Shown in pieces: positions 1 through 53,882 of a stretch of 53,882 nucleotides of DNA. Every line of letters begins with the position of its first letter. Position 1 is the first letter of the stretch. Made by a program: the position numbers and the translations under genes. The DNA comes from Actinomycetota bacterium (GTDB lineage Bacteria > Actinomycetota > AC-67). The notes under the pieces are model-generated. The model did not search any database. It worked only from the letters and a program-made list of their open reading frames with translations, and was not told the DNA's origin. The stretch covers positions 1 through 53,882 of the forward strand of contig JAIVGO010000012.1 of the NCBI GenBank assembly GCA_020201525.1, written 5' to 3'.

Positions 1-1
1 G

Positions 2-1024
2 ACGATGTACGACGCGGGCTGGGCCGCACCTGGCTGGCCGCGCGAATGGGGCGGCCGCGAAGCGACCGTGTCCCAGCGCGTGATCGTGCAAGAGGAGATC
101 GCGCTCGCGCGCGCGGCGGTCATCATCAATGCGATCGGCGTGTGGAACATCGGGCCCACCCTTTTGGAGTTCGGAACCGAGGACCAGAAGCGGCGGTGGC
201 TTCCCGCCATGCTCTCGGCGCAAGAGATTTGGTGCCAGGGATTCTCCGAGCCGGGCGCCGGGAGCGATCTCGCGTCGCTGCAAACAAAAGCAACGCGCGG
301 CGGGGACGACTACCGAGTCAGCGGCCAGAAGGTCTGGATCTCCTACGGTCACCGCGCCGACCGGTGTTTTCTTTTGTGCCGAACCGGCGACACCGGGCAC
401 AGAGGCATGTGCGTTCTCGTCCTCAACATGCATGCGGCCGGAGTGGAAACGCGCCCGATCCGCGAGATGACGGGCGACGCGGCCTTCGTCGAGCTTTTTC
501 TCGACGACGTACGCGTGCCGGTTGCCGACCGCGTTGGGGAGGAGGGCGACGGCTGGCGGATCGCGATGTCGACCCTCACGCACGAGCGCGTCGGCACCGT
601 GACGTACGGCATTCAGCTGAGGCAAAAGCTCGAGTCTCTCTTGCGCAAACAAGAAGCGTGGCCGACTGGGGAGGTGGAGGGCCGCCTCGCACGACAAGAT
701 CTCGCGGCGCTATGGACCGAGATTGAAATCATCCGCCTTACGGCGCTTCGCGCGGTCACAAAGGCGGCCCGTGGCGAAGTCCCATGGCCAGAGGTCCCGA
801 TCGGAAAGCTCCTGTGGAGCATGAGCGCGCAGCACCTTTCCGAGACGGCGGTTCATCTCTTCGGTGCCGACGGATTGCGGACGCGTGGAGACGATAGAGC
901 GCCCGACGAGGGTCGGTGGGCGTGGGATCTCGCGCAGACCCGCATGACGACGATCGGCGCCGGCACGACGGAGATCCAGAAGAACACGCTCGCCGAACGC
1001 GCCCTCGGATTACCGCGCTCGTGA
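2..1024 (+). CDS. Acyl-CoA dehydrogenase (FadE17/FadE26/FadE29-like), 5'-truncated
   Basis: WCQGFSEPGAGSDLASL, GQKVW, LTHER and TIGAGTTEIQKN motifs; the frame is open to the window edge. Confidence 0.92.
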   Translation, partial: TMYDAGWAAPGWPREWGGREATVSQRVIVQEEIALARAAVIINAIGVWNIGPTLLEFGTEDQKRRWLPAMLSAQEIWCQGFSEPGAGSDLASLQTKATRGGDDYRVSGQKVWISYGHRADRCFLLCRTGDTGHRGMCVLVLNMHAAGVETRPIREMTGDAAFVELFLDDVRVPVADRVGEEGDGWRIAMSTLTHERVGTVTYGIQLRQKLESLLRKQEAWPTGEVEGRLARQDLAALWTEIEIIRLTALRAVTKAARGEVPWPEVPIGKLLWSMSAQHLSETAVHLFGADGLRTRGDDRAPDEGRWAWDLAQTRMTTIGAGTTEIQKNTLAERALGLPRS

Positions 1025-2001
1025 AAGCGCTCGTCACCGGGGCGACCGGACTCATCGGTAACGCGATCGCTCGTGCGCTCATTGAACGCGGCGATGACGT
1101 CCGAGTCCTCGTGCGCGACCGGGCGCGCGCCGAGCAAATGCTGCCCGATCCGGCCGACATCATCCGCGGCGATCTCACCGAACGAGAAGGAATCGACCGC
1201 GCCGTGCGCAACATCGACGTCGTGTTTCACGCCGGCGGGTTGCCCGAGCAGTGGGCCCGCGACGCGACGATCTTCGACCGAACGAACCGGCAGGGAACCG
1301 CAAACGTGCTCGAGGCAGCGCTCGCGGCGGGTGTGAAACGCGTCGTCTACACCTCGACGATGGATGTCTTTCGCGAGGACGCGGACGGGCGCCTGCGGGA
1401 AACCGCGCCCGATCCGAACCCGAAGCCGAGCGCGTACGAGCGCTCGAAGCAGCTCGCCGAAAGGGAAGCCGACCGCGTTCGAGCCGCCGGGCTCGAGGTT
1501 GTGTTCCTCAACCCCTCGTCCGTGTACGGCCCCTCGCCGGTGGTGACCGGCATGAACGTCTTCTTCATGCGGATGCTCATGGGGAAGGTGCCGATGGTTC
1601 CGCCCGGCGGCGCGTCGCTCGCCTATGTGGATGCCGTCGCGAACGCTCACCTTGCCGCGGCCGAGCGCGGCGTGGACGGGGAGCGATATTTGCTCGCCGA
1701 TGCGCACGTGACGATGGAAGAGCTCGCGCGCATAACCGCTCGCGTCGCCGGGCTCGGCAAGACACCGAAGAAGGCGCCCGCCTTCGTATTGAAGACGTTC
1801 GCGACCGTGAGCGCGCCGCTCGCGCGGACGTTCGGCTTCAAACCGATGGTCGCACCCGACGAGCTCGGCTTCCTTCTGTGGAACGCAGACGTCGATTCGA
1901 CCAAAGCGCAACAACAGCTCGGCTACATGCCCGTCCCGATCGAAGAGGGTGTCGCGCGAACGATCGCCCACATGCGCACAACGGGACTCGCGCCGGCTTA
2001 G
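1021..2001 (+). CDS. NAD-dependent epimerase/dehydratase (extended SDR, HpnA/DFR-like)
   Basis: VTGATGLIG Rossmann motif, YTST, YERSK catalytic YxxxK, NPSSVYGP; GTG start overlaps the upstream stop (GTGA). Confidence 0.9.
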   Translation: MKALVTGATGLIGNAIARALIERGDDVRVLVRDRARAEQMLPDPADIIRGDLTEREGIDRAVRNIDVVFHAGGLPEQWARDATIFDRTNRQGTANVLEAALAAGVKRVVYTSTMDVFREDADGRLRETAPDPNPKPSAYERSKQLAEREADRVRAAGLEVVFLNPSSVYGPSPVVTGMNVFFMRMLMGKVPMVPPGGASLAYVDAVANAHLAAAERGVDGERYLLADAHVTMEELARITARVAGLGKTPKKAPAFVLKTFATVSAPLARTFGFKPMVAPDELGFLLWNADVDSTKAQQQLGYMPVPIEEGVARTIAHMRTTGLAPA

Positions 2002-2008
2002 CAGTACG

Positions 2009-2212
2009 ATGAAGCTCGTGGATCTCTTCGACGAGCTAAACAACTCGCTCGAAGACCGCATCAACGCGCTGCCGGAGCGCAAGCGCAAGATGATGCGGCT
2101 TCGCTTCGGGCTGGCCGACGGCCGTAACTGGGACCTGCGCGAGATCGCGCGCGAGTTCGACACCAACCGCGAGGAAGTGCGAAAGGTCGAAGCCGAGCTC
2201 TTCGCAGACTAG
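2009..2212 (+). CDS. Small stand-alone sigma-70 region 4-like HTH protein (67 aa)
   Basis: LPERKRKMMRLRFGLADGRNWDLREIAREFDTNREEVRKVE resembles RpoD region 4.1-4.2; ATG lies 7 nt after the upstream stop. Confidence 0.75.
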   Translation: MKLVDLFDELNNSLEDRINALPERKRKMMRLRFGLADGRNWDLREIAREFDTNREEVRKVEAELFAD

Positions 2213-3352
2213 CTACAAGACATCGCTCATCGCCGACGCCATCGCAGCGTTGTTGAGATGCTCGGAGATGCCGAACGAATCCTCGAGCGTGCGAAGAAGT
2301 GACATGTGGTCGTACGGCGTCGACACCACACTCTGTGTAATACCGGCGCCGAGCGCGAGCAGCCCGATGCGACCGCCGAATCCCGGCAACACGCCTCCCA
2401 GGCCTCCGCTGCAGCACCCCGGCGGGTTGCTCGTGTCGGTGAATCCGTTTTCGTCGAGCGTGATGATCAGAGCGCCGTCGTGCGCGTTGAGATAGGTCAG
2501 CAGCGCCGGAACTTCTTGGTGCAGCCACAAATCGGCCGACGTCAGGCCGCCGGGCAACCCGTTCGAACACGGGTTGTCGTGCCCGTCGTGACACGTGTCG
2601 GGCGTGATGAACGCAAACGGGGGAAGCGTGTCGTATGCGAGGTCGCCTGCGAGCTCCGTGTACGGCCGCACATGCGCTTGGCACCGAGCGTGGTCGCCGA
2701 CGATGTCGTCGAAATAAATGAACGGGTTGTGACGGTCGGCGTAATCGTATGCGGGGGGTTGCCGCGAATTTCCCTGATATGGATCCGGCCGGAGGTCGGT
2801 TGGGTCGTACGGCGCGTGGAAGCACGGCTCCGGCATGCCGTCCATGTATCCCTTCCACGAGATGCCGTTTTCCTCCAGCTGATCGGCGAAGTTTCGCCCG
2901 TTGGCCATTAGTGACTGTCCCTGAACGCAGGACCAGAAGTTGTTCGTAATTTGGGCTGCGGCCTCGGCGACCGGGTCCAGGAACGAGCCGCCCGGGATTC
3001 GCTCGGTCACTGCCCTCGCCAAGCCTCCCCCGTCGCAATCGGTCCCCGTGATCGGCTGATCGGGCTGACCGCTCATCATTGCGATGTAGTTGTCGAGGCT
3101 TGCATGGCCGGTGGCGTAATACCGGTCCGCGAACACGGCGTTTCCCTTCAAAGAATTCAGGTAAGGAGCCTTTGCCGGATCCCACGTATCGGAGAAGTTT
3201 TCGTTTTCGAGAACGAGCACGACGACGTGTGAGAAGCTATGGACGCCTTCGAGACCGGAGCCGGCACGCGACGTCAGAGGGCTGAGCAAAGATCCTGCGA
3301 GCAACAGTACGAGAATGAGCGACGCGCGGCACGTGTAGGCAGAACGCAGCAT
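2213..3352 (-). CDS. Secreted phosphoesterase (acid phosphatase/phospholipase C family)
   Basis: Signal peptide; HVVVLVLENE, HASLDNY, RHNPF, PDTCHDGHD, ITLDE, YDHMSLLRT motifs. Confidence 0.88.
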   Translation of the reverse strand: MLRSAYTCRASLILVLLLAGSLLSPLTSRAGSGLEGVHSFSHVVVLVLENENFSDTWDPAKAPYLNSLKGNAVFADRYYATGHASLDNYIAMMSGQPDQPITGTDCDGGGLARAVTERIPGGSFLDPVAEAAAQITNNFWSCVQGQSLMANGRNFADQLEENGISWKGYMDGMPEPCFHAPYDPTDLRPDPYQGNSRQPPAYDYADRHNPFIYFDDIVGDHARCQAHVRPYTELAGDLAYDTLPPFAFITPDTCHDGHDNPCSNGLPGGLTSADLWLHQEVPALLTYLNAHDGALIITLDENGFTDTSNPPGCCSGGLGGVLPGFGGRIGLLALGAGITQSVVSTPYDHMSLLRTLEDSFGISEHLNNAAMASAMSDVL

Positions 3353-3397
3353 GACAGCCTCCGGGGGAAAGACCTGGTCATATGAGCCGCCGAAGGC

Positions 3398-3423
3398 TTC
3401 GACGCCCCGACGGCCATTCCTTC
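3398..3423 (-). promoter_or_regulatory. Sigma-H(Spo0H)-like promoter of the phosphoesterase at 2213-3352
   Basis: GAAGGAAT-N12-GTCGAA on the minus strand. Confidence 0.65.
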
Positions 3424-3479
3424 TCCCCGGCCTCGAGATTCAGAAGTTCACCCGCATCACGGATTCGTTGTGGACCGGG

Positions 3480-3505
3480 GAAGGATTTGCTTGCCGAGCG
3501 GTGAA
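3480..3505 (+). promoter_or_regulatory. Sigma-H-like promoter of the phospholipase C
   Basis: GAAGGATT-N12-GGTGAA. Confidence 0.6.
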
Positions 3506-3552
3506 AGTTGCATTGGGCAGGACCACACGCAGCCTTTGCCAGGGAGGCAGGA

Positions 3553-4929
3553 ATGAGACGAGGGATTCGAAGCATCGCGGCCGCTGTGGCGCCGCTCATC
3601 GGGCTCACGATTCTGGCGGGGTCGCCGGCGCACGCGACTCCGGCGTTCGCACCGATCAACCACATGGTCGTTCTCATGCAAGAGAACCGCTCCTTCGATC
3701 ATTACCTCGGCCAGCTGCATGCCTACCAAGTGGCGCAACATGGCTCCTCGACGGTCGAAGCCGAACCGGTGACGGGCAACCCCAATCCCGCCGGCGGGGC
3801 GGCCATCACGCCGTTCCACCAGACGAGCTACTGCGAGGTGGCCGACCTCGACCACTCCTGGGACGGAACACACAGCGAATGGAACAGCGGTGCCATGGAC
3901 GGATTCACGGCGGCGAACGTGAAGCCGGCCGACCCGACCGGCAGCCGCACGATGGGTTACTACAACGCAACCGACTTGCCCTACTACTACGCGCTGTACG
4001 ACACCTTCGCCATGAGCGACACCTTCTTTTCGTCGGTCCTTTCCCAGACGTTCCCCAACCGGTTTTATCTTCTTGCCGGCACGTCGTTCGGCCACATCGC
4101 AAACGACTTCCCGTTCCCTCCGGGCGAGAGTCCGGTGACCGGCTTCGCGCCGGACGGTGGCACGATCTTCAACAAGCTGGACGACGCCGGTGCGACGTGG
4201 AGGGTCTACTTCAACGAGGTGCCGTTCTCGTGGCTCTTCGGCTACGTGCGTAACGGCACCGCGGGACACGTGTTCCCGATCAGCCAGTACTATGCCGATG
4301 CCGCCGCCGGCCTCCTGCCGGATGTCGCCTTCGTCGACCCGACGTTCATCGCAACGGTCAACGTCGAAAATGACGAGCATCCACCGGCGAACATCCAGAA
4401 CGGCCAAAAGCTCGTACACGACGTTCTCGGCGCGCTGATGGCCTCGCCGAACTGGCCGGACTCCGCCGCGTTTCTCACCTACGACGAACACGGCGGCTAC
4501 TACGATCATTTGCGCCCTCCGACGGCGGTAGAACCGGATGCGCTTGGACCGAACGGTCACCCGACGCAGAAGTTCGACCAGCTCGGTATCCGGGTTCCGT
4601 TCGTCGTTGTGTCGCCCTTCGCAAAAGTGCGGTACAACTCGACGGCGCTCCCGATTGCCGGTGGTACAGCAGCGAATCCAACGTACACAACGAGCGCAAA
4701 GATCTACTCGCACACCTCGATCCTGAAGACGATCGAGGACCGGTTCACGATCCCGGCCGGCCAAACCTATCTCACGAATCGTGACGCAAGCTCGAACAAC
4801 CTTGCCGACTTGTTTGACTTCGATGCGCCGGCATTCGCAACCCCTCCGGCGCTGCCGGATGCAACCATCAACGTCGCGCAGGCGGTGGACTGCGAGGTCA
4901 ATCACGAGCACGTGCCGACAGAATTGTAG
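3553..4929 (+). CDS. Secreted phospholipase C/phosphoesterase family protein
   Basis: GGGAGG RBS; signal peptide ending AHA; MQENRSFDHY, DLDHSW, QTFPNR, DEHPP, TYDEHGGYYDH, GIRVP, HTSIL motifs. Confidence 0.92.
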   Translation: MRRGIRSIAAAVAPLIGLTILAGSPAHATPAFAPINHMVVLMQENRSFDHYLGQLHAYQVAQHGSSTVEAEPVTGNPNPAGGAAITPFHQTSYCEVADLDHSWDGTHSEWNSGAMDGFTAANVKPADPTGSRTMGYYNATDLPYYYALYDTFAMSDTFFSSVLSQTFPNRFYLLAGTSFGHIANDFPFPPGESPVTGFAPDGGTIFNKLDDAGATWRVYFNEVPFSWLFGYVRNGTAGHVFPISQYYADAAAGLLPDVAFVDPTFIATVNVENDEHPPANIQNGQKLVHDVLGALMASPNWPDSAAFLTYDEHGGYYDHLRPPTAVEPDALGPNGHPTQKFDQLGIRVPFVVVSPFAKVRYNSTALPIAGGTAANPTYTTSAKIYSHTSILKTIEDRFTIPAGQTYLTNRDASSNNLADLFDFDAPAFATPPALPDATINVAQAVDCEVNHEHVPTEL

Positions 4930-4933
4930 ATAG

Positions 4934-6988
4934 CTATGAGCGGATCAGGAGCGCGTCGAGTGCGATCACGCCGTGTCCGGCCGGCAGGACACGCACCGGA
5001 TTGAGGTCGAGCTCCTGCAGCCGGTTACCGAGCGCCGTCGCCATGTGCGACACGTTCATCAATAAGTCGGCGAGCGCGTCGATGTCGGCTTTCGGCCGTC
5101 CGCGGGCACCGTCGAGCAACGGAAATCCGCGCACCTCACGGATCATCGCTTCGGCTTCTCCTCGCGTCAGTGGCACGACCCTTCGGGACACATCTCTCAT
5201 CACCTCGACGAAGACGCCGCCGAGACCGAACACGATCACGGGACCGAATTGCGGATCGTTCTTCACGCCGACGATGACCTCTTCACCGTCATCGACCATC
5301 TCTTCGACGAGGACGCCGTCGTAGCCGCCATCGCCCGCGTATTCGCGGCCGAGCTTGTCGAGCTCGTCGAACAGCGGTCCGGCTTCGTCCGGCGAGACGC
5401 CGACGCGCACGAGCCCTGCGTCGCTCTTGTGCAGAATCCCGCGCCCGCACGCTTTCATAACGACCGTCGGTCCGAGCTCGCCCGCGGCCATGCCGGCCTC
5501 GATCCCACCTTCGACGAGTGCGCGCCGCGCGAACGGAATCCCGAAGTGCTCCGCGATCGTCGCGGCCTCGTCTTCTGACAGCGGGCCCGATCCTTCAGGG
5601 AGCTCCGCGCCGGCTGAAACATCGGGCGCCGTTCGTTCTTCGAACGAGTCGATGAACTTCCAGTAATCGAGATAACGCCGGATTCCGATCACGCACGAGC
5701 GAAACGAGCGGAACATCGGCACGCCGCCTTCGACGAGAATGCGATATCCGTCCTCGTCGACGACCGGCGATCCCCAGATGACGATGACGGGCTTTTTTGC
5801 GCTCTTGTATGCATCGACGATGTCGGTCGCCACGATCTTGGACATCGATGGCAGCACGCCGGTGATCGGGCACACGAGAATGTCGCAGCTCGGGTCGTCG
5901 AGGCATTGTTCGATGAGCCAGCGGTTCTGGCCGGGTTTGCGCACCGGCTGCGCGCCGTTGTCGACGGGGTTCGACACCGTGAGGTAGTCCGGTATGAGCG
6001 TGTGCAGTTGGTTCTGCGTCTCGTTCATCAGTGGAGGAAGACGCAGTCCGGCCCATTCGCACATGTCGGCCATGTGCGCACCGGTGCCGCCGGAGATCGC
6101 ATAGATGCACACGCCGTCGCCTGGCGGTTTCGGCAAACGCGCCAACAGAGCCGAGGTCTCCAAGAGCTCGTCCAGGTCGTCCACGCGCACTATGCCGTAT
6201 TGCTTGAAGAACGCATCGTGCACGTCATCGGCGCCGGTGAGGTGACCCGTATGCGACATCGCCATGCGGGCGCCGGCATTCGTGCGGCCAACTTTCACGA
6301 GCACGATGGGTTTCTGGGCGCGCGCAGCCTTTTCCGCGGCCACCCGAAGACGGGGAATCGATTTAAAGCCTTCGATATACGCGGCGATGACGCCGGTGTC
6401 TTCGTGCGTGACGTAATACTCGATGAAATCGGCGGCTTCGAGGTCTGCTTCGTTACCGGTCGGCGCCCAGTACGACAGCCCGATGCCCAGATCGACGCCC
6501 TGCGCGATCGGGCGGCCTTGGTGACCAGACTGGGTGATGAGCCCGATTTTCTTCCCGGGCAGGTCGGGGAAAAGCTCGAACGCGTTCACGTTCGTGTTGG
6601 GGCCGAACAGCCGCACGCCCCCCTCGGCCGCGATCCGCGAAAGCTCACGTTCGCGCGCGGCGCCCTCCGCGCCGATCTCGCTGAAGCCGGCCGTGAAGAT
6701 GATGCAGAACGTCGCCTTCTTTGCGACGGCGTCGCGCAGTCCCTGTTCCGCGTCGCCGATCATGACGACGACGACGTCGAGGTCGCCGGGCACGGCGGCG
6801 AGCGTCGGGTAACACTTCACACCGACAATTTCTGCGGTCCGCGGATTCACCGGGTACACGGAGCCCCCGTCGCGCGCCGCGCGCTCCATCACCTTCTTCA
6901 GCAAGTGATAGCCGGGCTTCGTCTTGTCGTCGGTTGCCCCGATCACCGCGATGGCGCGCGGATGAAAGAAGAACCTGAGATCGCTCAC
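4934..6988 (-). CDS. Acetate/acyl-CoA ligase (ADP-forming), fused alpha-beta with ATP-grasp domain
   Basis: IAVIGA, YPVNP, GPN, QSG, GNEADL, SHTG (phospho-His), HKSD, DPQFGP, ELDLNP; the GTG at 6988 has a GGAGG RBS and a GTGA overlap (alternative ATG at 7000). Confidence 0.92.
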   Translation of the reverse strand: MSDLRFFFHPRAIAVIGATDDKTKPGYHLLKKVMERAARDGGSVYPVNPRTAEIVGVKCYPTLAAVPGDLDVVVVMIGDAEQGLRDAVAKKATFCIIFTAGFSEIGAEGAARERELSRIAAEGGVRLFGPNTNVNAFELFPDLPGKKIGLITQSGHQGRPIAQGVDLGIGLSYWAPTGNEADLEAADFIEYYVTHEDTGVIAAYIEGFKSIPRLRVAAEKAARAQKPIVLVKVGRTNAGARMAMSHTGHLTGADDVHDAFFKQYGIVRVDDLDELLETSALLARLPKPPGDGVCIYAISGGTGAHMADMCEWAGLRLPPLMNETQNQLHTLIPDYLTVSNPVDNGAQPVRKPGQNRWLIEQCLDDPSCDILVCPITGVLPSMSKIVATDIVDAYKSAKKPVIVIWGSPVVDEDGYRILVEGGVPMFRSFRSCVIGIRRYLDYWKFIDSFEERTAPDVSAGAELPEGSGPLSEDEAATIAEHFGIPFARRALVEGGIEAGMAAGELGPTVVMKACGRGILHKSDAGLVRVGVSPDEAGPLFDELDKLGREYAGDGGYDGVLVEEMVDDGEEVIVGVKNDPQFGPVIVFGLGGVFVEVMRDVSRRVVPLTRGEAEAMIREVRGFPLLDGARGRPKADIDALADLLMNVSHMATALGNRLQELDLNPVRVLPAGHGVIALDALLIRS

Positions 6989-7419
6989 ACCGGCCTCCAT
7001 TGCGGCAACGAGACTCCCTCTTCGACGTCTTCGAAGACGACCTCCACTTCCATCCCCTCATCCGGCTGATCGATTCCGAGCACGTTTCCGACCATGCGCA
7101 CGCCTTCGTCCAATTCAATCACGGCAACGTTGTACGGAGTCTTTTCGGCAAATGCCGGGAGCACCGGAGGATGAACGACGACCCACGACCAGACTCGGCC
7201 GTGGCCCGATGCCGGGACCCACACCGACTCCATCGACAGGCAGGACGGGCACATCGGGCGCGGCGGATGCCGGTACGCGCCGCACGCCGCACACCGTTGC
7301 AGTACCAGCTCGTGCCGCGCAGCGGCCTTCCAGAACGGTGCCGAGTCATCGTCGGGAAGCGGCACTGGGGGGAGCGCCTTCGTTTCGGCGGTTGCGTGCC
7401 CGCTCGTGTGATAGCTCAT
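6985..7419 (-). CDS. Zn-ribbon/OB-fold protein (DUF35, ChsH2-C-like), thiolase partner
   Basis: PFW...LVLQRCAACG..RHPPRPMCPSC, G.VWSW, IELDEGVRMVGN; directly downstream of the thiolase-like gene. Confidence 0.9.
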   Translation of the reverse strand: MSYHTSGHATAETKALPPVPLPDDDSAPFWKAAARHELVLQRCAACGAYRHPPRPMCPSCLSMESVWVPASGHGRVWSWVVVHPPVLPAFAEKTPYNVAVIELDEGVRMVGNVLGIDQPDEGMEVEVVFEDVEEGVSLPQWRPV

Positions 7420-8582
7420 GGCTTCCTCAGCACGAGTGCACTCGTGGGGACGCCGTTGCCCGACGTCACGAAGACGGTCTCGCAACCGTCGACTTGATTA
7501 ACCGAGGTTCCTCGAATCTGCCGCGCTCCTTCGACGATCAAGTTCATCCCGTGCACGTAGGCTTCAGACAAGCCGCCGCCGCTAGTGTTCGTCGGCAGCG
7601 CGCCGCCGAGCCGCAAGTTCCCTTCGGCGCAAAACGGTCCACCCTCGCCGTGCTTCACGAAGCCGTATTCCTCCAGCGACATGAGGACCAGCGGCGTGAA
7701 CGCGTCGTAGATTTGCGCGCAGTCCATGTCTCCGGGGCTCATGTCGGCGAGCCGCCACAGCTCATCGCCGGCGAATCTTCCGGGGGAGTGCAGCGGGTTC
7801 GCGGTGAAGTAATTCGACATGACCGTGTGATCGGGTCCCATGCCTTGCGACGCCGCGCGCACCAGCACCGGCGGCTGCTTACAGTCGCTTGCGCGCTCGG
7901 GCGTCGTCAGCACGACTGCGAGCGCGCCGTCCGACTCCAAGCAGCAGTCGAAGAGGCGTAGCGGCTCGGAGATGAAGCGCGACGCCGTGTAGTCGTCGAG
8001 CGTCATCGGCCGCCCGCGCATCATCGCGTACGGGTTCTTCTGTGCGTGCTCGCGGCAGGCGACGGCGACTGCGCCGAGCTGTTCCGGCGTGGATCCGAAT
8101 TCCATCATGTGCCGCCGTGCGAGCATCGCGATTTGATCGACGGGACGCGTGAGACCCCAGGGCAGCCACCACTGCAGGTCGCCGCCGACCTTGTTCGACT
8201 TCGACGCCCAGGGCCTGCCTCCGGATCCTCGGTTGCGCGCGCGCCACACGACCACGACGGAGGCAGCGCCCGTCGCGATCGCCATCGCAGCGTGACCGAT
8301 CGCCGCGCATCCTGCGCCGCCTCCGTACGCGACGTCGCCGAAGAAACGGATGTTCGGAATTCCCATGTTCCGCGCGATCTCGACCTCGAATGTGTTCTCC
8401 AAGGAGAACTTCACGAGACCGTCGACCTCGGAAGGCGCGATGCCGGCATCCTCCAAAGCAGCCTTGATCGCCTCGAGCGCGATCACGCGCTCGGGCCGGC
8501 CGATATTTTTCGAGAACTCGGTGTGCCCGATGCCGGTAATGGCCGCGCGGTCGCGGACGGCCGCATACGGGTCCGCGACCAC
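7416..8582 (-). CDS. Lipid-transfer protein / SCP-x thiolase-like aldolase (Ltp2-like)
   Basis: AITGIGHTEF, YGGGAGC, DCCLESDGA, YDAFT, NTSGGGLSEAYVHG. Confidence 0.9.
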   Translation of the reverse strand: MVADPYAAVRDRAAITGIGHTEFSKNIGRPERVIALEAIKAALEDAGIAPSEVDGLVKFSLENTFEVEIARNMGIPNIRFFGDVAYGGGAGCAAIGHAAMAIATGAASVVVVWRARNRGSGGRPWASKSNKVGGDLQWWLPWGLTRPVDQIAMLARRHMMEFGSTPEQLGAVAVACREHAQKNPYAMMRGRPMTLDDYTASRFISEPLRLFDCCLESDGALAVVLTTPERASDCKQPPVLVRAASQGMGPDHTVMSNYFTANPLHSPGRFAGDELWRLADMSPGDMDCAQIYDAFTPLVLMSLEEYGFVKHGEGGPFCAEGNLRLGGALPTNTSGGGLSEAYVHGMNLIVEGARQIRGTSVNQVDGCETVFVTSGNGVPTSALVLRKP

Positions 8583-8588
8583 TCAGCC

Positions 8589-9752
8589 CTACTTGTCGAG
8601 GCCGAAGATGCGCACGGCGTTGCCGGCGAGAATCTTTGCCTTCTCGTCTTGGCCGACGCCGTTGAACATCTCGTTGATGCGCGCGCGAGAGTACGGCCAG
8701 TCGTTCCCGTGGTGCGGGAAGTCCGTCGACCACAGCATGTTTTCGACGCCGACCGCGTGACGCAGCTTCACGCCGATGTAGTCCTGCATGAACGTTGCGG
8801 CGAAATTGCGATACCAGTAGTACGACGGCTCGTGCTTGATCTCGAGTCCGGCCCACGTTCGGTTGCGCCAGTACCGGTCGTCCATCATCTCGAGGAAGTG
8901 CGGTATCCAGCCGACGCCGACTTCGATCAAAACAACGCGCAGCTCGGGGAAGCGATCGAACACCCCGTTGAAGATGAATGAAGCGATCGTGGGTGGTACT
9001 GCGCTGAACACGCCGGCGAGCCCGCCGACGGCCTTCGCGTTCATGCGCTTCTTGTCCTTGCCGATGCCGCTCGTCACGCTGCGCCCGGCCTTCTGCTGTT
9101 CCATGCGCGCCTTGCGGCTGATCATCGTGATGTGAATCGTGACCGGCAGGTCCGCATCCACACACGCGGCCCAGAACGGGTCGTCTTCCTCGCTGATCGT
9201 CTCGGCGCCGGTCGGCCAGCCTCCGATCACAACGCCCTTCGCGCCCTTCTCCTTCGCTTTCTTCACGTATTTGACGGCGGTCTCAACGCCGAGCAAAGGG
9301 ATCTGGTACATGGGGAAAAGCCGCGCGGGGTCGGCGGCCGCGAACTCGTCGAACGAAAACGCGTTGAATGCGTCGACGCCGGCGAGCGAGATCTCCTCGT
9401 CGGGGTTGCCGAGCCAGTGACCGATCGTTCGCTGCGGCGGGAAGATGATTTCCGCATCGATTCCGTCGACGTCCATGTCCTCGATGCGCGCCTTGCCGTT
9501 GTGCACCGAGGGCCGCGCCATGTCGTACGTCATGCCGAACCAGCGCATCTCCTCGAAGCGCTGGCCGGGCGTGACGGTGAGCCCGATCGGCTCGGGTGCG
9601 CCGACCGCGAACTGCCAGGCGTCGCCGCCTTCGGGGTCCTTGGCGAGGACGGGCGCGTGCTCCTGGTACTTGGCGGGGAGGTGGTTCTTCCAAATGTCCG
9701 GTGGTTCTGTGATGTGCACATCCGATGAGATGATGTCGTAGCTTCGCGGCAT
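8589..9752 (-). CDS. Amidohydrolase-2 family protein
   Basis: SSDVHITEP, DMDVDGID, IHI, GVFDRFPEL, EVGVGW, WSTDFPH. Confidence 0.9.
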   Translation of the reverse strand: MPRSYDIISSDVHITEPPDIWKNHLPAKYQEHAPVLAKDPEGGDAWQFAVGAPEPIGLTVTPGQRFEEMRWFGMTYDMARPSVHNGKARIEDMDVDGIDAEIIFPPQRTIGHWLGNPDEEISLAGVDAFNAFSFDEFAAADPARLFPMYQIPLLGVETAVKYVKKAKEKGAKGVVIGGWPTGAETISEEDDPFWAACVDADLPVTIHITMISRKARMEQQKAGRSVTSGIGKDKKRMNAKAVGGLAGVFSAVPPTIASFIFNGVFDRFPELRVVLIEVGVGWIPHFLEMMDDRYWRNRTWAGLEIKHEPSYYWYRNFAATFMQDYIGVKLRHAVGVENMLWSTDFPHHGNDWPYSRARINEMFNGVGQDEKAKILAGNAVRIFGLDK

Positions 9753-9829
9753 CGTGACCCCTTTCCACCAGGGAATGTGTGCAAGTCTAGGAGTCCCCGG
9801 TCGGCTCAAGCATAGAGGCGGGATGGGAG

Positions 9830-9849
9830 ACCTGACAATCGCGTCAGGT
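9830..9849. promoter_or_regulatory. Palindromic operator ACCTGAC-N6-GTCAGGT
   Basis: Perfect 7-bp inverted repeat upstream of the amidohydrolase-ltp operon; related copies at 28259 and 32138. Confidence 0.6.
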
Positions 9850-9877
9850 TGTAAGACCCCCAGGAAGGCCCGCGAGG

Positions 9878-9904
9878 GCAGGGATGGGGGCCTCGGGCAG
9901 CGAA
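9878..9904 (+). promoter_or_regulatory. Sigma-H-like promoter of the repeat-protein/histidine kinase operon
   Basis: GCAGGGAT-N13-AGCGAA. Confidence 0.5.
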
Positions 9905-9994
9905 AGAGACCCCGAGCAATGGGGGTTGCGCGGGTACGGCACGTCGCAAGGCGCTTGCTGGTGCCGTGCCCGAGCCTGGCGACTGGTATTTGAG

Positions 9995-11527
9995 ATGAGT
10001 GGACTCACCGGATGGCGGCGTATCGCAACGCTCGTCTTCGCTTTGGCCCTCGTCTTCGGGGTGCTCGTAACGACGGTCCGAGTCGGCGCGAGGCTGCCGG
10101 CCACCGACTTCCTGAATCCCCATAGCCGGGTGGGAGGCGTTGATTACTCCGCGGATTCGGTCCGCGGCCTCGCACCGCTCCGGAGCGCGTTCATTCGAGA
10201 GGCCCTCGGAAGCGGAGCCTCGACGGCGCTCGCGGCCGCGCCCGACTCGAAAACGCCCACTCGAAACCAGCCGACAGTCAAAGGGCGGCGGATCGTTCAC
10301 ACTACGCCGGCGGGGCGCAACGACAGCTTTTCGAACGTGGAGAACGTTCAGACGATTCCCTTCACGGACAATACGAATACGTCTAACACCACCGTCGAAC
10401 CCGGTGAGCCTCAGGCGTGCGCACCCACCACCGGCACGGTGTGGTACCGGTTCGTTCCCTCGAAGAACGTTGGATTGTCGGCGAGCACCGAAGGAAGCAA
10501 CTTCGACACCGTACTGGCCGTCTACACGGGCACGAGCCTGAGCACACTCTCGTCGCTCGTCTGCAAGGACAGCGGAACGTTCGGGCGCCACTACGCGGTC
10601 GCGTTCCAAGCCCATGCCAGCCGGGCTCTCTATTTCCAGGTCGGCGGCGTCGGAGCCGCTCGCGGCGATCTCGTTTTCAATCTCGATCCCGCGCCCCGGC
10701 CTCCGAACGACAATTTCGCCGACGCGACTGGCTTGTCGAAAATCCCCGTCACCGATAGGACGAACACTGCAGGAGCCGGCGTCCAGCCCGGCGAGGCGCA
10801 GCCCACGTGCATCTCATCAACGGGCGCCACCGTCTGGTACCGATACACGCCTCGAACCGATGCTCCATTGGTCGCATCGACGTTCGGAAGCGACTTCGCG
10901 ACAACGCTCGGCGTGTACACCGGCGTGAAGATGACCGCGTTGCAAGAAGCTGCGTGCGATGCGAGCAACACGCCGGTCTACCCCGCGCGCGTCGTTTTCC
11001 GCCCCGTCGCCGGCCGCACGTATTCCTTTCTCGTCGGTGGAACGTTCGGAGACCGGGGCAATCTCGCGTTCACGCTTGCGGCGGCTCCCATTCATCCGCC
11101 GAACGATGATTTCGCGCACGCACGTGCGGCAGGAGTTCCTTTCGCGGACCGGCCCTCCACCTTCGGGGCGACCATTCAGACGGCCGAGCCACGACCGTCC
11201 TGCGCGACGGGTATCGCCGAGAGCGTGTGGTATCGCTTTACTCCCGGCGAAACGATGCAGCTCGTCGGCGACACGTTCGAAAGCCGTGCTGACACAGTCC
11301 TAGCGGTGTACACGGGAAGCGCATTGGGTGACCTGCAAGAAGTTCCGCTTGCCTGCAGCGACGACACCGCGATCTCGACGAGCAGCTCGGGTGGCACCGG
11401 CGTCAACAGTCAGGTATCGCAAGTGACCTTCACGGCCCTTGCCGGCGAGACGTATTTCTTCCAAGTCGGCCTCAAGAGCGACGCGCAAGGAAACATCGCG
11501 TTCAACTTGGACCGGGCTAGCACCTGA
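9995..11527 (+). CDS. Exported/membrane-anchored protein with three tandem PPC-like beta-sandwich repeats
   Basis: N-terminal TM/signal; three ~125-135 aa repeats ND.F...EP..C...VWYR(F/Y).P...T..S...T.L.VYTG...C...V.F....Y.F.VG. Confidence 0.8.
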   Translation: MSGLTGWRRIATLVFALALVFGVLVTTVRVGARLPATDFLNPHSRVGGVDYSADSVRGLAPLRSAFIREALGSGASTALAAAPDSKTPTRNQPTVKGRRIVHTTPAGRNDSFSNVENVQTIPFTDNTNTSNTTVEPGEPQACAPTTGTVWYRFVPSKNVGLSASTEGSNFDTVLAVYTGTSLSTLSSLVCKDSGTFGRHYAVAFQAHASRALYFQVGGVGAARGDLVFNLDPAPRPPNDNFADATGLSKIPVTDRTNTAGAGVQPGEAQPTCISSTGATVWYRYTPRTDAPLVASTFGSDFATTLGVYTGVKMTALQEAACDASNTPVYPARVVFRPVAGRTYSFLVGGTFGDRGNLAFTLAAAPIHPPNDDFAHARAAGVPFADRPSTFGATIQTAEPRPSCATGIAESVWYRFTPGETMQLVGDTFESRADTVLAVYTGSALGDLQEVPLACSDDTAISTSSSGGTGVNSQVSQVTFTALAGETYFFQVGLKSDAQGNIAFNLDRAST

Positions 11528-13464
11528 TGAGTGCTCGCCGCCGCCGAATCCTAACGTCGTTCCGCAATCTCCGTCTGTTCTGGAAATTGTTGCTTCCGTT
11601 CCTTGCACTCATGCTCCTCGTGGGAGCGTCGGGGGCGTTCTTCATCGTTCGTGACCTCTCGTCGCGCGCCAGGGGGGAGCTCAACCAGGACTTGCTGCGC
11701 CGCTCCGTCGATGTGGAGCTGCTCATTCGAGATCAGGAGCTGTATCTCGTCGAATCGGTTCGCTATGCGGCGAATCTTCAGAGGATGCCGGAAGCAGTGC
11801 GGGATCACGATGCTCCACAGGTGCGCGGGCTGTTGACCTCGGTGCTCGCGCTGCGGACTTCGCTCAACGCGCTGATCGTGACCGACGAAAAGGGGACGGG
11901 CCTCGTCGAAATAACGCGTTCGGACCCCCGAACGAAACAGCTCGGGGTCGGGAAAGGCGGATCGTGGTCCAAGAACCAGTTCGTCGGCGAAGTGCTAAAG
12001 GGAGTCATCGACAGTGCCGGTGACAAGCGTTCCGCGATCGTTCGGATCGGCGAACAAGCGATGCTCGCGACCGCAGGACCGATCCGGGCTCCGTCGGTGG
12101 TCGGTTCGGCAATCGTCGGAATCCGTCTCGATTCAATTGCGAAGGACGCGAGCGAAAGGCTGGGTGGCGCGAGCATCCGCTTTTTCGACGGTGACGGTTT
12201 GCTCGTCGCCTCCGCTGGGCGGATGATCTCCGCCGCGAGCCGGACCGGGCTTACCTCATCCCAGCCGGTGCGGACGACCGAGCACGTGGGAACCACCAAG
12301 GTTTCGACGATCTACATTGCCTTGCAGGCTCGCGGCGGGCGCGTCGGGACGGCGGCGATCAGTCTTCCGCAGGCCCCGGCGTTTGCTTCGGTCCGCGGCA
12401 CGGGGCTGCGGCTCATTCTCATTCTGGCCGGCGCGATGGCCCTAGCTGTTCTCGGCTTGGGTTTTCTTCTGTCCCGGTACATCCTCGCGCAAGTCCATCA
12501 TTTGGTGGAGACCAACCGCGCGCTCGGTCGCGGGGAGCTTTCGGCTCGCGCTCCGGTGCTCGGTGACGACGAGGTCGGCGAGCTGGCTGAGGGGTTCAAC
12601 CAGATGGCCGAGCAACTGGAGGCAAGTTATCAAGAGTTGGAGATGCGGGTGGAGCAACGAACGGAGGAATTGCAGCGGCTGAATCAGGAAGTGACGAAGG
12701 CCTCCGAAGCACGGTCCGAGTTCTTCGCGGCGATGAGCCATGAGTTCCGCACGCCGCTCTTTGCAATCAACGGTCACGCCGAGATGATGCTCGACCCCGA
12801 TTTCGTGCCCAAGGACCGCAGGCGTCTGTCGTCGTTCGATCAGACGATCCACGACTTCGCGTCGACCATCAAGAGCTCGGGCGAGCACTTGCTGGAGCTG
12901 GTCAACTCCATCTTGGATCTCGCCAAGTTCGAATCGGGGCGGATGAGCGTCGATCTCGAACCCGTGCAATTACCCGACCTCGTCAAGGAGATCCAGGGAC
13001 AGGTCGTTCCGCTCGCGCGGCGCGGAGACCTGAACGTCTCCTTTGACATCCCGAAAGGATTGCCGCTCGTAGCGGCCGACCCGACGCGTATTCGCGAGAT
13101 CTTGCTGAACCTGATGTCGAATGCGATCAAGTACACGCCGGCCGGGGGGCAGGTGCGTCTTGCCGCGTCCGCGAACAACGGTGTCGTGCAGGTCGCCGTC
13201 GCTGACACCGGCGTCGGGATTCCCGAGGATGCGCGAGAACGTGTCTTCGAGCCGTTCTACCAAGTCAAAGGAACCCGTGCGCAGCGCGGTCAGGCCTCGA
13301 GCGGGCTCGGGCTGGCGCTGACGAAACGTCTCGTCGAGGCGCACGGCGGAGAGATCTCGTTCGATAGCGAGGTCGGGGTCGGCACGACGTTCACGTTCAC
13401 GCTGCAGACGGCGGGCGCCGTGAAGCCTGCGCGAAAGAGAACAGCGCGAAAGCGCCCCGCCTAG
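11527..13464 (+). CDS. Membrane sensor histidine kinase (TM-extracellular sensor-TM-HAMP-HisKA-HATPase)
   Basis: DEVGELAEGFNQMA HAMP, SHEFRTPL H-box, NLMSNAIKY N-box, DTGVG, GLGL, GTTF. Confidence 0.95.
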   Translation: MSARRRRILTSFRNLRLFWKLLLPFLALMLLVGASGAFFIVRDLSSRARGELNQDLLRRSVDVELLIRDQELYLVESVRYAANLQRMPEAVRDHDAPQVRGLLTSVLALRTSLNALIVTDEKGTGLVEITRSDPRTKQLGVGKGGSWSKNQFVGEVLKGVIDSAGDKRSAIVRIGEQAMLATAGPIRAPSVVGSAIVGIRLDSIAKDASERLGGASIRFFDGDGLLVASAGRMISAASRTGLTSSQPVRTTEHVGTTKVSTIYIALQARGGRVGTAAISLPQAPAFASVRGTGLRLILILAGAMALAVLGLGFLLSRYILAQVHHLVETNRALGRGELSARAPVLGDDEVGELAEGFNQMAEQLEASYQELEMRVEQRTEELQRLNQEVTKASEARSEFFAAMSHEFRTPLFAINGHAEMMLDPDFVPKDRRRLSSFDQTIHDFASTIKSSGEHLLELVNSILDLAKFESGRMSVDLEPVQLPDLVKEIQGQVVPLARRGDLNVSFDIPKGLPLVAADPTRIREILLNLMSNAIKYTPAGGQVRLAASANNGVVQVAVADTGVGIPEDARERVFEPFYQVKGTRAQRGQASSGLGLALTKRLVEAHGGEISFDSEVGVGTTFTFTLQTAGAVKPARKRTARKRPA

Positions 13465-13859
13465 AAGGACGCGCAGAGATACGGGCCACCGGTGCCCGAC
13501 ACGTTGCAAACAACGGTCGAATTGACGGTGAGCGAAGTCGTTCCCGGCATCTGGCAGGCGGTGGCGCGCATGCCGGAATTGTGGCAGGTGTCTTCGGTGG
13601 TCGTCGTGTCACCGGACGTATGCGTAATCGACACGGTCACGCTCGCGGACGTCGGCGGGTTCGAGGTGGCGGCCCCGGCGACAAGCAGGTGCGTTCCGGC
13701 GATCTTGAACGTACACGTCGCGCCGGCGGGGGTTGCGTTGCCCTGGCAGGACGCCACGGGCTGGGCGGCAAGCCCCGGAACGGGGATCAGCGCCCACGCG
13801 AGAGCTGCTGTCGCTCCGAGCATCCCGCGGAAGCGGTTTGCTCTGCCGCCTGTCTTCAT
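13461..13859 (-). CDS. Small secreted 6-Cys protein (paralog A)
   Basis: Signal peptide; six Cys aligned with the neighbouring paralog. Confidence 0.72.
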   Translation of the reverse strand: MKTGGRANRFRGMLGATAALAWALIPVPGLAAQPVASCQGNATPAGATCTFKIAGTHLLVAGAATSNPPTSASVTVSITHTSGDTTTTEDTCHNSGMRATACQMPGTTSLTVNSTVVCNVSGTGGPYLCASF

Positions 13860-13892
13860 CGCGATTCCCGTTGGGCCGCCGTGGTGCAATAC

Positions 13893-14261
13893 CTAGGAGC
13901 TGACGCAGGCGTATTCACCAAATCCGCCGATGCTCGCGTTGCACGTCAATGCGGTTCCGACGGTGACGCTCAGCGGAAGGCTGTTCTGACAGGCAGTGAA
14001 TGCATTGCCGCTCGACGCGCAGTTCAAAGGCGGGCTGAGAGGAAGGCCGTTCTTGAGCACCGAGACCGCCACGCTCGCGGTGCCCGCGTTCGTTGCGGCG
14101 GCGAATATCGTGATCTTGGTCCCGGTGGCCGTGAACGGGCACGAGCCGGATGTACCCTGGCAAAGCTGCGCCGCTTCACCCTGACCCGGCACGAGCAACG
14201 CGACGAGACATACAGCGGCAAAAAAGATCACCATCCGCCGTGGCGCTTTCCGAGCCTTCAT
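13893..14261 (-). CDS. Small secreted 6-Cys protein (paralog B)
   Basis: Basic N-terminus plus hydrophobic signal ending GEA; six Cys in the mature part; promoter motif upstream. Confidence 0.75.
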   Translation of the reverse strand: MKARKAPRRMVIFFAAVCLVALLVPGQGEAAQLCQGTSGSCPFTATGTKITIFAAATNAGTASVAVSVLKNGLPLSPPLNCASSGNAFTACQNSLPLSVTVGTALTCNASIGGFGEYACVSS

Positions 14262-14304
14262 CTTTCCCCCTGTTCGCCCGAGCCCGGACTTTTCATCGTG
14301 AAGT

Positions 14305-14330
14305 TTCTACGCTGTCGACGCGATTCCTTC
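14305..14330 (-). promoter_or_regulatory. Sigma-H-like promoter of the 6-Cys protein pair
   Basis: GAAGGAAT-N12-GTAGAA on the minus strand. Confidence 0.65.
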
Positions 14331-14347
14331 ACCCGCATTTGCGGGTG
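14330..14347. promoter_or_regulatory. Palindrome CACCCGCA-TT-TGCGGGTG, putative regulator box
   Basis: Perfect 8-bp inverted repeat abutting the -35 element; core CCCGCA-N2-TGCGGG recurs at 22813. Confidence 0.5.
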
Positions 14348-14381
14348 TCCGGCGAAGAAATAGCATCAACCGGGGGGCGGC

Positions 14382-14407
14382 GCAGGATCGGTGCGTTTCG
14401 CGGCGAA
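14382..14407 (+). promoter_or_regulatory. Sigma-H-like promoter of the small HTH gene
   Basis: GCAGGATC-N12-GGCGAA, 11 nt before the ATG. Confidence 0.55.
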
Positions 14408-14418
14408 ATACCAGGGCA

Positions 14419-14721
14419 ATGCCGAAGAAACCGCAGACCTACCGGGCCGACGAGTCTCCCGGCGTCACCGGAACCGAGCTTTTCCGGCCGCCGCCGCCAC
14501 TCGAGCCGGCCGATCAGACGATCCTGGACGCCCTCTGCCGTCCCGTGTTGGACGGCGATGCTTTCACGCCGCCGGCCACGCCGGATGAGATCGCGGCCCA
14601 GGTCGGGCTGGCCGAGTCGGTCGTGACGAGCCGGCTCGAGCGCCTGTGTGGCGCCTTCGAGGTCGACGACGTGCCGAACCTCGCGATGGAGGCCATTCGC
14701 CGGGGCGCCGCACGTCCGTAG
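14419..14721 (+). CDS. Small HTH protein resembling the LuxR-like C-terminal domain of actinobacterial FHA-HTH regulators
   Basis: ILDALCRPVL....PPATPDEIAAQVGLAESVVTSRLERLCGAFEV pattern. Confidence 0.62.
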   Translation: MPKKPQTYRADESPGVTGTELFRPPPPLEPADQTILDALCRPVLDGDAFTPPATPDEIAAQVGLAESVVTSRLERLCGAFEVDDVPNLAMEAIRRGAARP

Positions 14722-14747
14722 CAGGAAAACGGCTCGATCCTGTCGAA
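14721..14747 (+). promoter_or_regulatory. Sigma-H-like promoter of the beta-propeller gene
   Basis: GCAGGAAA-N13-GTCGAA. Confidence 0.65.
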
Positions 14748-14785
14748 ACGGTTTCCGACAGCACGGGGATGCCGGGGGGACCGCC

Positions 14786-16255
14786 ATGATTGCCAGGATC
14801 AAGGCCGTACTACCGCTACTCGCACTCACACTCACACTCCTACCCATGCGCGCATCCGCCGCGCCGTGGGTCATCACCCGCGTACCGGTCGGCAACGACC
14901 CGCAAGGCATCGCCGTGATGGGAACGCGCGTCTTCGTGGCAAACGCACTCGACAACACGGTGTCGGTGTGGGATGAGCAGGCCGCCGCCGTCGTCGCGAC
15001 CGTCCGGGTCGGGCGTAAGCCGTCGGGGATCGCGGCCGATGCGGAAACGGGCCGGGTGTACGTCGCCAACATCGCCGATGCAAGCGTGTCGGTGATCGAC
15101 GGCGCCTCGTCCCCGCGCGTCCTTCAAACGATCAAGCTCCGCATGGAGAAGCCGGCCGCGGTCGCCGTCGATTCGTACCTGCGCCGCGTGTACGTCGCGC
15201 ATCCGACGAAGAACGCCGTTTCGGTGGTCGACGTATCCGGAGCGAAGCCGGCGCTGTCGACTCTCAAAGCCGGTTCCAAACCCGGCAGCCTTGCCGTCGT
15301 GGTGTCGGGATCGCCGGGCGTCCATCGTCTCGTCGTAACGAACACCGGGTCGAATACGGTCTCGATCGTCAATCTCACTTCTTCGGCCACTCGTGCGCCG
15401 GCGGGCGCCGGCAGCATCGGCGTGTGCAAGGCGCCGTCGGGCGCTGCCGTTGATCAAGCCGCGAACATTTTGTACATCGCGTGCAGCGACTCGAGCGTCC
15501 AAGCCGTCGACTTGGCGGCGCGGTCGGTCGTGCAAACGTACGCCGGCGCGACCGGACGCAGCATCGCCGTCGCGACGGCGCTCAAGAAAGCATTCATCGC
15601 CGATGCAACCGGCCTTCGCGTGATCGATCTCGCGTCGAAGAAAGTAATCGCCACCACGATCACGTCCCATCCGGTCGGCGTCGCCGTCGGTGCAGCCGGC
15701 GATCGCGTTTACGTCACCGAATACGAGAGCCGCGAGAAGGGCGGAGCGCTCCTCATCGTCGGCGACGATCTTGCGGCGCCCGCGTCGAAGATCTTGTCGA
15801 ACAGCCTGCAGCCGGTGCCGTCGCAAACGTTTCGCGTCGGTCCGGCGACGCTCACCGGCGAAGGTGTGGTGCCGCCGAACACCTTCCCCTTTGCCGGGCG
15901 CTCGACCGACGTGCTTTCCGGGGTCAAGAGCGTCGCGGTGACGTTCGTCGGCTCCGCCAACGGCGCGCGCTTTTCCTACGACGCGTCGGTGATCAACTGC
16001 GACGACGGCAACCACGAATGCACGTGGGTCGTCCATAAAGGGCCGCCGCCGCCCGGCGCGTACCGCGTCACCGCGCGCGCGACGGACGGAGCCGGCAACG
16101 TCGAATCGCCCGGCGCCTCCGCGACGGTGATCGTTGCCGCGGTTGCGACCCGAGCGAGCAATGCGGCCGGTGTCTGGGGCCTGCTCGGCGGGCTGGCGGC
16201 TGCCGGGATCGCCGGCGGCGTCCTTACGACTCGCCGCCGCCGCAGAGCGGCTTAA
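14786..16255 (+). CDS. Secreted YncE/YVTN beta-propeller with Ig-like domain and C-terminal TM-polyArg tail
   Basis: Signal ending ASA; repeated VG..P.GIA....RVYVAN....VSVID units; YRVTARATDGAGNVE Ig motif; tail WGLLGGLAAAGIAGGVLTTRRRRRAA. Confidence 0.88.
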   Translation: MIARIKAVLPLLALTLTLLPMRASAAPWVITRVPVGNDPQGIAVMGTRVFVANALDNTVSVWDEQAAAVVATVRVGRKPSGIAADAETGRVYVANIADASVSVIDGASSPRVLQTIKLRMEKPAAVAVDSYLRRVYVAHPTKNAVSVVDVSGAKPALSTLKAGSKPGSLAVVVSGSPGVHRLVVTNTGSNTVSIVNLTSSATRAPAGAGSIGVCKAPSGAAVDQAANILYIACSDSSVQAVDLAARSVVQTYAGATGRSIAVATALKKAFIADATGLRVIDLASKKVIATTITSHPVGVAVGAAGDRVYVTEYESREKGGALLIVGDDLAAPASKILSNSLQPVPSQTFRVGPATLTGEGVVPPNTFPFAGRSTDVLSGVKSVAVTFVGSANGARFSYDASVINCDDGNHECTWVVHKGPPPPGAYRVTARATDGAGNVESPGASATVIVAAVATRASNAAGVWGLLGGLAAAGIAGGVLTTRRRRRAA

Positions 16256-19200
16256 CGCTTCGACTTCGCAGGACGCTTCGTCAGCGATGTCAGCGCTTTT
16301 TGCGCCGCTGCCTTGTTCGACTGCGCGTTGCGATAATCCGGTGCGATGGCGAGCGCAGCGTCGTACGCGCTCAAGGCTTCGCGCAGTGCGGCCGCCGCGT
16401 CGCCTTTGCGTCCCGTGGCGACGAGCGACTCGGCACGGAGCGAGAGCACGGCTCCGCGGTTGTTGTGCGCGTAGATGTAATCCGGTGCGATGCGCAGCGC
16501 TTCGTCGTGCGCGGCGAGCGCTTCGCCGAACCGTTCCAGCGCGGCCTCGTGCTGAGCGGCTGCCGCGTGCAGCGTTCCGAGCGCTCGAAGCGTGCTGCCC
16601 AGGTTGTTGTGCGCATAGACATAGTCCGGAGACAGCTTGAGCGCCCGCTCGTAGACCTCGGCCGCGGCGGCGTAGCCTTTCCTTGCCGGCTCCGTGCGGC
16701 CGGCAGCAGCATCGAGATCGCCGGTGCCGCGCAATGTCATCCCCTTGTTGTTGAGGACCTCGACGTCGTCTGGCCCGTGTATCAACGCCGCATCGAGCGC
16801 CGCGAGACCCTTCTTGTACCCGGCGCGTGCCTCTCTCGGCCGCCCGGTTGCCGCGTACAGGTCGGCGATGCTGCGGAGGGTAACACCGAGGGCATTCGCG
16901 GCGCGGACATCGGCCGGCGACGATCGGACGACGGTCTCGGCAGAGGAAATCGCGGCGCGATATGCCGCAATCGCCTCGTCGGGCCGTTGCATCGTCGCGA
17001 GCAATTCGCCATGCGCGCGCTGAACGTTGCTCTGGCTGCGCAGAGCGCGCGGGTCGTCCGGAGCCGCCTTCAACGCTTGTCGGTATGCGTCCGCGGCCGC
17101 GTCGTAGGCGGACAAAGCCCCTGGGTATCGAGACAGCTTCGCCTCGAGCTCGCCGAGCCGCCGAAGTGCATCGCCCTTCCCCCGCAACGCTTCGGCATCG
17201 CTCTGCGCTGAAGCGAGCGCGCGGTCGTACGAGGAAATCGCGGCGTCGTATTCGCCGCGTGCCTCGTCGTAGCGCGCCAGGCGGGCCGAGAAATCCGCCG
17301 AGGCGCGCGCCATCCGTGCGCTTTCCATATCCCCGGCCGGAAGCTCCTTTCGCAGAACGAGCAGTGCGCGACAGAGCTCCAATCGATTACGCGCGAGCCC
17401 GTTTGTGAACGCCGAGAGCCACTCCGCAGCACCGCGGGGCGGGTCGGACATCGATGCGTGATACACGGCCTCGACGACCGATCCGATATCGCCGTCCTTC
17501 GCGCGAGCGCGGTGGAAGCGTTCGAGCGCTGCGTCGGCTCGGGAAAGGACGTCGTCCTCTCTCTCGCGCGCAAGACGCCGAAGGAGGTCGTGCACCCGGA
17601 ACGTTCCGGTGCGATCGGTTCGCCACACGAACGAAAAATTGAGCAGGGCGGCGAAGGACGGATCGGTCGCTTTGAAGTTCAGCGCCTCGCCCAACGCGAC
17701 GTACACGTCGCGGTCGAACCACCGGGCCGCGGCGAGCGCGCGAACCGCAAAACCAACTTCGTCGTCGACGTACCGCAAGAGCCGAGCGACGAGCTGCTCG
17801 GCCTTTTCCGCGAACGCATCCGTCTGCTGCACCTCGCCGAGGCCGCCGCCGTCTCGAGAGTTGGCAACCACGTCGGCGCACAGTCCCAGATAAAGCGGGT
17901 GGATCTGGTCGCCGACGCGTGCAATCGCAAGAATGTGCCGCCTGGTCGCCTCGTCCGAAATCCCGGCGGCCTCGAGGAACGACGTCGCGTCGGGCAGCGG
18001 CAGAAAATCGAGCCGGTGCAGCTCGATACGATCGCGGCCGATTTTCGCAACCGGGGCCTTGTCCCACCGCGGCGGCTCGCGTCCGGCGACGACGCACACG
18101 ATTCCGGCGGCCAAGTCCACGTTGACGAGCAATCTGCGGAGCCACTCGTCGCGCTCGAAGAAGAGATGATCCGAAACGAAACGCGCGCCGGCCCAAAACG
18201 CCTCGTGACCGTCGAAGAAAAGCACGACGCGGTCGCCCGGCGACATCGACGCATTGAGATCACGCGCAAACAGCGCGGGGAGCTCGTCGATCAGCTCCGT
18301 CGCCGGATCGAGACGCTCGATGGCTTCGATCGTCGCCGGGTCGATCTTCCGCCGCTTCGCGTATTCGTCGAGCGAGGTGCCGAGTCGCCGCGTGATCATC
18401 TCCAGCGCCGATTCCGCGACCCAGTGCTGTTCGGCCACGACGTCGGCGACGGACGCGATGAAGTTGCGCTCTTCGTCGGGGAACAACGATTTGAGGCGCT
18501 CGGGGCTCGAAGCACCGGTCGCGTGCAAATAGTGCACGCACGCAAAGTCGAAGAGTGGAAACGCGCGCCCGGCAAGCGCGCGCCGGAGCATGAGCAGCGC
18601 CGAAAACGCTTCTTGGGGCCGGTCGTCCCCTCGCGGCGCGGCGGCGAGATCGAGAAGGGCGTGCGGCACCGGAGTGCACCGCTCCGCCAGGTGCCGAAGG
18701 AGCAACGACTTGCCGTTCCCTCCGTCGCCGTGAAAGAAGATCACCTTTTCGGCCGGCGTTTCGTTCTCGAGCGTCTTGGTAAACCGCCGGATCGGTTCTG
18801 CGCGGTCGGTGAAAAGCTCGAGTGCCCGCCAGCCGGTCGCCGCGCTGCCCGCCCGTGGCTTCTCTTCTGGGACTTCCGCCGGTGTCGTGCGCAACGGACG
18901 CCCGCTGAAAAGTGCGCGAACCGACGGATGAACCTCGCGCGGAGCAAGCAGAAGCAGCGCCACCATGCCGGCGAGGAAGCCGCCGATATGTGCTTCGTAC
19001 GCGACGGCGGGCGACGGGCCTTCGTGCGCAACACGCAGATAGTTCTGGCTCAGCTGTAGAACGAAATAAAACGCTGCAAGGATCCACGCAGGGATGTCGA
19101 CCGCCGCAATCGAGACGAGGCGCGACTTGGCGGCTCCGGCGGGGCCTTCGTGCATCATCTTGCGCAGCTCGCGTCGCCCACCGAACGAAACCGATAGCGT

Positions 19201-19680
19201 CGTGATCCGCGCGCCGGGGAACATCAGCAAGTACGCGCCGATCGCACCCGCGATTGCGCCGCTCGCTCCGAGCACCGGCGCAGTCGACGTCTTGTTCAGG
19301 AAGACGTACGCCATCGTGGCGCCGACCCCCGAGAGCAGATAGAAGGCGACGAACCTCACGCGCCCGAGACGGTCTTCGACGTTCTTTCCGAACAGCCACA
19401 GCATGTACATGTTTCCGGCGATGTGCACCGCGCCGACGTGGAGAAACAGCGCGCTGAAGATCGAGCGCCAGATTTCCCAGCCACTGCACGACGCAGTGGG
19501 GTGCAAAATCTGAAATGTGCCGCAATCAACGACGCGTTGCGGCGTAGCGAAGATCGCAGAGAAGTCGCGGCTGAGGAGGAGCGGGACCGCAATCAAGAAT
19601 AGGGCCACGTTCATCCCGATGATGAAGATCGTGGCGGCCGGCGTGCGGCGCGACTCGGCGGTGTCTCGAATGGGAATCAT
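16252..19680 (-). CDS. Rhomboid intramembrane serine protease fused to a P-loop (STAND/AAA-like) NTPase and TPR array
   Basis: MIPIRD rhomboid N-terminus, FLHVGAVHIAGNM, GASGA, AHIGG; Walker A GDGGNGKS (18706-18729); Walker B VVLFFDGHE; ~8-9 TPRs (YDxAL...PD....NN.G..L). Confidence 0.88.
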   Translation of the reverse strand: MIPIRDTAESRRTPAATIFIIGMNVALFLIAVPLLLSRDFSAIFATPQRVVDCGTFQILHPTASCSGWEIWRSIFSALFLHVGAVHIAGNMYMLWLFGKNVEDRLGRVRFVAFYLLSGVGATMAYVFLNKTSTAPVLGASGAIAGAIGAYLLMFPGARITTLSVSFGGRRELRKMMHEGPAGAAKSRLVSIAAVDIPAWILAAFYFVLQLSQNYLRVAHEGPSPAVAYEAHIGGFLAGMVALLLLAPREVHPSVRALFSGRPLRTTPAEVPEEKPRAGSAATGWRALELFTDRAEPIRRFTKTLENETPAEKVIFFHGDGGNGKSLLLRHLAERCTPVPHALLDLAAAPRGDDRPQEAFSALLMLRRALAGRAFPLFDFACVHYLHATGASSPERLKSLFPDEERNFIASVADVVAEQHWVAESALEMITRRLGTSLDEYAKRRKIDPATIEAIERLDPATELIDELPALFARDLNASMSPGDRVVLFFDGHEAFWAGARFVSDHLFFERDEWLRRLLVNVDLAAGIVCVVAGREPPRWDKAPVAKIGRDRIELHRLDFLPLPDATSFLEAAGISDEATRRHILAIARVGDQIHPLYLGLCADVVANSRDGGGLGEVQQTDAFAEKAEQLVARLLRYVDDEVGFAVRALAAARWFDRDVYVALGEALNFKATDPSFAALLNFSFVWRTDRTGTFRVHDLLRRLAREREDDVLSRADAALERFHRARAKDGDIGSVVEAVYHASMSDPPRGAAEWLSAFTNGLARNRLELCRALLVLRKELPAGDMESARMARASADFSARLARYDEARGEYDAAISSYDRALASAQSDAEALRGKGDALRRLGELEAKLSRYPGALSAYDAAADAYRQALKAAPDDPRALRSQSNVQRAHGELLATMQRPDEAIAAYRAAISSAETVVRSSPADVRAANALGVTLRSIADLYAATGRPREARAGYKKGLAALDAALIHGPDDVEVLNNKGMTLRGTGDLDAAAGRTEPARKGYAAAAEVYERALKLSPDYVYAHNNLGSTLRALGTLHAAAAQHEAALERFGEALAAHDEALRIAPDYIYAHNNRGAVLSLRAESLVATGRKGDAAAALREALSAYDAALAIAPDYRNAQSNKAAAQKALTSLTKRPAKSKR

Positions 19681-19690
19681 CCTTCCTGCT

Positions 19691-19716
19691 TTCGCCGTCG
19701 CCGGGCCCAACCCTGC
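19691..19716 (-). promoter_or_regulatory. Sigma-H-like promoter of the rhomboid fusion
   Basis: GCAGGGTT-N12-GGCGAA on the minus strand, 10 nt before the ATG. Confidence 0.5.
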
Positions 19717-19786
19717 CGCCCCCGGAAACCTTCTGAAGGCCCTTTGCTAAAGTCGCCTGAACTATCTGGGGAGACGCGAACGGGGC

Positions 19787-21268
19787 ATGGGCAAGCTCAT
19801 TCGGAAGCGATACGAGACGCTCGAGGTCGCCGGTCGCGGCGGCCAGGGAGAGGTCCTGTTCGCGATCGACCACCAGCACGACCGCAAGGTCGCCCTGAAG
19901 GTTCGCGCGGTCCCCAACGCCGAACAGCGTGCCGCCCTTCTCGAAGAAGCCCGCATTTTGCTGTCGCTCGAGCCGCATCCCGGGCTCCCGCTCGTGCGCG
20001 AAGACTTCTTCGTCGGCAACCACTACTACATGGTGATGGATTGGGTCGAGGGCAAGAACCTGCAAGAGGTCCTCGACGAGCGCGGCGACCCCGGCCTCCC
20101 GGCGTCGACGGTGCTCAAGTACGTCGGCGAAGTCGCGAAGGCGCTCGACCATTTGCATGCGCACGAGCCGGCGATCGTGCACCAAGACGTGAAGCCGGCG
20201 AACATCGTTCTGTCCAAAGGGCGCCGGCCGATCCTCGTGGACTTCGGCATCGCAGTGACGGGCGGCGAGGCAACGTCGGCGCGCGGCACCCGCGGGTATC
20301 AAGCTCCCGAGCTCTCTCGCGGCGAAGCGCCGACGCCGGCAGCGGACGTCTACGGCCTGGCGGCGACCACGTTCGCGCTCCTCACCGGGTCGCCGCCGGC
20401 AGGCGTGCGGCCGACGTGGGAGGGAATCCCCAAGGCGGCTGTGCCGACGCTCGAGCGAGCCCTGCGTCGCGGCTTGTCGAATGATCCGGATCGCAGGCCG
20501 GGCTCTGCGGGGGAGCTCATCGAGGTTTTGCGCGCGTGGCTCGACTCACGTACCGATGAGGGCCCCGGCGCTCCGCCGCGACCGGTCGTCGCGGAGCCTT
20601 TGCCGGAAGCACCGGTGAACAAAGACGCGATCCGGCTCATGCTCGTCGACGATCATCCGATGTGGCGGCAAACGTTGAAGACCGTTCTCGAACACGATCA
20701 ATTTGCGACCGTGATCGCGGAAGCGTCCGACGGCGACGAGGCCATCGAAAAAGCCCGCGTCTCCTCGCCCGACGTCATCATCATGGACATGAACCTCCCG
20801 ACGATGAACGGCGTCGAAGCGACGCGCGGCATTCTTTCCGGATGCAGCCAAGCGAAGATTCTTGTCTTGTCTGCCAGCGGCGCGCAGCCCGACGTGCTCG
20901 AAGCAATCAAGTCCGGCGCGTCGGGGTACTTGCTGAAGAGCGCCGCGGCCGACGAGGTTGCCGACGCCGTCCGCCGCGTGAAGCGCGGAGAGCCGGTCTT
21001 TACGCCGTCGCTCGCCGGTCTCGTCATGGGCGAGTTCCGGCGCCTAGCTTCGGGGCCGCGCGACGATAGCGAGCTCACGCCCGACGAAAACGACGTTCTG
21101 AGCCTCATATCCAAAGGCCGCAAGTATCACGAGATTGCCGACGAGCTCGACGTGCCGGTGAACATGGTGCAGTCACATGCTCGCAGCATTCACGCGAAGC
21201 TCCAGAAGCGGCCTTCGCAACCGCACGCACCGAAGGCGAAGCAAAAGACGGTGAGGAAGAAGAAATGA
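19787..21268 (+). CDS. Ser/Thr protein kinase - receiver - LuxR HTH fusion
   Basis: GRGGQGEV, VALK, HQDVKPANI, DFG, YQAPE, DVYG; REC with LVDD, MDMNLP, VLSAS, YLLK; LTPDENDVL...YHEIADEL HTH. Confidence 0.9.
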   Translation: MGKLIRKRYETLEVAGRGGQGEVLFAIDHQHDRKVALKVRAVPNAEQRAALLEEARILLSLEPHPGLPLVREDFFVGNHYYMVMDWVEGKNLQEVLDERGDPGLPASTVLKYVGEVAKALDHLHAHEPAIVHQDVKPANIVLSKGRRPILVDFGIAVTGGEATSARGTRGYQAPELSRGEAPTPAADVYGLAATTFALLTGSPPAGVRPTWEGIPKAAVPTLERALRRGLSNDPDRRPGSAGELIEVLRAWLDSRTDEGPGAPPRPVVAEPLPEAPVNKDAIRLMLVDDHPMWRQTLKTVLEHDQFATVIAEASDGDEAIEKARVSSPDVIIMDMNLPTMNGVEATRGILSGCSQAKILVLSASGAQPDVLEAIKSGASGYLLKSAAADEVADAVRRVKRGEPVFTPSLAGLVMGEFRRLASGPRDDSELTPDENDVLSLISKGRKYHEIADELDVPVNMVQSHARSIHAKLQKRPSQPHAPKAKQKTVRKKK

Positions 21269-21837
21269 CGCGGCGTCCGGACCCCGCGGAAACGGTTCGC
21301 ACCGTCCTTCACGAGTTGCGCAGCCGCGTCGGCGCCATCCGGCTCGCCGTGACGACGCTGCAGACGAACACGTCCGACGAAGAGCTGATGAAATCGCTTC
21401 TGGCAACGGCGGATCGCGAAACGCTCCGCGTGTCCATGGAAATGGTCGCCGTCACCGCGCTCGTCACGTGCCTCACCGACCGGAGTGCGCCGCGGTCGTT
21501 CGACATCGGTCATGCGCTTCGCAATGCGGTGACGCTGACGGAGCGCGTGGGCGGGCGCGCCACACTGGGGCGCGGAAGCAAAGCGATAGTCCGTGCGCGG
21601 CCGCGCGGCTTCGAAAGCGCGTTGTCGTCGCTCATGCAGCTGGTCGCCGACGTCGACGGTGAGACGATCGTGTCCGTCTCGACGAAAAACGGGGCCGTCA
21701 CCGTGAAGCTTGCCCGGCCCGACGGAAGTCACGCTCCTGGAGGATCGCTCGTCAAGAACCTTCTTGCCGGCATCGGCGCGACGCAGATCCCCTCCGACGC
21801 CGGGCTCGTCTTCCGGCTGGAAGGAGTGTCGCCATGA
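21265..21837 (+). CDS. Degenerate histidine-kinase-fold protein (possible histidine phosphotransferase)
   Basis: H-box LHELRSRVGAI retained; the C-terminal part follows HATPase layout but lacks the N-box Asn, DxGxG and GLGL; ATGA overlaps on both sides. Confidence 0.65.
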   Translation: MTRRPDPAETVRTVLHELRSRVGAIRLAVTTLQTNTSDEELMKSLLATADRETLRVSMEMVAVTALVTCLTDRSAPRSFDIGHALRNAVTLTERVGGRATLGRGSKAIVRARPRGFESALSSLMQLVADVDGETIVSVSTKNGAVTVKLARPDGSHAPGGSLVKNLLAGIGATQIPSDAGLVFRLEGVSP

Positions 21838-22472
21838 CGATCGGCGTCTTGCTCGTCGACGACCACACGGTCTTTGCCGAGACGCTCGCGGCTGCGCTCA
21901 AGACGAATGCCGACATAGCGATTCTCGGCGTCGCGAATACATCGACGGACGGTCTCGAAAAAGCGACGGCACTGAAGCCGGACGTCGCGCTGCTCGACGT
22001 GATGCTGCCGGACTACGACGGCATCGAGCTTGCGCGTCGGGTGCGGACGGCGTCGCCGGAAACGAAAGTCGTCATGCTGACCGGGGAAACCGATCCCGCA
22101 CTGTTCGCAAAGGCCATGGCGGCAGGCGCGTGCGGGTACCTCATCAAGGAATCGAGCCTCGGTGACGTCACCGACGCGGTCCGGCGAGCGTACGCCGGCC
22201 AGGTCGTCGTCCCCGACAAAGCCGTGAGTCGTCTGACGCAAGCGCAAGCGCCGCCCAAAGGCGTCGGATCGGATCTCACCGACCGTGAGCTCGAGGTGCT
22301 TGGCTTGCTCGCGCAAGGCAAAGATGCGAAGACGATCGCGAAGAGCCTCGGGATCACGTGGCACACGGCTCGGTCGTACTTGAAGACGGTTCTTATGAAG
22401 CTCGACGCGCACAGTCAGCTCGAAGCGGTGGCGGTCGCGACGCGACTCGGCATCATCGGGAGGCCCAAGTAG
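21834..22472 (+). CDS. NarL/LuxR-family response regulator
   Basis: LVDDH, LLDVMLP, MLTG, YLIK; LTDRELEVL...IAKSLGI...KLDAHSQLEAVA. Confidence 0.95.
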   Translation: MTIGVLLVDDHTVFAETLAAALKTNADIAILGVANTSTDGLEKATALKPDVALLDVMLPDYDGIELARRVRTASPETKVVMLTGETDPALFAKAMAAGACGYLIKESSLGDVTDAVRRAYAGQVVVPDKAVSRLTQAQAPPKGVGSDLTDRELEVLGLLAQGKDAKTIAKSLGITWHTARSYLKTVLMKLDAHSQLEAVAVATRLGIIGRPK

Positions 22473-22810
22473 TGGGAGTTCTTGTCGTCGAAGATTCCGA
22501 GGCGATCGGGAAGATGCTCGTCCAGGTGCTCGAGCGAGCCGGGTTCGAAGCTAAGTGGACGGACAATGTCGAAGATGCCTTGTCCACCGCGGCGGAATGG
22601 ATTCCCGACGTTGTGCTCCTCGATCTTCACCTCGGCGATGCGCCGGGCATCGAAGTCGCCAAGAAGCTTCGCAAGAGCGCCGCTACCAGCAAGGTTCGTG
22701 TTATCGGCCTCTCGGGTGACCCGCCGGCGAAAGCCGAGCAGAAGCACCTCGACGGCTTTCTGCTGAAGCCCGTCGCGCTGGCCGCAGTCGTCGAAGCAGT
22801 CCGAGGTTAG
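22472..22810 (+). CDS. Single-domain response regulator (CheY/Spo0F-like)
   Basis: GTG start overlapping the upstream TAG; VVED, LLDLHL, GLSG, LLKP. Confidence 0.88.
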   Translation: MGVLVVEDSEAIGKMLVQVLERAGFEAKWTDNVEDALSTAAEWIPDVVLLDLHLGDAPGIEVAKKLRKSAATSKVRVIGLSGDPPAKAEQKHLDGFLLKPVALAAVVEAVRG

Positions 22811-22811
22811 A

Positions 22812-22849
22812 CCCCGCAGATGCGGGGGTAGGCAGCCCGCAACATGGGG
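22812..22849. promoter_or_regulatory. Tandem CCCGCA-N2-TGCGGG boxes upstream of the second single-domain regulator
   Basis: CCCCGCA-GA-TGCGGGG (22812-22827) and degenerate CCCGCA-AC-ATGGGG (22836-22849). Confidence 0.45.
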
Positions 22850-22878
22850 TATTCCACCGCGGGTACAGGCCCGACAAT

Positions 22879-23247
22879 GTGTCCATGAGCATTCGAGTCA
22901 TGATCGTGGACGACGACCCGACGGTTCGCGTGACGCTGGCGCGCTTTTTTGCGCTCCATAAGGATCTCAAGGTCGTCGGCGAAGCCACGAACGGTCGCGA
23001 CGGCGTCGAGCTTGCGCAACGCGTGAAGGCCGACGTCATCGTCATGGATGCCCGTATGCCCGAGATGAACGGGCTCGAGGCGACGGAGCAAATTCGGTCG
23101 CTCGGCATCAACACCCCGGTGCTGATCTTCAGTGCCGAGGACGGGGTCGCCGGCAAGATCAACGGCCTCGCGAAAGTTGGTTTTCTCACGAAGCACGGGT
23201 CGGGGCCGCGCGAAACCATCGCCGCGATCCGCGAACTCGCGTCCTAA
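22879..23247 (+). CDS. Single-domain response regulator
   Basis: IVDDD, VMDARMP, IFSAE, FLTK. Confidence 0.9.
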   Translation: MSMSIRVMIVDDDPTVRVTLARFFALHKDLKVVGEATNGRDGVELAQRVKADVIVMDARMPEMNGLEATEQIRSLGINTPVLIFSAEDGVAGKINGLAKVGFLTKHGSGPRETIAAIRELAS

Positions 23248-23269
23248 CTCCCTACACCCGCTCAACCCT

Positions 23270-23293
23270 GCGCGAAGGCATCCGCCTTCGCGC
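23270..23293. terminator. Hairpin between convergent genes
   Basis: GCGCGAAGGC-ATCC-GCCTTCGCGC, 10-bp stem. Confidence 0.6.
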
Positions 23294-23300
23294 GCCCGTT

Positions 23301-26300
23301 TTACGGACGCGCCCAACGGCGCCGGCGACGCTGCGTGAGAATCGCTGCGGCGATCGTGGCTGCGATGAGACCGAGGATGAGCAGAAGCCGGTTCGGCGGC
23401 GCGGCGATCGTAATGCTTTCACCTGCCGGCTCGGCAAGTGGATAGTACTCGCCGATCTCGACGGCGCCGGCCTTCTTTGCCGTCGCAGGCTGCGAAACCG
23501 TTTCCGTGCCCGGGGCGACAAACTTGATGCCGAAGCTCAGCGTTTCGTTCTCGGCGATACCCGCTTTCGACAAGCCGGCGCCGCGGATGGAGATCTGCCG
23601 CCAGAACTTTCCGCGTCCCGACGTGACGCAGTGCGTCGCTTTGGTCACGTCGACGGTTTCCGGGATGAACGTAAAGCTGTGCCCGAAGAAACCTTCTTCG
23701 TGCTGACCGAAGACGGGATAGTGCGCCGGCGGCGGGTTTTGAATCATTTGCTGATCGTAAAACGTCTCGGAGACACCGAGCGCCGCGCCGACGCTTCGCG
23801 GTGACCCGCACGTTGCATCGGTGCCGCACGCGTACGTGTCGGTCATGACGGCACGTTGTGTCGGAACGTGCGCCATCATGACCCAGTCTTCACAGAGTTG
23901 GGGTCCGCTTCGCCCGTCCGCGATCTTTTCGGTCGGCGTCGGAACGCTGCGGCATCCGTCTGCGTACGCGTCCTTGCGGTAATTCGGCACGGCGACCACC
24001 GACGCGTTGCTTCCGCCCACTGCTCCGCTCCAGCGCCACGCCACCCAGGTATCGAGCGCGAAAGCGATGTCACGGACTTGAATCTGCGCCGGGAGGGTCG
24101 CGTCTGCTCCACCTTTCGGAATGAACGACAAGCGGACGACACAGCGGCAACTTTGGTTCTGAGTGATGCGCGTGAAGTCGAAGTGCGCCTTCTTGTCGCT
24201 CCCGACGTTGAACGCGATGTTCGATCCCGATGGAACGTTGCCCTTGATCAGGGATTGGATCGTCGTGCCGTTCACAACGACCGTCCCGTTGGCGGTGACG
24301 AGGCCGGCGATCTTGTCGGGCCCGCTCCCGCCGATCACCTCGACGAGCATTAACGCGTTCTTCAGCGCGTACGAGAAGTCGAGCGACAGGTGATACCGGT
24401 AGTTCGGCGAGACGAGCCGGAACGGATATTCAAGGACGAGGAACGGCGACTTGCCGGGAAGCGCACCGGCAAACGTCGCCGAGAAGGGCGCCGACAGCGC
24501 GGCCTTCTTCTCGGCGTCGGTCTTCGGCGCCGTCGCCGGATCGCAACTCTCACGGTTGATCGTCCAGGCGCTCGTGTGCGGAAAGGTCGATCCCGGCGCG
24601 TACGACGCAAGGACATCTGGATCGCTGTTGAACAAATCCCTGCATTTGACGAGGTCGATGGAACGCGACGAGACGGCCGGACCCGGAGACTTCTCGACGT
24701 TGCCGAATACGTAGCGGATGTTTTCGGTGAGAAACCGTCCCTTGTATGTGCCGGTCGAAGCGTCGTAATTCGCCGAGCTGAAACCCGGCGCGCAGTCCGG
24801 CCGCTTCACCTTTGGACACAGAGTGTCCGGAAGAACCAACGCGTCTTGCCCGAGCGACTGATAGATCATGCGATCGCCGAGGTCGACCTCGGTCGTCGTC
24901 TCGGTGGCTTCGGTGGTTCCCACGGCTTGACCCGGGACGACGCGCGTCGGCGCGCCGTAATCGGAGAACAGCCGTATGTCGTAGAACCCTGGAAGGACGA
25001 ACTTGAAGTTGGCGTTGCCGGCTTTGTCGGTCATCAAGAAGTACAGCTCCAGAGACTGCTGGGACGGAATCATCGCGATCCAGTGTTCGAACGCCGAGCC
25101 GATCGGCACGGTCGGCACCAAGCCGAAAGTCAGCGCATCTGCGTCGCTCCCGCCGAGATACGTGGCATGCGCCGTGAGGCTCATTCCCTTGATCCAGCAG
25201 ACCGGTGTCGGCACGGATGTCGCGCCGAAGTGCACGGCGAGGAAACCGCAGAAATACCCTTCGGAGTCGGTCGCCGCCGGCGACACATGGATGTGAATGC
25301 ATCCGTTGTGGTCGTGGTGATGTCCGCCGGTGGGAGGCGGCTGAACGGCTCCCTCGGGGTGCGTCGCGCAGGCAGCGATATGCGGCACCGCTTCGGCGGC
25401 GATTCCCTGCACCTGTTCGACTGTGGGGCCGTCGATTCCGATCGTTGCAACGTCGGTGACTTCGAGCGTCACCAGTTGATCCGGCGTTCCGTTTTGGATG
25501 CGGATCATCGCCGCCGATGTGCCGTTTGCGGCATCGACGGCGGTGTCGCCGTGGTCGAGGACGAGGGGGCGTGTCGGATCGGCCGAGGCGTCGTACAAGC
25601 TGTCTGGATACGAACGCAGGTCACCGGCGCCTTGCTGCCAGACCGGCACGCCCGGCAAGCGTTCGGCCGTTGTGTTGAATGCGCCTCGGATCGACGTCGG
25701 GTCGATGCCCTTGGCGTGCAACGCGGCCGCTTGAACGGCGACGACCGCGGCTGAGGGCAGCGTGGACGCAAGCGATGCGCGTGCCGCGTCCGGCGGCGTT
25801 TCGAGCGTGTCCTTCCACAGGGGCTTCAGCGCCGCGTTCAACAAGCCGGCGTCGCCCAAGGCCTTGCCGAGCAGTGAATTCGAGGGCAGTAGCCCGACGA
25901 CGCCGGACGGCGCCACGATGTCCGGCTTCACGCGAAGCGCCTTGAATCCGTTCGTGTTCTGCGGTGCCGGATCGGTCCAACCTTCGTTCTTCACGTCGAA
26001 GGCTGGGCCGCGCGCGCTCTGCGCCGGCACCGTCGCGCCGTCCGACGCTCCGACGGTGAGGACTTGCGGAAGGTTCGCGATGCCGAAGATCGTCTGCAAG
26101 TCCTCGGGCTTCATGCCCTGGTTGACGTCGCCGGCGGGAACGACGATCGGAATCCCGCGTGCATCGAGCAAGTTGATCTTCGTGAGGAGGATGCTCCACA
26201 CAGAGCTCAGATCCTGGTACTCCTTGGCGCCTGCTGCAGACACCGTAGGAATGTTTCCGATGAAGCTCGTGCTGCCGCCACCGAGAGCCACGCCGAACAT

Positions 26301-26936
26301 GTGGCCGCCTTTGACCGGGGTTGGTGGCCGGCCCTCCGACGCATTGACGATCCCGTCCCACTGCTTGCGCACCATCATCGCGAAGATCGGATCGAGCAGC
26401 TCACTCGGCGGCATGCCGAACAAGACTGCGTCGACCGCACCGTCCTTTGCCATTGCCGCCGCCGTGTCGAACGCGCCGCGAATTGCGTACGAGCTGACCA
26501 GTCCGGTCGCGTCGTATCCGCTCAGCGATGTGATGTGGGCATGCGGTACCAGCTGAAGAACGATCGACGCGAGAAAGGATCCGTATCCGATCGGGTCGGT
26601 CGTGTCTTGGCTCGTGATGCCTTTGACGAGCGGGCGCAAAGGTTCCGGCAAGACGCTCGTCGCGATTCCCGACGAGATGAGTACGATGTTCGGATCGTCC
26701 TTCGGCGGACGAAGTGCATCGATCGAGGCCAGCGGCTTCGCGCGCTTGTTTGCTACGAAGTCTCCCGGACACCCGGCGAGGCGACCCGGGTCCGACGTCT
26801 GTGGGCAGGCGAGTGCGCCGCGAAGCACCGGTCGCTGCGGTACCTCGAGCGGATGGGCCGCCGCCGGCGCCGCAGCAGCGGTTGCGAGAACGGCGACGAC
26901 GAAGCGAACGATGAGCCTCTTGGAAGAAACACGCAT
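23301..26936 (-). CDS. Large secreted subtilase (S8)-fold protein with substituted catalytic triad and C-terminal TM-polyArg tail
   Basis: Signal MRVSSKR...AAAH; S8 landmarks IVLISSGI, DPIGYGSFLA, VVPAGD, VLTVGASD, SARGP, KPDIVAP, QGAG; tail LLLILGLIAATIAAAILTQRRRRRW. Confidence 0.8.
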   Translation of the reverse strand: MRVSSKRLIVRFVVAVLATAAAAPAAAHPLEVPQRPVLRGALACPQTSDPGRLAGCPGDFVANKRAKPLASIDALRPPKDDPNIVLISSGIATSVLPEPLRPLVKGITSQDTTDPIGYGSFLASIVLQLVPHAHITSLSGYDATGLVSSYAIRGAFDTAAAMAKDGAVDAVLFGMPPSELLDPIFAMMVRKQWDGIVNASEGRPPTPVKGGHMFGVALGGGSTSFIGNIPTVSAAGAKEYQDLSSVWSILLTKINLLDARGIPIVVPAGDVNQGMKPEDLQTIFGIANLPQVLTVGASDGATVPAQSARGPAFDVKNEGWTDPAPQNTNGFKALRVKPDIVAPSGVVGLLPSNSLLGKALGDAGLLNAALKPLWKDTLETPPDAARASLASTLPSAAVVAVQAAALHAKGIDPTSIRGAFNTTAERLPGVPVWQQGAGDLRSYPDSLYDASADPTRPLVLDHGDTAVDAANGTSAAMIRIQNGTPDQLVTLEVTDVATIGIDGPTVEQVQGIAAEAVPHIAACATHPEGAVQPPPTGGHHHDHNGCIHIHVSPAATDSEGYFCGFLAVHFGATSVPTPVCWIKGMSLTAHATYLGGSDADALTFGLVPTVPIGSAFEHWIAMIPSQQSLELYFLMTDKAGNANFKFVLPGFYDIRLFSDYGAPTRVVPGQAVGTTEATETTTEVDLGDRMIYQSLGQDALVLPDTLCPKVKRPDCAPGFSSANYDASTGTYKGRFLTENIRYVFGNVEKSPGPAVSSRSIDLVKCRDLFNSDPDVLASYAPGSTFPHTSAWTINRESCDPATAPKTDAEKKAALSAPFSATFAGALPGKSPFLVLEYPFRLVSPNYRYHLSLDFSYALKNALMLVEVIGGSGPDKIAGLVTANGTVVVNGTTIQSLIKGNVPSGSNIAFNVGSDKKAHFDFTRITQNQSCRCVVRLSFIPKGGADATLPAQIQVRDIAFALDTWVAWRWSGAVGGSNASVVAVPNYRKDAYADGCRSVPTPTEKIADGRSGPQLCEDWVMMAHVPTQRAVMTDTYACGTDATCGSPRSVGAALGVSETFYDQQMIQNPPPAHYPVFGQHEEGFFGHSFTFIPETVDVTKATHCVTSGRGKFWRQISIRGAGLSKAGIAENETLSFGIKFVAPGTETVSQPATAKKAGAVEIGEYYPLAEPAGESITIAAPPNRLLLILGLIAATIAAAILTQRRRRRWARP

Positions 26937-26998
26937 GCCCACGACCCCCTGGCGTCGGTTCCTTGCTGCATCCCGCCGCGGCAGCTTTGCTCTTGAGG

Positions 26999-27024
26999 TT
27001 CGCGCCGGGGGCTCGTTTTCCTTC
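26999..27024 (-). promoter_or_regulatory. Sigma-H-like promoter of the pseudo-subtilase
   Basis: GAAGGAAA-N12-CGCGAA on the minus strand. Confidence 0.55.
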
Positions 27025-27072
27025 CGCGACTCTGCTTGACCGCATTTTCGGGCGCGGAGTGCGCCCGGACGG

Positions 27073-28188
27073 TCACTGCACGTATCGCGGGCGGAGCAGC
27101 TGCGCCATACGCTCCCGGTGCCACACGCCGTCGCCGAACGCTGCCTCGGAGACCTTTGCGCGCTTGAAGTACAGATGCATGTCGTGTTCCCACGTGAAAC
27201 CGATGCCGCCGTGGATCTGTATTCCGCTCGCCGCCACGCGGCGGAACGCGTCGCTCGCGTACGCCTTGGCCATCGAGGCCGCGAGCGAGGCGTCGGCATG
27301 GTCGCGCTCGAGCGCCCACGCCGCGTAATAGACGGCGCTCCGCAGCGACTCCACGTCGAGGAGCATGTCGGCTGCGCGGTGCTTCACCGCCTGGAACGAA
27401 CCGATCGGCCGGTCGAACTGCACGCGATCTTTCGCATAGGCCACCGACAACTCGAGAACACGTTCGGCACCGCCGAGCATCTCCGCAGCGAGGCCGGCGG
27501 CGATCCTGTCGAGCACGCGTTGCACGGGAACCCACCCGAGATCACCCAGGAGCTCCGCTCGCGTGCTGTCGAATCGTACGTCGGCGACTCTTCGGGTTTG
27601 GTCGATGAGCACAACGGGTGTCGCGGTGACGTGTGCACCCGGCTCGGTGACGAACAATCCGACCTCGCCGCCCGCGCGCGCCGCGACGATGAATCGCTCG
27701 GCTGTGGTGCCGTCGGTGACAAACCGTTTTTCTCCGGTGATCGTGAATGCTCCGCCGCTCGGCGTTGCTTTCAGTGCAATGCCATTTGCGTCCCACCGCG
27801 CGGGCTTTTCGTCGAAAGCCAGCGTCGCAATGGTCTCACCGGCTGCGATCGCCGGCAAGAGCTCTTTGCGTTGGGATTCCGTTCCCGCTTCGAGCACCGC
27901 GTGGCCGGCCATGACGACGGAGGAAAAATAGGGCCCTGGCGCAACGACGCGACCCATTTCCGCGAGCAAGATCGTGAGCGCAATGAAGCCTTGTCCGACG
28001 CCGCCGTACGTTTCGGGGAACGGCAAAGCCATGAACCCGAGTCCGGCCATGTGGCGCCACACGTCATCGCGCCACCCCCGATCGTCATCCATCATCGCGC
28101 GCGCGTAGGCCGTCGGGGCCTCCGCTTCCAAGAAGCGGCGCGCTTCGTCGCGCAGAGCCCGTTGCTCGTCGTTCAGATCGAATTCCAC
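27073..28188 (-). CDS. Acyl-CoA dehydrogenase (FadE27/FadE28-like beta-type subunit)
   Basis: FDLNDEQ, PETYGG, RVQFDRPIGSFQAVKHRAADM, QIHGGIGFTWEHDMHLYFKRA; GTG start. Confidence 0.92.
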   Translation of the reverse strand: MEFDLNDEQRALRDEARRFLEAEAPTAYARAMMDDDRGWRDDVWRHMAGLGFMALPFPETYGGVGQGFIALTILLAEMGRVVAPGPYFSSVVMAGHAVLEAGTESQRKELLPAIAAGETIATLAFDEKPARWDANGIALKATPSGGAFTITGEKRFVTDGTTAERFIVAARAGGEVGLFVTEPGAHVTATPVVLIDQTRRVADVRFDSTRAELLGDLGWVPVQRVLDRIAAGLAAEMLGGAERVLELSVAYAKDRVQFDRPIGSFQAVKHRAADMLLDVESLRSAVYYAAWALERDHADASLAASMAKAYASDAFRRVAASGIQIHGGIGFTWEHDMHLYFKRAKVSEAAFGDGVWHRERMAQLLRPRYVQ

Positions 28189-28258
28189 GATCGCCCTTCC
28201 GTCTGCGCGCGTGCGCAACAGTACCTTGCCCGCGTCCGCGTGCCGATGATACCGTCAG

Positions 28259-28278
28259 ACCTGACGCGCGTGTCACAT
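28259..28278. promoter_or_regulatory. Operator ACCTGAC-N6-GTCACAT between divergent acyl-CoA dehydrogenases
   Basis: Same TGAC-N6-GTCA core as at 9830 and 32138. Confidence 0.55.
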
Positions 28279-28324
28279 CAGACGCCGACTGTAGGATCGC
28301 GCCGAAATCGACGGGGAGCGGGCC

Positions 28325-29503
28325 ATGGATTTCGAGCTGACCGAAGCCCAGCGCGAGTTGCGCGCGCTGGCAGCAGAGGTGGCCGAACGCGAGTTCCGCC
28401 CGCGCGCTGCGCGCTGGGACGAGAACGAGGAGTATCCCGAAGAAAATCTCGCCGTTCTCGCGAAACAGGGTTTCACCGGCCTCACCGTGCCCGAGGAATT
28501 CGGCGGCCTCGGCGTCGGCGACATCGAAGCCGCGCTGGTGCTCGAAGAGATTGCGCGCGTCTGCTTGTCGACGGCGGTGCTCTGCCAGCTTCACCTCAAC
28601 GGGCCGCCGCGCGCGATCGACGCTTTCGGCAGCGACGACTTGAAAGAGCGCTACTTACCGCGCGTCGCCGCCGGAGATTGCTTGATCGGCATCGGCATGA
28701 CGGAGCCCGATGCCGGATCCGACGCGATGAACATGCGGGCGAAGCTGCGTCGCACGCCGGAAGGGCTTCGGCTCGACGCATACAAGAACATGGTGACGGC
28801 CGGACACAAGGCGCAGGCGTATTTCGTGGTCGCGCGCTTCGACGGAGCCGGCGATCGCGCCATTGGTGCGATGCTCGTTCCGGCCGGGGCGCCGGGAAGC
28901 GAAGTCTCCAAAGTCCACAAGAAGATGGGGCTGCGCGGCGTCCCGGAAGCCGAAGTCGCCTTTGACAACACGCCGGTCGACGAAGCCGACATCATTCTGG
29001 AAGGCGACGGGGACGGGCAGGCGATGCGCACGATCCTCGGCCAGTTCAACCACGAACGCCTCGGCAATGCCGCAATGTGCACCGGCGTTGCTGACGGGGC
29101 GCTCGACGAATCGATTCGCTACGCGCAGGAGCGCACGGTCGGCGGCAAACGCATCATTGAGCTGCAAGGCATTGCATGGAAGCTCGCCGAGATGTCGACG
29201 AAAGTCGAGGCCGCGCGGCTCATGGTGTGGCGCGCGTGCGCGGCGGCCGACGCTGCCGGGCACGGCGTTTCGCCGCCGGCGATCGACGTGGCGCGCGCGA
29301 AATGGTTCGCGAACATCGTCGCTCAGGAAGTTTGTAACGAGGCCATTCAGATACACGGCGGATACGGATACACGCGCGAGTTTCCCGTCGAGCGAATGTT
29401 TCGCGACGTGCGCGGCCTCGCGATCGGCGCGGGCACTGTCGAGGTACAAAAGAATCTGATCGGACGATTGCTCGACAAGGAAGGACCGAGGCCAAGACCA
29501 TGA
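28325..29503 (+). CDS. Acyl-CoA dehydrogenase
   Basis: MTEPDAGSD, KMGLRG, NHERL, QIHGGYGY, RDVRGLAIGAGTVEVQ. Confidence 0.93.
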   Translation: MDFELTEAQRELRALAAEVAEREFRPRAARWDENEEYPEENLAVLAKQGFTGLTVPEEFGGLGVGDIEAALVLEEIARVCLSTAVLCQLHLNGPPRAIDAFGSDDLKERYLPRVAAGDCLIGIGMTEPDAGSDAMNMRAKLRRTPEGLRLDAYKNMVTAGHKAQAYFVVARFDGAGDRAIGAMLVPAGAPGSEVSKVHKKMGLRGVPEAEVAFDNTPVDEADIILEGDGDGQAMRTILGQFNHERLGNAAMCTGVADGALDESIRYAQERTVGGKRIIELQGIAWKLAEMSTKVEAARLMVWRACAAADAAGHGVSPPAIDVARAKWFANIVAQEVCNEAIQIHGGYGYTREFPVERMFRDVRGLAIGAGTVEVQKNLIGRLLDKEGPRPRP

Positions 29504-29988
29504 CTGTGCGAGGAGAAGGAACAGAGATCATCCGCGGGGTCACGCCGCAAGAGGTGTACGACTTCGTTCTCGACCCCGGCCAGTACATCAAAGCCGACAC
29601 GAAAATCATTTGGGTGACGAAGATCGCCGACACGCCGGACGGCATGCTCGGGAAGGAAGACGGCACGTTTCTCGGGAAGAAGTGGCTGCGCGGCTCCGTC
29701 GTCACCCGTTACGTGTGGAAACCGCCGAACTCGATCGACGTGACATTGGTGCACGGCTTCCCGCGATCGGTGCATGCGTGGTTCGAGATAGACGAGGTCC
29801 CGGAAGGAACGCGCGTTCGCCACGTTGAAGAGCTCGACATCGGTCATGGGATCTTCGGGCTGTTGCACGATCTCATTGCGAAAAGCTGGTTTGCCGAGTC
29901 CGTGCGTCAAGAGGTGCGCGAGATCAAGCGGCTGATGGAAGCGGGGGAGCGAGGTATCGGCGTCGAAGGCGGCGAACGGCCTCATTGA
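29500..29988 (+). CDS. SRPBCC/START-like ligand-binding protein
   Basis: TP.EVYDFV.D...Y N-terminus, GTRV.H.E, C-terminal amphipathic helix (E...IKRLME); ATGA overlap. Confidence 0.75.
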   Translation: MTVRGEGTEIIRGVTPQEVYDFVLDPGQYIKADTKIIWVTKIADTPDGMLGKEDGTFLGKKWLRGSVVTRYVWKPPNSIDVTLVHGFPRSVHAWFEIDEVPEGTRVRHVEELDIGHGIFGLLHDLIAKSWFAESVRQEVREIKRLMEAGERGIGVEGGERPH

Positions 29989-29998
29989 GGGAGGAACT

Positions 29999-30241
29999 TT
30001 GAGCGACGACGATCACATCATCGATACCGGCAAGGGAACGTTTTTGTTGAGCGAGCTCGGCCACGTCGAGGTCGCGAACGTCAAGAAGGTCATCGAAGAC
30101 CAAACGTGGGATCAGTTCGACGACGCGTTCGAAAAGATGGTGTCGCAGGCGAACGCATATCACGAGCTGTTCGACAAGCCTTTCCTTCGCTGGAAGGTTC
30201 CGGACATGCCGCCCCCTGACCTGGACCTGACGCCGCGGTAG
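29999..30241 (+). CDS. Hypothetical 80-aa acidic protein
   Basis: GGGAGG RBS before a TTG start; GC3-rich codons; co-directional with the operon. Confidence 0.6.
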   Translation: MSDDDHIIDTGKGTFLLSELGHVEVANVKKVIEDQTWDQFDDAFEKMVSQANAYHELFDKPFLRWKVPDMPPPDLDLTPR

Positions 30242-30307
30242 TTGCTCGTCGCGCGTCCGCTGAAAGGTCCGTGCGCGCTGGGCTACACGAGTCCGCAAGT
30301 GGCACCC

Positions 30308-30344
30308 AGTCACATATTGGCCGTTCGATGGCCAAAACGTGACT
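30308..30344. terminator. Imperfect 37-nt hairpin between convergent genes
   Basis: AGTCACATATTGGCCGT-TCG-ATGGCCAAAACGTGACT. Confidence 0.45.
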
Positions 30345-30395
30345 CCGCCTTTTGACAAGTTCACTAGCCAAAAGAGGACTGGTACGGGTACCTGA

Positions 30396-32123
30396 TTACA
30401 TCAGGCCGAGCTGGCCGACGTTGCGCAGCAGCTCCGACAGGACCTCAGGATCGGTCTGCACGTTGACGATCGACGCGAGGCCGCTGTCGAGGGCGCGGTC
30501 GAGCGCCGGCCGCAATTGGTCCAGCGTCTCGACGTGCTCGCCGTGGCCGCCGAACATCTCCGCAAGCTTGTCGTAGCGCGTGTCGCCGAGCTCACTCGCG
30601 ATCCGGCGGCCTTCACCGTGCCACATGTCTTGCTCGTGGCTCACGTCGCGCCAGCCGTAGTTGTTCGACACGACGCAGATGACCGGCAGCTTGTGACGGA
30701 CTGCCGTGTCGAATTCCATCGCCGTCAGCCCGAACGACCCGTCGCCGATGACGGCGATCACGGGCTCCTCGGGACGCGCCGCCTTCGCCGCGAGAGCAAA
30801 CGGAAGCCCGACGCCCAGCGTTCCGAGTGCCGTCGTCGTCGACAGCAGCCGTCCGGGGGCTTCGGCGTATGCGTAGGCGAGCGCCCACGTCAGCGCGTCG
30901 CCACCGTCGGCGACCCACGTAACGCCGTCGCCGATCCGCTCGCGCGCCCAGCCGCGCATGTCGCGCGCCATCGCCCCGGCGTGAATGCGCGTCACTTTCT
31001 TGCCTTCGATCTGCGCGTCCCACAGTTGAACCGACGCGGCGCACAGCGTGCGCGCTTGCGCGAGCCACTCGTCGCGGCCGGCCACAGACTTGCGCCATCC
31101 GTCGGCCAAGTCTTCGGCAACCCGGCGCACGTCGCCGATGAGCGCGATCTGCGGGAGCCGGTTCCCGCCGATTCCCTCGGGACGGATGTCGACTTGAATG
31201 ATCGTCGTCTCGGGCCCGAACAACGGTTGGGAACCGAAATTCATATTCGCGTTGAACATCGAGCCGAGAACCAAAACGACGTCGGCCTGGATGAGCGCGA
31301 AGCCGGCGTGCACCATCGACCCGAGGCACCACGGATGTGAATCGGGGACGAGGCCGCGCGCGGTTGACGTCGTTACGACGGGGATCTTCGCCGTTTCGGC
31401 GAGCCGTGCAATCGCTTGTCCGGCGCCGGACCAAAACGCGCCGCCGCCGGCGACGATGGCGGGCCGCTCGGCGCCCTCCAACGCTTCCAGCGCTTTGTCG
31501 AGATCGTCTTGGGCGGCAGTCGGCGTCGGAAGCTCCGACGGAAAGCCCGAAGGCGTCGGCTCGAGCTTCGGCGTGGCGCGCGCCATGAAGAGATCCTGCG
31601 GCACTTCGAGATACACGGGTCCCGGGCGACCGGCACGCGCGCGATACAGCGATTCTTCGACGAAGCGCGGAATGAGCTGCGTTTGCGGGCACGTCGCCGC
31701 CCACTTCGCCACCGGCGCGACGATCGCGCGCTGATCGACGTCCATCACGGCACCGCGACCGGCTTGGTGAAAGCCGGTGCGCCCGGCGAAGAGCACCATC
31801 GGAAGCGTCCAGATAGACGCGTCGATGAAACCGGTTAGCGCGTTTCCGAAACCCGGCCCGGCTGTGACGGCCGCGAAGCCGGTGCGGCCGGTTGCGAGCG
31901 CCCAGCCTTCCGCGGCGAGCGTCGCGCCGCCTTCGTGCCGCGTGTCGATGACGCGAATTCCGGTGTCGATGCATGCGTCGAAGAGATTGAGGATGTGGCC
32001 GCCGCAGAGCCCGAAGATCGTATCGATGCCGTTCTTCTTCAGCGCTTGCGCCATGAGCATCCCGCCGTCGGGACCCCCGGTCACGGCATCTTGTTGCGCG
32101 GACTGCGGAATGAACTCGGCCAT
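30396..32123 (-). CDS. TPP-dependent enzyme (acetolactate synthase / 2-hydroxyacyl-CoA lyase-like)
   Basis: FGLCGGH, TRHE, TAGPG, GPVYLEVP, GTLGVG, GDGSFG...SNN TPP motif. Confidence 0.9.
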   Translation of the reverse strand: MAEFIPQSAQQDAVTGGPDGGMLMAQALKKNGIDTIFGLCGGHILNLFDACIDTGIRVIDTRHEGGATLAAEGWALATGRTGFAAVTAGPGFGNALTGFIDASIWTLPMVLFAGRTGFHQAGRGAVMDVDQRAIVAPVAKWAATCPQTQLIPRFVEESLYRARAGRPGPVYLEVPQDLFMARATPKLEPTPSGFPSELPTPTAAQDDLDKALEALEGAERPAIVAGGGAFWSGAGQAIARLAETAKIPVVTTSTARGLVPDSHPWCLGSMVHAGFALIQADVVLVLGSMFNANMNFGSQPLFGPETTIIQVDIRPEGIGGNRLPQIALIGDVRRVAEDLADGWRKSVAGRDEWLAQARTLCAASVQLWDAQIEGKKVTRIHAGAMARDMRGWARERIGDGVTWVADGGDALTWALAYAYAEAPGRLLSTTTALGTLGVGLPFALAAKAARPEEPVIAVIGDGSFGLTAMEFDTAVRHKLPVICVVSNNYGWRDVSHEQDMWHGEGRRIASELGDTRYDKLAEMFGGHGEHVETLDQLRPALDRALDSGLASIVNVQTDPEVLSELLRNVGQLGLM

Positions 32124-32137
32124 GGCCCCTCCTCGTA

Positions 32138-32155
32138 ACTGACGCGCCCGTCAGT
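32138..32155. promoter_or_regulatory. Operator ACTGAC-N6-GTCAGT overlapping a TAGACT -10
   Basis: 6-bp perfect inverted repeat 15 nt upstream of the TPP-enzyme start; minus-strand TAGACT at 32153-32158. Confidence 0.6.
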
Positions 32156-32182
32156 CTAGCCCCGCGCAGGCCCGGAAATGAA

Positions 32183-32217
32183 CTCGGCCACCGGCGCACA
32201 ACGTGCCGGTGGCCGAG
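32183..32217 (-). terminator. Rho-independent terminator
   Basis: CTCGGCCACCGGC...GCCGGTGGCCGAG stem followed by TTCATTTC on the minus strand. Confidence 0.7.
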
Positions 32218-32230
32218 AAAGCGAAGCGCT

Positions 32231-33226
32231 TTAGCAGCCCGTCTCGATCACGATTTGTCCCGCGTCGTTGGTGAATTCGGACGCGGGGAACTGAACGTCC
32301 CCGCCCCCGATCACGATGCCGCACGTCCCGATGTACAGGGCCGGAAGCGGATAGGGATCGTCCGATGCGTTGCCGCCGCTGAAGAACGACAGCGCTTCCG
32401 GCGAGCCCTGGGCGTCGGGATCCTCGTAGATTTGGACGCCCGGCTCTACGTACGTCGTTCCTTCGTGCGCATTCCATGCGGACAGCGCCTTGTCGCCGCA
32501 ATCCGGCGGCTGGTCGCTCGGGCCGGCGCACGTCTTCGGGTCCCACTTTTTGCCGTCGTAGTTCGAGACGTCGCGCTCGCTGTCTTGACCGCCCTGGAAC
32601 GCAGTGCGGCGCTGCGACTGAACGCTTATGCAGATGCCGTCGGCGCAGAATCCCGTGCCGGCGTCGCCGACGGGCAGCGGGTGCGTGAGCAAATAGCTTT
32701 GGTCCTGCAGCGCGAGCGCTGCGACCCAGTCGTTCACCGAATTCGGATCCAGGTTGAACTGAATCGCGCCGCCGTCGCTCGGCCCGTTGTTGACTTGCCG
32801 CGAGGAGTCGTGCTCGCCCTCGTCCAAGTTGTCGTCGGCGCCGAAGTAGATGTGGATGCCGGTTTCCGGATGCGCTTCCGTGCCGGCGGTCGTGACCGGA
32901 TCCTGCGGGCCATTCTCGTCGAAGCGCTGGCTCGTGCGCGTCCCGTCGCCGAGGTCGTACCAGTACTCGCCGGCGTGAACGAACTCTCCTTCGGGCGTTT
33001 GGAACGTTCCCATTCCGAAGTACTCGTGGCCGGTGCCGTCGTACACGACCAGCGCAATGTTGTGACAGCCCTCCTCGGTCGTCTCGCCGTGGTTGTAGTT
33101 GTCGGCGGCACCTGTGCAACCCTGTTTCGCGGGGTCGTAGTTACCGTCGCTGATGGCGTGAGCGGCCTGGCCGGCGAAGAGCCCGGTCACCGCGACGAGC
33201 GCCAGCACAATCGAACGAGCTTTCAT
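32231..33226 (-). CDS. Secreted acidic, Cys-containing protein of unknown function
   Basis: GGGAGG RBS, signal ending AHA; Asp/Glu/Gly-rich, 8 Cys. Confidence 0.78.
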   Translation of the reverse strand: MKARSIVLALVAVTGLFAGQAAHAISDGNYDPAKQGCTGAADNYNHGETTEEGCHNIALVVYDGTGHEYFGMGTFQTPEGEFVHAGEYWYDLGDGTRTSQRFDENGPQDPVTTAGTEAHPETGIHIYFGADDNLDEGEHDSSRQVNNGPSDGGAIQFNLDPNSVNDWVAALALQDQSYLLTHPLPVGDAGTGFCADGICISVQSQRRTAFQGGQDSERDVSNYDGKKWDPKTCAGPSDQPPDCGDKALSAWNAHEGTTYVEPGVQIYEDPDAQGSPEALSFFSGGNASDDPYPLPALYIGTCGIVIGGGDVQFPASEFTNDAGQIVIETGC

Positions 33227-33264
33227 AATGGAGCCTCCCTCCCTGGGTGACGTGCGAGTCAGGT

Positions 33265-33291
33265 TTCGACGCTCTTGGGGCGGTCTCCTCC
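33265..33291 (-). promoter_or_regulatory. Sigma-H-like promoter of the acidic secreted protein
   Basis: GGAGGAGA-N13-GTCGAA on the minus strand. Confidence 0.55.
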
Positions 33292-33338
33292 CATCATTGG
33301 GGTCGTTCCCCGGGTTTTGCCCGTCGTACACTGCCTTC

Positions 33339-34109
33339 ATGCAGGAGGAGCCGCTGCGTCTCGTCGTCCTCGGGGACAGCTTGGCGTACTTCGACGACAA
33401 CGGGCCCCAGCTTCCCTCTCATCCGGACTTGTATCCGAACATAGTTGCGCGGTACGTAGAGCGGGAGATCGGTCGGCCGGTTTCGGTGAACACGATCGCA
33501 GAACCGGGATCCACCGTCCGGAGCACGTGGCGATCGGTTACGAAGGATCCGCACGTTCAGTTCGAGGTCTTGATGGGCGCCGACGCAGTCATAGTCGGCG
33601 TCGGCAGCTTCGATCACGCGCCGGTGGGCGTGCCGCCGTCGATCGAAGCGCTTGTCCCGTTCGTCCGTCCGGCGTCGCTGCGTCGGCGCGTGCGCAAAAC
33701 GCTGCGCACAATCCATCCTTTCGTCATCAAGTGGACGCGCGGTCGATGGACCCGCACGCCCGAGGCCGAGTTCGCGCGGATGTTCGACGCCGTTCTCTTC
33801 CACGTTCGCTCGTTGACGCAAGGTGCCGCCGGTGTTGCGCTCGGCCCCGCAAGTCATCGCTCCGAGTACTACGCGCATATCCATCCGCATCGCGAGGCGC
33901 GCGAAAGGCTCCAAGTAGCGATCGCCGGCAAGCATCGGTTTCCGATCGTCGCGTCGTGGCCGCTCGTCGAGCCGTTCGTGGATCAACTGAACCGCGACGG
34001 CATGCACTGGGGCGCCAAAGCGCATCGCGTCGTCGGCGAGGCGCTTGCACACGAGCTCGTAAAGCAGCTTCGCGGTGAAGCGCCGAAACCGGCGGCGCCG
34101 GTACTCTGA
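33339..34109 (+). CDS. octT: SGNH hydrolase, diglucosylglycerate octanoyltransferase (OctT)-like
   Basis: GDSLAY, P.LYPNIVA, TKDP, GSFD.AP..VP, VRP..LRR.VR, NRDGMHW...AH resemble mycobacterial OctT. Confidence 0.72.
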   Translation: MQEEPLRLVVLGDSLAYFDDNGPQLPSHPDLYPNIVARYVEREIGRPVSVNTIAEPGSTVRSTWRSVTKDPHVQFEVLMGADAVIVGVGSFDHAPVGVPPSIEALVPFVRPASLRRRVRKTLRTIHPFVIKWTRGRWTRTPEAEFARMFDAVLFHVRSLTQGAAGVALGPASHRSEYYAHIHPHREARERLQVAIAGKHRFPIVASWPLVEPFVDQLNRDGMHWGAKAHRVVGEALAHELVKQLRGEAPKPAAPVL

Positions 34110-34115
34110 GCAGTC

Positions 34116-35069
34116 GTGAAATTCATTCCGTATCACGAGCTGGCCGGGCGCCCGAACATCGTCGTCGACGGCGAAGGCACGGACGGTACGATGCTGACGC
34201 TTTCGCATTGGCCGGGAAGCGGCTCTCCGAGCGAGCTCGCCGCAGACCTGTCGACTCAGATCGCGTTTCGCTATCTCGATACGCCGACGGCCCACGTCGC
34301 CGCCGAGGCGGCGTCCAACAATCACTACGACCAAGACGGCGTCTGTGGCGTGTTCGCGGTGCTCGAGCCCGAGCAAGCCTTGCAGCGGCGCGACATGCTC
34401 ATCGACATCGCCTCGGCAGGTGACTTTGAAACGTTCCGGAGTCGCGACGCGGCGCGCATCTCGATGGCACTCGCCGCGTTCGGCGACGAAGAGCGTTCAC
34501 CGATTGCATCCGCGCTCGCCGGCCGCTCCTATCCCGATCAAGTCGGCAGCGCAATGGATCACGTTCTGCCGAGGCTCGCCGAGATGATCGACAATCCCGC
34601 TCCGTACAAAGCGTTGTGGGAAGAAGAGGACGCGCGTCTCGCCGCCGACGACGCCGCGATCGCAAGCGGCCGCGTCACGATTGAGGAGGCACCCGACATC
34701 GACCTTGCGATCCTCACGGCGCCCGAGGGCTACGGCCCCGGGTACCACGACGATCAGTGGAGCGGCGGATGCCATCCGATGGCGATCCACAACCGGACGC
34801 AGCGATTCCGGGTTCTGGTCGTCCAGGGATCGCGATTCATCGTGCGCTACCGGTACGAGACGTGGGTGAACTTCATGTCGCGTCCGGTCTTGCCGCGCGT
34901 AGACTTGAAGCCGTTGGCGGCGATGCTGAGTAACGAGGACTCTGTCCCGTGGAAGTTCGACGGCGTGGGCCACATGACGCCGGCGCTGCACACGCAAGGG
35001 GGCGCGGAAAGCTCGCTCGGCGCCGCCCGTTTTCGCGAGCTCGTGGGAACCTTTTTGCGCGCGAGCTAA
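34116..35069 (+). CDS. DUF6687-like (DHH-related) protein
   Basis: NIVVDG, LSHWP, ADLST, NNHYDQDG, AGDF, HPMAIHN, YRYETWV. Confidence 0.72.
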   Translation: MKFIPYHELAGRPNIVVDGEGTDGTMLTLSHWPGSGSPSELAADLSTQIAFRYLDTPTAHVAAEAASNNHYDQDGVCGVFAVLEPEQALQRRDMLIDIASAGDFETFRSRDAARISMALAAFGDEERSPIASALAGRSYPDQVGSAMDHVLPRLAEMIDNPAPYKALWEEEDARLAADDAAIASGRVTIEEAPDIDLAILTAPEGYGPGYHDDQWSGGCHPMAIHNRTQRFRVLVVQGSRFIVRYRYETWVNFMSRPVLPRVDLKPLAAMLSNEDSVPWKFDGVGHMTPALHTQGGAESSLGAARFRELVGTFLRAS

Positions 35070-35087
35070 GCCCACGGCCATCAAGAA

Positions 35088-35116
35088 GAAAGGCTCCCTT
35101 TTTCAGGGAGCCTTTC
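35088..35116 (-). terminator. Rho-independent terminator (probably bidirectional)
   Basis: GAAAGGCTCCCT-N5-AGGGAGCCTTTC with TTCTT following on the minus strand. Confidence 0.78.
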
Positions 35117-35131
35117 GCGCGAGCTGATATC

Positions 35132-35764
35132 TCACGACGTGGAATAAGCGATGCTTGTGAAGTTCCCCCAGAGATTCCACCACTGCGTATTGCCGGTGGT
35201 CGTCGCGACGTTCCCCCGCCACGTTGCGGCTTCGGTGCCGTAGAAGGCGCCATAGAACGCAAACGACAGCGGACCCGTGAGATTGAAATGGAATTTGACG
35301 AACTTGCTTCCGGTGGACAACCCCGTGTCTGTGCATCCGGTGTCGCCGCCGACGAATCCACCGATCATCGCGATGCCGGGGTCGAGCGCTTGAGCCGGCA
35401 CGCCCGATCCACCGTTGGCATTGGATCCTTGGAAGTCGGAGATGCATGGAAACGTCGCCGGCGCGCTACCGCCGTACCAATACGCCGGCTTCGACGTCTT
35501 GAGCGAGGTATGCGAAATCATCGTCCCCGGCGCGGCGGAGAAGACACGAAAGCCGAACCACACGGCGCCGGAAGCGCCCGGATCTCCGGCAGGGTTCGAC
35601 GTGTCGATGCAAATCTCGTAACCGGTTCCACATCCGGCAATCTTGATGGCGCCGACACCGTCCTTCGTGAAGTCGGCGGCGGCTCCGGCGGGCGCGGCCG
35701 TCGCGATGATTGCGGTCAGCGCCGCTGCCAGGGCGGCCCCGTACAGTGCTCGAGCTCGTCTCAT
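35132..35764 (-). CDS. Secreted Gly/Thr/aromatic-rich protein of unknown function
   Basis: GGAGG RBS, signal MRRAR...AGA; 4 Cys; own promoter and terminator. Confidence 0.75.
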   Translation of the reverse strand: MRRARALYGAALAAALTAIIATAAPAGAAADFTKDGVGAIKIAGCGTGYEICIDTSNPAGDPGASGAVWFGFRVFSAAPGTMISHTSLKTSKPAYWYGGSAPATFPCISDFQGSNANGGSGVPAQALDPGIAMIGGFVGGDTGCTDTGLSTGSKFVKFHFNLTGPLSFAFYGAFYGTEAATWRGNVATTTGNTQWWNLWGNFTSIAYSTS

Positions 35765-35828
35765 CTTTCCTCCAAAGTAGTCAAAACCGGGGATCTCGAA
35801 TCTTTCGGTTTCGGATCCCCGACATCAC

Positions 35829-35855
35829 TTCCACGCGGGTATCCTGTGATCCTGC
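35829..35855 (-). promoter_or_regulatory. Sigma-H-like promoter of the secreted protein at 35132-35764
   Basis: GCAGGATC-N13-GTGGAA on the minus strand. Confidence 0.6.
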
Positions 35856-35881
35856 CTGAAAGCAATGTTTTTCCTACAACA

Positions 35882-36553
35882 ATGATGAAAAGTCTTTCTA
35901 CCAGGGCTTCGACGCGCCGCTTTCTCGCCGCAGGACTGTTGCTGACGGCGGTTGGCTGTGGATCGTCGCGCCCCGAAGCCGTGCCGGAGGTCTCTGGGTC
36001 GCCGTCCTCAGCGGCCCCGGCGTCGGGAGATGGGACGTCGCGGTCTCCAACGCTATCATCGGCGGCGGTCCCGCTACGATCTGCGCCGCCGGCCGGCACC
36101 GCGACGGCTGCCCCGGCCGAGCCGGACTTCTCCGGAACTGGTTGCTACCCCGACATCCCCACGCCGTTCACGGTGACCGTCACACCCGACGGGAAGTCAT
36201 TTGCCGCGGGGGATGCGATTCCACTCATCGTGACGGTACATGCAACGACTGCGTCACGAGTCGAGCACGCGAACGCGCAGGAGTTTGACTTCGCGCTCGA
36301 GGTTCAGGGCCAGGAAGTGTGGCGCTGGTCGAGTGTGGCGCCGCTGATCACGCCGACGCATTATGACCGCGAGTACGCCGCCGGTGAGACGAGAACTTTT
36401 ACGGCAACCTGGGACGGGCGATATGCGCGGTCGCAGCGCGAAGCGGTCGCAGGGAATTACACACTTCACGGGTACTTCATCGGGAACATGAAGTCGCCGC
36501 CGCCGCAGGGACGATTCATCTGTTTCGACGACGCGCACCTCGTTCTACGCTAG
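35882..36553 (+). CDS. Lipoprotein with BsuPI-like proteinase-inhibitor (Ig-like) domain
   Basis: Lipobox LTAVGC; Pro/Ser/Ala linker; QEFDF.....GQEVWRWS...AGETRTF.ATWD...AGNY. Confidence 0.68.
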   Translation: MMKSLSTRASTRRFLAAGLLLTAVGCGSSRPEAVPEVSGSPSSAAPASGDGTSRSPTLSSAAVPLRSAPPAGTATAAPAEPDFSGTGCYPDIPTPFTVTVTPDGKSFAAGDAIPLIVTVHATTASRVEHANAQEFDFALEVQGQEVWRWSSVAPLITPTHYDREYAAGETRTFTATWDGRYARSQREAVAGNYTLHGYFIGNMKSPPPQGRFICFDDAHLVLR

Positions 36554-36888
36554 GCGTCAAGCTTCTTCGTTCGCACTGCCTTTTGAGGCGCGCCGTTCGA
36601 TTGCGATGCGGACTGAGCAACGACTACTTCACGAACCTCGAGCATCGCAGCCTCCACGCGCCCGAGCCGGTCGCGATCCGCGCGCAAGTCCTGCGACACG
36701 AGCAAGCCGACACCGATGATGCCGAGCAGTAATCCGCCGATGCCTCCGCTGACGAGATAGGAAAGCTGACGTGCAATGTCGGGATTCCCACTCACGCCGA
36801 CCCAGCCGAGCCCGAGGAGCACCACGCCGGCAGCGATAAGTCCCCATCCGGCGATGATGCGCCACGTCTTGATCAAGCGGTCTCTCAT
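36550..36888 (-). CDS. Small two-TM membrane protein with coiled-coil tail (ABC operon accessory)
   Basis: GGAGG RBS; LGWVGVSG...QLSYLVSGGIGGL. Confidence 0.78.
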   Translation of the reverse strand: MRDRLIKTWRIIAGWGLIAAGVVLLGLGWVGVSGNPDIARQLSYLVSGGIGGLLLGIIGVGLLVSQDLRADRDRLGRVEAAMLEVREVVVAQSASQSNGAPQKAVRTKKLDA

Positions 36889-36897
36889 CCTGACCTC

Positions 36898-38391
36898 CTA
36901 AGGCGCCGCGAGCATTCGCAAAGCGAAGCGACCCACAACGATCAATACAAGAAGCAACCAAATTGCTGCGTACACCAGCTTGATGCGTGAGCCGACGGCT
37001 GCCGTCAGCGCGAGCGCACCGTGGCGGACGCGACGCAGCGTCACGACCGGTTGCGGTGCGATCGCCGGGGTCCGCGGCCCTGCGACGCGGGCCCCCGGTG
37101 TGGTGATCGTGTCGTAGATAACACGTTGCGTTGGAGTACGAAAGCCCGCGTCGCCCCCGACAGGCGCTACCGGGGGCAGCACGGTGAATTGCGCGCTCGC
37201 TTGTGTCGTTCCGACAAGTACTCCTATGTCGTAGGACAGGTTTGGGTAGACGCAGGGGACTACGGGCGGAACCGGTTCGTCAACCGTAACCGATTCCGGC
37301 ATAGGGACGAAGGGAATGACGCCGTACAACGGGTTTGGATAGTCGCCCTTGACTCTGTAAATCTCCGGCATCTGGTTGAACGGCGGGCCGGAAAACGTTG
37401 TACACATAGTGTCGTTCGCCGTTACGAGTTGATCGGGAAGGCTGTCGCGCGACATGCGGACGACGAGGCCACCCGACTCCGCAACGCGAGCGGGTCCGTC
37501 GTCATATGTGCGGCCTTGCGTCAAGCGAATGTCGAATCCTTGTGCTGCCAACTGTGCCGTCACATCTTGCGTTCCTGAATCGAGCAAGACGTGGACACCC
37601 TTGTCGTCGATGACGGTGTTCTGCCCGCCGTAGGTGACGTCGGTAAGCGACAAGAGGCTACGGGCATCCTTCCCAGTTGGTCCGGCCGTCGCGACGGCGG
37701 TGGCCGTCAACGTGCCGATGCGTAAGAGCGATCCGATCTGTAACCCGCTGATGATTTCGGTTGCCGTCGAAACCTCGATGCCGGAAACCGCCGTGGTCGA
37801 CGAGATGCTTTGAACGTGATCGGCGACGACGTCCGGTGCGAGCACAGCGCGGTCCAGCTTCGCCCAGCCGTTGGACACCAAGCTGTCGCTGAATCCGTGG
37901 GAGGCGAGTTGCTTCGACGATTTGTCGTCGATCATGCTCTGCACATATGCGCTGCATTGCTCGAGGACCGTCGCATTAGGCGATGGTCCTTGAGGTCCAA
38001 AGAGGAACTCGCACGCATTGTTCAAGTTGCTGCGACCGTAGTCGGACGTACCCGCGTCGGCGCTGCGTGGAAGCCCGGGGTACTGCGTCTCGACGATCCC
38101 AAGCGCGGAGCGCTCCGGTTTTCCGAAGCCGTAGAAATCCATGAACGCGTCGAGCAAAAACCCAGGCCACGTTCCGCCGGAAAGGTCATAACTCGACAGG
38201 TTGTCGTTGCGGGACAATGAATAGACCGGGTAGACGTCGAAGTTCGGGTTTAGGTAGAGCAGATCTTGCGCCGCCACGGCGAGTGCCTTGCCGTTGATGA
38301 TTGCATTCGGGGCGTCCGCTGCCCCTGCCGGAACGGCCGTCATCGTCACCATCAGGGCGGCTGTGAATAATGCGTGCGCGAATCTCTTCAC
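36898..38391 (-). CDS. Exported protein with C-terminal TM anchor (ABC operon accessory)
   Basis: Signal ending AGA, beta-rich body, Pro-rich linker, C-terminal TM; GTGA overlap with the ATPase gene. Confidence 0.75.
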   Translation of the reverse strand: MKRFAHALFTAALMVTMTAVPAGAADAPNAIINGKALAVAAQDLLYLNPNFDVYPVYSLSRNDNLSSYDLSGGTWPGFLLDAFMDFYGFGKPERSALGIVETQYPGLPRSADAGTSDYGRSNLNNACEFLFGPQGPSPNATVLEQCSAYVQSMIDDKSSKQLASHGFSDSLVSNGWAKLDRAVLAPDVVADHVQSISSTTAVSGIEVSTATEIISGLQIGSLLRIGTLTATAVATAGPTGKDARSLLSLTDVTYGGQNTVIDDKGVHVLLDSGTQDVTAQLAAQGFDIRLTQGRTYDDGPARVAESGGLVVRMSRDSLPDQLVTANDTMCTTFSGPPFNQMPEIYRVKGDYPNPLYGVIPFVPMPESVTVDEPVPPVVPCVYPNLSYDIGVLVGTTQASAQFTVLPPVAPVGGDAGFRTPTQRVIYDTITTPGARVAGPRTPAIAPQPVVTLRRVRHGALALTAAVGSRIKLVYAAIWLLLVLIVVGRFALRMLAAP

Positions 38392-39098
38392 AGCAGGCTC
38401 CCCAAATACGCATCGGCCAAACGGCCGTGCTCGAGGTCGGCGGATGCGCCTGCGAGCGTCACCCGACCGCGCTCGAGTACGTAGGCACGCTGGGCGCGCG
38501 AGAGCACTGCAGCCACGTGCTGTTCGACGACGAGGACGGCAAGACCTTGTTCACGCAAGTGGTCGAGCAACTCGAACACGTGCTCGACAATCGCCGGCGC
38601 GAGACCGTGCGAGGGCTCATCGAGCATCAAGAACGAAGGCTTGCCGACGAGTGCGCGCGCAATTGCAAGCATCTGTTGCTCGCCGCCGGACATCGTTCCG
38701 GCGGGCTGATTCATTCGCGGGCCGAGTTGTGGAAAGAGCTCGAGGGCACTTTCGATATCGGCGTCGAGATTGGAAATGCGCTTGCGACGTACATACGCAC
38801 CCATCTTCAGATTCTGGGCAACAGTCAAGCGTGGAAAGACGCCGCGTCCTTCGGGAATGTGTGCGAGCCCCACCTTGGATATGCGTTCTGCCGCCATTCC
38901 CGTGAGCAGGGTATCGTCCCAGCGTACGGCGCCCGAGTCGGCGGACACGAGGCCCGAAATCGCGCGAAGGGTCGTCGTCTTTCCGGCGCCGTTCGCACCG
39001 ATGAGCGCGACCATTTCGCCGCGCGCCACGGTCAGCGAGACGTCGCGCAACGCTTGAATGTGTCCGTACGACACGCTCAGATTGTCAACGACGAGCAC
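38388..39098 (-). CDS. livF: Branched-chain amino acid-type ABC ATPase (LivF-like)
   Basis: GANGAGKTT, MSGGEQQMLA, LDEPS, VEQ; GTG with GGAGG RBS. Confidence 0.9.
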   Translation of the reverse strand: MLVVDNLSVSYGHIQALRDVSLTVARGEMVALIGANGAGKTTTLRAISGLVSADSGAVRWDDTLLTGMAAERISKVGLAHIPEGRGVFPRLTVAQNLKMGAYVRRKRISNLDADIESALELFPQLGPRMNQPAGTMSGGEQQMLAIARALVGKPSFLMLDEPSHGLAPAIVEHVFELLDHLREQGLAVLVVEQHVAAVLSRAQRAYVLERGRVTLAGASADLEHGRLADAYLGSLL

Positions 39099-40908
39099 CG
39101 GCGAACCTCCTTTGTGCCGGGGGGCGCGCTGCTCCGAGGTACTTTTCAATCACGACGGGGTCGCGCCGTACCTCTGCTGCCGAACCGGCAGCAATGATCC
39201 GCCCGAAGTCGAGTGCGTACACGTAATCCGATGCTGCGCCGACGACACCCATGTCGTGCTCGACGAGGAGGATTGTCAGACCGTATGCGGCCCGAAGTCT
39301 CCCGATCAGGTCCGTAAATCGCTCGGTTTCGGCTCGATCGAGACCGGCGCTCGGCTCATCGAGGAGAAGCAAAGCCGGGTTGTGTGCAAGTGCCATTCCC
39401 GCCTCGAGCAGTCTCATGGCGCCCAGCGGTAGATCACCCGGATGTTCACCGGCAAGGTCGGCGAGGCCGAGGGTGTCGAGGACATCGAGCGCATGCGCGC
39501 GGATGTGCTTTTCGCTCCGCGCGGCTTGTGGAAGCGCGATCGCCTCGGCGATTGATCCGGCGGTGCGCGCGAGATGAGCACCGATCATCACGTTTTCGAG
39601 AATCGTGAGGTTTCGAAAGACCTCGACGCTTTGGAACGTTCTCCCCAAACCCAACGCGGTTCGCCGATGTGCCGGCATCTCTGTGACGTCACGACCCCCG
39701 ATGTAGATGCGGCCTGCGTTTGGTCGCACGAGGCCCGTGACCGCGTTGAACAGTGTGCTTTTACCCGCGCCGTTCGGACCGATAAGAGCGCAGATCTCGC
39801 CCTCGGGGATGAACAGCGAGATGCCGTCGAGTGCCGTCACTCCGCCGAATCGAACGTGAACGTCGTCGATGCGCAGAATCGTCGGTTTCGCCGACCTTTC
39901 GAGGGAAGTCGCATAGGTTCGCCGCTCAGACTTTGCGACGGGAATCGCGTGATCGCGGCGCTCGGCGCCGGCGCCGGGCTCCTTGCGTCGCCGGAAGATT
40001 CCCGCGATGCCGTTGGGATAGCGCCACAGCGCGATGATCATGCCCGTCCCAAACGCGAGGAAGAGCCGCTCGCCGGACAACAGCACCGATAGCGGACCTG
40101 ATCTCCCAAGCTCCGGCAACCCCGCCGCAAGGACTCCGGCGATGACGGCGCCGGTCGGCGAAGCAACGCCTCCGATCACGGTGGCGGCCAAAATTGTGAA
40201 GGACAAATCAAGGTTGAACGAGTCCGGCGTAATGCCGGCCTTCAGCGAAGCGAAGAGAGCGCCCGCGATTGCGGCGGCGACCATCGACAATGCGAATGCG
40301 CCGATGCGGTATGCGAGGACCGGGACGCCGAGTACTTCCGCGGCGACCTCGCGCTCGCGAATCGCGCGCAGGGTGCGGCCCGTCGCATTGCGCCCGGCGT
40401 GAACAACGATGGCAAACAGGATGCCGGCCAGTACGAGCGTGAATACGTAAAAAAGGCGGTCGCCGCTCAATTCAAGGCCGGCGATGGAAGGCCGGCCGAA
40501 TGACACGTATGAGCTCGAGAAGGAGTTCGGCGATAGGGCCTTGGCAATGTTTCGAAATGCGAGTCGTTCGAAGATGAGGCCGACCGCGAGCGTAGCAACG
40601 GCGAGCTCGAGACCACGAAACCGCACGGCCGCTGCGGCGACCACAACTGCCAGGGGGATCGTAACCACGGCCACAAGCGGCACTGCGAATGCAACCGGTG
40701 CACCTGCGCGCTCGAGGGCAAAAGCTGCATACGCGCCGATGCCCAGTCCAAGTGCAGCGATATGCAGATTCAACTGCCCGCTCCAGCCGGTGAGCACCAC
40801 GAGCGAAAGGGCGAGCAACGCATACACAGCAGCCAGAGAGAATACGAACGACTGGTATCGACCGAGCAACGGCAAGAGCAACAATCCCACCACGAAGACC
40901 CGTTTCAC
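39085..40908 (-). CDS. ABC permease-ATPase fusion (LivM-LivG-like)
   Basis: TGWSGQ, RFRGLELAVATL, GRTLRAIRE TM region; GPNGAGKST, RTFQ, LLDEPSAGL, VEHDM. Confidence 0.92.
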   Translation of the reverse strand: MKRVFVVGLLLLPLLGRYQSFVFSLAAVYALLALSLVVLTGWSGQLNLHIAALGLGIGAYAAFALERAGAPVAFAVPLVAVVTIPLAVVVAAAAVRFRGLELAVATLAVGLIFERLAFRNIAKALSPNSFSSSYVSFGRPSIAGLELSGDRLFYVFTLVLAGILFAIVVHAGRNATGRTLRAIREREVAAEVLGVPVLAYRIGAFALSMVAAAIAGALFASLKAGITPDSFNLDLSFTILAATVIGGVASPTGAVIAGVLAAGLPELGRSGPLSVLLSGERLFLAFGTGMIIALWRYPNGIAGIFRRRKEPGAGAERRDHAIPVAKSERRTYATSLERSAKPTILRIDDVHVRFGGVTALDGISLFIPEGEICALIGPNGAGKSTLFNAVTGLVRPNAGRIYIGGRDVTEMPAHRRTALGLGRTFQSVEVFRNLTILENVMIGAHLARTAGSIAEAIALPQAARSEKHIRAHALDVLDTLGLADLAGEHPGDLPLGAMRLLEAGMALAHNPALLLLDEPSAGLDRAETERFTDLIGRLRAAYGLTILLVEHDMGVVGAASDYVYALDFGRIIAAGSAAEVRRDPVVIEKYLGAARPPAQRRFAGARR

Positions 40909-41792
40909 AGCGCCGTCTCCCTCGCCAGAGAGTCGAGTAAGGAGGTCGCGTGGCCGCGTCGCAAAAGCAATACGGCGAAGACGGCAATGAAACCAAAGGC
41001 TTCCGAAAATCCGGAGGTCGTGATGTAGCCGGTCGTAACGCTCTGCACGATACCAATCAGAAGCGCGCCACCGAGAGCCAGCGGCACGCTGTCGAATCCT
41101 CCCAGCAGCGCCGCGCCGAACGCGGTCACCATGAGAAGTGTCATTTGGAACGGATTGAGGACGAGGAGTGGTGTGATGAGGATGCCGGCGAGCGCGCCGA
41201 GCACCGCGCCGATGCTCCATGCGGTGGCGGCCACACGTGCGGGATTGACGCCGAGTAGGCGCGCAGTCGAAGGATCATCAGCCATGGCCGACAAAGCCAG
41301 CCCCGCAAATGATCGGCGGAACCAGAACGTGAGCCCAGAGGTTGCAAGAATCGCGACGACTGCAATGAGTACTTGCTGCGCACCGATGACAAACGATCCG
41401 ATGGTGATGCGCGAATCCAGCAGAGGTTTGATGAACTCCTCGTTCCCCCCCCACCGCGTGCGCATGATCATCTGCAAAACCAAGACGAGCGCGAGCGTTG
41501 CAACCGTTCTCGTCAGAGGATCGGTGCGACGCAGCGGCAGCATGGCGAGTGCCCACGCTCCGATGCCGATGAGGGCCGCGGCGGCTATGGCAAAAACGAA
41601 AGCGAGAGCGACCGGCCACTGCCAGCGGGTAAACATTTGGAAGAACGCATAGGTCGACAGGCTTGCGATGGATCCTTGAGCAAAGCTGAGTACGCGCGTT
41701 GAGCGAAAGATGACGACCACACTCAGGGCGAGCAATCCGATCACAAATCCGTTTGCGATGCCGTTGGCGGCGTACTGCAGGAAGAGCGTCAC
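40905..41792 (-). CDS. livH: ABC permease (LivH-like)
   Basis: NGIANG, FRSTRVLSFAQG, AMADDP.TARLLGVN, AALLGGF. Confidence 0.88.
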   Translation of the reverse strand: MTLFLQYAANGIANGFVIGLLALSVVVIFRSTRVLSFAQGSIASLSTYAFFQMFTRWQWPVALAFVFAIAAAALIGIGAWALAMLPLRRTDPLTRTVATLALVLVLQMIMRTRWGGNEEFIKPLLDSRITIGSFVIGAQQVLIAVVAILATSGLTFWFRRSFAGLALSAMADDPSTARLLGVNPARVAATAWSIGAVLGALAGILITPLLVLNPFQMTLLMVTAFGAALLGGFDSVPLALGGALLIGIVQSVTTGYITTSGFSEAFGFIAVFAVLLLRRGHATSLLDSLARETAL

Positions 41793-43174
41793 GCGCACGG
41801 CCTCCCCGGGCACGGCCATGTCTCCGACTGGTAGGCGTCGAGAGGGCCGGCAACCTTCACCCAATGGCCGTTTTGCGCCTTGACGATCCACACCCAGTGG
41901 TTTCCGCCGCTCTGGGACATCGGCGGTGTGAGGTTCACGTCTTTGCAGAGGCCGTGGCAGTCGTAGGAGACGTGACCGGCGGCTGCTTCGAGAAGCGTCT
42001 GGCGGTTGAGTTCTTTGCCCGACCGCAGAACGTCGCCGACGAGATCCGTGAACATCCGCGCGCTCGCGAACGCCAGGGTGTTCCAATAACCGAAGCTTAC
42101 GTCCGGGTAATACGTCCTCATGATCGACTTCATCTCGTTCACAGGCGGAATCTTTTCCGTATCGGGCACAACGGCAGAGTTGGCCATCGTGCCGTTGGCA
42201 AACGGCCCGGACTGTTTAAGGGTCAGGTCGAGCACGATGCCGTGCTGGCCGAGAAATCCGACCCGTGGCTTGTAACCGATCTCACGGCAGAACGTGAAAA
42301 GCTTGATCGCCGACGCGGGATCGGTAACGATCCAGACCGTATCGACCTTTTCGTTCTGCATACTTCGGCAAATCGTTCCGTACTCCGTCGTTTGGTAATT
42401 GACGCGCTGATCTTTCACGATCGTGCAGCCGAGCTTCGGGCAGAGGTATTTCTTCGCGACGGTGATGTATGTGCCGGCCGGCCCCACGTCGAGCGTTACG
42501 GCGCCGATCTTCTTCGGAGCGATGCCGGTTTCCTTTTCGATCTGTCGATACCAGTACGGGACCAGTGCGTGCGCCATCGGCTCGATTGCTGCGCCGACGG
42601 TAACGACGGTCGACTTCGAAAAGCCGGGCTTGTTGATTCCGTCCCAACCGATCCACGGAACGCCCTCGGAATCGAGCTGCGACACGACGGTCTCCGAGAA
42701 CGGTGTGAACGACGGTCCCATCGCGAAGATGCCTTCCTCTTCGACGAGACGCTTCGCGCAGACGGTCGATTGCGTGTCGTCTGCGCGGTCGTCGCACGGA
42801 ATGAACTTTATTTTCTTGCCTTCGATACCGCCGTGGTCGTTCACATATCGAAACCACGCTTGGGCTCCCTGGGCGGCGGGTGTGCCGATGGAAGACAGCC
42901 CACCCGATAGGGGAAAGAGCCCGCCGATGGTGATCGTGCCGCCGGTGACCTTGAAGCCGCGGTCGGATCTGCTGCCGATCAACCGCCGAACGAGTTGGGT
43001 CTTGGTGGTGGAGGTCGTGCTTGCGGAGGGTACCGTGGACGGCGTACCACCCAGCACGGAAACGGTTTCGAACGTGTCCGGCTGCGCCTGTGGGGATTGG
43101 AAGCGGGGGCCGCAGGCCGCGGCACTCAGCATCAGCGCCGCAGAAATGGCGAAAAAGCGGACTCGTTTTGTCAC
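41789..43174 (-). CDS. ABC substrate-binding lipoprotein (LivJ/K-like, PBP type 1)
   Basis: Lipobox SAAAC; ITIGGLFPLSG, VNDHGGIEGKKI...CDD; start uncertain (43174 or 43222). Confidence 0.88.
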   Translation of the reverse strand: MTKRVRFFAISAALMLSAAACGPRFQSPQAQPDTFETVSVLGGTPSTVPSASTTSTTKTQLVRRLIGSRSDRGFKVTGGTITIGGLFPLSGGLSSIGTPAAQGAQAWFRYVNDHGGIEGKKIKFIPCDDRADDTQSTVCAKRLVEEEGIFAMGPSFTPFSETVVSQLDSEGVPWIGWDGINKPGFSKSTVVTVGAAIEPMAHALVPYWYRQIEKETGIAPKKIGAVTLDVGPAGTYITVAKKYLCPKLGCTIVKDQRVNYQTTEYGTICRSMQNEKVDTVWIVTDPASAIKLFTFCREIGYKPRVGFLGQHGIVLDLTLKQSGPFANGTMANSAVVPDTEKIPPVNEMKSIMRTYYPDVSFGYWNTLAFASARMFTDLVGDVLRSGKELNRQTLLEAAAGHVSYDCHGLCKDVNLTPPMSQSGGNHWVWIVKAQNGHWVKVAGPLDAYQSETWPCPGRPCA

Positions 43175-43309
43175 TGCGGAACGTCCCCCAAAAAGCACAA
43201 ACTTCCACGGACCGGTTTTCACTATGGTAATAGGGAATTCTTGGATCTGCCACCGTCATAGGCACGCCGGGGTGGATTTGCCGGATCAACTGCTTCGAGC
43301 CGGTCGAGG

Positions 43310-43335
43310 GGAATAGGAGTCGGTCCTGCGGCGTT
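43310..43335 (+). promoter_or_regulatory. SigR/mycobacterial SigH-type thiol-stress promoter of lon
   Basis: GGAAT-N18-GTT exact consensus, 42 nt upstream of the lon ATG. Confidence 0.65.
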
Positions 43336-43377
43336 TGGTTGATTGCGCAACTTTCTATCGACCGGAGCGAGGAAGAG

Positions 43378-45693
<2,316 letters not shown>

Positions 45694-45700
45694 CGCAAAC

Positions 45701-45736
45701 GCGCGGGCGTCCGGCCTCCCCCTCCGGGCGCCTGCG
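45701..45736 (+). terminator. GC-rich hairpin after lon
   Basis: CGCGGGCGTCCGG...CCGGGCGCCTGCG (with G-U pairs), no U-tract. Confidence 0.4.
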
Positions 45737-45791
45737 ACGCATTGCGGACCACGACGCCGCCGGGGCATTGTTCTTACTCGTGTGCGTATGT

Positions 45792-45837
45792 GTGCACCGA
45801 TGCTCAAATCTGCACGCCCGTGCATCTGTGCGCCGTT
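45792..45837 (+). repeat. Intergenic REP-like element, copy 1
   Basis: 35/46 identical to the reverse complement of 52167-52212. Confidence 0.55.
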
Positions 45838-45947
45838 TCCCGTGCGAAGGAGAATGGCGTGTCCAAGAACCGTTCGGAGGCGCCGGCGCTTTGACGGCGG
45901 CGATTATCTCGACCTACGGTCTCGGACGGCGCAAATGGAGGTGTCGC

Positions 45948-46619
45948 ATGGGTGAGATGGTTTCGTTCGCGAGCAACGGCGGAACGACGGAAGGGTATCG
46001 CGCGGTTCCACCATCGGGAACCGGGCCGGGCGTGATCGTCGTTCAGGAGTGGTGGGGCCTCAACGACCAAATCAAGTCCACGGCCGATCGATTCGCGAGC
46101 GAGGGCTTCACGGCGCTCGCGCCGGACTTCTACCACGGCGAGGTCACGAAGGAGCCCGACGAGGCCGGCAAGCTGATGATGGCGCTCAACATTGATCAAG
46201 TCGCAAAGGACGCGCGCGGCGCCGCCAAATACTTGAAGGCGGAAACCGGCGGTAAAGTCGGCGTGATCGGATTCTGCATGGGCGGCCAGCTCGCGCTCCT
46301 CGCCGGCACCGTCGCTCCGCAGGAAATCGGCGCCGTGGTCGACCTGTACGGTATCCACCCCAGCATCAAGCCCGATTACTCGAAGATGACCGCTCCGGTG
46401 CTGGCCCTTTTTGCCGAGCTCGACGAGATGACGAACGCAGAGGCCCGCGCCGGGCTTGCCGACCAGCTGAAGAAGGCCGGTGTGCGATTCGATATGCACG
46501 TGTATTCCGACTGCGATCACGCGTTCATGAACGAAACGCGGCCCGAAGTGCACCATCCAGAGCACGCCGAAGACGTCTGGAAAAGAGTCGTGCCGTTCTT
46601 CCACGAAAACTTGCGCTGA
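45948..46619 (+). CDS. Dienelactone hydrolase family protein
   Basis: QEWWG, APD, GFCMGG nucleophile, HAFMN; GGAGG RBS. Confidence 0.93.
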   Translation: MGEMVSFASNGGTTEGYRAVPPSGTGPGVIVVQEWWGLNDQIKSTADRFASEGFTALAPDFYHGEVTKEPDEAGKLMMALNIDQVAKDARGAAKYLKAETGGKVGVIGFCMGGQLALLAGTVAPQEIGAVVDLYGIHPSIKPDYSKMTAPVLALFAELDEMTNAEARAGLADQLKKAGVRFDMHVYSDCDHAFMNETRPEVHHPEHAEDVWKRVVPFFHENLR

Positions 46620-46620
46620 C

Positions 46621-47454
46621 CTACTTGATGAGCCGCGACATGCGGCGGTCGGCAAGGACGCGGCCGCCGGTCTGACACGTCGGGCAGTACGTCACTTCGT
46701 GAGACTCGTACGACACGCGCCGCAAGTCGGCGCCGCAGCGAGGACAGGGGTACCCGTACAAGCCGTGCACGGTGAAGTGATCACCGATCTTTGTCGGGAG
46801 CCCGCCTTTGCGTTTGCGTTCGATGTCGAGTGCCTCGGTGAGCACGGTATGGATCGACGCGAGGAGCATCTCGCGCTCGTTGCGTGACAAGCTTTCCAAC
46901 GACGCGTACGGCGACAGTTGCGCGTGATGCAGGATGTCGTCGGAGTACCCGCGCCCGATCCCGGCGACCGTTCGCTGATCGCGCAGGATCGTATGCACGC
47001 GGCGGCGATCGGTGCTTTCGTGGATAAGCGACGCGAATTCTTCGGAAAACGGCTCCGGGCCGAGTCTTTCCAAGGGCCCGTCGTCACCCGGCGCCAGCAC
47101 CCACCAGCCTGCTTTTCGTTCGGTGCCGAACTCTTTGATGAGCACCGACGGCGCTTCTGTGAAAAGAAGACGCACGACGGCGAACTTCGGGCGCGTGATT
47201 TTCGGGGGCGACTCGACGTCGACGCGGCCGCCTTGCGACAAGTGAACGAGTATTCGAGGGCCGCCGAGCTCGAAGACGAGATATTTCCCCCGGCGCGTGA
47301 CTGCTTGCAGCGCCGTTCCGTACAGTGACTCCGGTTGCGGCGTCACCGTCTTCAGACCCGAAAACTGAATCGGCATCGCCCGCGCCAGAGCGAATCCACC
47401 GACGGCGTCGGTCAGGCGTTCGGCCAGCGCTTGTACTTCGGGAAGCTCCGGCAC
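46621..47454 (-). CDS. Fpg/Nei family DNA glycosylase
   Basis: N-terminal PELPEV, RRGKY, H2TH AGIG..YSDDIL, zinc finger CPRC...YCPTCQ. Confidence 0.93.
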
Positions 47455-47945
47455 TACCAGCCTTCTGTGCCGGGCTCACCTTTGAACGGTCCGACGATGT
47501 CGTCGGTGACCCATCCGCCGTAATACTTTCCCGCCTGCGGCCGGACGGCTTCCCCGTCGAGCGTGCACTCGTCGACGCGACCGGGATAGAACGCGATCGC
47601 ATCTTTGATCTCGCGAAAGGCCGGCGTCGGATCGTCGTACGTCCAGGCGGCGCGATGTGACGAGCGATCGCCGGCGACGATGTCGAAGTAGCTCGCGTCG
47701 CCTTTCCACTCACAAAACGTTGTGCGATCGACCGGCGTCAGACGCTCCATGCGAACGTCGTCGCGTGGGATGTAATACGTCGGCGGGCTGCTGGTTTCGA
47801 GGACACGGAACGCGCGCGTCGAGGAAGCGATCGTTTCTCCGTTGAAGCGAACGACGACGTGCTTCCGGCTGCGCTCGAGGCGTGGCGGCCGCGGGTAATC
47901 CCAGACGGATTCCTGCCCGGGACCCGGCTCGATCTTCGTGACCAT
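47454..47945 (-). CDS. DUF427 protein
   Basis: [44 protein letters not shown]. Confidence 0.92.
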
Positions 47946-48083
47946 GCCGCTATTGTCGCAACTTCAAGTGAGGATTGCCGAGGAAGTTATCTGTTGCCGA
48001 GCGAGCACGTATGCCACGCGCTTTCGGTGAACGCCTCGATAATGGGGAAGAATCTGAATGCTCGTACCGTTTAACCCAAGCAG

Positions 48084-48869
48084 ATGACGATTTCCTACGC
48101 AGACCGAGGCAGCGGCGACGCCGTTGTGCTTCTGCACGGACAGCCGGGGACCGCGGCCGACTGGGCGCTCGTTGCGGAACGGCTCAGTCCAGAGGTGCGC
48201 GCGATCATTCCCGACCGGCCCGGTTATGGGAAGACCGGAGGCAACCCGGCAGGCATTGCTGAGAATGCGCACGCGGTCATTTCCTTGCTCGACGCGCTCG
48301 ACATCGAAACAGCCACGATCGCCGGTCACAGCTGGGCCGGCGGCGTTGCGCTGGCCGTGGCCCTTCGGCACCCGGAACGCGTGCGATCCATTATTCTCGC
48401 GGCGTCGATCGGGCCCGGTGCGCTGCATCGCGTCGACAAGCTTCTCGGGGTACGGCGGCTCGGCGAGATCGCGGCGTACGGAGCAATGAAAGGAATGGGT
48501 CGCGCGCTCGCCTTCGAGCGCGGAAAGCGATTCTTCTCGCACCGGATGGGAGAGGAAGGACCCGGCCTGCTGGCGGAAGCGTTGCGCGGGAAAGCGTGGC
48601 GAAGCTTCGTCCACGAGCAGCGCGCAATGCTCGAGGAGCTGCCGGAAATCGGGTCGAAGCTCGAATCGATCCACACCCCGGCGCTCGTGGTGATTGGAGA
48701 TCGCGACAAAATCGTTTCGGCCTCCGTCGGTACGGCGCTCGCAGAACGCCTGCCGATATCGGAGCTCGTCGTGGTGCCCGACGCAGGTCACGGGCTTCCT
48801 TTCGAGGCGCCGGCGGCGATGGCGCTAATCGTGGAGCGCGGCATCAAGGCTCCCGGTCTCGCCGTTTGA
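48084..48869 (+). CDS. Alpha/beta hydrolase
   Basis: LLHGQPG, DRPGYG, GHSWAG, GDRD, DAGH. Confidence 0.9.
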   Translation: MTISYADRGSGDAVVLLHGQPGTAADWALVAERLSPEVRAIIPDRPGYGKTGGNPAGIAENAHAVISLLDALDIETATIAGHSWAGGVALAVALRHPERVRSIILAASIGPGALHRVDKLLGVRRLGEIAAYGAMKGMGRALAFERGKRFFSHRMGEEGPGLLAEALRGKAWRSFVHEQRAMLEELPEIGSKLESIHTPALVVIGDRDKIVSASVGTALAERLPISELVVVPDAGHGLPFEAPAAMALIVERGIKAPGLAV

Positions 48870-48895
48870 CGCGTAACTAACCAGTTAGTTACCAT
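48866..48895 (+). promoter_or_regulatory. Housekeeping promoter with TetR operator
   Basis: TTGACG-N18-TACCAT with the perfect inverted repeat GTAACTAAC-CA-GTTAGTTAC (48873-48892) between them. Confidence 0.75.
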
Positions 48896-48903
48896 AGGCG
48901 CCG

Positions 48904-49497
48904 ATGCCGGTTCGCGACGCTATTTCGAGCAAGGAGAAGATCCTTCAGGCGGCATTCACCGAATTCAGCCGTTGCGGCTTCGCCGGTGCGCGGGTGGACG
49001 AGATCGCCGCGCGTGCCGGGGTCAATAAGGCCTTGCTGTACCAGCATTTCGGAGACAAGGAAGCGCTTTTCCGGCTCGTGCTGGAGCGCAAGCTCGCCGA
49101 GCTCGGCGCGCTCGGCGCCGATCCCGACCGCGTCGTCGACGTCGTCGGGGATTTCTTCGACTTTCACGCGAAAAACCCGTGGTTGATCCGGCTGACGTTG
49201 TGGGAGGCTCTCGACTACGGCACGAAATCCGTTCCGAGTGAGCCCGAACGGAAGAAACAGCTGGAGGAGCGCGTTGCAACGCTTCAAGAGGCCCAGCGAC
49301 AAGGCACGGTCGATCCGTTGCTCGATGCGCGTCAGACGTTGTTCACGCTTGTCGGCCTCGTCGCATTCTGGTTCGCCGTTCCGCAGATGGCTCGCATGAC
49401 AACCGATGAACCAAATCCCTACGCACCCGACGCACTTGCGGCCCGGCGCGCGCACGTGATCGACGCTGCTCGGCGCATCTTGGAGGTTAAGCAATGA
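48904..49497 (+). CDS. TetR/AcrR family regulator
   Basis: ILQAAFTEF...GARVDEIAARAGVNKALLYQHFGDKEALF. Confidence 0.95.
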   Translation: MPVRDAISSKEKILQAAFTEFSRCGFAGARVDEIAARAGVNKALLYQHFGDKEALFRLVLERKLAELGALGADPDRVVDVVGDFFDFHAKNPWLIRLTLWEALDYGTKSVPSEPERKKQLEERVATLQEAQRQGTVDPLLDARQTLFTLVGLVAFWFAVPQMARMTTDEPNPYAPDALAARRAHVIDAARRILEVKQ

Positions 49498-51065
49498 CGC
49501 TGTTCGAAGGAGAAAACCGGAGCGAGAAAGTCGTCGTTCTGTTCACGATGGTGTTCGCTTTGTTCATGGCGATGCTCGACAACACCGTCGTGAACGTCGC
49601 CCTGCCGAGGCTGTCTCATGACTTGGGCGCCGGCGTCAGCGGGCTGCAGTGGATCGTCGACGGGTACGTGCTCGCTCTCGCCAGCTTGCTACTGACCGGT
49701 GGCATCCTCGGCGACCGCTTCGGCCGCAAGCGCACGTTTCTGATCGGTCTTGTGACGTTCACGTTCTCGTCGCTGTTGTGCGGTCTGTCGCAGACGACCG
49801 GTCAACTGATCGCTGCGCGCGGCTTGCAGGGAGTAGGCGCGGCTTTGCTCTTGCCGGGAACCCTTTCGATCATCACCGTCACGTTTCCGCCAAAGGAGCG
49901 TGCGAAGGCGATCGGCATTTGGGCCGGCGTTTCCGGTCTGGCCCTCGCACTCGGTCCGACGGTCGGCGGCTGGATGGTCGAGCACGTCGGCTGGGAGTCG
50001 GTGTTCTTCCTCAACGTGCCGATCGGAATCATCGGAACGATCACCGGGCTGCGCACGATTCGCGAGTCGCGGTCCCCGCAGGCCCGTCGGCTGGACGTCG
50101 GTGGCCTTCTGATCGGGACCGCCGGGTTGTTCTCGCTGACGTATGCACTGATTGAAGCCAACCAGCGTGGCTGGGGAGACGGCGTGATCGTGACGACACT
50201 TTTGGCCGGCGGTGTATTGCTTGCGGTGCTCGTTGCCTTCGAGCATCGATCGGCGCATCCTATGATGCCGTTGCAGCTGTTCAGGATTCGCCCGTTTTCG
50301 GCCGGAAATGCAGTCGCGTTCTCGGTGACGCTTGCGATGTTCGGCACGTTCTTCTTCATGAGTCTGTACATGCAGCAGATTCGTGGCTATTCGCCGTTCG
50401 AAGCGGGGCTTCGTTTCGTCCCGATGACCGGCATGATCATTTTCGCGGCGCCGAATGCCGGACGGCTGGCGTCCAAGTACGGCTCACGGTGGCCGATGAC
50501 GCTGGGGCTCACGCTCGCCGGCGCCGGCATGCTGTTGCTGAGCCGGGTCAATGCCGACACTCCGTTCCTGCTCATTCTTCCGGTGCTGATGATGATGGGT
50601 ATCGGCATGGGCTCCACGATGACACCGATGACCGCCGCCGTCATGAACGCCGTCGGCCACGAACGCGCGGGCCTCGGCGGTGCGATGACGAACACGTCGC
50701 GGGAAGTCGGCGGCGTCTTTGGAATCGCGTTGCTGGGTTCGTTGCTCACGACGAAATTGAAGAGCGCGCTTACCGTAAAGCTCGGCGGGCTCGGGTTGGC
50801 CGCCGCGCAGAAGAGCGCGCTCATCGCGACGGCAGGTCACGGCCGGTTCGACCCACAGCTTCTCAAAGGCTTCCGTCCGGAGACTGCGGCGGCCGTGACG
50901 AACGCCTACTCGGACTCGTTCATTGGCGGTTTTCACTTGGCGCTTCTCGTCGCGGCATGCGTGTTGCTGTTTTCCGCGGGGTTGTCGTACATGTTCATTC
51001 CGTCCGGCGCGCCGCACTCAGGCGAGGCGGGTGAGCCGGAGACACTCGCCGCGGTGGCTACCTAG
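49494..51065 (+). CDS. DHA2 (EmrB/QacA) 14-TM MFS efflux pump
   Basis: LDNTVVNVALP, WIVDGY, GDRFGRKR, ARGLQGVG, GPTVGG, WESVFFLNVPIG. Confidence 0.95.
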   Translation: MTLFEGENRSEKVVVLFTMVFALFMAMLDNTVVNVALPRLSHDLGAGVSGLQWIVDGYVLALASLLLTGGILGDRFGRKRTFLIGLVTFTFSSLLCGLSQTTGQLIAARGLQGVGAALLLPGTLSIITVTFPPKERAKAIGIWAGVSGLALALGPTVGGWMVEHVGWESVFFLNVPIGIIGTITGLRTIRESRSPQARRLDVGGLLIGTAGLFSLTYALIEANQRGWGDGVIVTTLLAGGVLLAVLVAFEHRSAHPMMPLQLFRIRPFSAGNAVAFSVTLAMFGTFFFMSLYMQQIRGYSPFEAGLRFVPMTGMIIFAAPNAGRLASKYGSRWPMTLGLTLAGAGMLLLSRVNADTPFLLILPVLMMMGIGMGSTMTPMTAAVMNAVGHERAGLGGAMTNTSREVGGVFGIALLGSLLTTKLKSALTVKLGGLGLAAAQKSALIATAGHGRFDPQLLKGFRPETAAAVTNAYSDSFIGGFHLALLVAACVLLFSAGLSYMFIPSGAPHSGEAGEPETLAAVAT

Positions 51066-51067
51066 CG

Positions 51068-52114
51068 CTACGGCTCGAACGAGGGGTAGTAGTTCTCGTA
51101 GCCGATTTCGCGAACGTCTTTCACCCAATGACCCTCGTAGTAGTCGGTCGGACCTTGCAGCGGATGCGCCATCGACCAAGCTTGACGCTTGTACGTCCAG
51201 TTTTCCGGCTGCAAGCGGTGCGCTTCGCGGAAATGCGGCACTGCGTCGTCGGGCTTCCCGATGCGAATGAGATGCTGTCCGATCTCGAAGTGTGCAGCGG
51301 CGCGCGCCACCTCGGGCGAACGGGCGCTTGAGCGTCCGACAACATGTTCCGGCGTGAGCGCATAACGGCTTTCGGCTCCGTTGGTAGCCCAGTCGCGAAG
51401 CGCCACGGGGTAGAGGTCCATCTGCGGCCTGAATTTCCGCGTTTCTTCGAGCGTCTCTTTCAGATACGGGTCAAGGTCGTCGAGCGATGTTCCTTTGAGC
51501 AGCTCCCGGTACATAGCTTTTCCCGGCCATGCCGGCTCCGGCGGGCGCACGATCATTCCATCTTCGTCGATCCAGATCCACGTAGGGACGTTGACGACGC
51601 CGAACAGCTCGTCCATGACGTGCGCTTGATCGATCAGCGCGGGCCCCTGCGGCTGCGCGTATTCGATAAAGGGCTTCGCCGCATCGATGCCGCCGACGTC
51701 CAGGGCGACCGTGACGATCTCTACGCCCTGCGGGTGAACCTCTCCTCTCAGGCTCTGCCAGACCGGCAGATCAAATCGGCATCCTCACCACGACGCCCAC
51801 GCTAGCAGGACGACTTTCATGCCCCGCATCGCGCTGAGCGTGAATTCGCTTCCCTGCCAGTCCGGCAACGTTAGCTCCGGCGCGACCGCCGATTCCAGAA
51901 CGCGCCATCCGGACTCCGGCCCGACGGCGTAGATGTCGTTCTTTTCATCGTGCACGACCGGCATGCCGAGGCGTTCGGCGACGGCGCGCACATCGAATTC
52001 ACCTTGGGGGAGCGGAACACATCGCTCGTCCTTGCACGCGCCCTGCGGTTTGATGGCCCACCCGGTGCGATTTTCAAATTCGTCGGCGCTTACGTCCAAA
52101 CTCTCTAGGATCAC
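51068..52114 (-). CDS. ResA/TlpA-like redoxin selenoprotein (WASW-U-GC), UGA readthrough at 51785-51787
   Basis: Two track ORFs are in one frame, joined by a single TGA: VVLLAWASW*GCRFDLPVWQ...IVTVALD...MDELFGVVNVPTWIWIDEDG; SECIS-like hairpin downstream. Confidence 0.88.
51754..51770 (-). promoter_or_regulatory. Bacterial SECIS element
   Basis: UCUGCC-GGUCU-GGCAGA hairpin starting 15 nt after the UGA; GGUC apical loop as in the E. coli fdhF SECIS. Confidence 0.72.
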
Positions 52115-52166
52115 GCGCTCACTCTACCTCCCGCAGACTCAGCCCAGATGTCGGGCGTTGTCCCCG

Positions 52167-52212
52167 AACGGCGCACCCGTGCACCTCGGTGCAGATTTGC
52201 ACATCCCTGCAC
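52167..52212 (-). repeat. Intergenic REP-like element, copy 2
   Basis: Reverse complement matches 45792-45837 at 35/46. Confidence 0.55.
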
Positions 52213-52297
52213 GTCTGAACCGATTCTCGCGAGCGCTCGATCGGTTGCAAGGTCCCTTCCCCTGCGGCCGGCGGAGGCTCTTGCGACAACGCCAACC

Positions 52298-53881
52298 TCA
52301 GCCGTCGGCGACGATGTACAGATACCCCTGCCAATCGCCGAACGACGTGTACGTGTAGTTCGTCCTTCCCGCCGATTGCGACGCCACGCTGCCTTCACGG
52401 GCATACGTGTTCCCGCCGTCGCGCGAGCTCCACCCCCCGTCGTCCTCCCAGTACTGAACGTCGAGGTGATACGTCGCCGAATTCAGCATGCGAATTTTCC
52501 AAATGGTCTCGGATTCCACGCTGCCGTTGTTCTTGGCGTCGGTTCCGACGTTCACCCATGCGTTGTCGGCACGTGAGTAGTGCGTACCGGTATCCGGGTC
52601 GCCGCGATAGAACGTGGACGTGAATCCGGCGCGGCCCGCGTGTGCGGTGAATTGCTCCTCACCATTGGTGCCGCAGCATTCGTGGTTGTCAATCACGTAA
52701 GCCTTGTCGAAGCCGAACGTCATGAGGCGGGTCTGACTCGTGTCGGCGGTGGCCCCGTTAACGGAAATACGCAGCGTGTTCGTTCCGCGCTTCGCATCGG
52801 TGGCCGTCGCGGAGTAGTAGTCGAGCCCGTCGATGTCTTCGGACAACATGACGTTGTTGAAGAAGAATGTCGACACGGATTCCTGCCCGCCGCCCCAGCC
52901 GGTGTCGTCTTCCCAGACGCGGACTTTCAAGTCCATCGTCGGCGACGTGCCCGGCAGGTTGATGGCCGTCCACGAGCTCGGGCCTGCGTTACCCCAGCTC
53001 TGCGTGAACGGAGCGTCGCGGTTGTACTGGATTGTGTCACCGGTTGCGAACCCGTCGTTTCCGCCGTTCGCGTCGTAGGAAACTTCGAAACGAAACTCAT
53101 CCGTCGTACCCGCGTCGTGATCTTGAACGACGTTGAAGTATTCGAGACGGATCGTCGCCTGTCCCGCAAGATTGGCGCCGCCGGTCCCAGTCTGTGTCGA
53201 CGTGAACCCGAGCGAGTTGATCGCAATGTCGATCGGCGCATCGTCCGTCCGAAGCCCCGAGTGGTTCGACGCAACGAGATTGTTGTTGCACCCGCTAAGG
53301 AAGGGCGACTCGGCCGGCACGACGCCGTCGAATCCGTGCGTGATGCCGTCGCCGTCGAAGTCCGACTGATAAATCTGACCGTAGCTCGGGTTGCCGCCGA
53401 CACACGTGTAGTACTCGCCGGCCGGCTCGGACGTTCCCATCAGGCTCAGGAACTTCGCTCCCGGGCGCATGTCGCCGCCACTCGAAGTCCAGTTGCCGAA
53501 CACCGGCAGCGTCGAGGGGAACCAGGCGAGAATCGTGCCGTGGTTCGGCGTGCCGAGCATCACGACGTCGTCGATTTGGTTCTTCCACTTCGTGCTGACA
53601 TCGGCGGCGCCGTCGCCGTACCAACCGCTGGTCGAGCTCCAATAATCGACGTCGGCGCCTCCCTTTTCAACAAGGAAGCGCGTCGTGAGCCCGCCCATCG
53701 AATGCGCGATCACGTCGATCTTTTGCGTCGTTGCATAGCCGTTCGCCGTCAGGCAGGAATCGATCTTCGGTTGCAAGATCTTCCCGGCGATGTAGGAGAT
53801 GTGCTGACTGCCGCTCGTCGGTGCATACGACAGCGCCTGCGTTCCGGCCGTCGCGCTGTCGCAATCGAGCACGGTGTAACC
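52298..53881 (-). CDS. Lipase-family alpha/beta hydrolase with two C-terminal beta domains, 5'-truncated
   Basis: IDVIAHSMGG, LGTPNHG, DGVV, NHSGL; two C-terminal repeats ending WEDD.GW; frame open to the window edge. Confidence 0.85.
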   Translation of the reverse strand, partial: GYTVLDCDSATAGTQALSYAPTSGSQHISYIAGKILQPKIDSCLTANGYATTQKIDVIAHSMGGLTTRFLVEKGGADVDYWSSTSGWYGDGAADVSTKWKNQIDDVVMLGTPNHGTILAWFPSTLPVFGNWTSSGGDMRPGAKFLSLMGTSEPAGEYYTCVGGNPSYGQIYQSDFDGDGITHGFDGVVPAESPFLSGCNNNLVASNHSGLRTDDAPIDIAINSLGFTSTQTGTGGANLAGQATIRLEYFNVVQDHDAGTTDEFRFEVSYDANGGNDGFATGDTIQYNRDAPFTQSWGNAGPSSWTAINLPGTSPTMDLKVRVWEDDTGWGGGQESVSTFFFNNVMLSEDIDGLDYYSATATDAKRGTNTLRISVNGATADTSQTRLMTFGFDKAYVIDNHECCGTNGEEQFTAHAGRAGFTSTFYRGDPDTGTHYSRADNAWVNVGTDAKNNGSVESETIWKIRMLNSATYHLDVQYWEDDGGWSSRDGGNTYAREGSVASQSAGRTNYTYTSFGDWQGYLYIVADG

Positions 53882-53882
53882 C

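Follow-up and report, generated by a model that had tools for sequence, protein, structure and literature searches.

Ten intergenic sites in the 53,882-nucleotide stretch analysed here (the window), part of a 95% complete MAG of an uncultured high-GC Actinomycetota, are probably promoters at which RNA polymerase is guided by the SigH of the organism itself, a sigma factor of the Spo0H type; we put the probability of this reading at about 0.8. They share a bipartite motif, GnAGGAww-N11/12-GnCGAA as a position matrix, and its spacing, orientation, position before genes and genome-wide excess are direct observations. The part given to SigH is deduced from sequence comparisons. The -35 element would be GnAGGA(A/T)(A/T) and the -10 element G-n-C-GAA(T), 11-12 bp apart, equivalent to AGGR-N17/18-GAA, and the genome would have some 180-220 promoters of this kind, ten of them in the window.

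The ten sites, their targets and the spacing of the motif

The sites proposed in the initial annotation all lie where it placed them and on the strands it gave, and each faces the next gene, with 13-93 nt between the G of GAA and the likely start codon. They are listed below with their matrix scores (SP class, signal-peptide class).

3398..3423, minus strand: predicted SigH-type promoter (GAAGGAAT-N-GTCGAA) of the phosphoesterase gene 2213-3352(-), whose product (PF04185) has a signal-like N-terminus; score 21.7; 48 nt from GAA to the start
3480..3505, plus strand: predicted divergent SigH-type promoter of the phosphoesterase gene 3553-4929(+), PF04185; score 18.5
9878..9904, plus strand: predicted SigH-type promoter of the gene 9995-11527(+), whose exported product is of SP class and without Pfam family, followed by a HAMP histidine kinase gene, 11587-13464; score 18.7; 93 nt to the start
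14305..14330, minus strand: predicted SigH-type promoter of genes for small exported proteins, 13893-14261(-) and 13461-13889(-); target N-terminus MKARKAPRRMVIFFAAVCLVALLVPGQGEA, no Pfam family; score 20.3
14382..14407, plus strand: predicted SigH-type promoter of the 100-aa gene 14419-14721(+), probably leaderless, with its ATG 14 nt after the G of GAA, without signal peptide or Pfam family; score 18.0
14721..14747, plus strand: predicted SigH-type promoter of the gene 14786-16255(+) for a secreted NHL/beta-propeller protein (NHL and YNCE matches, SP class); score 23.6, the best in the window
19691..19716, minus strand: predicted SigH-type promoter of the gene 16252-19680(-) for a membrane protein with rhomboid and TPR domains, probably leaderless, with its ATG 13 nt after the G of GAA; score 17.7
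26999..27024, minus strand: predicted SigH-type promoter of the gene 23301-26942(-) for a 1213-aa exported protein, SP class, no Pfam family; score 19.5
33265..33291, minus strand: predicted SigH-type promoter of the gene 32231-33228(-) for an exported protein, N-terminus MKARSIVLALVAVTGLFAGQAAHA, no Pfam family; score 20.9
35829..35855, minus strand: predicted SigH-type promoter of the gene 35132-35764(-) for a 210-aa exported protein, SP class, without Pfam family; score 16.6, the weakest of the ten

Reading the N-termini of the targets gives eight that resemble signal peptides, the number originally proposed; the other two targets are the polytopic rhomboid-TPR membrane protein and the product of 14419-14721, which has none. 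Sites of at least 15 bits are absent from all other genes of the window. A weaker eleventh copy had been suggested at 43218-43244(-), before the gene of an ABC-transporter binding protein, 41789-43222(-). It was rejected: the best matrix score in this region is 9.2 bits, and coding DNA has about 4400 positions scoring at least 9, whether the spacer is right or not. In five other genera of the class, homologues of the phosphoesterase gene 3553-4929 keep the motif 50-135 nt upstream (at least 12 bits in 11 of 12), while no orthologue of the NHL protein 14786-16255 was found in 20 other genomes of the class.

The original pattern, G[ACG]AGG[AG]-N2-N12/13-N3-GAA, carries only about 14 bits and matches the window 14 times, at the ten reported intergenic sites and at four coding positions (3671-, 4595-, 29652+ and 29803+), as could be expected if so loose a pattern had simply hit G+C-rich intergenic DNA by chance. 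This explanation is refuted by spacing controls and retains a negligible probability. Intergenic matches in the window number 10 at spacer 12/13 and 0-2 at each of seven other spacers, at which coding DNA yields 2-10; in the whole genome, the intergenic count is 186 against 51-78 at other spacers, and the coding count 341 against 349-377. Thus, the intergenic sites of the window are far above chance, and its four coding matches are at chance level.

Other searches give the same picture. In upstream regions, AGGR-Nx-GAA peaks at x=17 (88 occurrences) and x=18 (129), other values of x giving 30-66. A two-block matrix finds 226 intergenic sites of at least 15 bits in the genome, about 20% of them expected by chance as judged from the shifted-spacer controls (50 and 41 sites with the spacer shifted by +6 and -6), and shows no excess in coding DNA (182 and 97, against 173-203 and 114-115). 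The enrichment anticipated in the initial annotation is therefore present genome-wide at intergenic, correctly oriented positions and absent from coding DNA. Its statement that the base after GAA is mostly A applies to six of the ten window sites; genome-wide, T is commonest at this position (35%, the genome having 18% T), as in the canonical GAAT.

The sites of dimeric regulators can likewise be bipartite with a constant spacing, and the motif might accordingly be a transcription-factor site, or another DNA or RNA element upstream of exported-protein genes, and no promoter at all. We regard this as very improbable. The two halves are dissimilar, neither palindromic nor directly repeated, and the sites are oriented: 196 of the 226 point in the direction of the next gene, against 23 in the opposite direction and 7 at contig ends. 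Start codons of long open reading frames, moreover, accumulate at +12 to +14, as leaderless transcripts predict (see below). Finally, the motif matches a known promoter class. SigH promoters of Sporomusa sphaeroides KIAC combine a -35 AGGA and a -10 GAAT with a 17-18 nt spacer and account for 322 TSSs, 16.1% of the total (PMC12456013); those described in C. difficile are alike, for example that of lplA, AAAGGAG...GTCGAAT (PMC7438776).

The SigH protein, its locus and its phylogenetic distribution

The initial annotation had proposed a search for a Spo0H/SigH orthologue, and an equivalog is encoded outside the window at positions 22142-22783(-) of contig C86 (genome G000). It exceeds the cut-offs of three NCBIfam models, TIGR02859 (315.5 vs 294.8 bits), NF006148 (332.5 vs 208) and NF006145 (315.4 vs 212). 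Compared with nine SigH proteins, six of them from Bacillota, its regions 2 and 4.2 are nearly invariant, at 64-87% identity; the whole protein is 62-70% identical to Bacillota SigH. Mean column identity in the 10-sequence alignment is 75%, with the invariant or nearly invariant runs QEGMIGL, TRQ.ITA.KTATR.KH.PLN and RH.KS.DNALQR.KRK. Because its DNA-reading regions are nearly identical to those of Bacillota SigH, this sigma factor must have sites of the same form somewhere in the genome.

The gene lies in the order ispD-ispF-cysS-rlmB-sigH, secE and nusG not being adjacent. This order matches the conserved cysS-nusG locus described for sigH of Firmicutes (PMC3364868). No anti-sigma gene was seen at the locus. 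No SigH-type site precedes sigH itself, its upstream region showing a SigA-type TTGACC-N16/17-TATATC; B. subtilis sigH likewise stands behind a SigA-type promoter. With sigH under SigA-type control, the programme would probably be switched on via the level or activity of SigH and, by analogy with Bacillota, the trigger may be entry into nutrient limitation.

The sites could also be real promoters read by a different alternative sigma, either one of about 20 of ECF type or a group-2-like sigma encoded 1 kb from sigH, with a phyletic distribution like that of SigH. We hold this to be unlikely, though clearly less so than a regulator site or chance. Candidates abound, since the genome has 30 Sigma70_r2 matches (about 30 sigma-70-family genes), and one of these genes, ECF-like and located at C195:9113-10567, is itself preceded by the motif; ECF sigmas typically control many exported and envelope proteins, and some families bearing SigH show no motif excess. 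ECF promoters have a conserved AAC in the -35 and a CGT in the -10, about 16-17 nt apart. The matrix here shows AGGA(A/T) without AAC and a -10 GnCGAA in place of one of CGT type, and typical ECF regulons comprise far fewer sites than the SigH-type count of this genome. Moreover, the spacing of the two blocks equals that published for SigH (PMC12456013), the DNA-reading regions of SigH are almost those of Bacillota, and the motif follows SigH through the phylum, as detailed below.

Reading by SigH is supported indirectly by this distribution. SigH orthologues are present in 20 of 21 genomes of the class and, in a phylum-wide sample of 290 published genomes, in 114. In a profile of 301 genomes of the phylum, we counted GNAGGAW-N13/14-GNNGAA against the same motif with N16/17 as spacer-shift control. 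The 180 genomes without SigH gave 4066 sites with the right spacer vs 4037 with the shifted one, and the 64 with a SigH match at E <= 1e-80 gave 2522 vs 1623, a split chosen after seeing the data and among related genomes that are not independent. An excess of z >= 3 occurs in 13 genomes, all with SigH, and the result is the same without 11 unpublished genomes. At the family level, 16 families with SigH differ from 37 without (Mann-Whitney p = 0.0012). Within a single family (f9), three SigH-bearing genomes have 144 vs 43 sites, and five published SigH-less ones 135 vs 148. In at least six families the excess goes with SigH, and it is found only where SigH is present. The presence of SigH does not always predict many sites, since the SigH-bearing families f30 (163 vs 163) and f24 (736 vs 757) show no whole-genome excess. 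A control using the backward pattern was discarded as misleading, SigH-less high-GC families also having more forward than backward matches (64 vs 11 in G098).

Individual targets add to this profile. The gene spoVS is described as SigH-dependent in both B. thuringiensis (PMC8510167) and C. difficile (PMC7438776). The motif lies 22-61 nt upstream of spoVS in five of the eight SigH-bearing families examined (f9, f26, f44, f6 and f50), and at a consistent position in none of six SigH-less families; it was found before spoVS in none of 11 genomes of the window's own family. Several classical connections of SigH are missing here: neither spoVS nor spoVG was found in the 95% complete genome, nor were Spo0A, whose best model match reaches 78 bits against a cut-off of 200 and covers the receiver domain only, and SigE (55 bits against 348.6). 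Acting together with Spo0A in sporulation is typical of SigH in sporulators, though the family does not require it. The comEA-comEC operon (comEC on C138) has no upstream site of at least 12 bits. Fragments of dprA lie at contig ends.

Exported proteins and probable leaderless transcripts

Genes preceded by the motif are biased toward exported proteins. A crude heuristic assigns signal peptides to 72 of 163 genes with the motif (44%), compared with 343 of 1948 (18%) of all genes that have an upstream region to themselves and 6 of 52 (12%) of those with SigA-type promoters. A second tally of the signal-peptide class gives 79/180 motif genes vs 265/1770 (Fisher p = 3e-18), and, of 29 sites sampled in two other families (three genomes), 16 lie before genes of this class. 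The enrichment before signal-peptide genes expected in the initial annotation is thus observed, and its proposal that a Spo0H-like sigma drives an extracellular-protein programme is supported by the motif, by the SigH protein and by this bias. Calling it a secretome regulon overstates the case: 60 of the 163 motif genes lack a hydrophobic N-terminus, and the motif precedes only 72 of the 343 genes of signal-peptide class that have an upstream region to themselves.

Exported targets include peptidases, phosphoesterases, esterases, glycosidases and PQQ and copper redox proteins, many products having no known family, and genes of membrane proteins also belong to the set. Recognisable SigA-type promoters (TTGAC-N18/19-TAnnnT) stand mostly before genes of cytoplasmic proteins.

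The position of start codons suggests where transcription begins. ATG or GTG codons opening reading frames of at least 100 codons occur 12, 11 and 10 times at +12, +13 and +14 from the G of GAA, and 0-5 times at most other offsets between +4 and +34, gene calls, start codons and the signal-peptide test all coming from our own crude scripts. This accumulation implies leaderless mRNAs, which roughly a seventh of the sites may produce, and would place the start of transcription some 12-14 nt downstream of the G in GAA.

Relation to known sigma factors and evolutionary implications

Compared with B. subtilis and C. difficile, the system shares an equivalog-level SigH, the order cysS-rlmB-sigH, AGGA and GAA(T) boxes and a 17-18 nt gap. 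It differs by its high-GC actinobacterial host, in which Spo0A, SigE, spoVG and spoVS were not found, by a -10 element preferring C before GAA with a weaker T, by its approximately 200 sites dominated by exported proteins instead of genes for sporulation, division or competence, and by many transcripts that appear leaderless from the position of their start codons. Sporomusa sphaeroides KIAC has a similarly large SigH-type promoter class; it is, in contrast, a spore former of the Bacillota equipped with SigF, SigE and SigK, and its promoters come from mapped TSSs, whereas ours come from sequence (PMC12456013).

The SigH-like and ComX sigmas of non-sporulating Firmicutes (Lactobacillus sakei, staphylococci and streptococci) likewise exemplify a SigH-family protein kept without sporulation, but they are described as highly divergent and as activators of DNA-uptake genes (PMC3364868), whereas the present protein is close to the SigH of sporulators and its comEA-comEC operon is devoid of the motif. 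Envelope-stress sigmas of the ECF family (group 4) are comparable as alternative sigmas devoted largely to exported and membrane proteins; they differ in boxes and spacing, and no adjacent anti-sigma gene accompanies sigH.

SigH has been portrayed as a Firmicute sigma family with ties to sporulation and competence (PMC3364868). We found no description of a Spo0H-type sigma in Actinobacteria in the full-text literature, a coverage that leaves out most subscription journals. In an unrooted SigH tree, the 14 actinobacterial sequences fall on one side of a branch with 99% SH-aLRT support, as either ancient vertical descent or one old transfer might produce. We tentatively propose, as a possibility that we consider rather less than even, that Spo0H-type SigH is not an invention of Firmicutes and predates the split between Actinomycetota and Bacillota, residing already in a cysS-rlmB-sigH locus with today's AGGA-N17/18-GAAT specificity. 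Crown actinomycetes would have lost it, and in the deep-branching lineages that kept it, it would serve as a dedicated sigma of the extracellular proteome, reading about one fifth of exported-protein promoters, many through leaderless mRNAs, with SigA left in charge of cytoplasmic functions. If this is true, the sporulation and competence roles known in Bacillota would have specialised later from an ancestral programme for starvation and exoenzymes.

SigH-type promoters would be readable straight from sequence in an uncultured actinobacterial class, and spacing controls combined with phyletic profiles may allow promoter classes to be assigned in MAGs. This would provide a ready regulon map, open to testing, for lineages beyond cultivation, a marker motif to predict which unknown proteins are co-expressed as exoproteins, and a new angle on the origin and timing of the SigH programme.

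Ten correctly spaced elements in the window and their genome-wide counterparts

The initial annotation had proposed ten promoters of the SigH (Spo0H) type in the window from the pattern G[ACG]AGG[AG]-N2-N12/13-N3-GAA, and these sites were confirmed. Read on its own strand, each reported position carries an AGG(A/G) box, then GAA after 17 or 18 bases, and a start codon 13-93 nt downstream. The pattern matches at 14 places in the window, namely at the ten reported sites and at four within coding sequence. When the boxes were left unchanged and the spacer alone was set to seven other lengths, intergenic matches dropped from 10 to 0-2 in the window and from 186 to 51-78 in the genome, whereas coding matches did not shift (341 versus 349-377). 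Since the altered spacers deplete intergenic matches and leave coding ones unchanged, the observation is correct and not due to chance.

The assembly holding the window (contig C59) comprises 3.7 Mb in 209 contigs, with 64% G+C and 95% completeness; a purpose-written codon-usage caller gave 3489 genes covering 89% of it, with approximate start codons. Across the 1948 upstream regions, AGGR-Nx-GAA is most frequent with x = 17 (88) and x = 18 (129), versus 30-66 elsewhere. Aligned sites display additional conserved positions, a G two bases 5′ of AGGA, A/T 3′ of it and G-n-C 5′ of GAA, and the consensus is GnAGGAww-N11/12-GnCGAA(t). A two-block matrix that includes a spacer term, used at 15 bits or more, finds 226 intergenic sites versus 50 and 41 when the spacer is shifted by 6 either way, so that about 180 sites are real and about one fifth of the list is noise. 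In coding DNA, real and shifted spacers do not differ. As for orientation, 196 sites point toward the next gene, 23 away from it and 7 lie at contig ends. The SigA-type motif TTGAC-N18/19-TAnnnT also has its spacing peak (27 and 26 versus 0-8 at other spacers tried), and the SigH-type element is therefore a second, separate promoter class.

The SigH gene and predicted leaderless transcripts

The site consensus shares its architecture with SigH promoters as these are described in a TSS study of Sporomusa sphaeroides (-35 AGGA, -10 GAAT, 17-18 nt spacers, 322 TSSs; PMC12456013) and for C. difficile, for example lplA, AAAGGAG...GTCGAAT (PMC7438776). The sigma gene, which the initial annotation had placed outside the window, was found on contig C86. 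Genes for sigma factors or parts of them referred to here are:

C86:22142-22783 (-), sigH, encoding a 213-aa protein
C86:20172-21101 (-), a 309-aa group-2-like (RpoD/SigB-family) sigma gene just downstream, about 1 kb from sigH
C195:9113-10567 (-), a 484-aa ECF-like sigma with a long C-terminal extension
window 2009-2212 (+), a 67-aa ORF consisting of the Sigma70 region 4 helix-turn-helix alone (PF04545, E = 3e-7), between epimerase and phosphoesterase genes

The 213-aa protein exceeds the curated cut-off in each of three equivalog models for SigH. Its nearest relatives come from Actinomycetota MAGs, including Candidatus Aquicultor secundus (70-87% identity), and Bacillota SigH are 62-70% identical to it. 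Because of this similarity, it very probably reads the same boxes as Bacillota SigH, and we infer that the promoters depend on it. The gene follows ispD-ispF-cysS-rlmB, on the same side of the cysS-nusG locus as in Firmicutes, where that locus is described as conserved (PMC3364868). Upstream, sigH itself has a TTGACC/TATATC promoter of the SigA type and lacks a SigH box.

Between sigH and the group-2-like gene lies an unknown 202-aa gene on the opposite strand. Further sigmas are a second group-2-like protein (C92), a WhiG/FliA (C5) and a SigB/F/G-family member (C137); the window ORF may encode region 4 as a protein in its own right or be a fragment of a gene.

Start codons were also located without recourse to gene calls. 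Counted from the G of GAA, ATG or GTG codons that begin an ORF of 100 codons or more occur 12 times at +12, 11 times at +13 and 10 times at +14, and most positions between +4 and +34 have 0-5. Read most simply, this pile-up means that about 33 SigH-type promoters would yield leaderless mRNAs, which marks the element as a promoter and would put +1 some 12-14 nt past that G. Leaderless mRNAs are widespread in Actinobacteria, but in this genome they are linked to an alternative sigma. The subclass, with start codons exactly 12-14 nt past the -10 GAA, includes window sites 14382-14421 and 19680-19716. The ECF-like sigma gene on C195 also has a 19.9-bit site and a start codon 12 nt past GAA (leaderless), which suggests a SigH-to-ECF sigma cascade.

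Bias toward exported proteins

N-termini were classified with a crude test that looks for positive charge, a hydrophobic stretch, small residues at -3/-1, or a lipobox. Of the motif-bearing genes, 72/163 encode proteins of the signal-peptide class and another 31 proteins with an N-terminal anchor, as against 343/1948 and 178/1948 of all genes that have an upstream region of their own, and 6/52 and 4/52 of those with SigA-type promoters. A second tally gave 79/180 for motif genes versus 265/1770 for the others (p = 3e-18). The secretome regulon initially proposed thus holds as a strong bias to exported proteins but not as an exclusive one: 60/163 motif genes lack a signal, and only 72/343 signal-class genes carry the motif. 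Of 29 sites sampled in three genomes from two other families, 16 precede signal-peptide-class genes.

A Pfam scan covered the 60 best-scoring of 160 non-window targets within 200 nt of a site. No family was assigned to 35 of these 60; among the remainder are four S15 peptidases, a subtilase, an esterase, a penicillin amidase, a GH92, a PQQ propeller, a cupredoxin, CAP, Calx-beta and Ig-like proteins, and a few cytoplasmic ones (MoaA, an M24 peptidase, one ECF-like sigma). The ten window targets, two phosphoesterases, an NHL propeller, a rhomboid-TPR protein and six of no known family, are in keeping with this set.

Two other window loci are worth recording:

34116-35069 (+), a DUF6687 protein gene (E = 5e-82) adjoining a GDSL-like lipase gene, neither preceded by a SigH-type site
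19787-23247 (+), an unusual kinase/two-component hybrid cluster: a 493-aa Ser/Thr protein kinase fused to a receiver domain and LuxR-type HTH, then an unknown 190-aa gene, a receiver-LuxR regulator and two single-domain receivers

Distribution, conserved targets and origin

SigH is encoded by 20/21 genomes of the window's class, the exception being 62% complete, and, at E <= 1e-30, by 121 of 301 genomes sampled evenly over the phylum (43 of the 121 above the curated cut-off). Counts of GNAGGAW-N13/14-GNNGAA versus the same boxes with N16/17 were 4066 versus 4037 in the 180 SigH-less genomes, 1633 versus 1661 in 57 with a weaker SigH-like match and 2522 versus 1623 in 64 with a match at E <= 1e-80, a split picked post hoc with the data already seen, related genomes not being independent. 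Without 11 unpublished genomes, these become 3960/3947, 1619/1655 and 2305/1472. A SigH gene is present in all 13 genomes whose motif excess reaches z >= 3, and at family level the 16 families with SigH differ from the 37 without (Mann-Whitney p = 0.0012). The SigH-bearing families f30 and f24 show no excess. In family f9, counts are 144 versus 43 for three SigH-bearing genomes and 135 versus 148 for five published SigH-less ones. SigH, spoVS and the motif excess occur together in G042, G056 and G084, all three being not found in G028, G070, G110, G123 and G136, and they appear to be kept or lost as a module. The largest excess was seen in G220 (family f27, 5.5 Mb), which has three SigH-like genes: 69 versus 13 with the loose pattern, 56 sites versus 2 for a reversed-pattern control with the strict one, and a very uniform consensus, GCAGGAAnC...GTCGAA.

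In 11/12 homologues of the window phosphoesterase, which come from five genera and are 38-57% identical, a site of at least 12 bits lies 50-135 nt upstream; 9/12 reach at least 15.9 bits, and the spacers differ. While sampling other families we met a site before a spoVS homologue, a gene reported as SigH-dependent in B. thuringiensis (PMC8510167) and C. difficile (PMC7438776). Among 71 spoVS upstream regions compared, sites of at least 15 bits lie 22-61 nt upstream in SigH-bearing f9 (3/3), f44 (2/2), f6 (1/1), f50 (1/1) and f26 (2/5); of the 28 regions from families without SigH, 2 have a site of at least 15 bits, in AT-rich genomes and about 110 nt upstream in both cases, and 0/11 in the window's own family have a site. 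The motif is thus tied across phyla to a classical SigH target, except in the window's lineage.

In the 95% complete assembly, Spo0A, SigE, spoVG and spoVS were not found, and comEA-comEC has no SigH-type site; the programme is therefore read as neither a sporulation switch nor one for competence. In an unrooted tree of 79 SigH sequences, built by a quick method from sequences picked by similarity to the query, all 14 actinobacterial sequences lie to one side of a branch with 99% SH-aLRT support and within no Bacillota group. Together with the shared locus, this fits old vertical descent, one ancient transfer being a possible alternative.

The presence of a SigH gene, the genome-wide motif excess and the signal-peptide bias support the interpretation that a Spo0H-like sigma drives an extracellular-protein programme. 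Neither the promoter class nor the sigma family is new in itself. According to full-text literature searches, the presence and abundance of both in Actinomycetota, the exported-protein regulon and the leaderless subclass appear to be undescribed.

Follow-up and report, generated by a model that had tools for sequence, protein, structure and literature searches.

Within the window, by which we mean the whole 53,882-nucleotide stretch of DNA that was analysed, an inserted island (positions 9850-27072) lies between two catabolic genes, an amidohydrolase (8589-9809, - strand) and an acyl-CoA dehydrogenase (27073-28218, - strand). GC3 frame analysis picks out 13 coding regions within it, at 9995-26936, here called G1 to G13. 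The first-pass annotation had described a contiguous, ~17-kb block of 13 genes with catabolic genes on both sides, and that description proved sound, as did most of the identities it assigned: a repeat surface protein coupled to a HAMP kinase (G1 and G2), two six-Cys secreted paralogues (G3 and G4), a helix-turn-helix (HTH) protein (G5), a β-propeller with a transmembrane (TM) tail (G6), a rhomboid-NTPase-TPR protein (G7), a kinase-receiver-LuxR fusion (G8), a LuxR regulator (G10), two single-domain receivers (G11 and G12) and a TM-tailed, putatively dead subtilase (G13). Four of the 13 proteins (G1, G3, G9 and G13) have no Pfam family at E ≤ 0.01.

The 13-gene block has been inserted as a discrete unit: the genes on either side of it are neighbours in relatives. 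The flanking genes are separated by 17,263 bp here versus 610-3408 bp, on one contig, in seven relatives, and of the 11 relatives with an amidohydrolase orthologue, 7 keep the pair adjacent; the five such gaps that were inspected hold no homologue of any island gene. The flank also includes a 21-bp element (9829-9849), since this is conserved with the gaps of two relatives (genomes G015 and G016).

G1 (9995-11527, + strand) encodes a surface protein with an N-terminal anchor (TM segment at residues 6-24) and three PPC-like repeats of ~130 amino acids, which are 36-44% identical to one another (E 2e-22 to 5e-31) and match PPC itself weakly (E 0.012). Its stop codon overlaps the start of G2 (TGATG), and G2 is predicted to be translationally coupled to it. 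G2 (11527-13464, + strand) is a membrane sensor histidine kinase with two TM segments, an extracytoplasmic domain, HAMP (Pfam E 1.4e-13), HisKA (E 1.5e-15) and HATPase_c (E 2.9e-30), whose translation shows intact H-box and N/G motifs (SHEFRTPL, NAIKY, DTGVGI and GLGLAL). The sensor domain of G2 has matches in 13 of 20 genomes of the same family, at up to seven copies per genome. Across ten loci surveyed in relatives (11 of the 34 non-self sensor-domain matches), a G1-like repeat gene adjoins the G2-type kinase at seven, and receivers best matching G10, G12 or the receiver domain of G8 lie within ~3 kb of the kinase at eight. On these sequence comparisons, a G1-type PPC-repeat protein, a G2-type HAMP kinase and NarL-type and/or single-domain receivers make up a common, multi-copy cassette in this bacterial family, of which the island appears to be an elaborated version. 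None of the ten cassettes has a homologue of G3-G7, G9 or G13, so the elaborated parts could be independent additions.

The island's own receivers are all encoded on the + strand: in G8 (19787-21268), a fusion of a Ser/Thr kinase, a receiver and a LuxR/GerE HTH (Pfam Pkinase-REC-GerE); in G10 (21834-22472), a NarL/LuxR-type response regulator (REC-GerE); and in the single-domain (REC) proteins G11 (22472-22810, GTG start) and G12 (22879-23247). Their Response_reg matches have E-values of 4e-26, 1.4e-23, 1.8e-17 and 8.2e-22, respectively, and the translations of all four keep the acidic pocket (DD/ED), the phospho-acceptor Asp and the S and K residues. The kinase part of G8 likewise has intact catalytic motifs. 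Open reading frames overlap at G8/G9 and G9/G10 (ATGA in each case) and at G10/G11 (TAGTG, the start of G11 overlapping the stop of G10), an arrangement that marks out G8-G9-G10-G11 as a tightly overlapping predicted operon, followed by G12. Judged by domain make-up, one receiver-LuxR regulator of this operon has gained an N-terminal Ser/Thr kinase to become G8. The G8 orthologue P0115 is 77% identical and seven other fusions are 47-60% identical; the full-length fusion is absent from 400 genomes of the phylum. Taken with the sensor kinase, these features support the presence in the island of a real, if still predicted, multi-component His-Asp relay together with a Ser/Thr kinase.

Between G8 and G10, and overlapping both, sits G9 (21265-21837, + strand), a 190-residue protein predicted to consist of a dimerisation/His-phosphotransfer (DHp) domain and a degenerate catalytic (CA) domain. 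Its AlphaFold2 model (pLDDT 95) has two long helices followed by an α/β domain, with no sensor, and Foldseek matches it to histidine kinase DHp-CA cores and to the ChpT phosphotransferases 4fpp, 4fmt and 4qpj (E 4e-8 to 1e-5). The family comprises stand-alone proteins of ~190 amino acids (46 representatives at E ≤ 0.001); in an alignment of 35 of its sequences His16 is the only invariant column, and no conserved Asn, DxGxG or GxGxG (N/G1/G2 boxes) is seen. No Pfam or NCBIfam family, ChpT and Spo0B included, matches G9 at E ≤ 0.01, the sole hit being HisKA at E 0.029. The earlier label of ‘pseudo-kinase’ thus stands as regards a histidine kinase DHp-CA fold lacking the ATP-binding boxes, but we relabel the protein, on the strength of the model, as a candidate ChpT/Spo0B-like His phosphotransferase; it could alternatively act as a phosphatase or inhibitor. 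If a phosphotransferase, the G9 family (46 representative clusters) would constitute a new ChpT-like sequence family beyond those of the Alphaproteobacteria and Firmicutes.

G7 (16252-19680, - strand) is oriented divergently from G8. It probably starts with the ATG at 19680, which encodes residue 11 of a TTG-initiated reading frame that begins at 19710. The protein joins a rhomboid domain (residues 1-~290; PF01694, E 2.1e-28, 99.8 bits versus a cut-off of 22.6) to an NTPase (~291-800) and a TPR array (~800-1152; Pfam TPR families, E 1e-14 to 1e-19). G148-A-S150-G, H96..N100 and H241 (the His of AHIGG) are invariant in three of three rhomboid-STAND-TPR fusions, and the rhomboid looks active by this measure; the Walker A (GDGGNGKS) and Walker B ((V/L)LFFDGHE) motifs are invariant, or nearly so, in G7 alignments. 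No NACHT, NB-ARC, nSTAND or AAA_16 family matches G7 in Pfam at E ≤ 0.01, and PF13191 or PF20703 is carried only by the distant homologues P0042, P0078 and P0081. The model of the NTPase (pLDDT 85) finds CED-4 (E 1.3e-6), MalT, Apaf-1, NLRs, Avs3 and 6mfv in Foldseek (E 1e-6 to 1e-3), and what had been annotated as an NTPase can be refined to a predicted STAND module of the CED-4/MalT/NLR-like kind. Just three such fusions, G7 included, were found among 5.8 billion clustered proteins, and no full-length one in the 400 phylum genomes, while ~50 NTPase-TPR homologues have no rhomboid, many of them named as cyanobacterial by their sources.

Two island proteins carry a C-terminal TM segment and Arg cluster, out of nine such tails in the genome. 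G6 (14786-16255, + strand) is a secreted YVTN/NHL β-propeller (beta_rpt_yvtn in NCBIfam, 66 bits versus a cut-off of 27.85) with an Ig-like domain, a GG before its C-terminal TM helix and RRRRR after it. G13 (23301-26936, - strand; 1211 amino acids) is a secreted protein with an N-terminal subtilase-like domain, ~700 uncharacterised residues and a C-terminal TM helix plus RRRRR. Its single-sequence Pfam subtilase match falls below the cut-off (E 0.02), but a profile of the family matches subtilisins in the PDB at E 7e-10. Aligned to KP-43 and SubHal, the family has GYGT for GHGTH (Tyr in place of the catalytic His), PAGD for AAGN (Asp for the oxyanion Asn) and L/I/V/F for the Ser of GTSMA, and motif inspection gives SSG at the Asp box; G13 is hence predicted to be a subtilase homologue that is catalytically dead, its triad having been replaced. 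Residues 1177-1200 (IAAPPNRLLLILGLIAATIAAAIL) are invariant at 24 of 24 positions in G13, P0237 and P0236, versus 57% identity overall. In two genomes (G013 and G011), homologues of G13 occur without any of the 12 remaining island genes close by.

The remaining genes, G3 (13461-13859, - strand), G4 (13893-14261, - strand) and G5 (14419-14721, + strand), are small. G3 and G4 are paralogous to each other (35% identity, E 4e-10); both carry a signal peptide, and the mature portion of each contains six Cys. G3 has no Pfam or NCBIfam family; G4 has two marginal matches in the 400 phylum genomes, and its below-cut-off match to the HCMV_UL116 family is taken as spurious. The 100-residue G5 is a LuxR/GerE-like HTH alone: its Pfam matches, among them weak ones to HTH families, stay below the cut-offs, and its sequence shows 39% identity to the HTH region of an FHA-GerE protein encoded on contig C128 of the same genome. 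No orthologues of G3, G4, G5 or G6 were found among the relatives searched, and these four genes appear to be tied to the rest of the island by position and one palindrome alone.

That palindrome, CCCGCA-NN-TGCGGG, has two exact copies in the window, each lying between genes of the island: at 14332-14345 (CCCGCATTTGCGGG, a 7-2-7 arrangement flanked by A/T), in the promoter region from which G4 and G5 diverge, and at 22813-22826 (CCCGCAGATGCGGG), between G11 and G12. Across the 3.7-Mb genome the exact 2-nt-spacer form is found four times, or seven times with spacers of 0-6 nt; it is not conserved in the kinase cassettes of relatives. The first-pass annotation had placed the box in three intergenic regions, but the copy upstream of G13 (27039-27052, ACCGCATTTTCGGG) has two mismatches, a level at which the window holds 8 versus 6.9 expected, with no enrichment, and is about what chance would give. 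The LuxR-type outputs probably act on the two 7-2-7 palindromes, at the G4/G5 promoter and before G12, although the second could instead form an RNA hairpin after G11. A promoter motif said, with no sequence given, to be shared by six genes was not recovered: when the 120-nt regions preceding the 13 genes were compared for 6-9-mers with at most one mismatch, none was common to more regions than in shuffled sequences (the best 8-mer reached seven genes versus a shuffled mean of 7.1 and a maximum of 9), though a gapped or degenerate motif may exist.

Homologues elsewhere bear on which parts belong together. For P0003 (orthologue of G7, 62% identity), P0115 (G8), P0238 (G9, 64%) and P0237 (G13, 57%), that is, for all four of the island proteins tested, the longest contig is a JGI one of exactly 41,065 bp, and from this equality of length the four orthologues appear to share one metagenome contig. 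Similarly, a Logan contig of 21,436 bp is listed both for P0245, of the G9 family, and for P0032, a homologue of G7 of the STAND-TPR type. If the orthologues of G7, G8, G9 and G13 do lie together in at least one other organism, then G7 and G13 would functionally belong with the relay. Neighbourhood conservation is seen for the G2 family with its G1-type and receiver neighbours and, apparently, for G7/G8/G9/G13; for G3-G6 and for the full set it is unsupported.

Synthesising these findings, we propose a lineage-specific island built around a multi-step His-Asp phosphorelay that also takes input from a Ser/Thr kinase (a probability of about 0.5). It seems to combine a widespread type of sensor-kinase cassette with rare fusion proteins; the best reading has the STAND-gated rhomboid and the tail-anchored surface proteins linked to this relay. 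Phosphate would pass from G2 to one of the single-domain receivers (G11 or G12), next to His16 of G9, and from G9 to the LuxR-type outputs G10 and/or G8, with the kinase domain of G8 serving as a second, Ser/Thr-based input or as feedback. G7, we suggest, would most likely cleave a single-pass protein within the membrane under the control of a ligand or nucleotide, and G13, with its invariant TM tail, and G6 would be the best candidates for that protein. A fuller version, in which G7 is an NLR-like switch embedded in the membrane, whose TPR array senses a cytoplasmic ligand or phosphorylation imposed by the neighbouring Ser/Thr-kinase and His-Asp relay, whose STAND module then oligomerises in an NTP-dependent manner to activate the rhomboid, and whose rhomboid cuts the G13/G6 tails to release their ectodomains, strikes us as rather improbable in its entirety; such a coupling is not known to have been described for STAND proteins or for rhomboids.

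The first-pass annotation had gone further still, to one integrated circuit controlling display or release of surface proteins. Spelled out for all 13 genes, His-Asp and Ser/Thr signalling would control rhomboid shedding of G1, G6 and G13, with G3/G4 as secreted ligands or co-factors. The notion of a discrete unit holding a His-Asp relay and a Ser/Thr kinase stands; the links to G3-G6 and the promoter motif lack support, and the one hint of shedding by the rhomboid is the invariant TM tail of G13. The whole set does sit in one insertion with sharp borders, 17 kb encoding five secreted/surface proteins, two sensors in the membrane and six signalling proteins of the cytoplasm; the palindrome ties the G4/G5 promoter to the receiver operon, and two of the genome's nine TM-plus-Arg tails are here, the one on G13 being invariant. 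Yet G7 falls short of the rhombosortase model (TIGR03902, 31.8 bits versus a cut-off of 84), the tails of G6 and G13 have no GlyGly-CTERM match among NCBIfam sorting-signal models at E ≤ 0.01, being TM plus RRRRR only, comparative support is lacking for G3-G6, and G1, since it is anchored N-terminally, is not a type-I tail-anchored substrate. Full integration is accordingly judged distinctly unlikely, and the case for a 13-gene ‘system’ partial.

At the other extreme, the island could be a mosaic at an insertion hot spot, at least three independent units (the G1-G2 cassette with the receiver operon, the STAND-rhomboid G7, the pseudo-protease G13, and G3-G6) having gathered at one permissive site with no joint working. 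Paralogous pieces are indeed scattered through the genome, with G1-like repeats on contigs C128, C97 and C208, a G13 paralogue and a protein like the G6 C-terminus on C15, and Ser/Thr kinase paralogues on C5 and C128; transcription changes direction six times in 17 kb, there are no flanking direct repeats, and composition is the same as that of the flanks. The solitary G13 homologues, and the relatives' cassettes with no G3-G7, G9 or G13, fit as well. What makes this explanation unlikely, while leaving it some weight, is that G7, G8, G9 and G13, which represent three transcription units (G7; G8-G9; G13), apparently recur together on another contig at 57-77% identity, and that the single orphan kinase complements a receiver operon with none. 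A role in conflict or defence, with G7 as an NLR/Avs-like STAND sensor whose rhomboid effector damages the membrane proteome and its neighbours as bystanders or regulators, would draw on the fold matches to Avs3, NLR resistosomes and CED-4, the ~50 rhomboid-less homologues, many cyanobacterial by name, the island location, and the STAND-TPR conflict systems of multicellular prokaryotes described in PMC7159879. The word ‘rhomboid’ appears nowhere in that paper, however, PADLOC reports no family for G7, G13, G1, G6, G9, G4 or G5 and only generic Ser/Thr-kinase models for G8, and conserved co-location with a two-component operon better fits signalling; we regard this as highly improbable.

Should the parts of our preferred relay-centred reading cooperate, three chemistries (His-Asp relay, Ser/Thr phosphorylation and intramembrane proteolysis) would be wired into one envelope-sensing device. 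Ser/Thr and two-component signalling are usually studied as cross-talk, and the kinase-receiver-LuxR fusion would represent a physical joining of the two. To our knowledge, the regulation and substrates of bacterial rhomboids are largely unknown; the fusion of a rhomboid to an NLR-like ATPase offers a testable answer to how they might be switched on, and we found no paper on signal-gated intramembrane proteolysis by a STAND protein in the rhomboid, STAND/TPR conflict-system or rhombosortase literature.

The proposed relay resembles CckA-ChpT-CtrA/CpdR of Caulobacter and KinA-Spo0F-Spo0B-Spo0A of Bacillus in having a sensor kinase, single-domain receivers, a DNA-binding output and, as predicted for G9, a ~190-200-residue dimerisation/His-phosphotransfer protein with a degenerate CA-like domain; ChpT itself is described in PMC3433190 as similar to histidine kinases. 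The proposed relay differs in that no sequence family uniting G9 with ChpT or Spo0B is detectable, the sensor kinase G2 is not of the hybrid type and one output carries a Ser/Thr kinase domain. NarL-type operators are 7-2-7 inverted heptamers, and the island sites are likewise inverted heptamers with a 2-bp gap ([A/C]CCCGCA-NN-TGCGGG[T/G]) near an operon for NarL/LuxR-type regulators, although the candidate sequence is unlike the NarL heptamer and just two exact copies lie in the island.

For the protease arm, the rhombosortase/GlyGly-CTERM system of Vibrio and Shewanella also pairs a rhomboid-family protease with genome-encoded tripartite C-terminal tails, in which a TM helix stands between a short motif and a basic cluster (PMC3237569 and PMC6219818). 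The GG-TM-RRRRR tail of G6 and the strictly conserved tail of G13 recall these, whereas G7 adds 860 cytoplasmic residues (STAND plus TPR), only two candidate substrates lie near it, and homologues bear source names that point to Actinomycetota rather than Proteobacteria. Among subtilases, the mycosins of type VII secretion have a C-terminal membrane anchor. Like them, G13 would have a secreted subtilase-fold domain tied to the membrane by a C-terminal TM helix; unlike them, it has its catalytic His and Ser and its oxyanion Asn replaced, carries ~700 extra residues and has no ESX gene context. Lastly, G7 departs from STAND NTPases with TPR sensors (MalT, Avs, Apaf-1/CED-4, plant NLRs and 6mfv) in matching no Pfam STAND family and in its effector, a polytopic intramembrane protease, which would make it membrane-embedded; it shares with them a Walker A/B P-loop, a helical and winged-helix region, a C-terminal TPR array and the logic of an N-terminal effector joined to a C-terminal sensor.

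The 13 genes that occupy positions 9995 to 26936 of the window (G1–G13) are an insertion between two genes that lie close together in related genomes. Orthologues of the left-hand flank, an amidohydrolase, were found in 11 of 20 same-family genomes (E ≤ 1e-60, 63–68% identity), with an orthologue of the right-hand flank, an acyl-CoA dehydrogenase (59–72% identity), on the same contig and strand in seven of these (G016, G015, G020, G018, G003, G019 and G012); there the two are 610–3408 bp apart, as against 17,263 bp in the window. In the five such gaps that we read, homologues of the block proteins are absent, and unrelated ORFs number two at most. No direct repeats longer than 9 bp were found at the island borders, and no compositional shift of the block against its flanks. 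Upstream of the amidohydrolase gene, at 9829–9849, sits a 21-bp element with the hairpin CCTGAC-AATCGC-GTCAGG, which recurs at 100% identity in the gap of G015 and at 95% in that of G016; it probably serves the catabolic genes as an operator and lies outside the island.

Gene boundaries were drawn by GC3 frame analysis and ORF listing in a window of ~64% GC, which is contig C59 of an assembly of 3.7 Mb, 209 contigs and 95% completeness; together with domain matches, these bear out the 13-gene map and coordinates of the first-pass annotation, whose observations were largely right. On the forward strand, G1 (9995–11527), with three repeats of 36–44% pairwise identity, runs through a TGATG stop/start overlap into G2 (11527–13464), a HAMP-HisKA-HATPase_c protein in Pfam; G3 (13461–13859) and G4 (13893–14261), on the reverse strand, are the secreted six-cysteine paralogues that had been described. 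G5 (14419–14721) and G6 (14786–16255) are forward, the latter an NHL/YncE-type propeller in Pfam that scores 66 bits against the NCBIfam YVTN repeat (cut-off 27.85). G7 (16252–19680, reverse) has Rhomboid (E 2e-28) and TPR matches in Pfam, and its homologues begin at residue 11 of a TTG ORF whose start is 19710. A forward run follows, in which G8 (19787–21268; Pkinase-Response_reg-GerE), G9 (21265–21837) and G10 (21834–22472; Response_reg-GerE) are coupled by ATGA overlaps, and G10 to G11 (22472–22810) by TAGTG; G11 and G12 (22879–23247) are each a Response_reg protein, and G13 (23301–26936) is reverse. The convergent pairs G2/G3 (13461–13464) and G6/G7 (16252–16255) overlap by 4 nt at their stop codons, so that neither has space for a terminator. 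Four of the 13 proteins (G1, G3, G9 and G13) match no Pfam family at E ≤ 0.01; sub-threshold matches of G1 to PPC (E 0.012), G9 to HisKA (E 0.029) and G13 to Peptidase_S8 (E 0.02) point the same way as the earlier guesses of a repeat surface protein, a pseudo-kinase and a dead subtilase.

Matches to the sensor domain of G2 occur in 13 of the 20 same-family genomes, at up to seven copies per genome. We fetched ten kinase loci (L163–L172), which take in 11 of the 34 non-self sensor matches, from G007, G003, G002, G011, G013 and G005. G1-like repeat proteins adjoin the kinase in seven of the ten, and receivers lie at ~3 kb or nearer in eight, their best window match being the receiver of G8 (44–57% identity), G12 (42–55%) or G10; loci without a partner include three short ones, in which the contig ends near the kinase. 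The cassette of G1-type protein, G2-type kinase and receivers is best read as ancestral. No homologues of G3–G7, G9 or G13 were found in these ten loci. Across this bacterial family the cassette (a surface protein with PPC repeats, a HAMP sensor kinase, receivers) exists in many copies, and at one locus (L168) three G1-like genes stand in tandem; the window's own genome has a single copy of the G2 sensor type. That genome also holds other elaborate signalling proteins: at C128:19347–23170 (L129:9548–13371), the gene of an FHA-GerE protein, to whose HTH G5 is most closely related, immediately precedes that of a Ser/Thr kinase–class III cyclase–nSTAND1–WD40 protein of 1082 aa (kinase domain 54% identical to that of G8), and at L129:16672–19899 a cyclase–AAA_16–TPR–SBP_bac_5 protein extends past the contig end.

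G9 belongs to a family of 46 representatives (exhaustive search, E ≤ 0.001), nearly all of 170–210 aa, in which His16 is the sole residue invariant across 35 aligned members. Its AlphaFold model (pLDDT 95) places an alpha/beta domain after a helical hairpin, and Foldseek matches it to the DHp-CA cores of histidine kinases and to the ChpT phosphotransferases 4fpp, 4fmt and 4qpj. ‘Pseudo-kinase’, as G9 had been called, is correct in that the fold is that of a kinase core with only His16 invariant; more useful, however, is to read it as a candidate ChpT/Spo0B-like histidine phosphotransferase. Together with G9, the single true kinase (G2) and the four intact receivers give the block the components of a multi-step phosphorelay, the phosphotransfer itself being predicted. 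Searched with a G9-family HMM, the ten cassettes gave no member, and the rest of the own genome gave only weak histidine-kinase-core matches; G9 had no match among the 20 same-family genomes.

The orthologues of G7 (P0003, 62% identity), G8 (P0115, 77%), G9 (P0238, 64%) and G13 (P0237, 57%) each have a longest (JGI) contig of 41,065 bp; from this equal size we infer that all four share one contig, and that the right-hand part of the block travels together. A length of 21,436 bp is listed both for P0032, a STAND-TPR protein that lacks the rhomboid, and for P0245, of the G9 family, and ten further G9-family members gave no additional coincidence. The source-given names of G8 homologues point to Actinomycetota. 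The full-length G8 fusion is absent from 400 phylum genomes, which gave separate kinase or REC-GerE matches only; G6 had no more than partial domain matches in the relatives searched, and G4 two marginal matches in the 400, one of them in G269. The 40- and 400-genome tallies take in the flagged-unpublished genomes G021, G037, G342, G269, G335 and G065, on which no positive claim depends.

The first-pass annotation had cast the 13 genes as one integrated circuit for envelope signalling and the shedding of surface proteins, with gene neighbourhood as a check. Kinase, G1-type protein and receivers do adjoin in relatives, and G7, G8, G9 and G13 appear co-located in a second organism, but the cassettes of relatives lack G3–G7, G9 and G13. 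The interpretation is partly supported. A phosphorelay, real in its parts, sits with Ser/Thr-kinase input in a discrete island, and G7 and G13 are linked to it through their co-occurrence on what is probably a single contig in the second organism; that all 13 genes form one unit, and that surface proteins are shed by this mechanism, are still hypotheses.

Shared regulatory sequence had also been proposed, as one promoter motif for six genes and a palindromic box in three intergenic regions. A k-mer search upstream of the block genes gave nothing above shuffles for the former. Of the box, two exact copies of CCCGCA-NN-TGCGGG stand, one at 14332, midway between the divergent G4 and G5, and one at 22813, three bases past the G11 stop and 53 bp before G12, while the third, at 27039, has two mismatches, a stringency at which the window is not enriched. 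The genome has four exact copies with the 2-nt spacer, and seven if spacers of 0–6 nt are allowed. With its flanks the palindrome makes a 7-2-7 inverted repeat; because this is the arrangement used by NarL-type regulators, G10, G8 or G5 may be candidate binders. The box is not conserved in the ten kinase cassettes of relatives (122 kb), which hold three one-mismatch sites, none clearly intergenic. Palindrome 1 has a near-identical counterpart (CACCCGCATTTGCGGG) at C58:22976 (L132:5977), just 3' of an arginase-family gene, with an ECF sigma factor/DUF5667 gene pair ~400 bp further downstream. Within the block, generic repeat scans gave nothing above chance, as did those for promoter-like (1 versus 1.4 expected) and terminator-like sites (19 versus 16.4 expected).

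A profile (A2) was built from G13, the C15 paralogue and three homologues that relatives encode; against subtilisins of known structure it reaches E 7e-10. Aligned to KP-43 and SubHal, the family has Tyr for the catalytic His, Asp for the oxyanion Asn, and Leu, Ile, Val or Phe at the catalytic Ser position, with SSG as its Asp box; the replacements are common to all five members. G13 can be assigned as a dead subtilase homologue, and its earlier description as TM-tailed agrees with the C-terminal TM helix and RRRRR that it shares with G6. TM helices with a run of at least four Arg/Lys at the ORF end number nine in the own genome, two being G6 and G13 and two having LPXTG-like motifs; a sortase-type signal was ruled out for G6 and G13, LPSTG/LPATG being confined to other tails (C11, C176). 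Residues 1177–1200 of the G13 tail are invariant (24/24) among G13, P0237 and P0236, which are otherwise 57–58% identical; this would be unusual for a passive anchor, and is consistent with specific intramembrane recognition. G6 and G13 are candidate rhomboid substrates, their cleavage being hypothetical. G3 and G4 were considered as subtilisin inhibitors that bind the dead subtilase, with no supporting match. Family members at C15:15546–18935 (L020:1063–4452) and L025:3–2966 lack the TM tail and end in ...ICDLV and ...ICDLF, possibly a Cys-containing C-terminal signal; ~1.5 kb from the C15 gene lies that of an Ig-domain protein of 750 aa, similar to G6 in its C-terminal part. At the G13-homologue loci of G013 and G011, none of the other 12 block genes is present.

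Among 5.8 billion clustered proteins, the full architecture of G7 recurs in P0003 and P0004 (56% identity) only, with ~50 homologues that lack the rhomboid; the full-length fusion was not found in 40 relatives or in 400 phylum-sampled genomes, and pattern scans of metagenome and genome contigs (the latter with alignment A1) met ordinary rhomboids or partial NTPase-TPR matches only, missing the contigs of P0003 and P0004. The rhomboid Ser, His and H-x3-N, and the Walker A motif GDGGNGKS, are invariant across these three known fusions. A strongly conserved insert between the rhomboid TM helices (residues ~173–210, window ~19080–19190; SVSFGGRRELRKMM.EGPAGA.KSRL.SIAAVDIPAW) is near-identical in all three. 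The own genome encodes a stand-alone rhomboid (C166:3727–4545) with 41% identity to that of G7, and it is through orthologues of this protein that the genomes of relatives match; for this reason the rhomboid part of G7 seems to have arisen by duplication of the housekeeping rhomboid. Against the rhombosortase model G7 scores 31.8 bits, below the cut-off of 84, and it matches no PADLOC model. In searches of the literature, no paper on a rhomboid-STAND or a kinase-receiver-LuxR fusion came up. The model of residues 291–800 (pLDDT 85) refines the rhomboid-NTPase-TPR architecture first proposed for G7 to rhomboid-STAND-TPR, its structural matches being CED-4, MalT, Apaf-1, NLRs of plants, Avs3 and a protein of STAND-TPR type.
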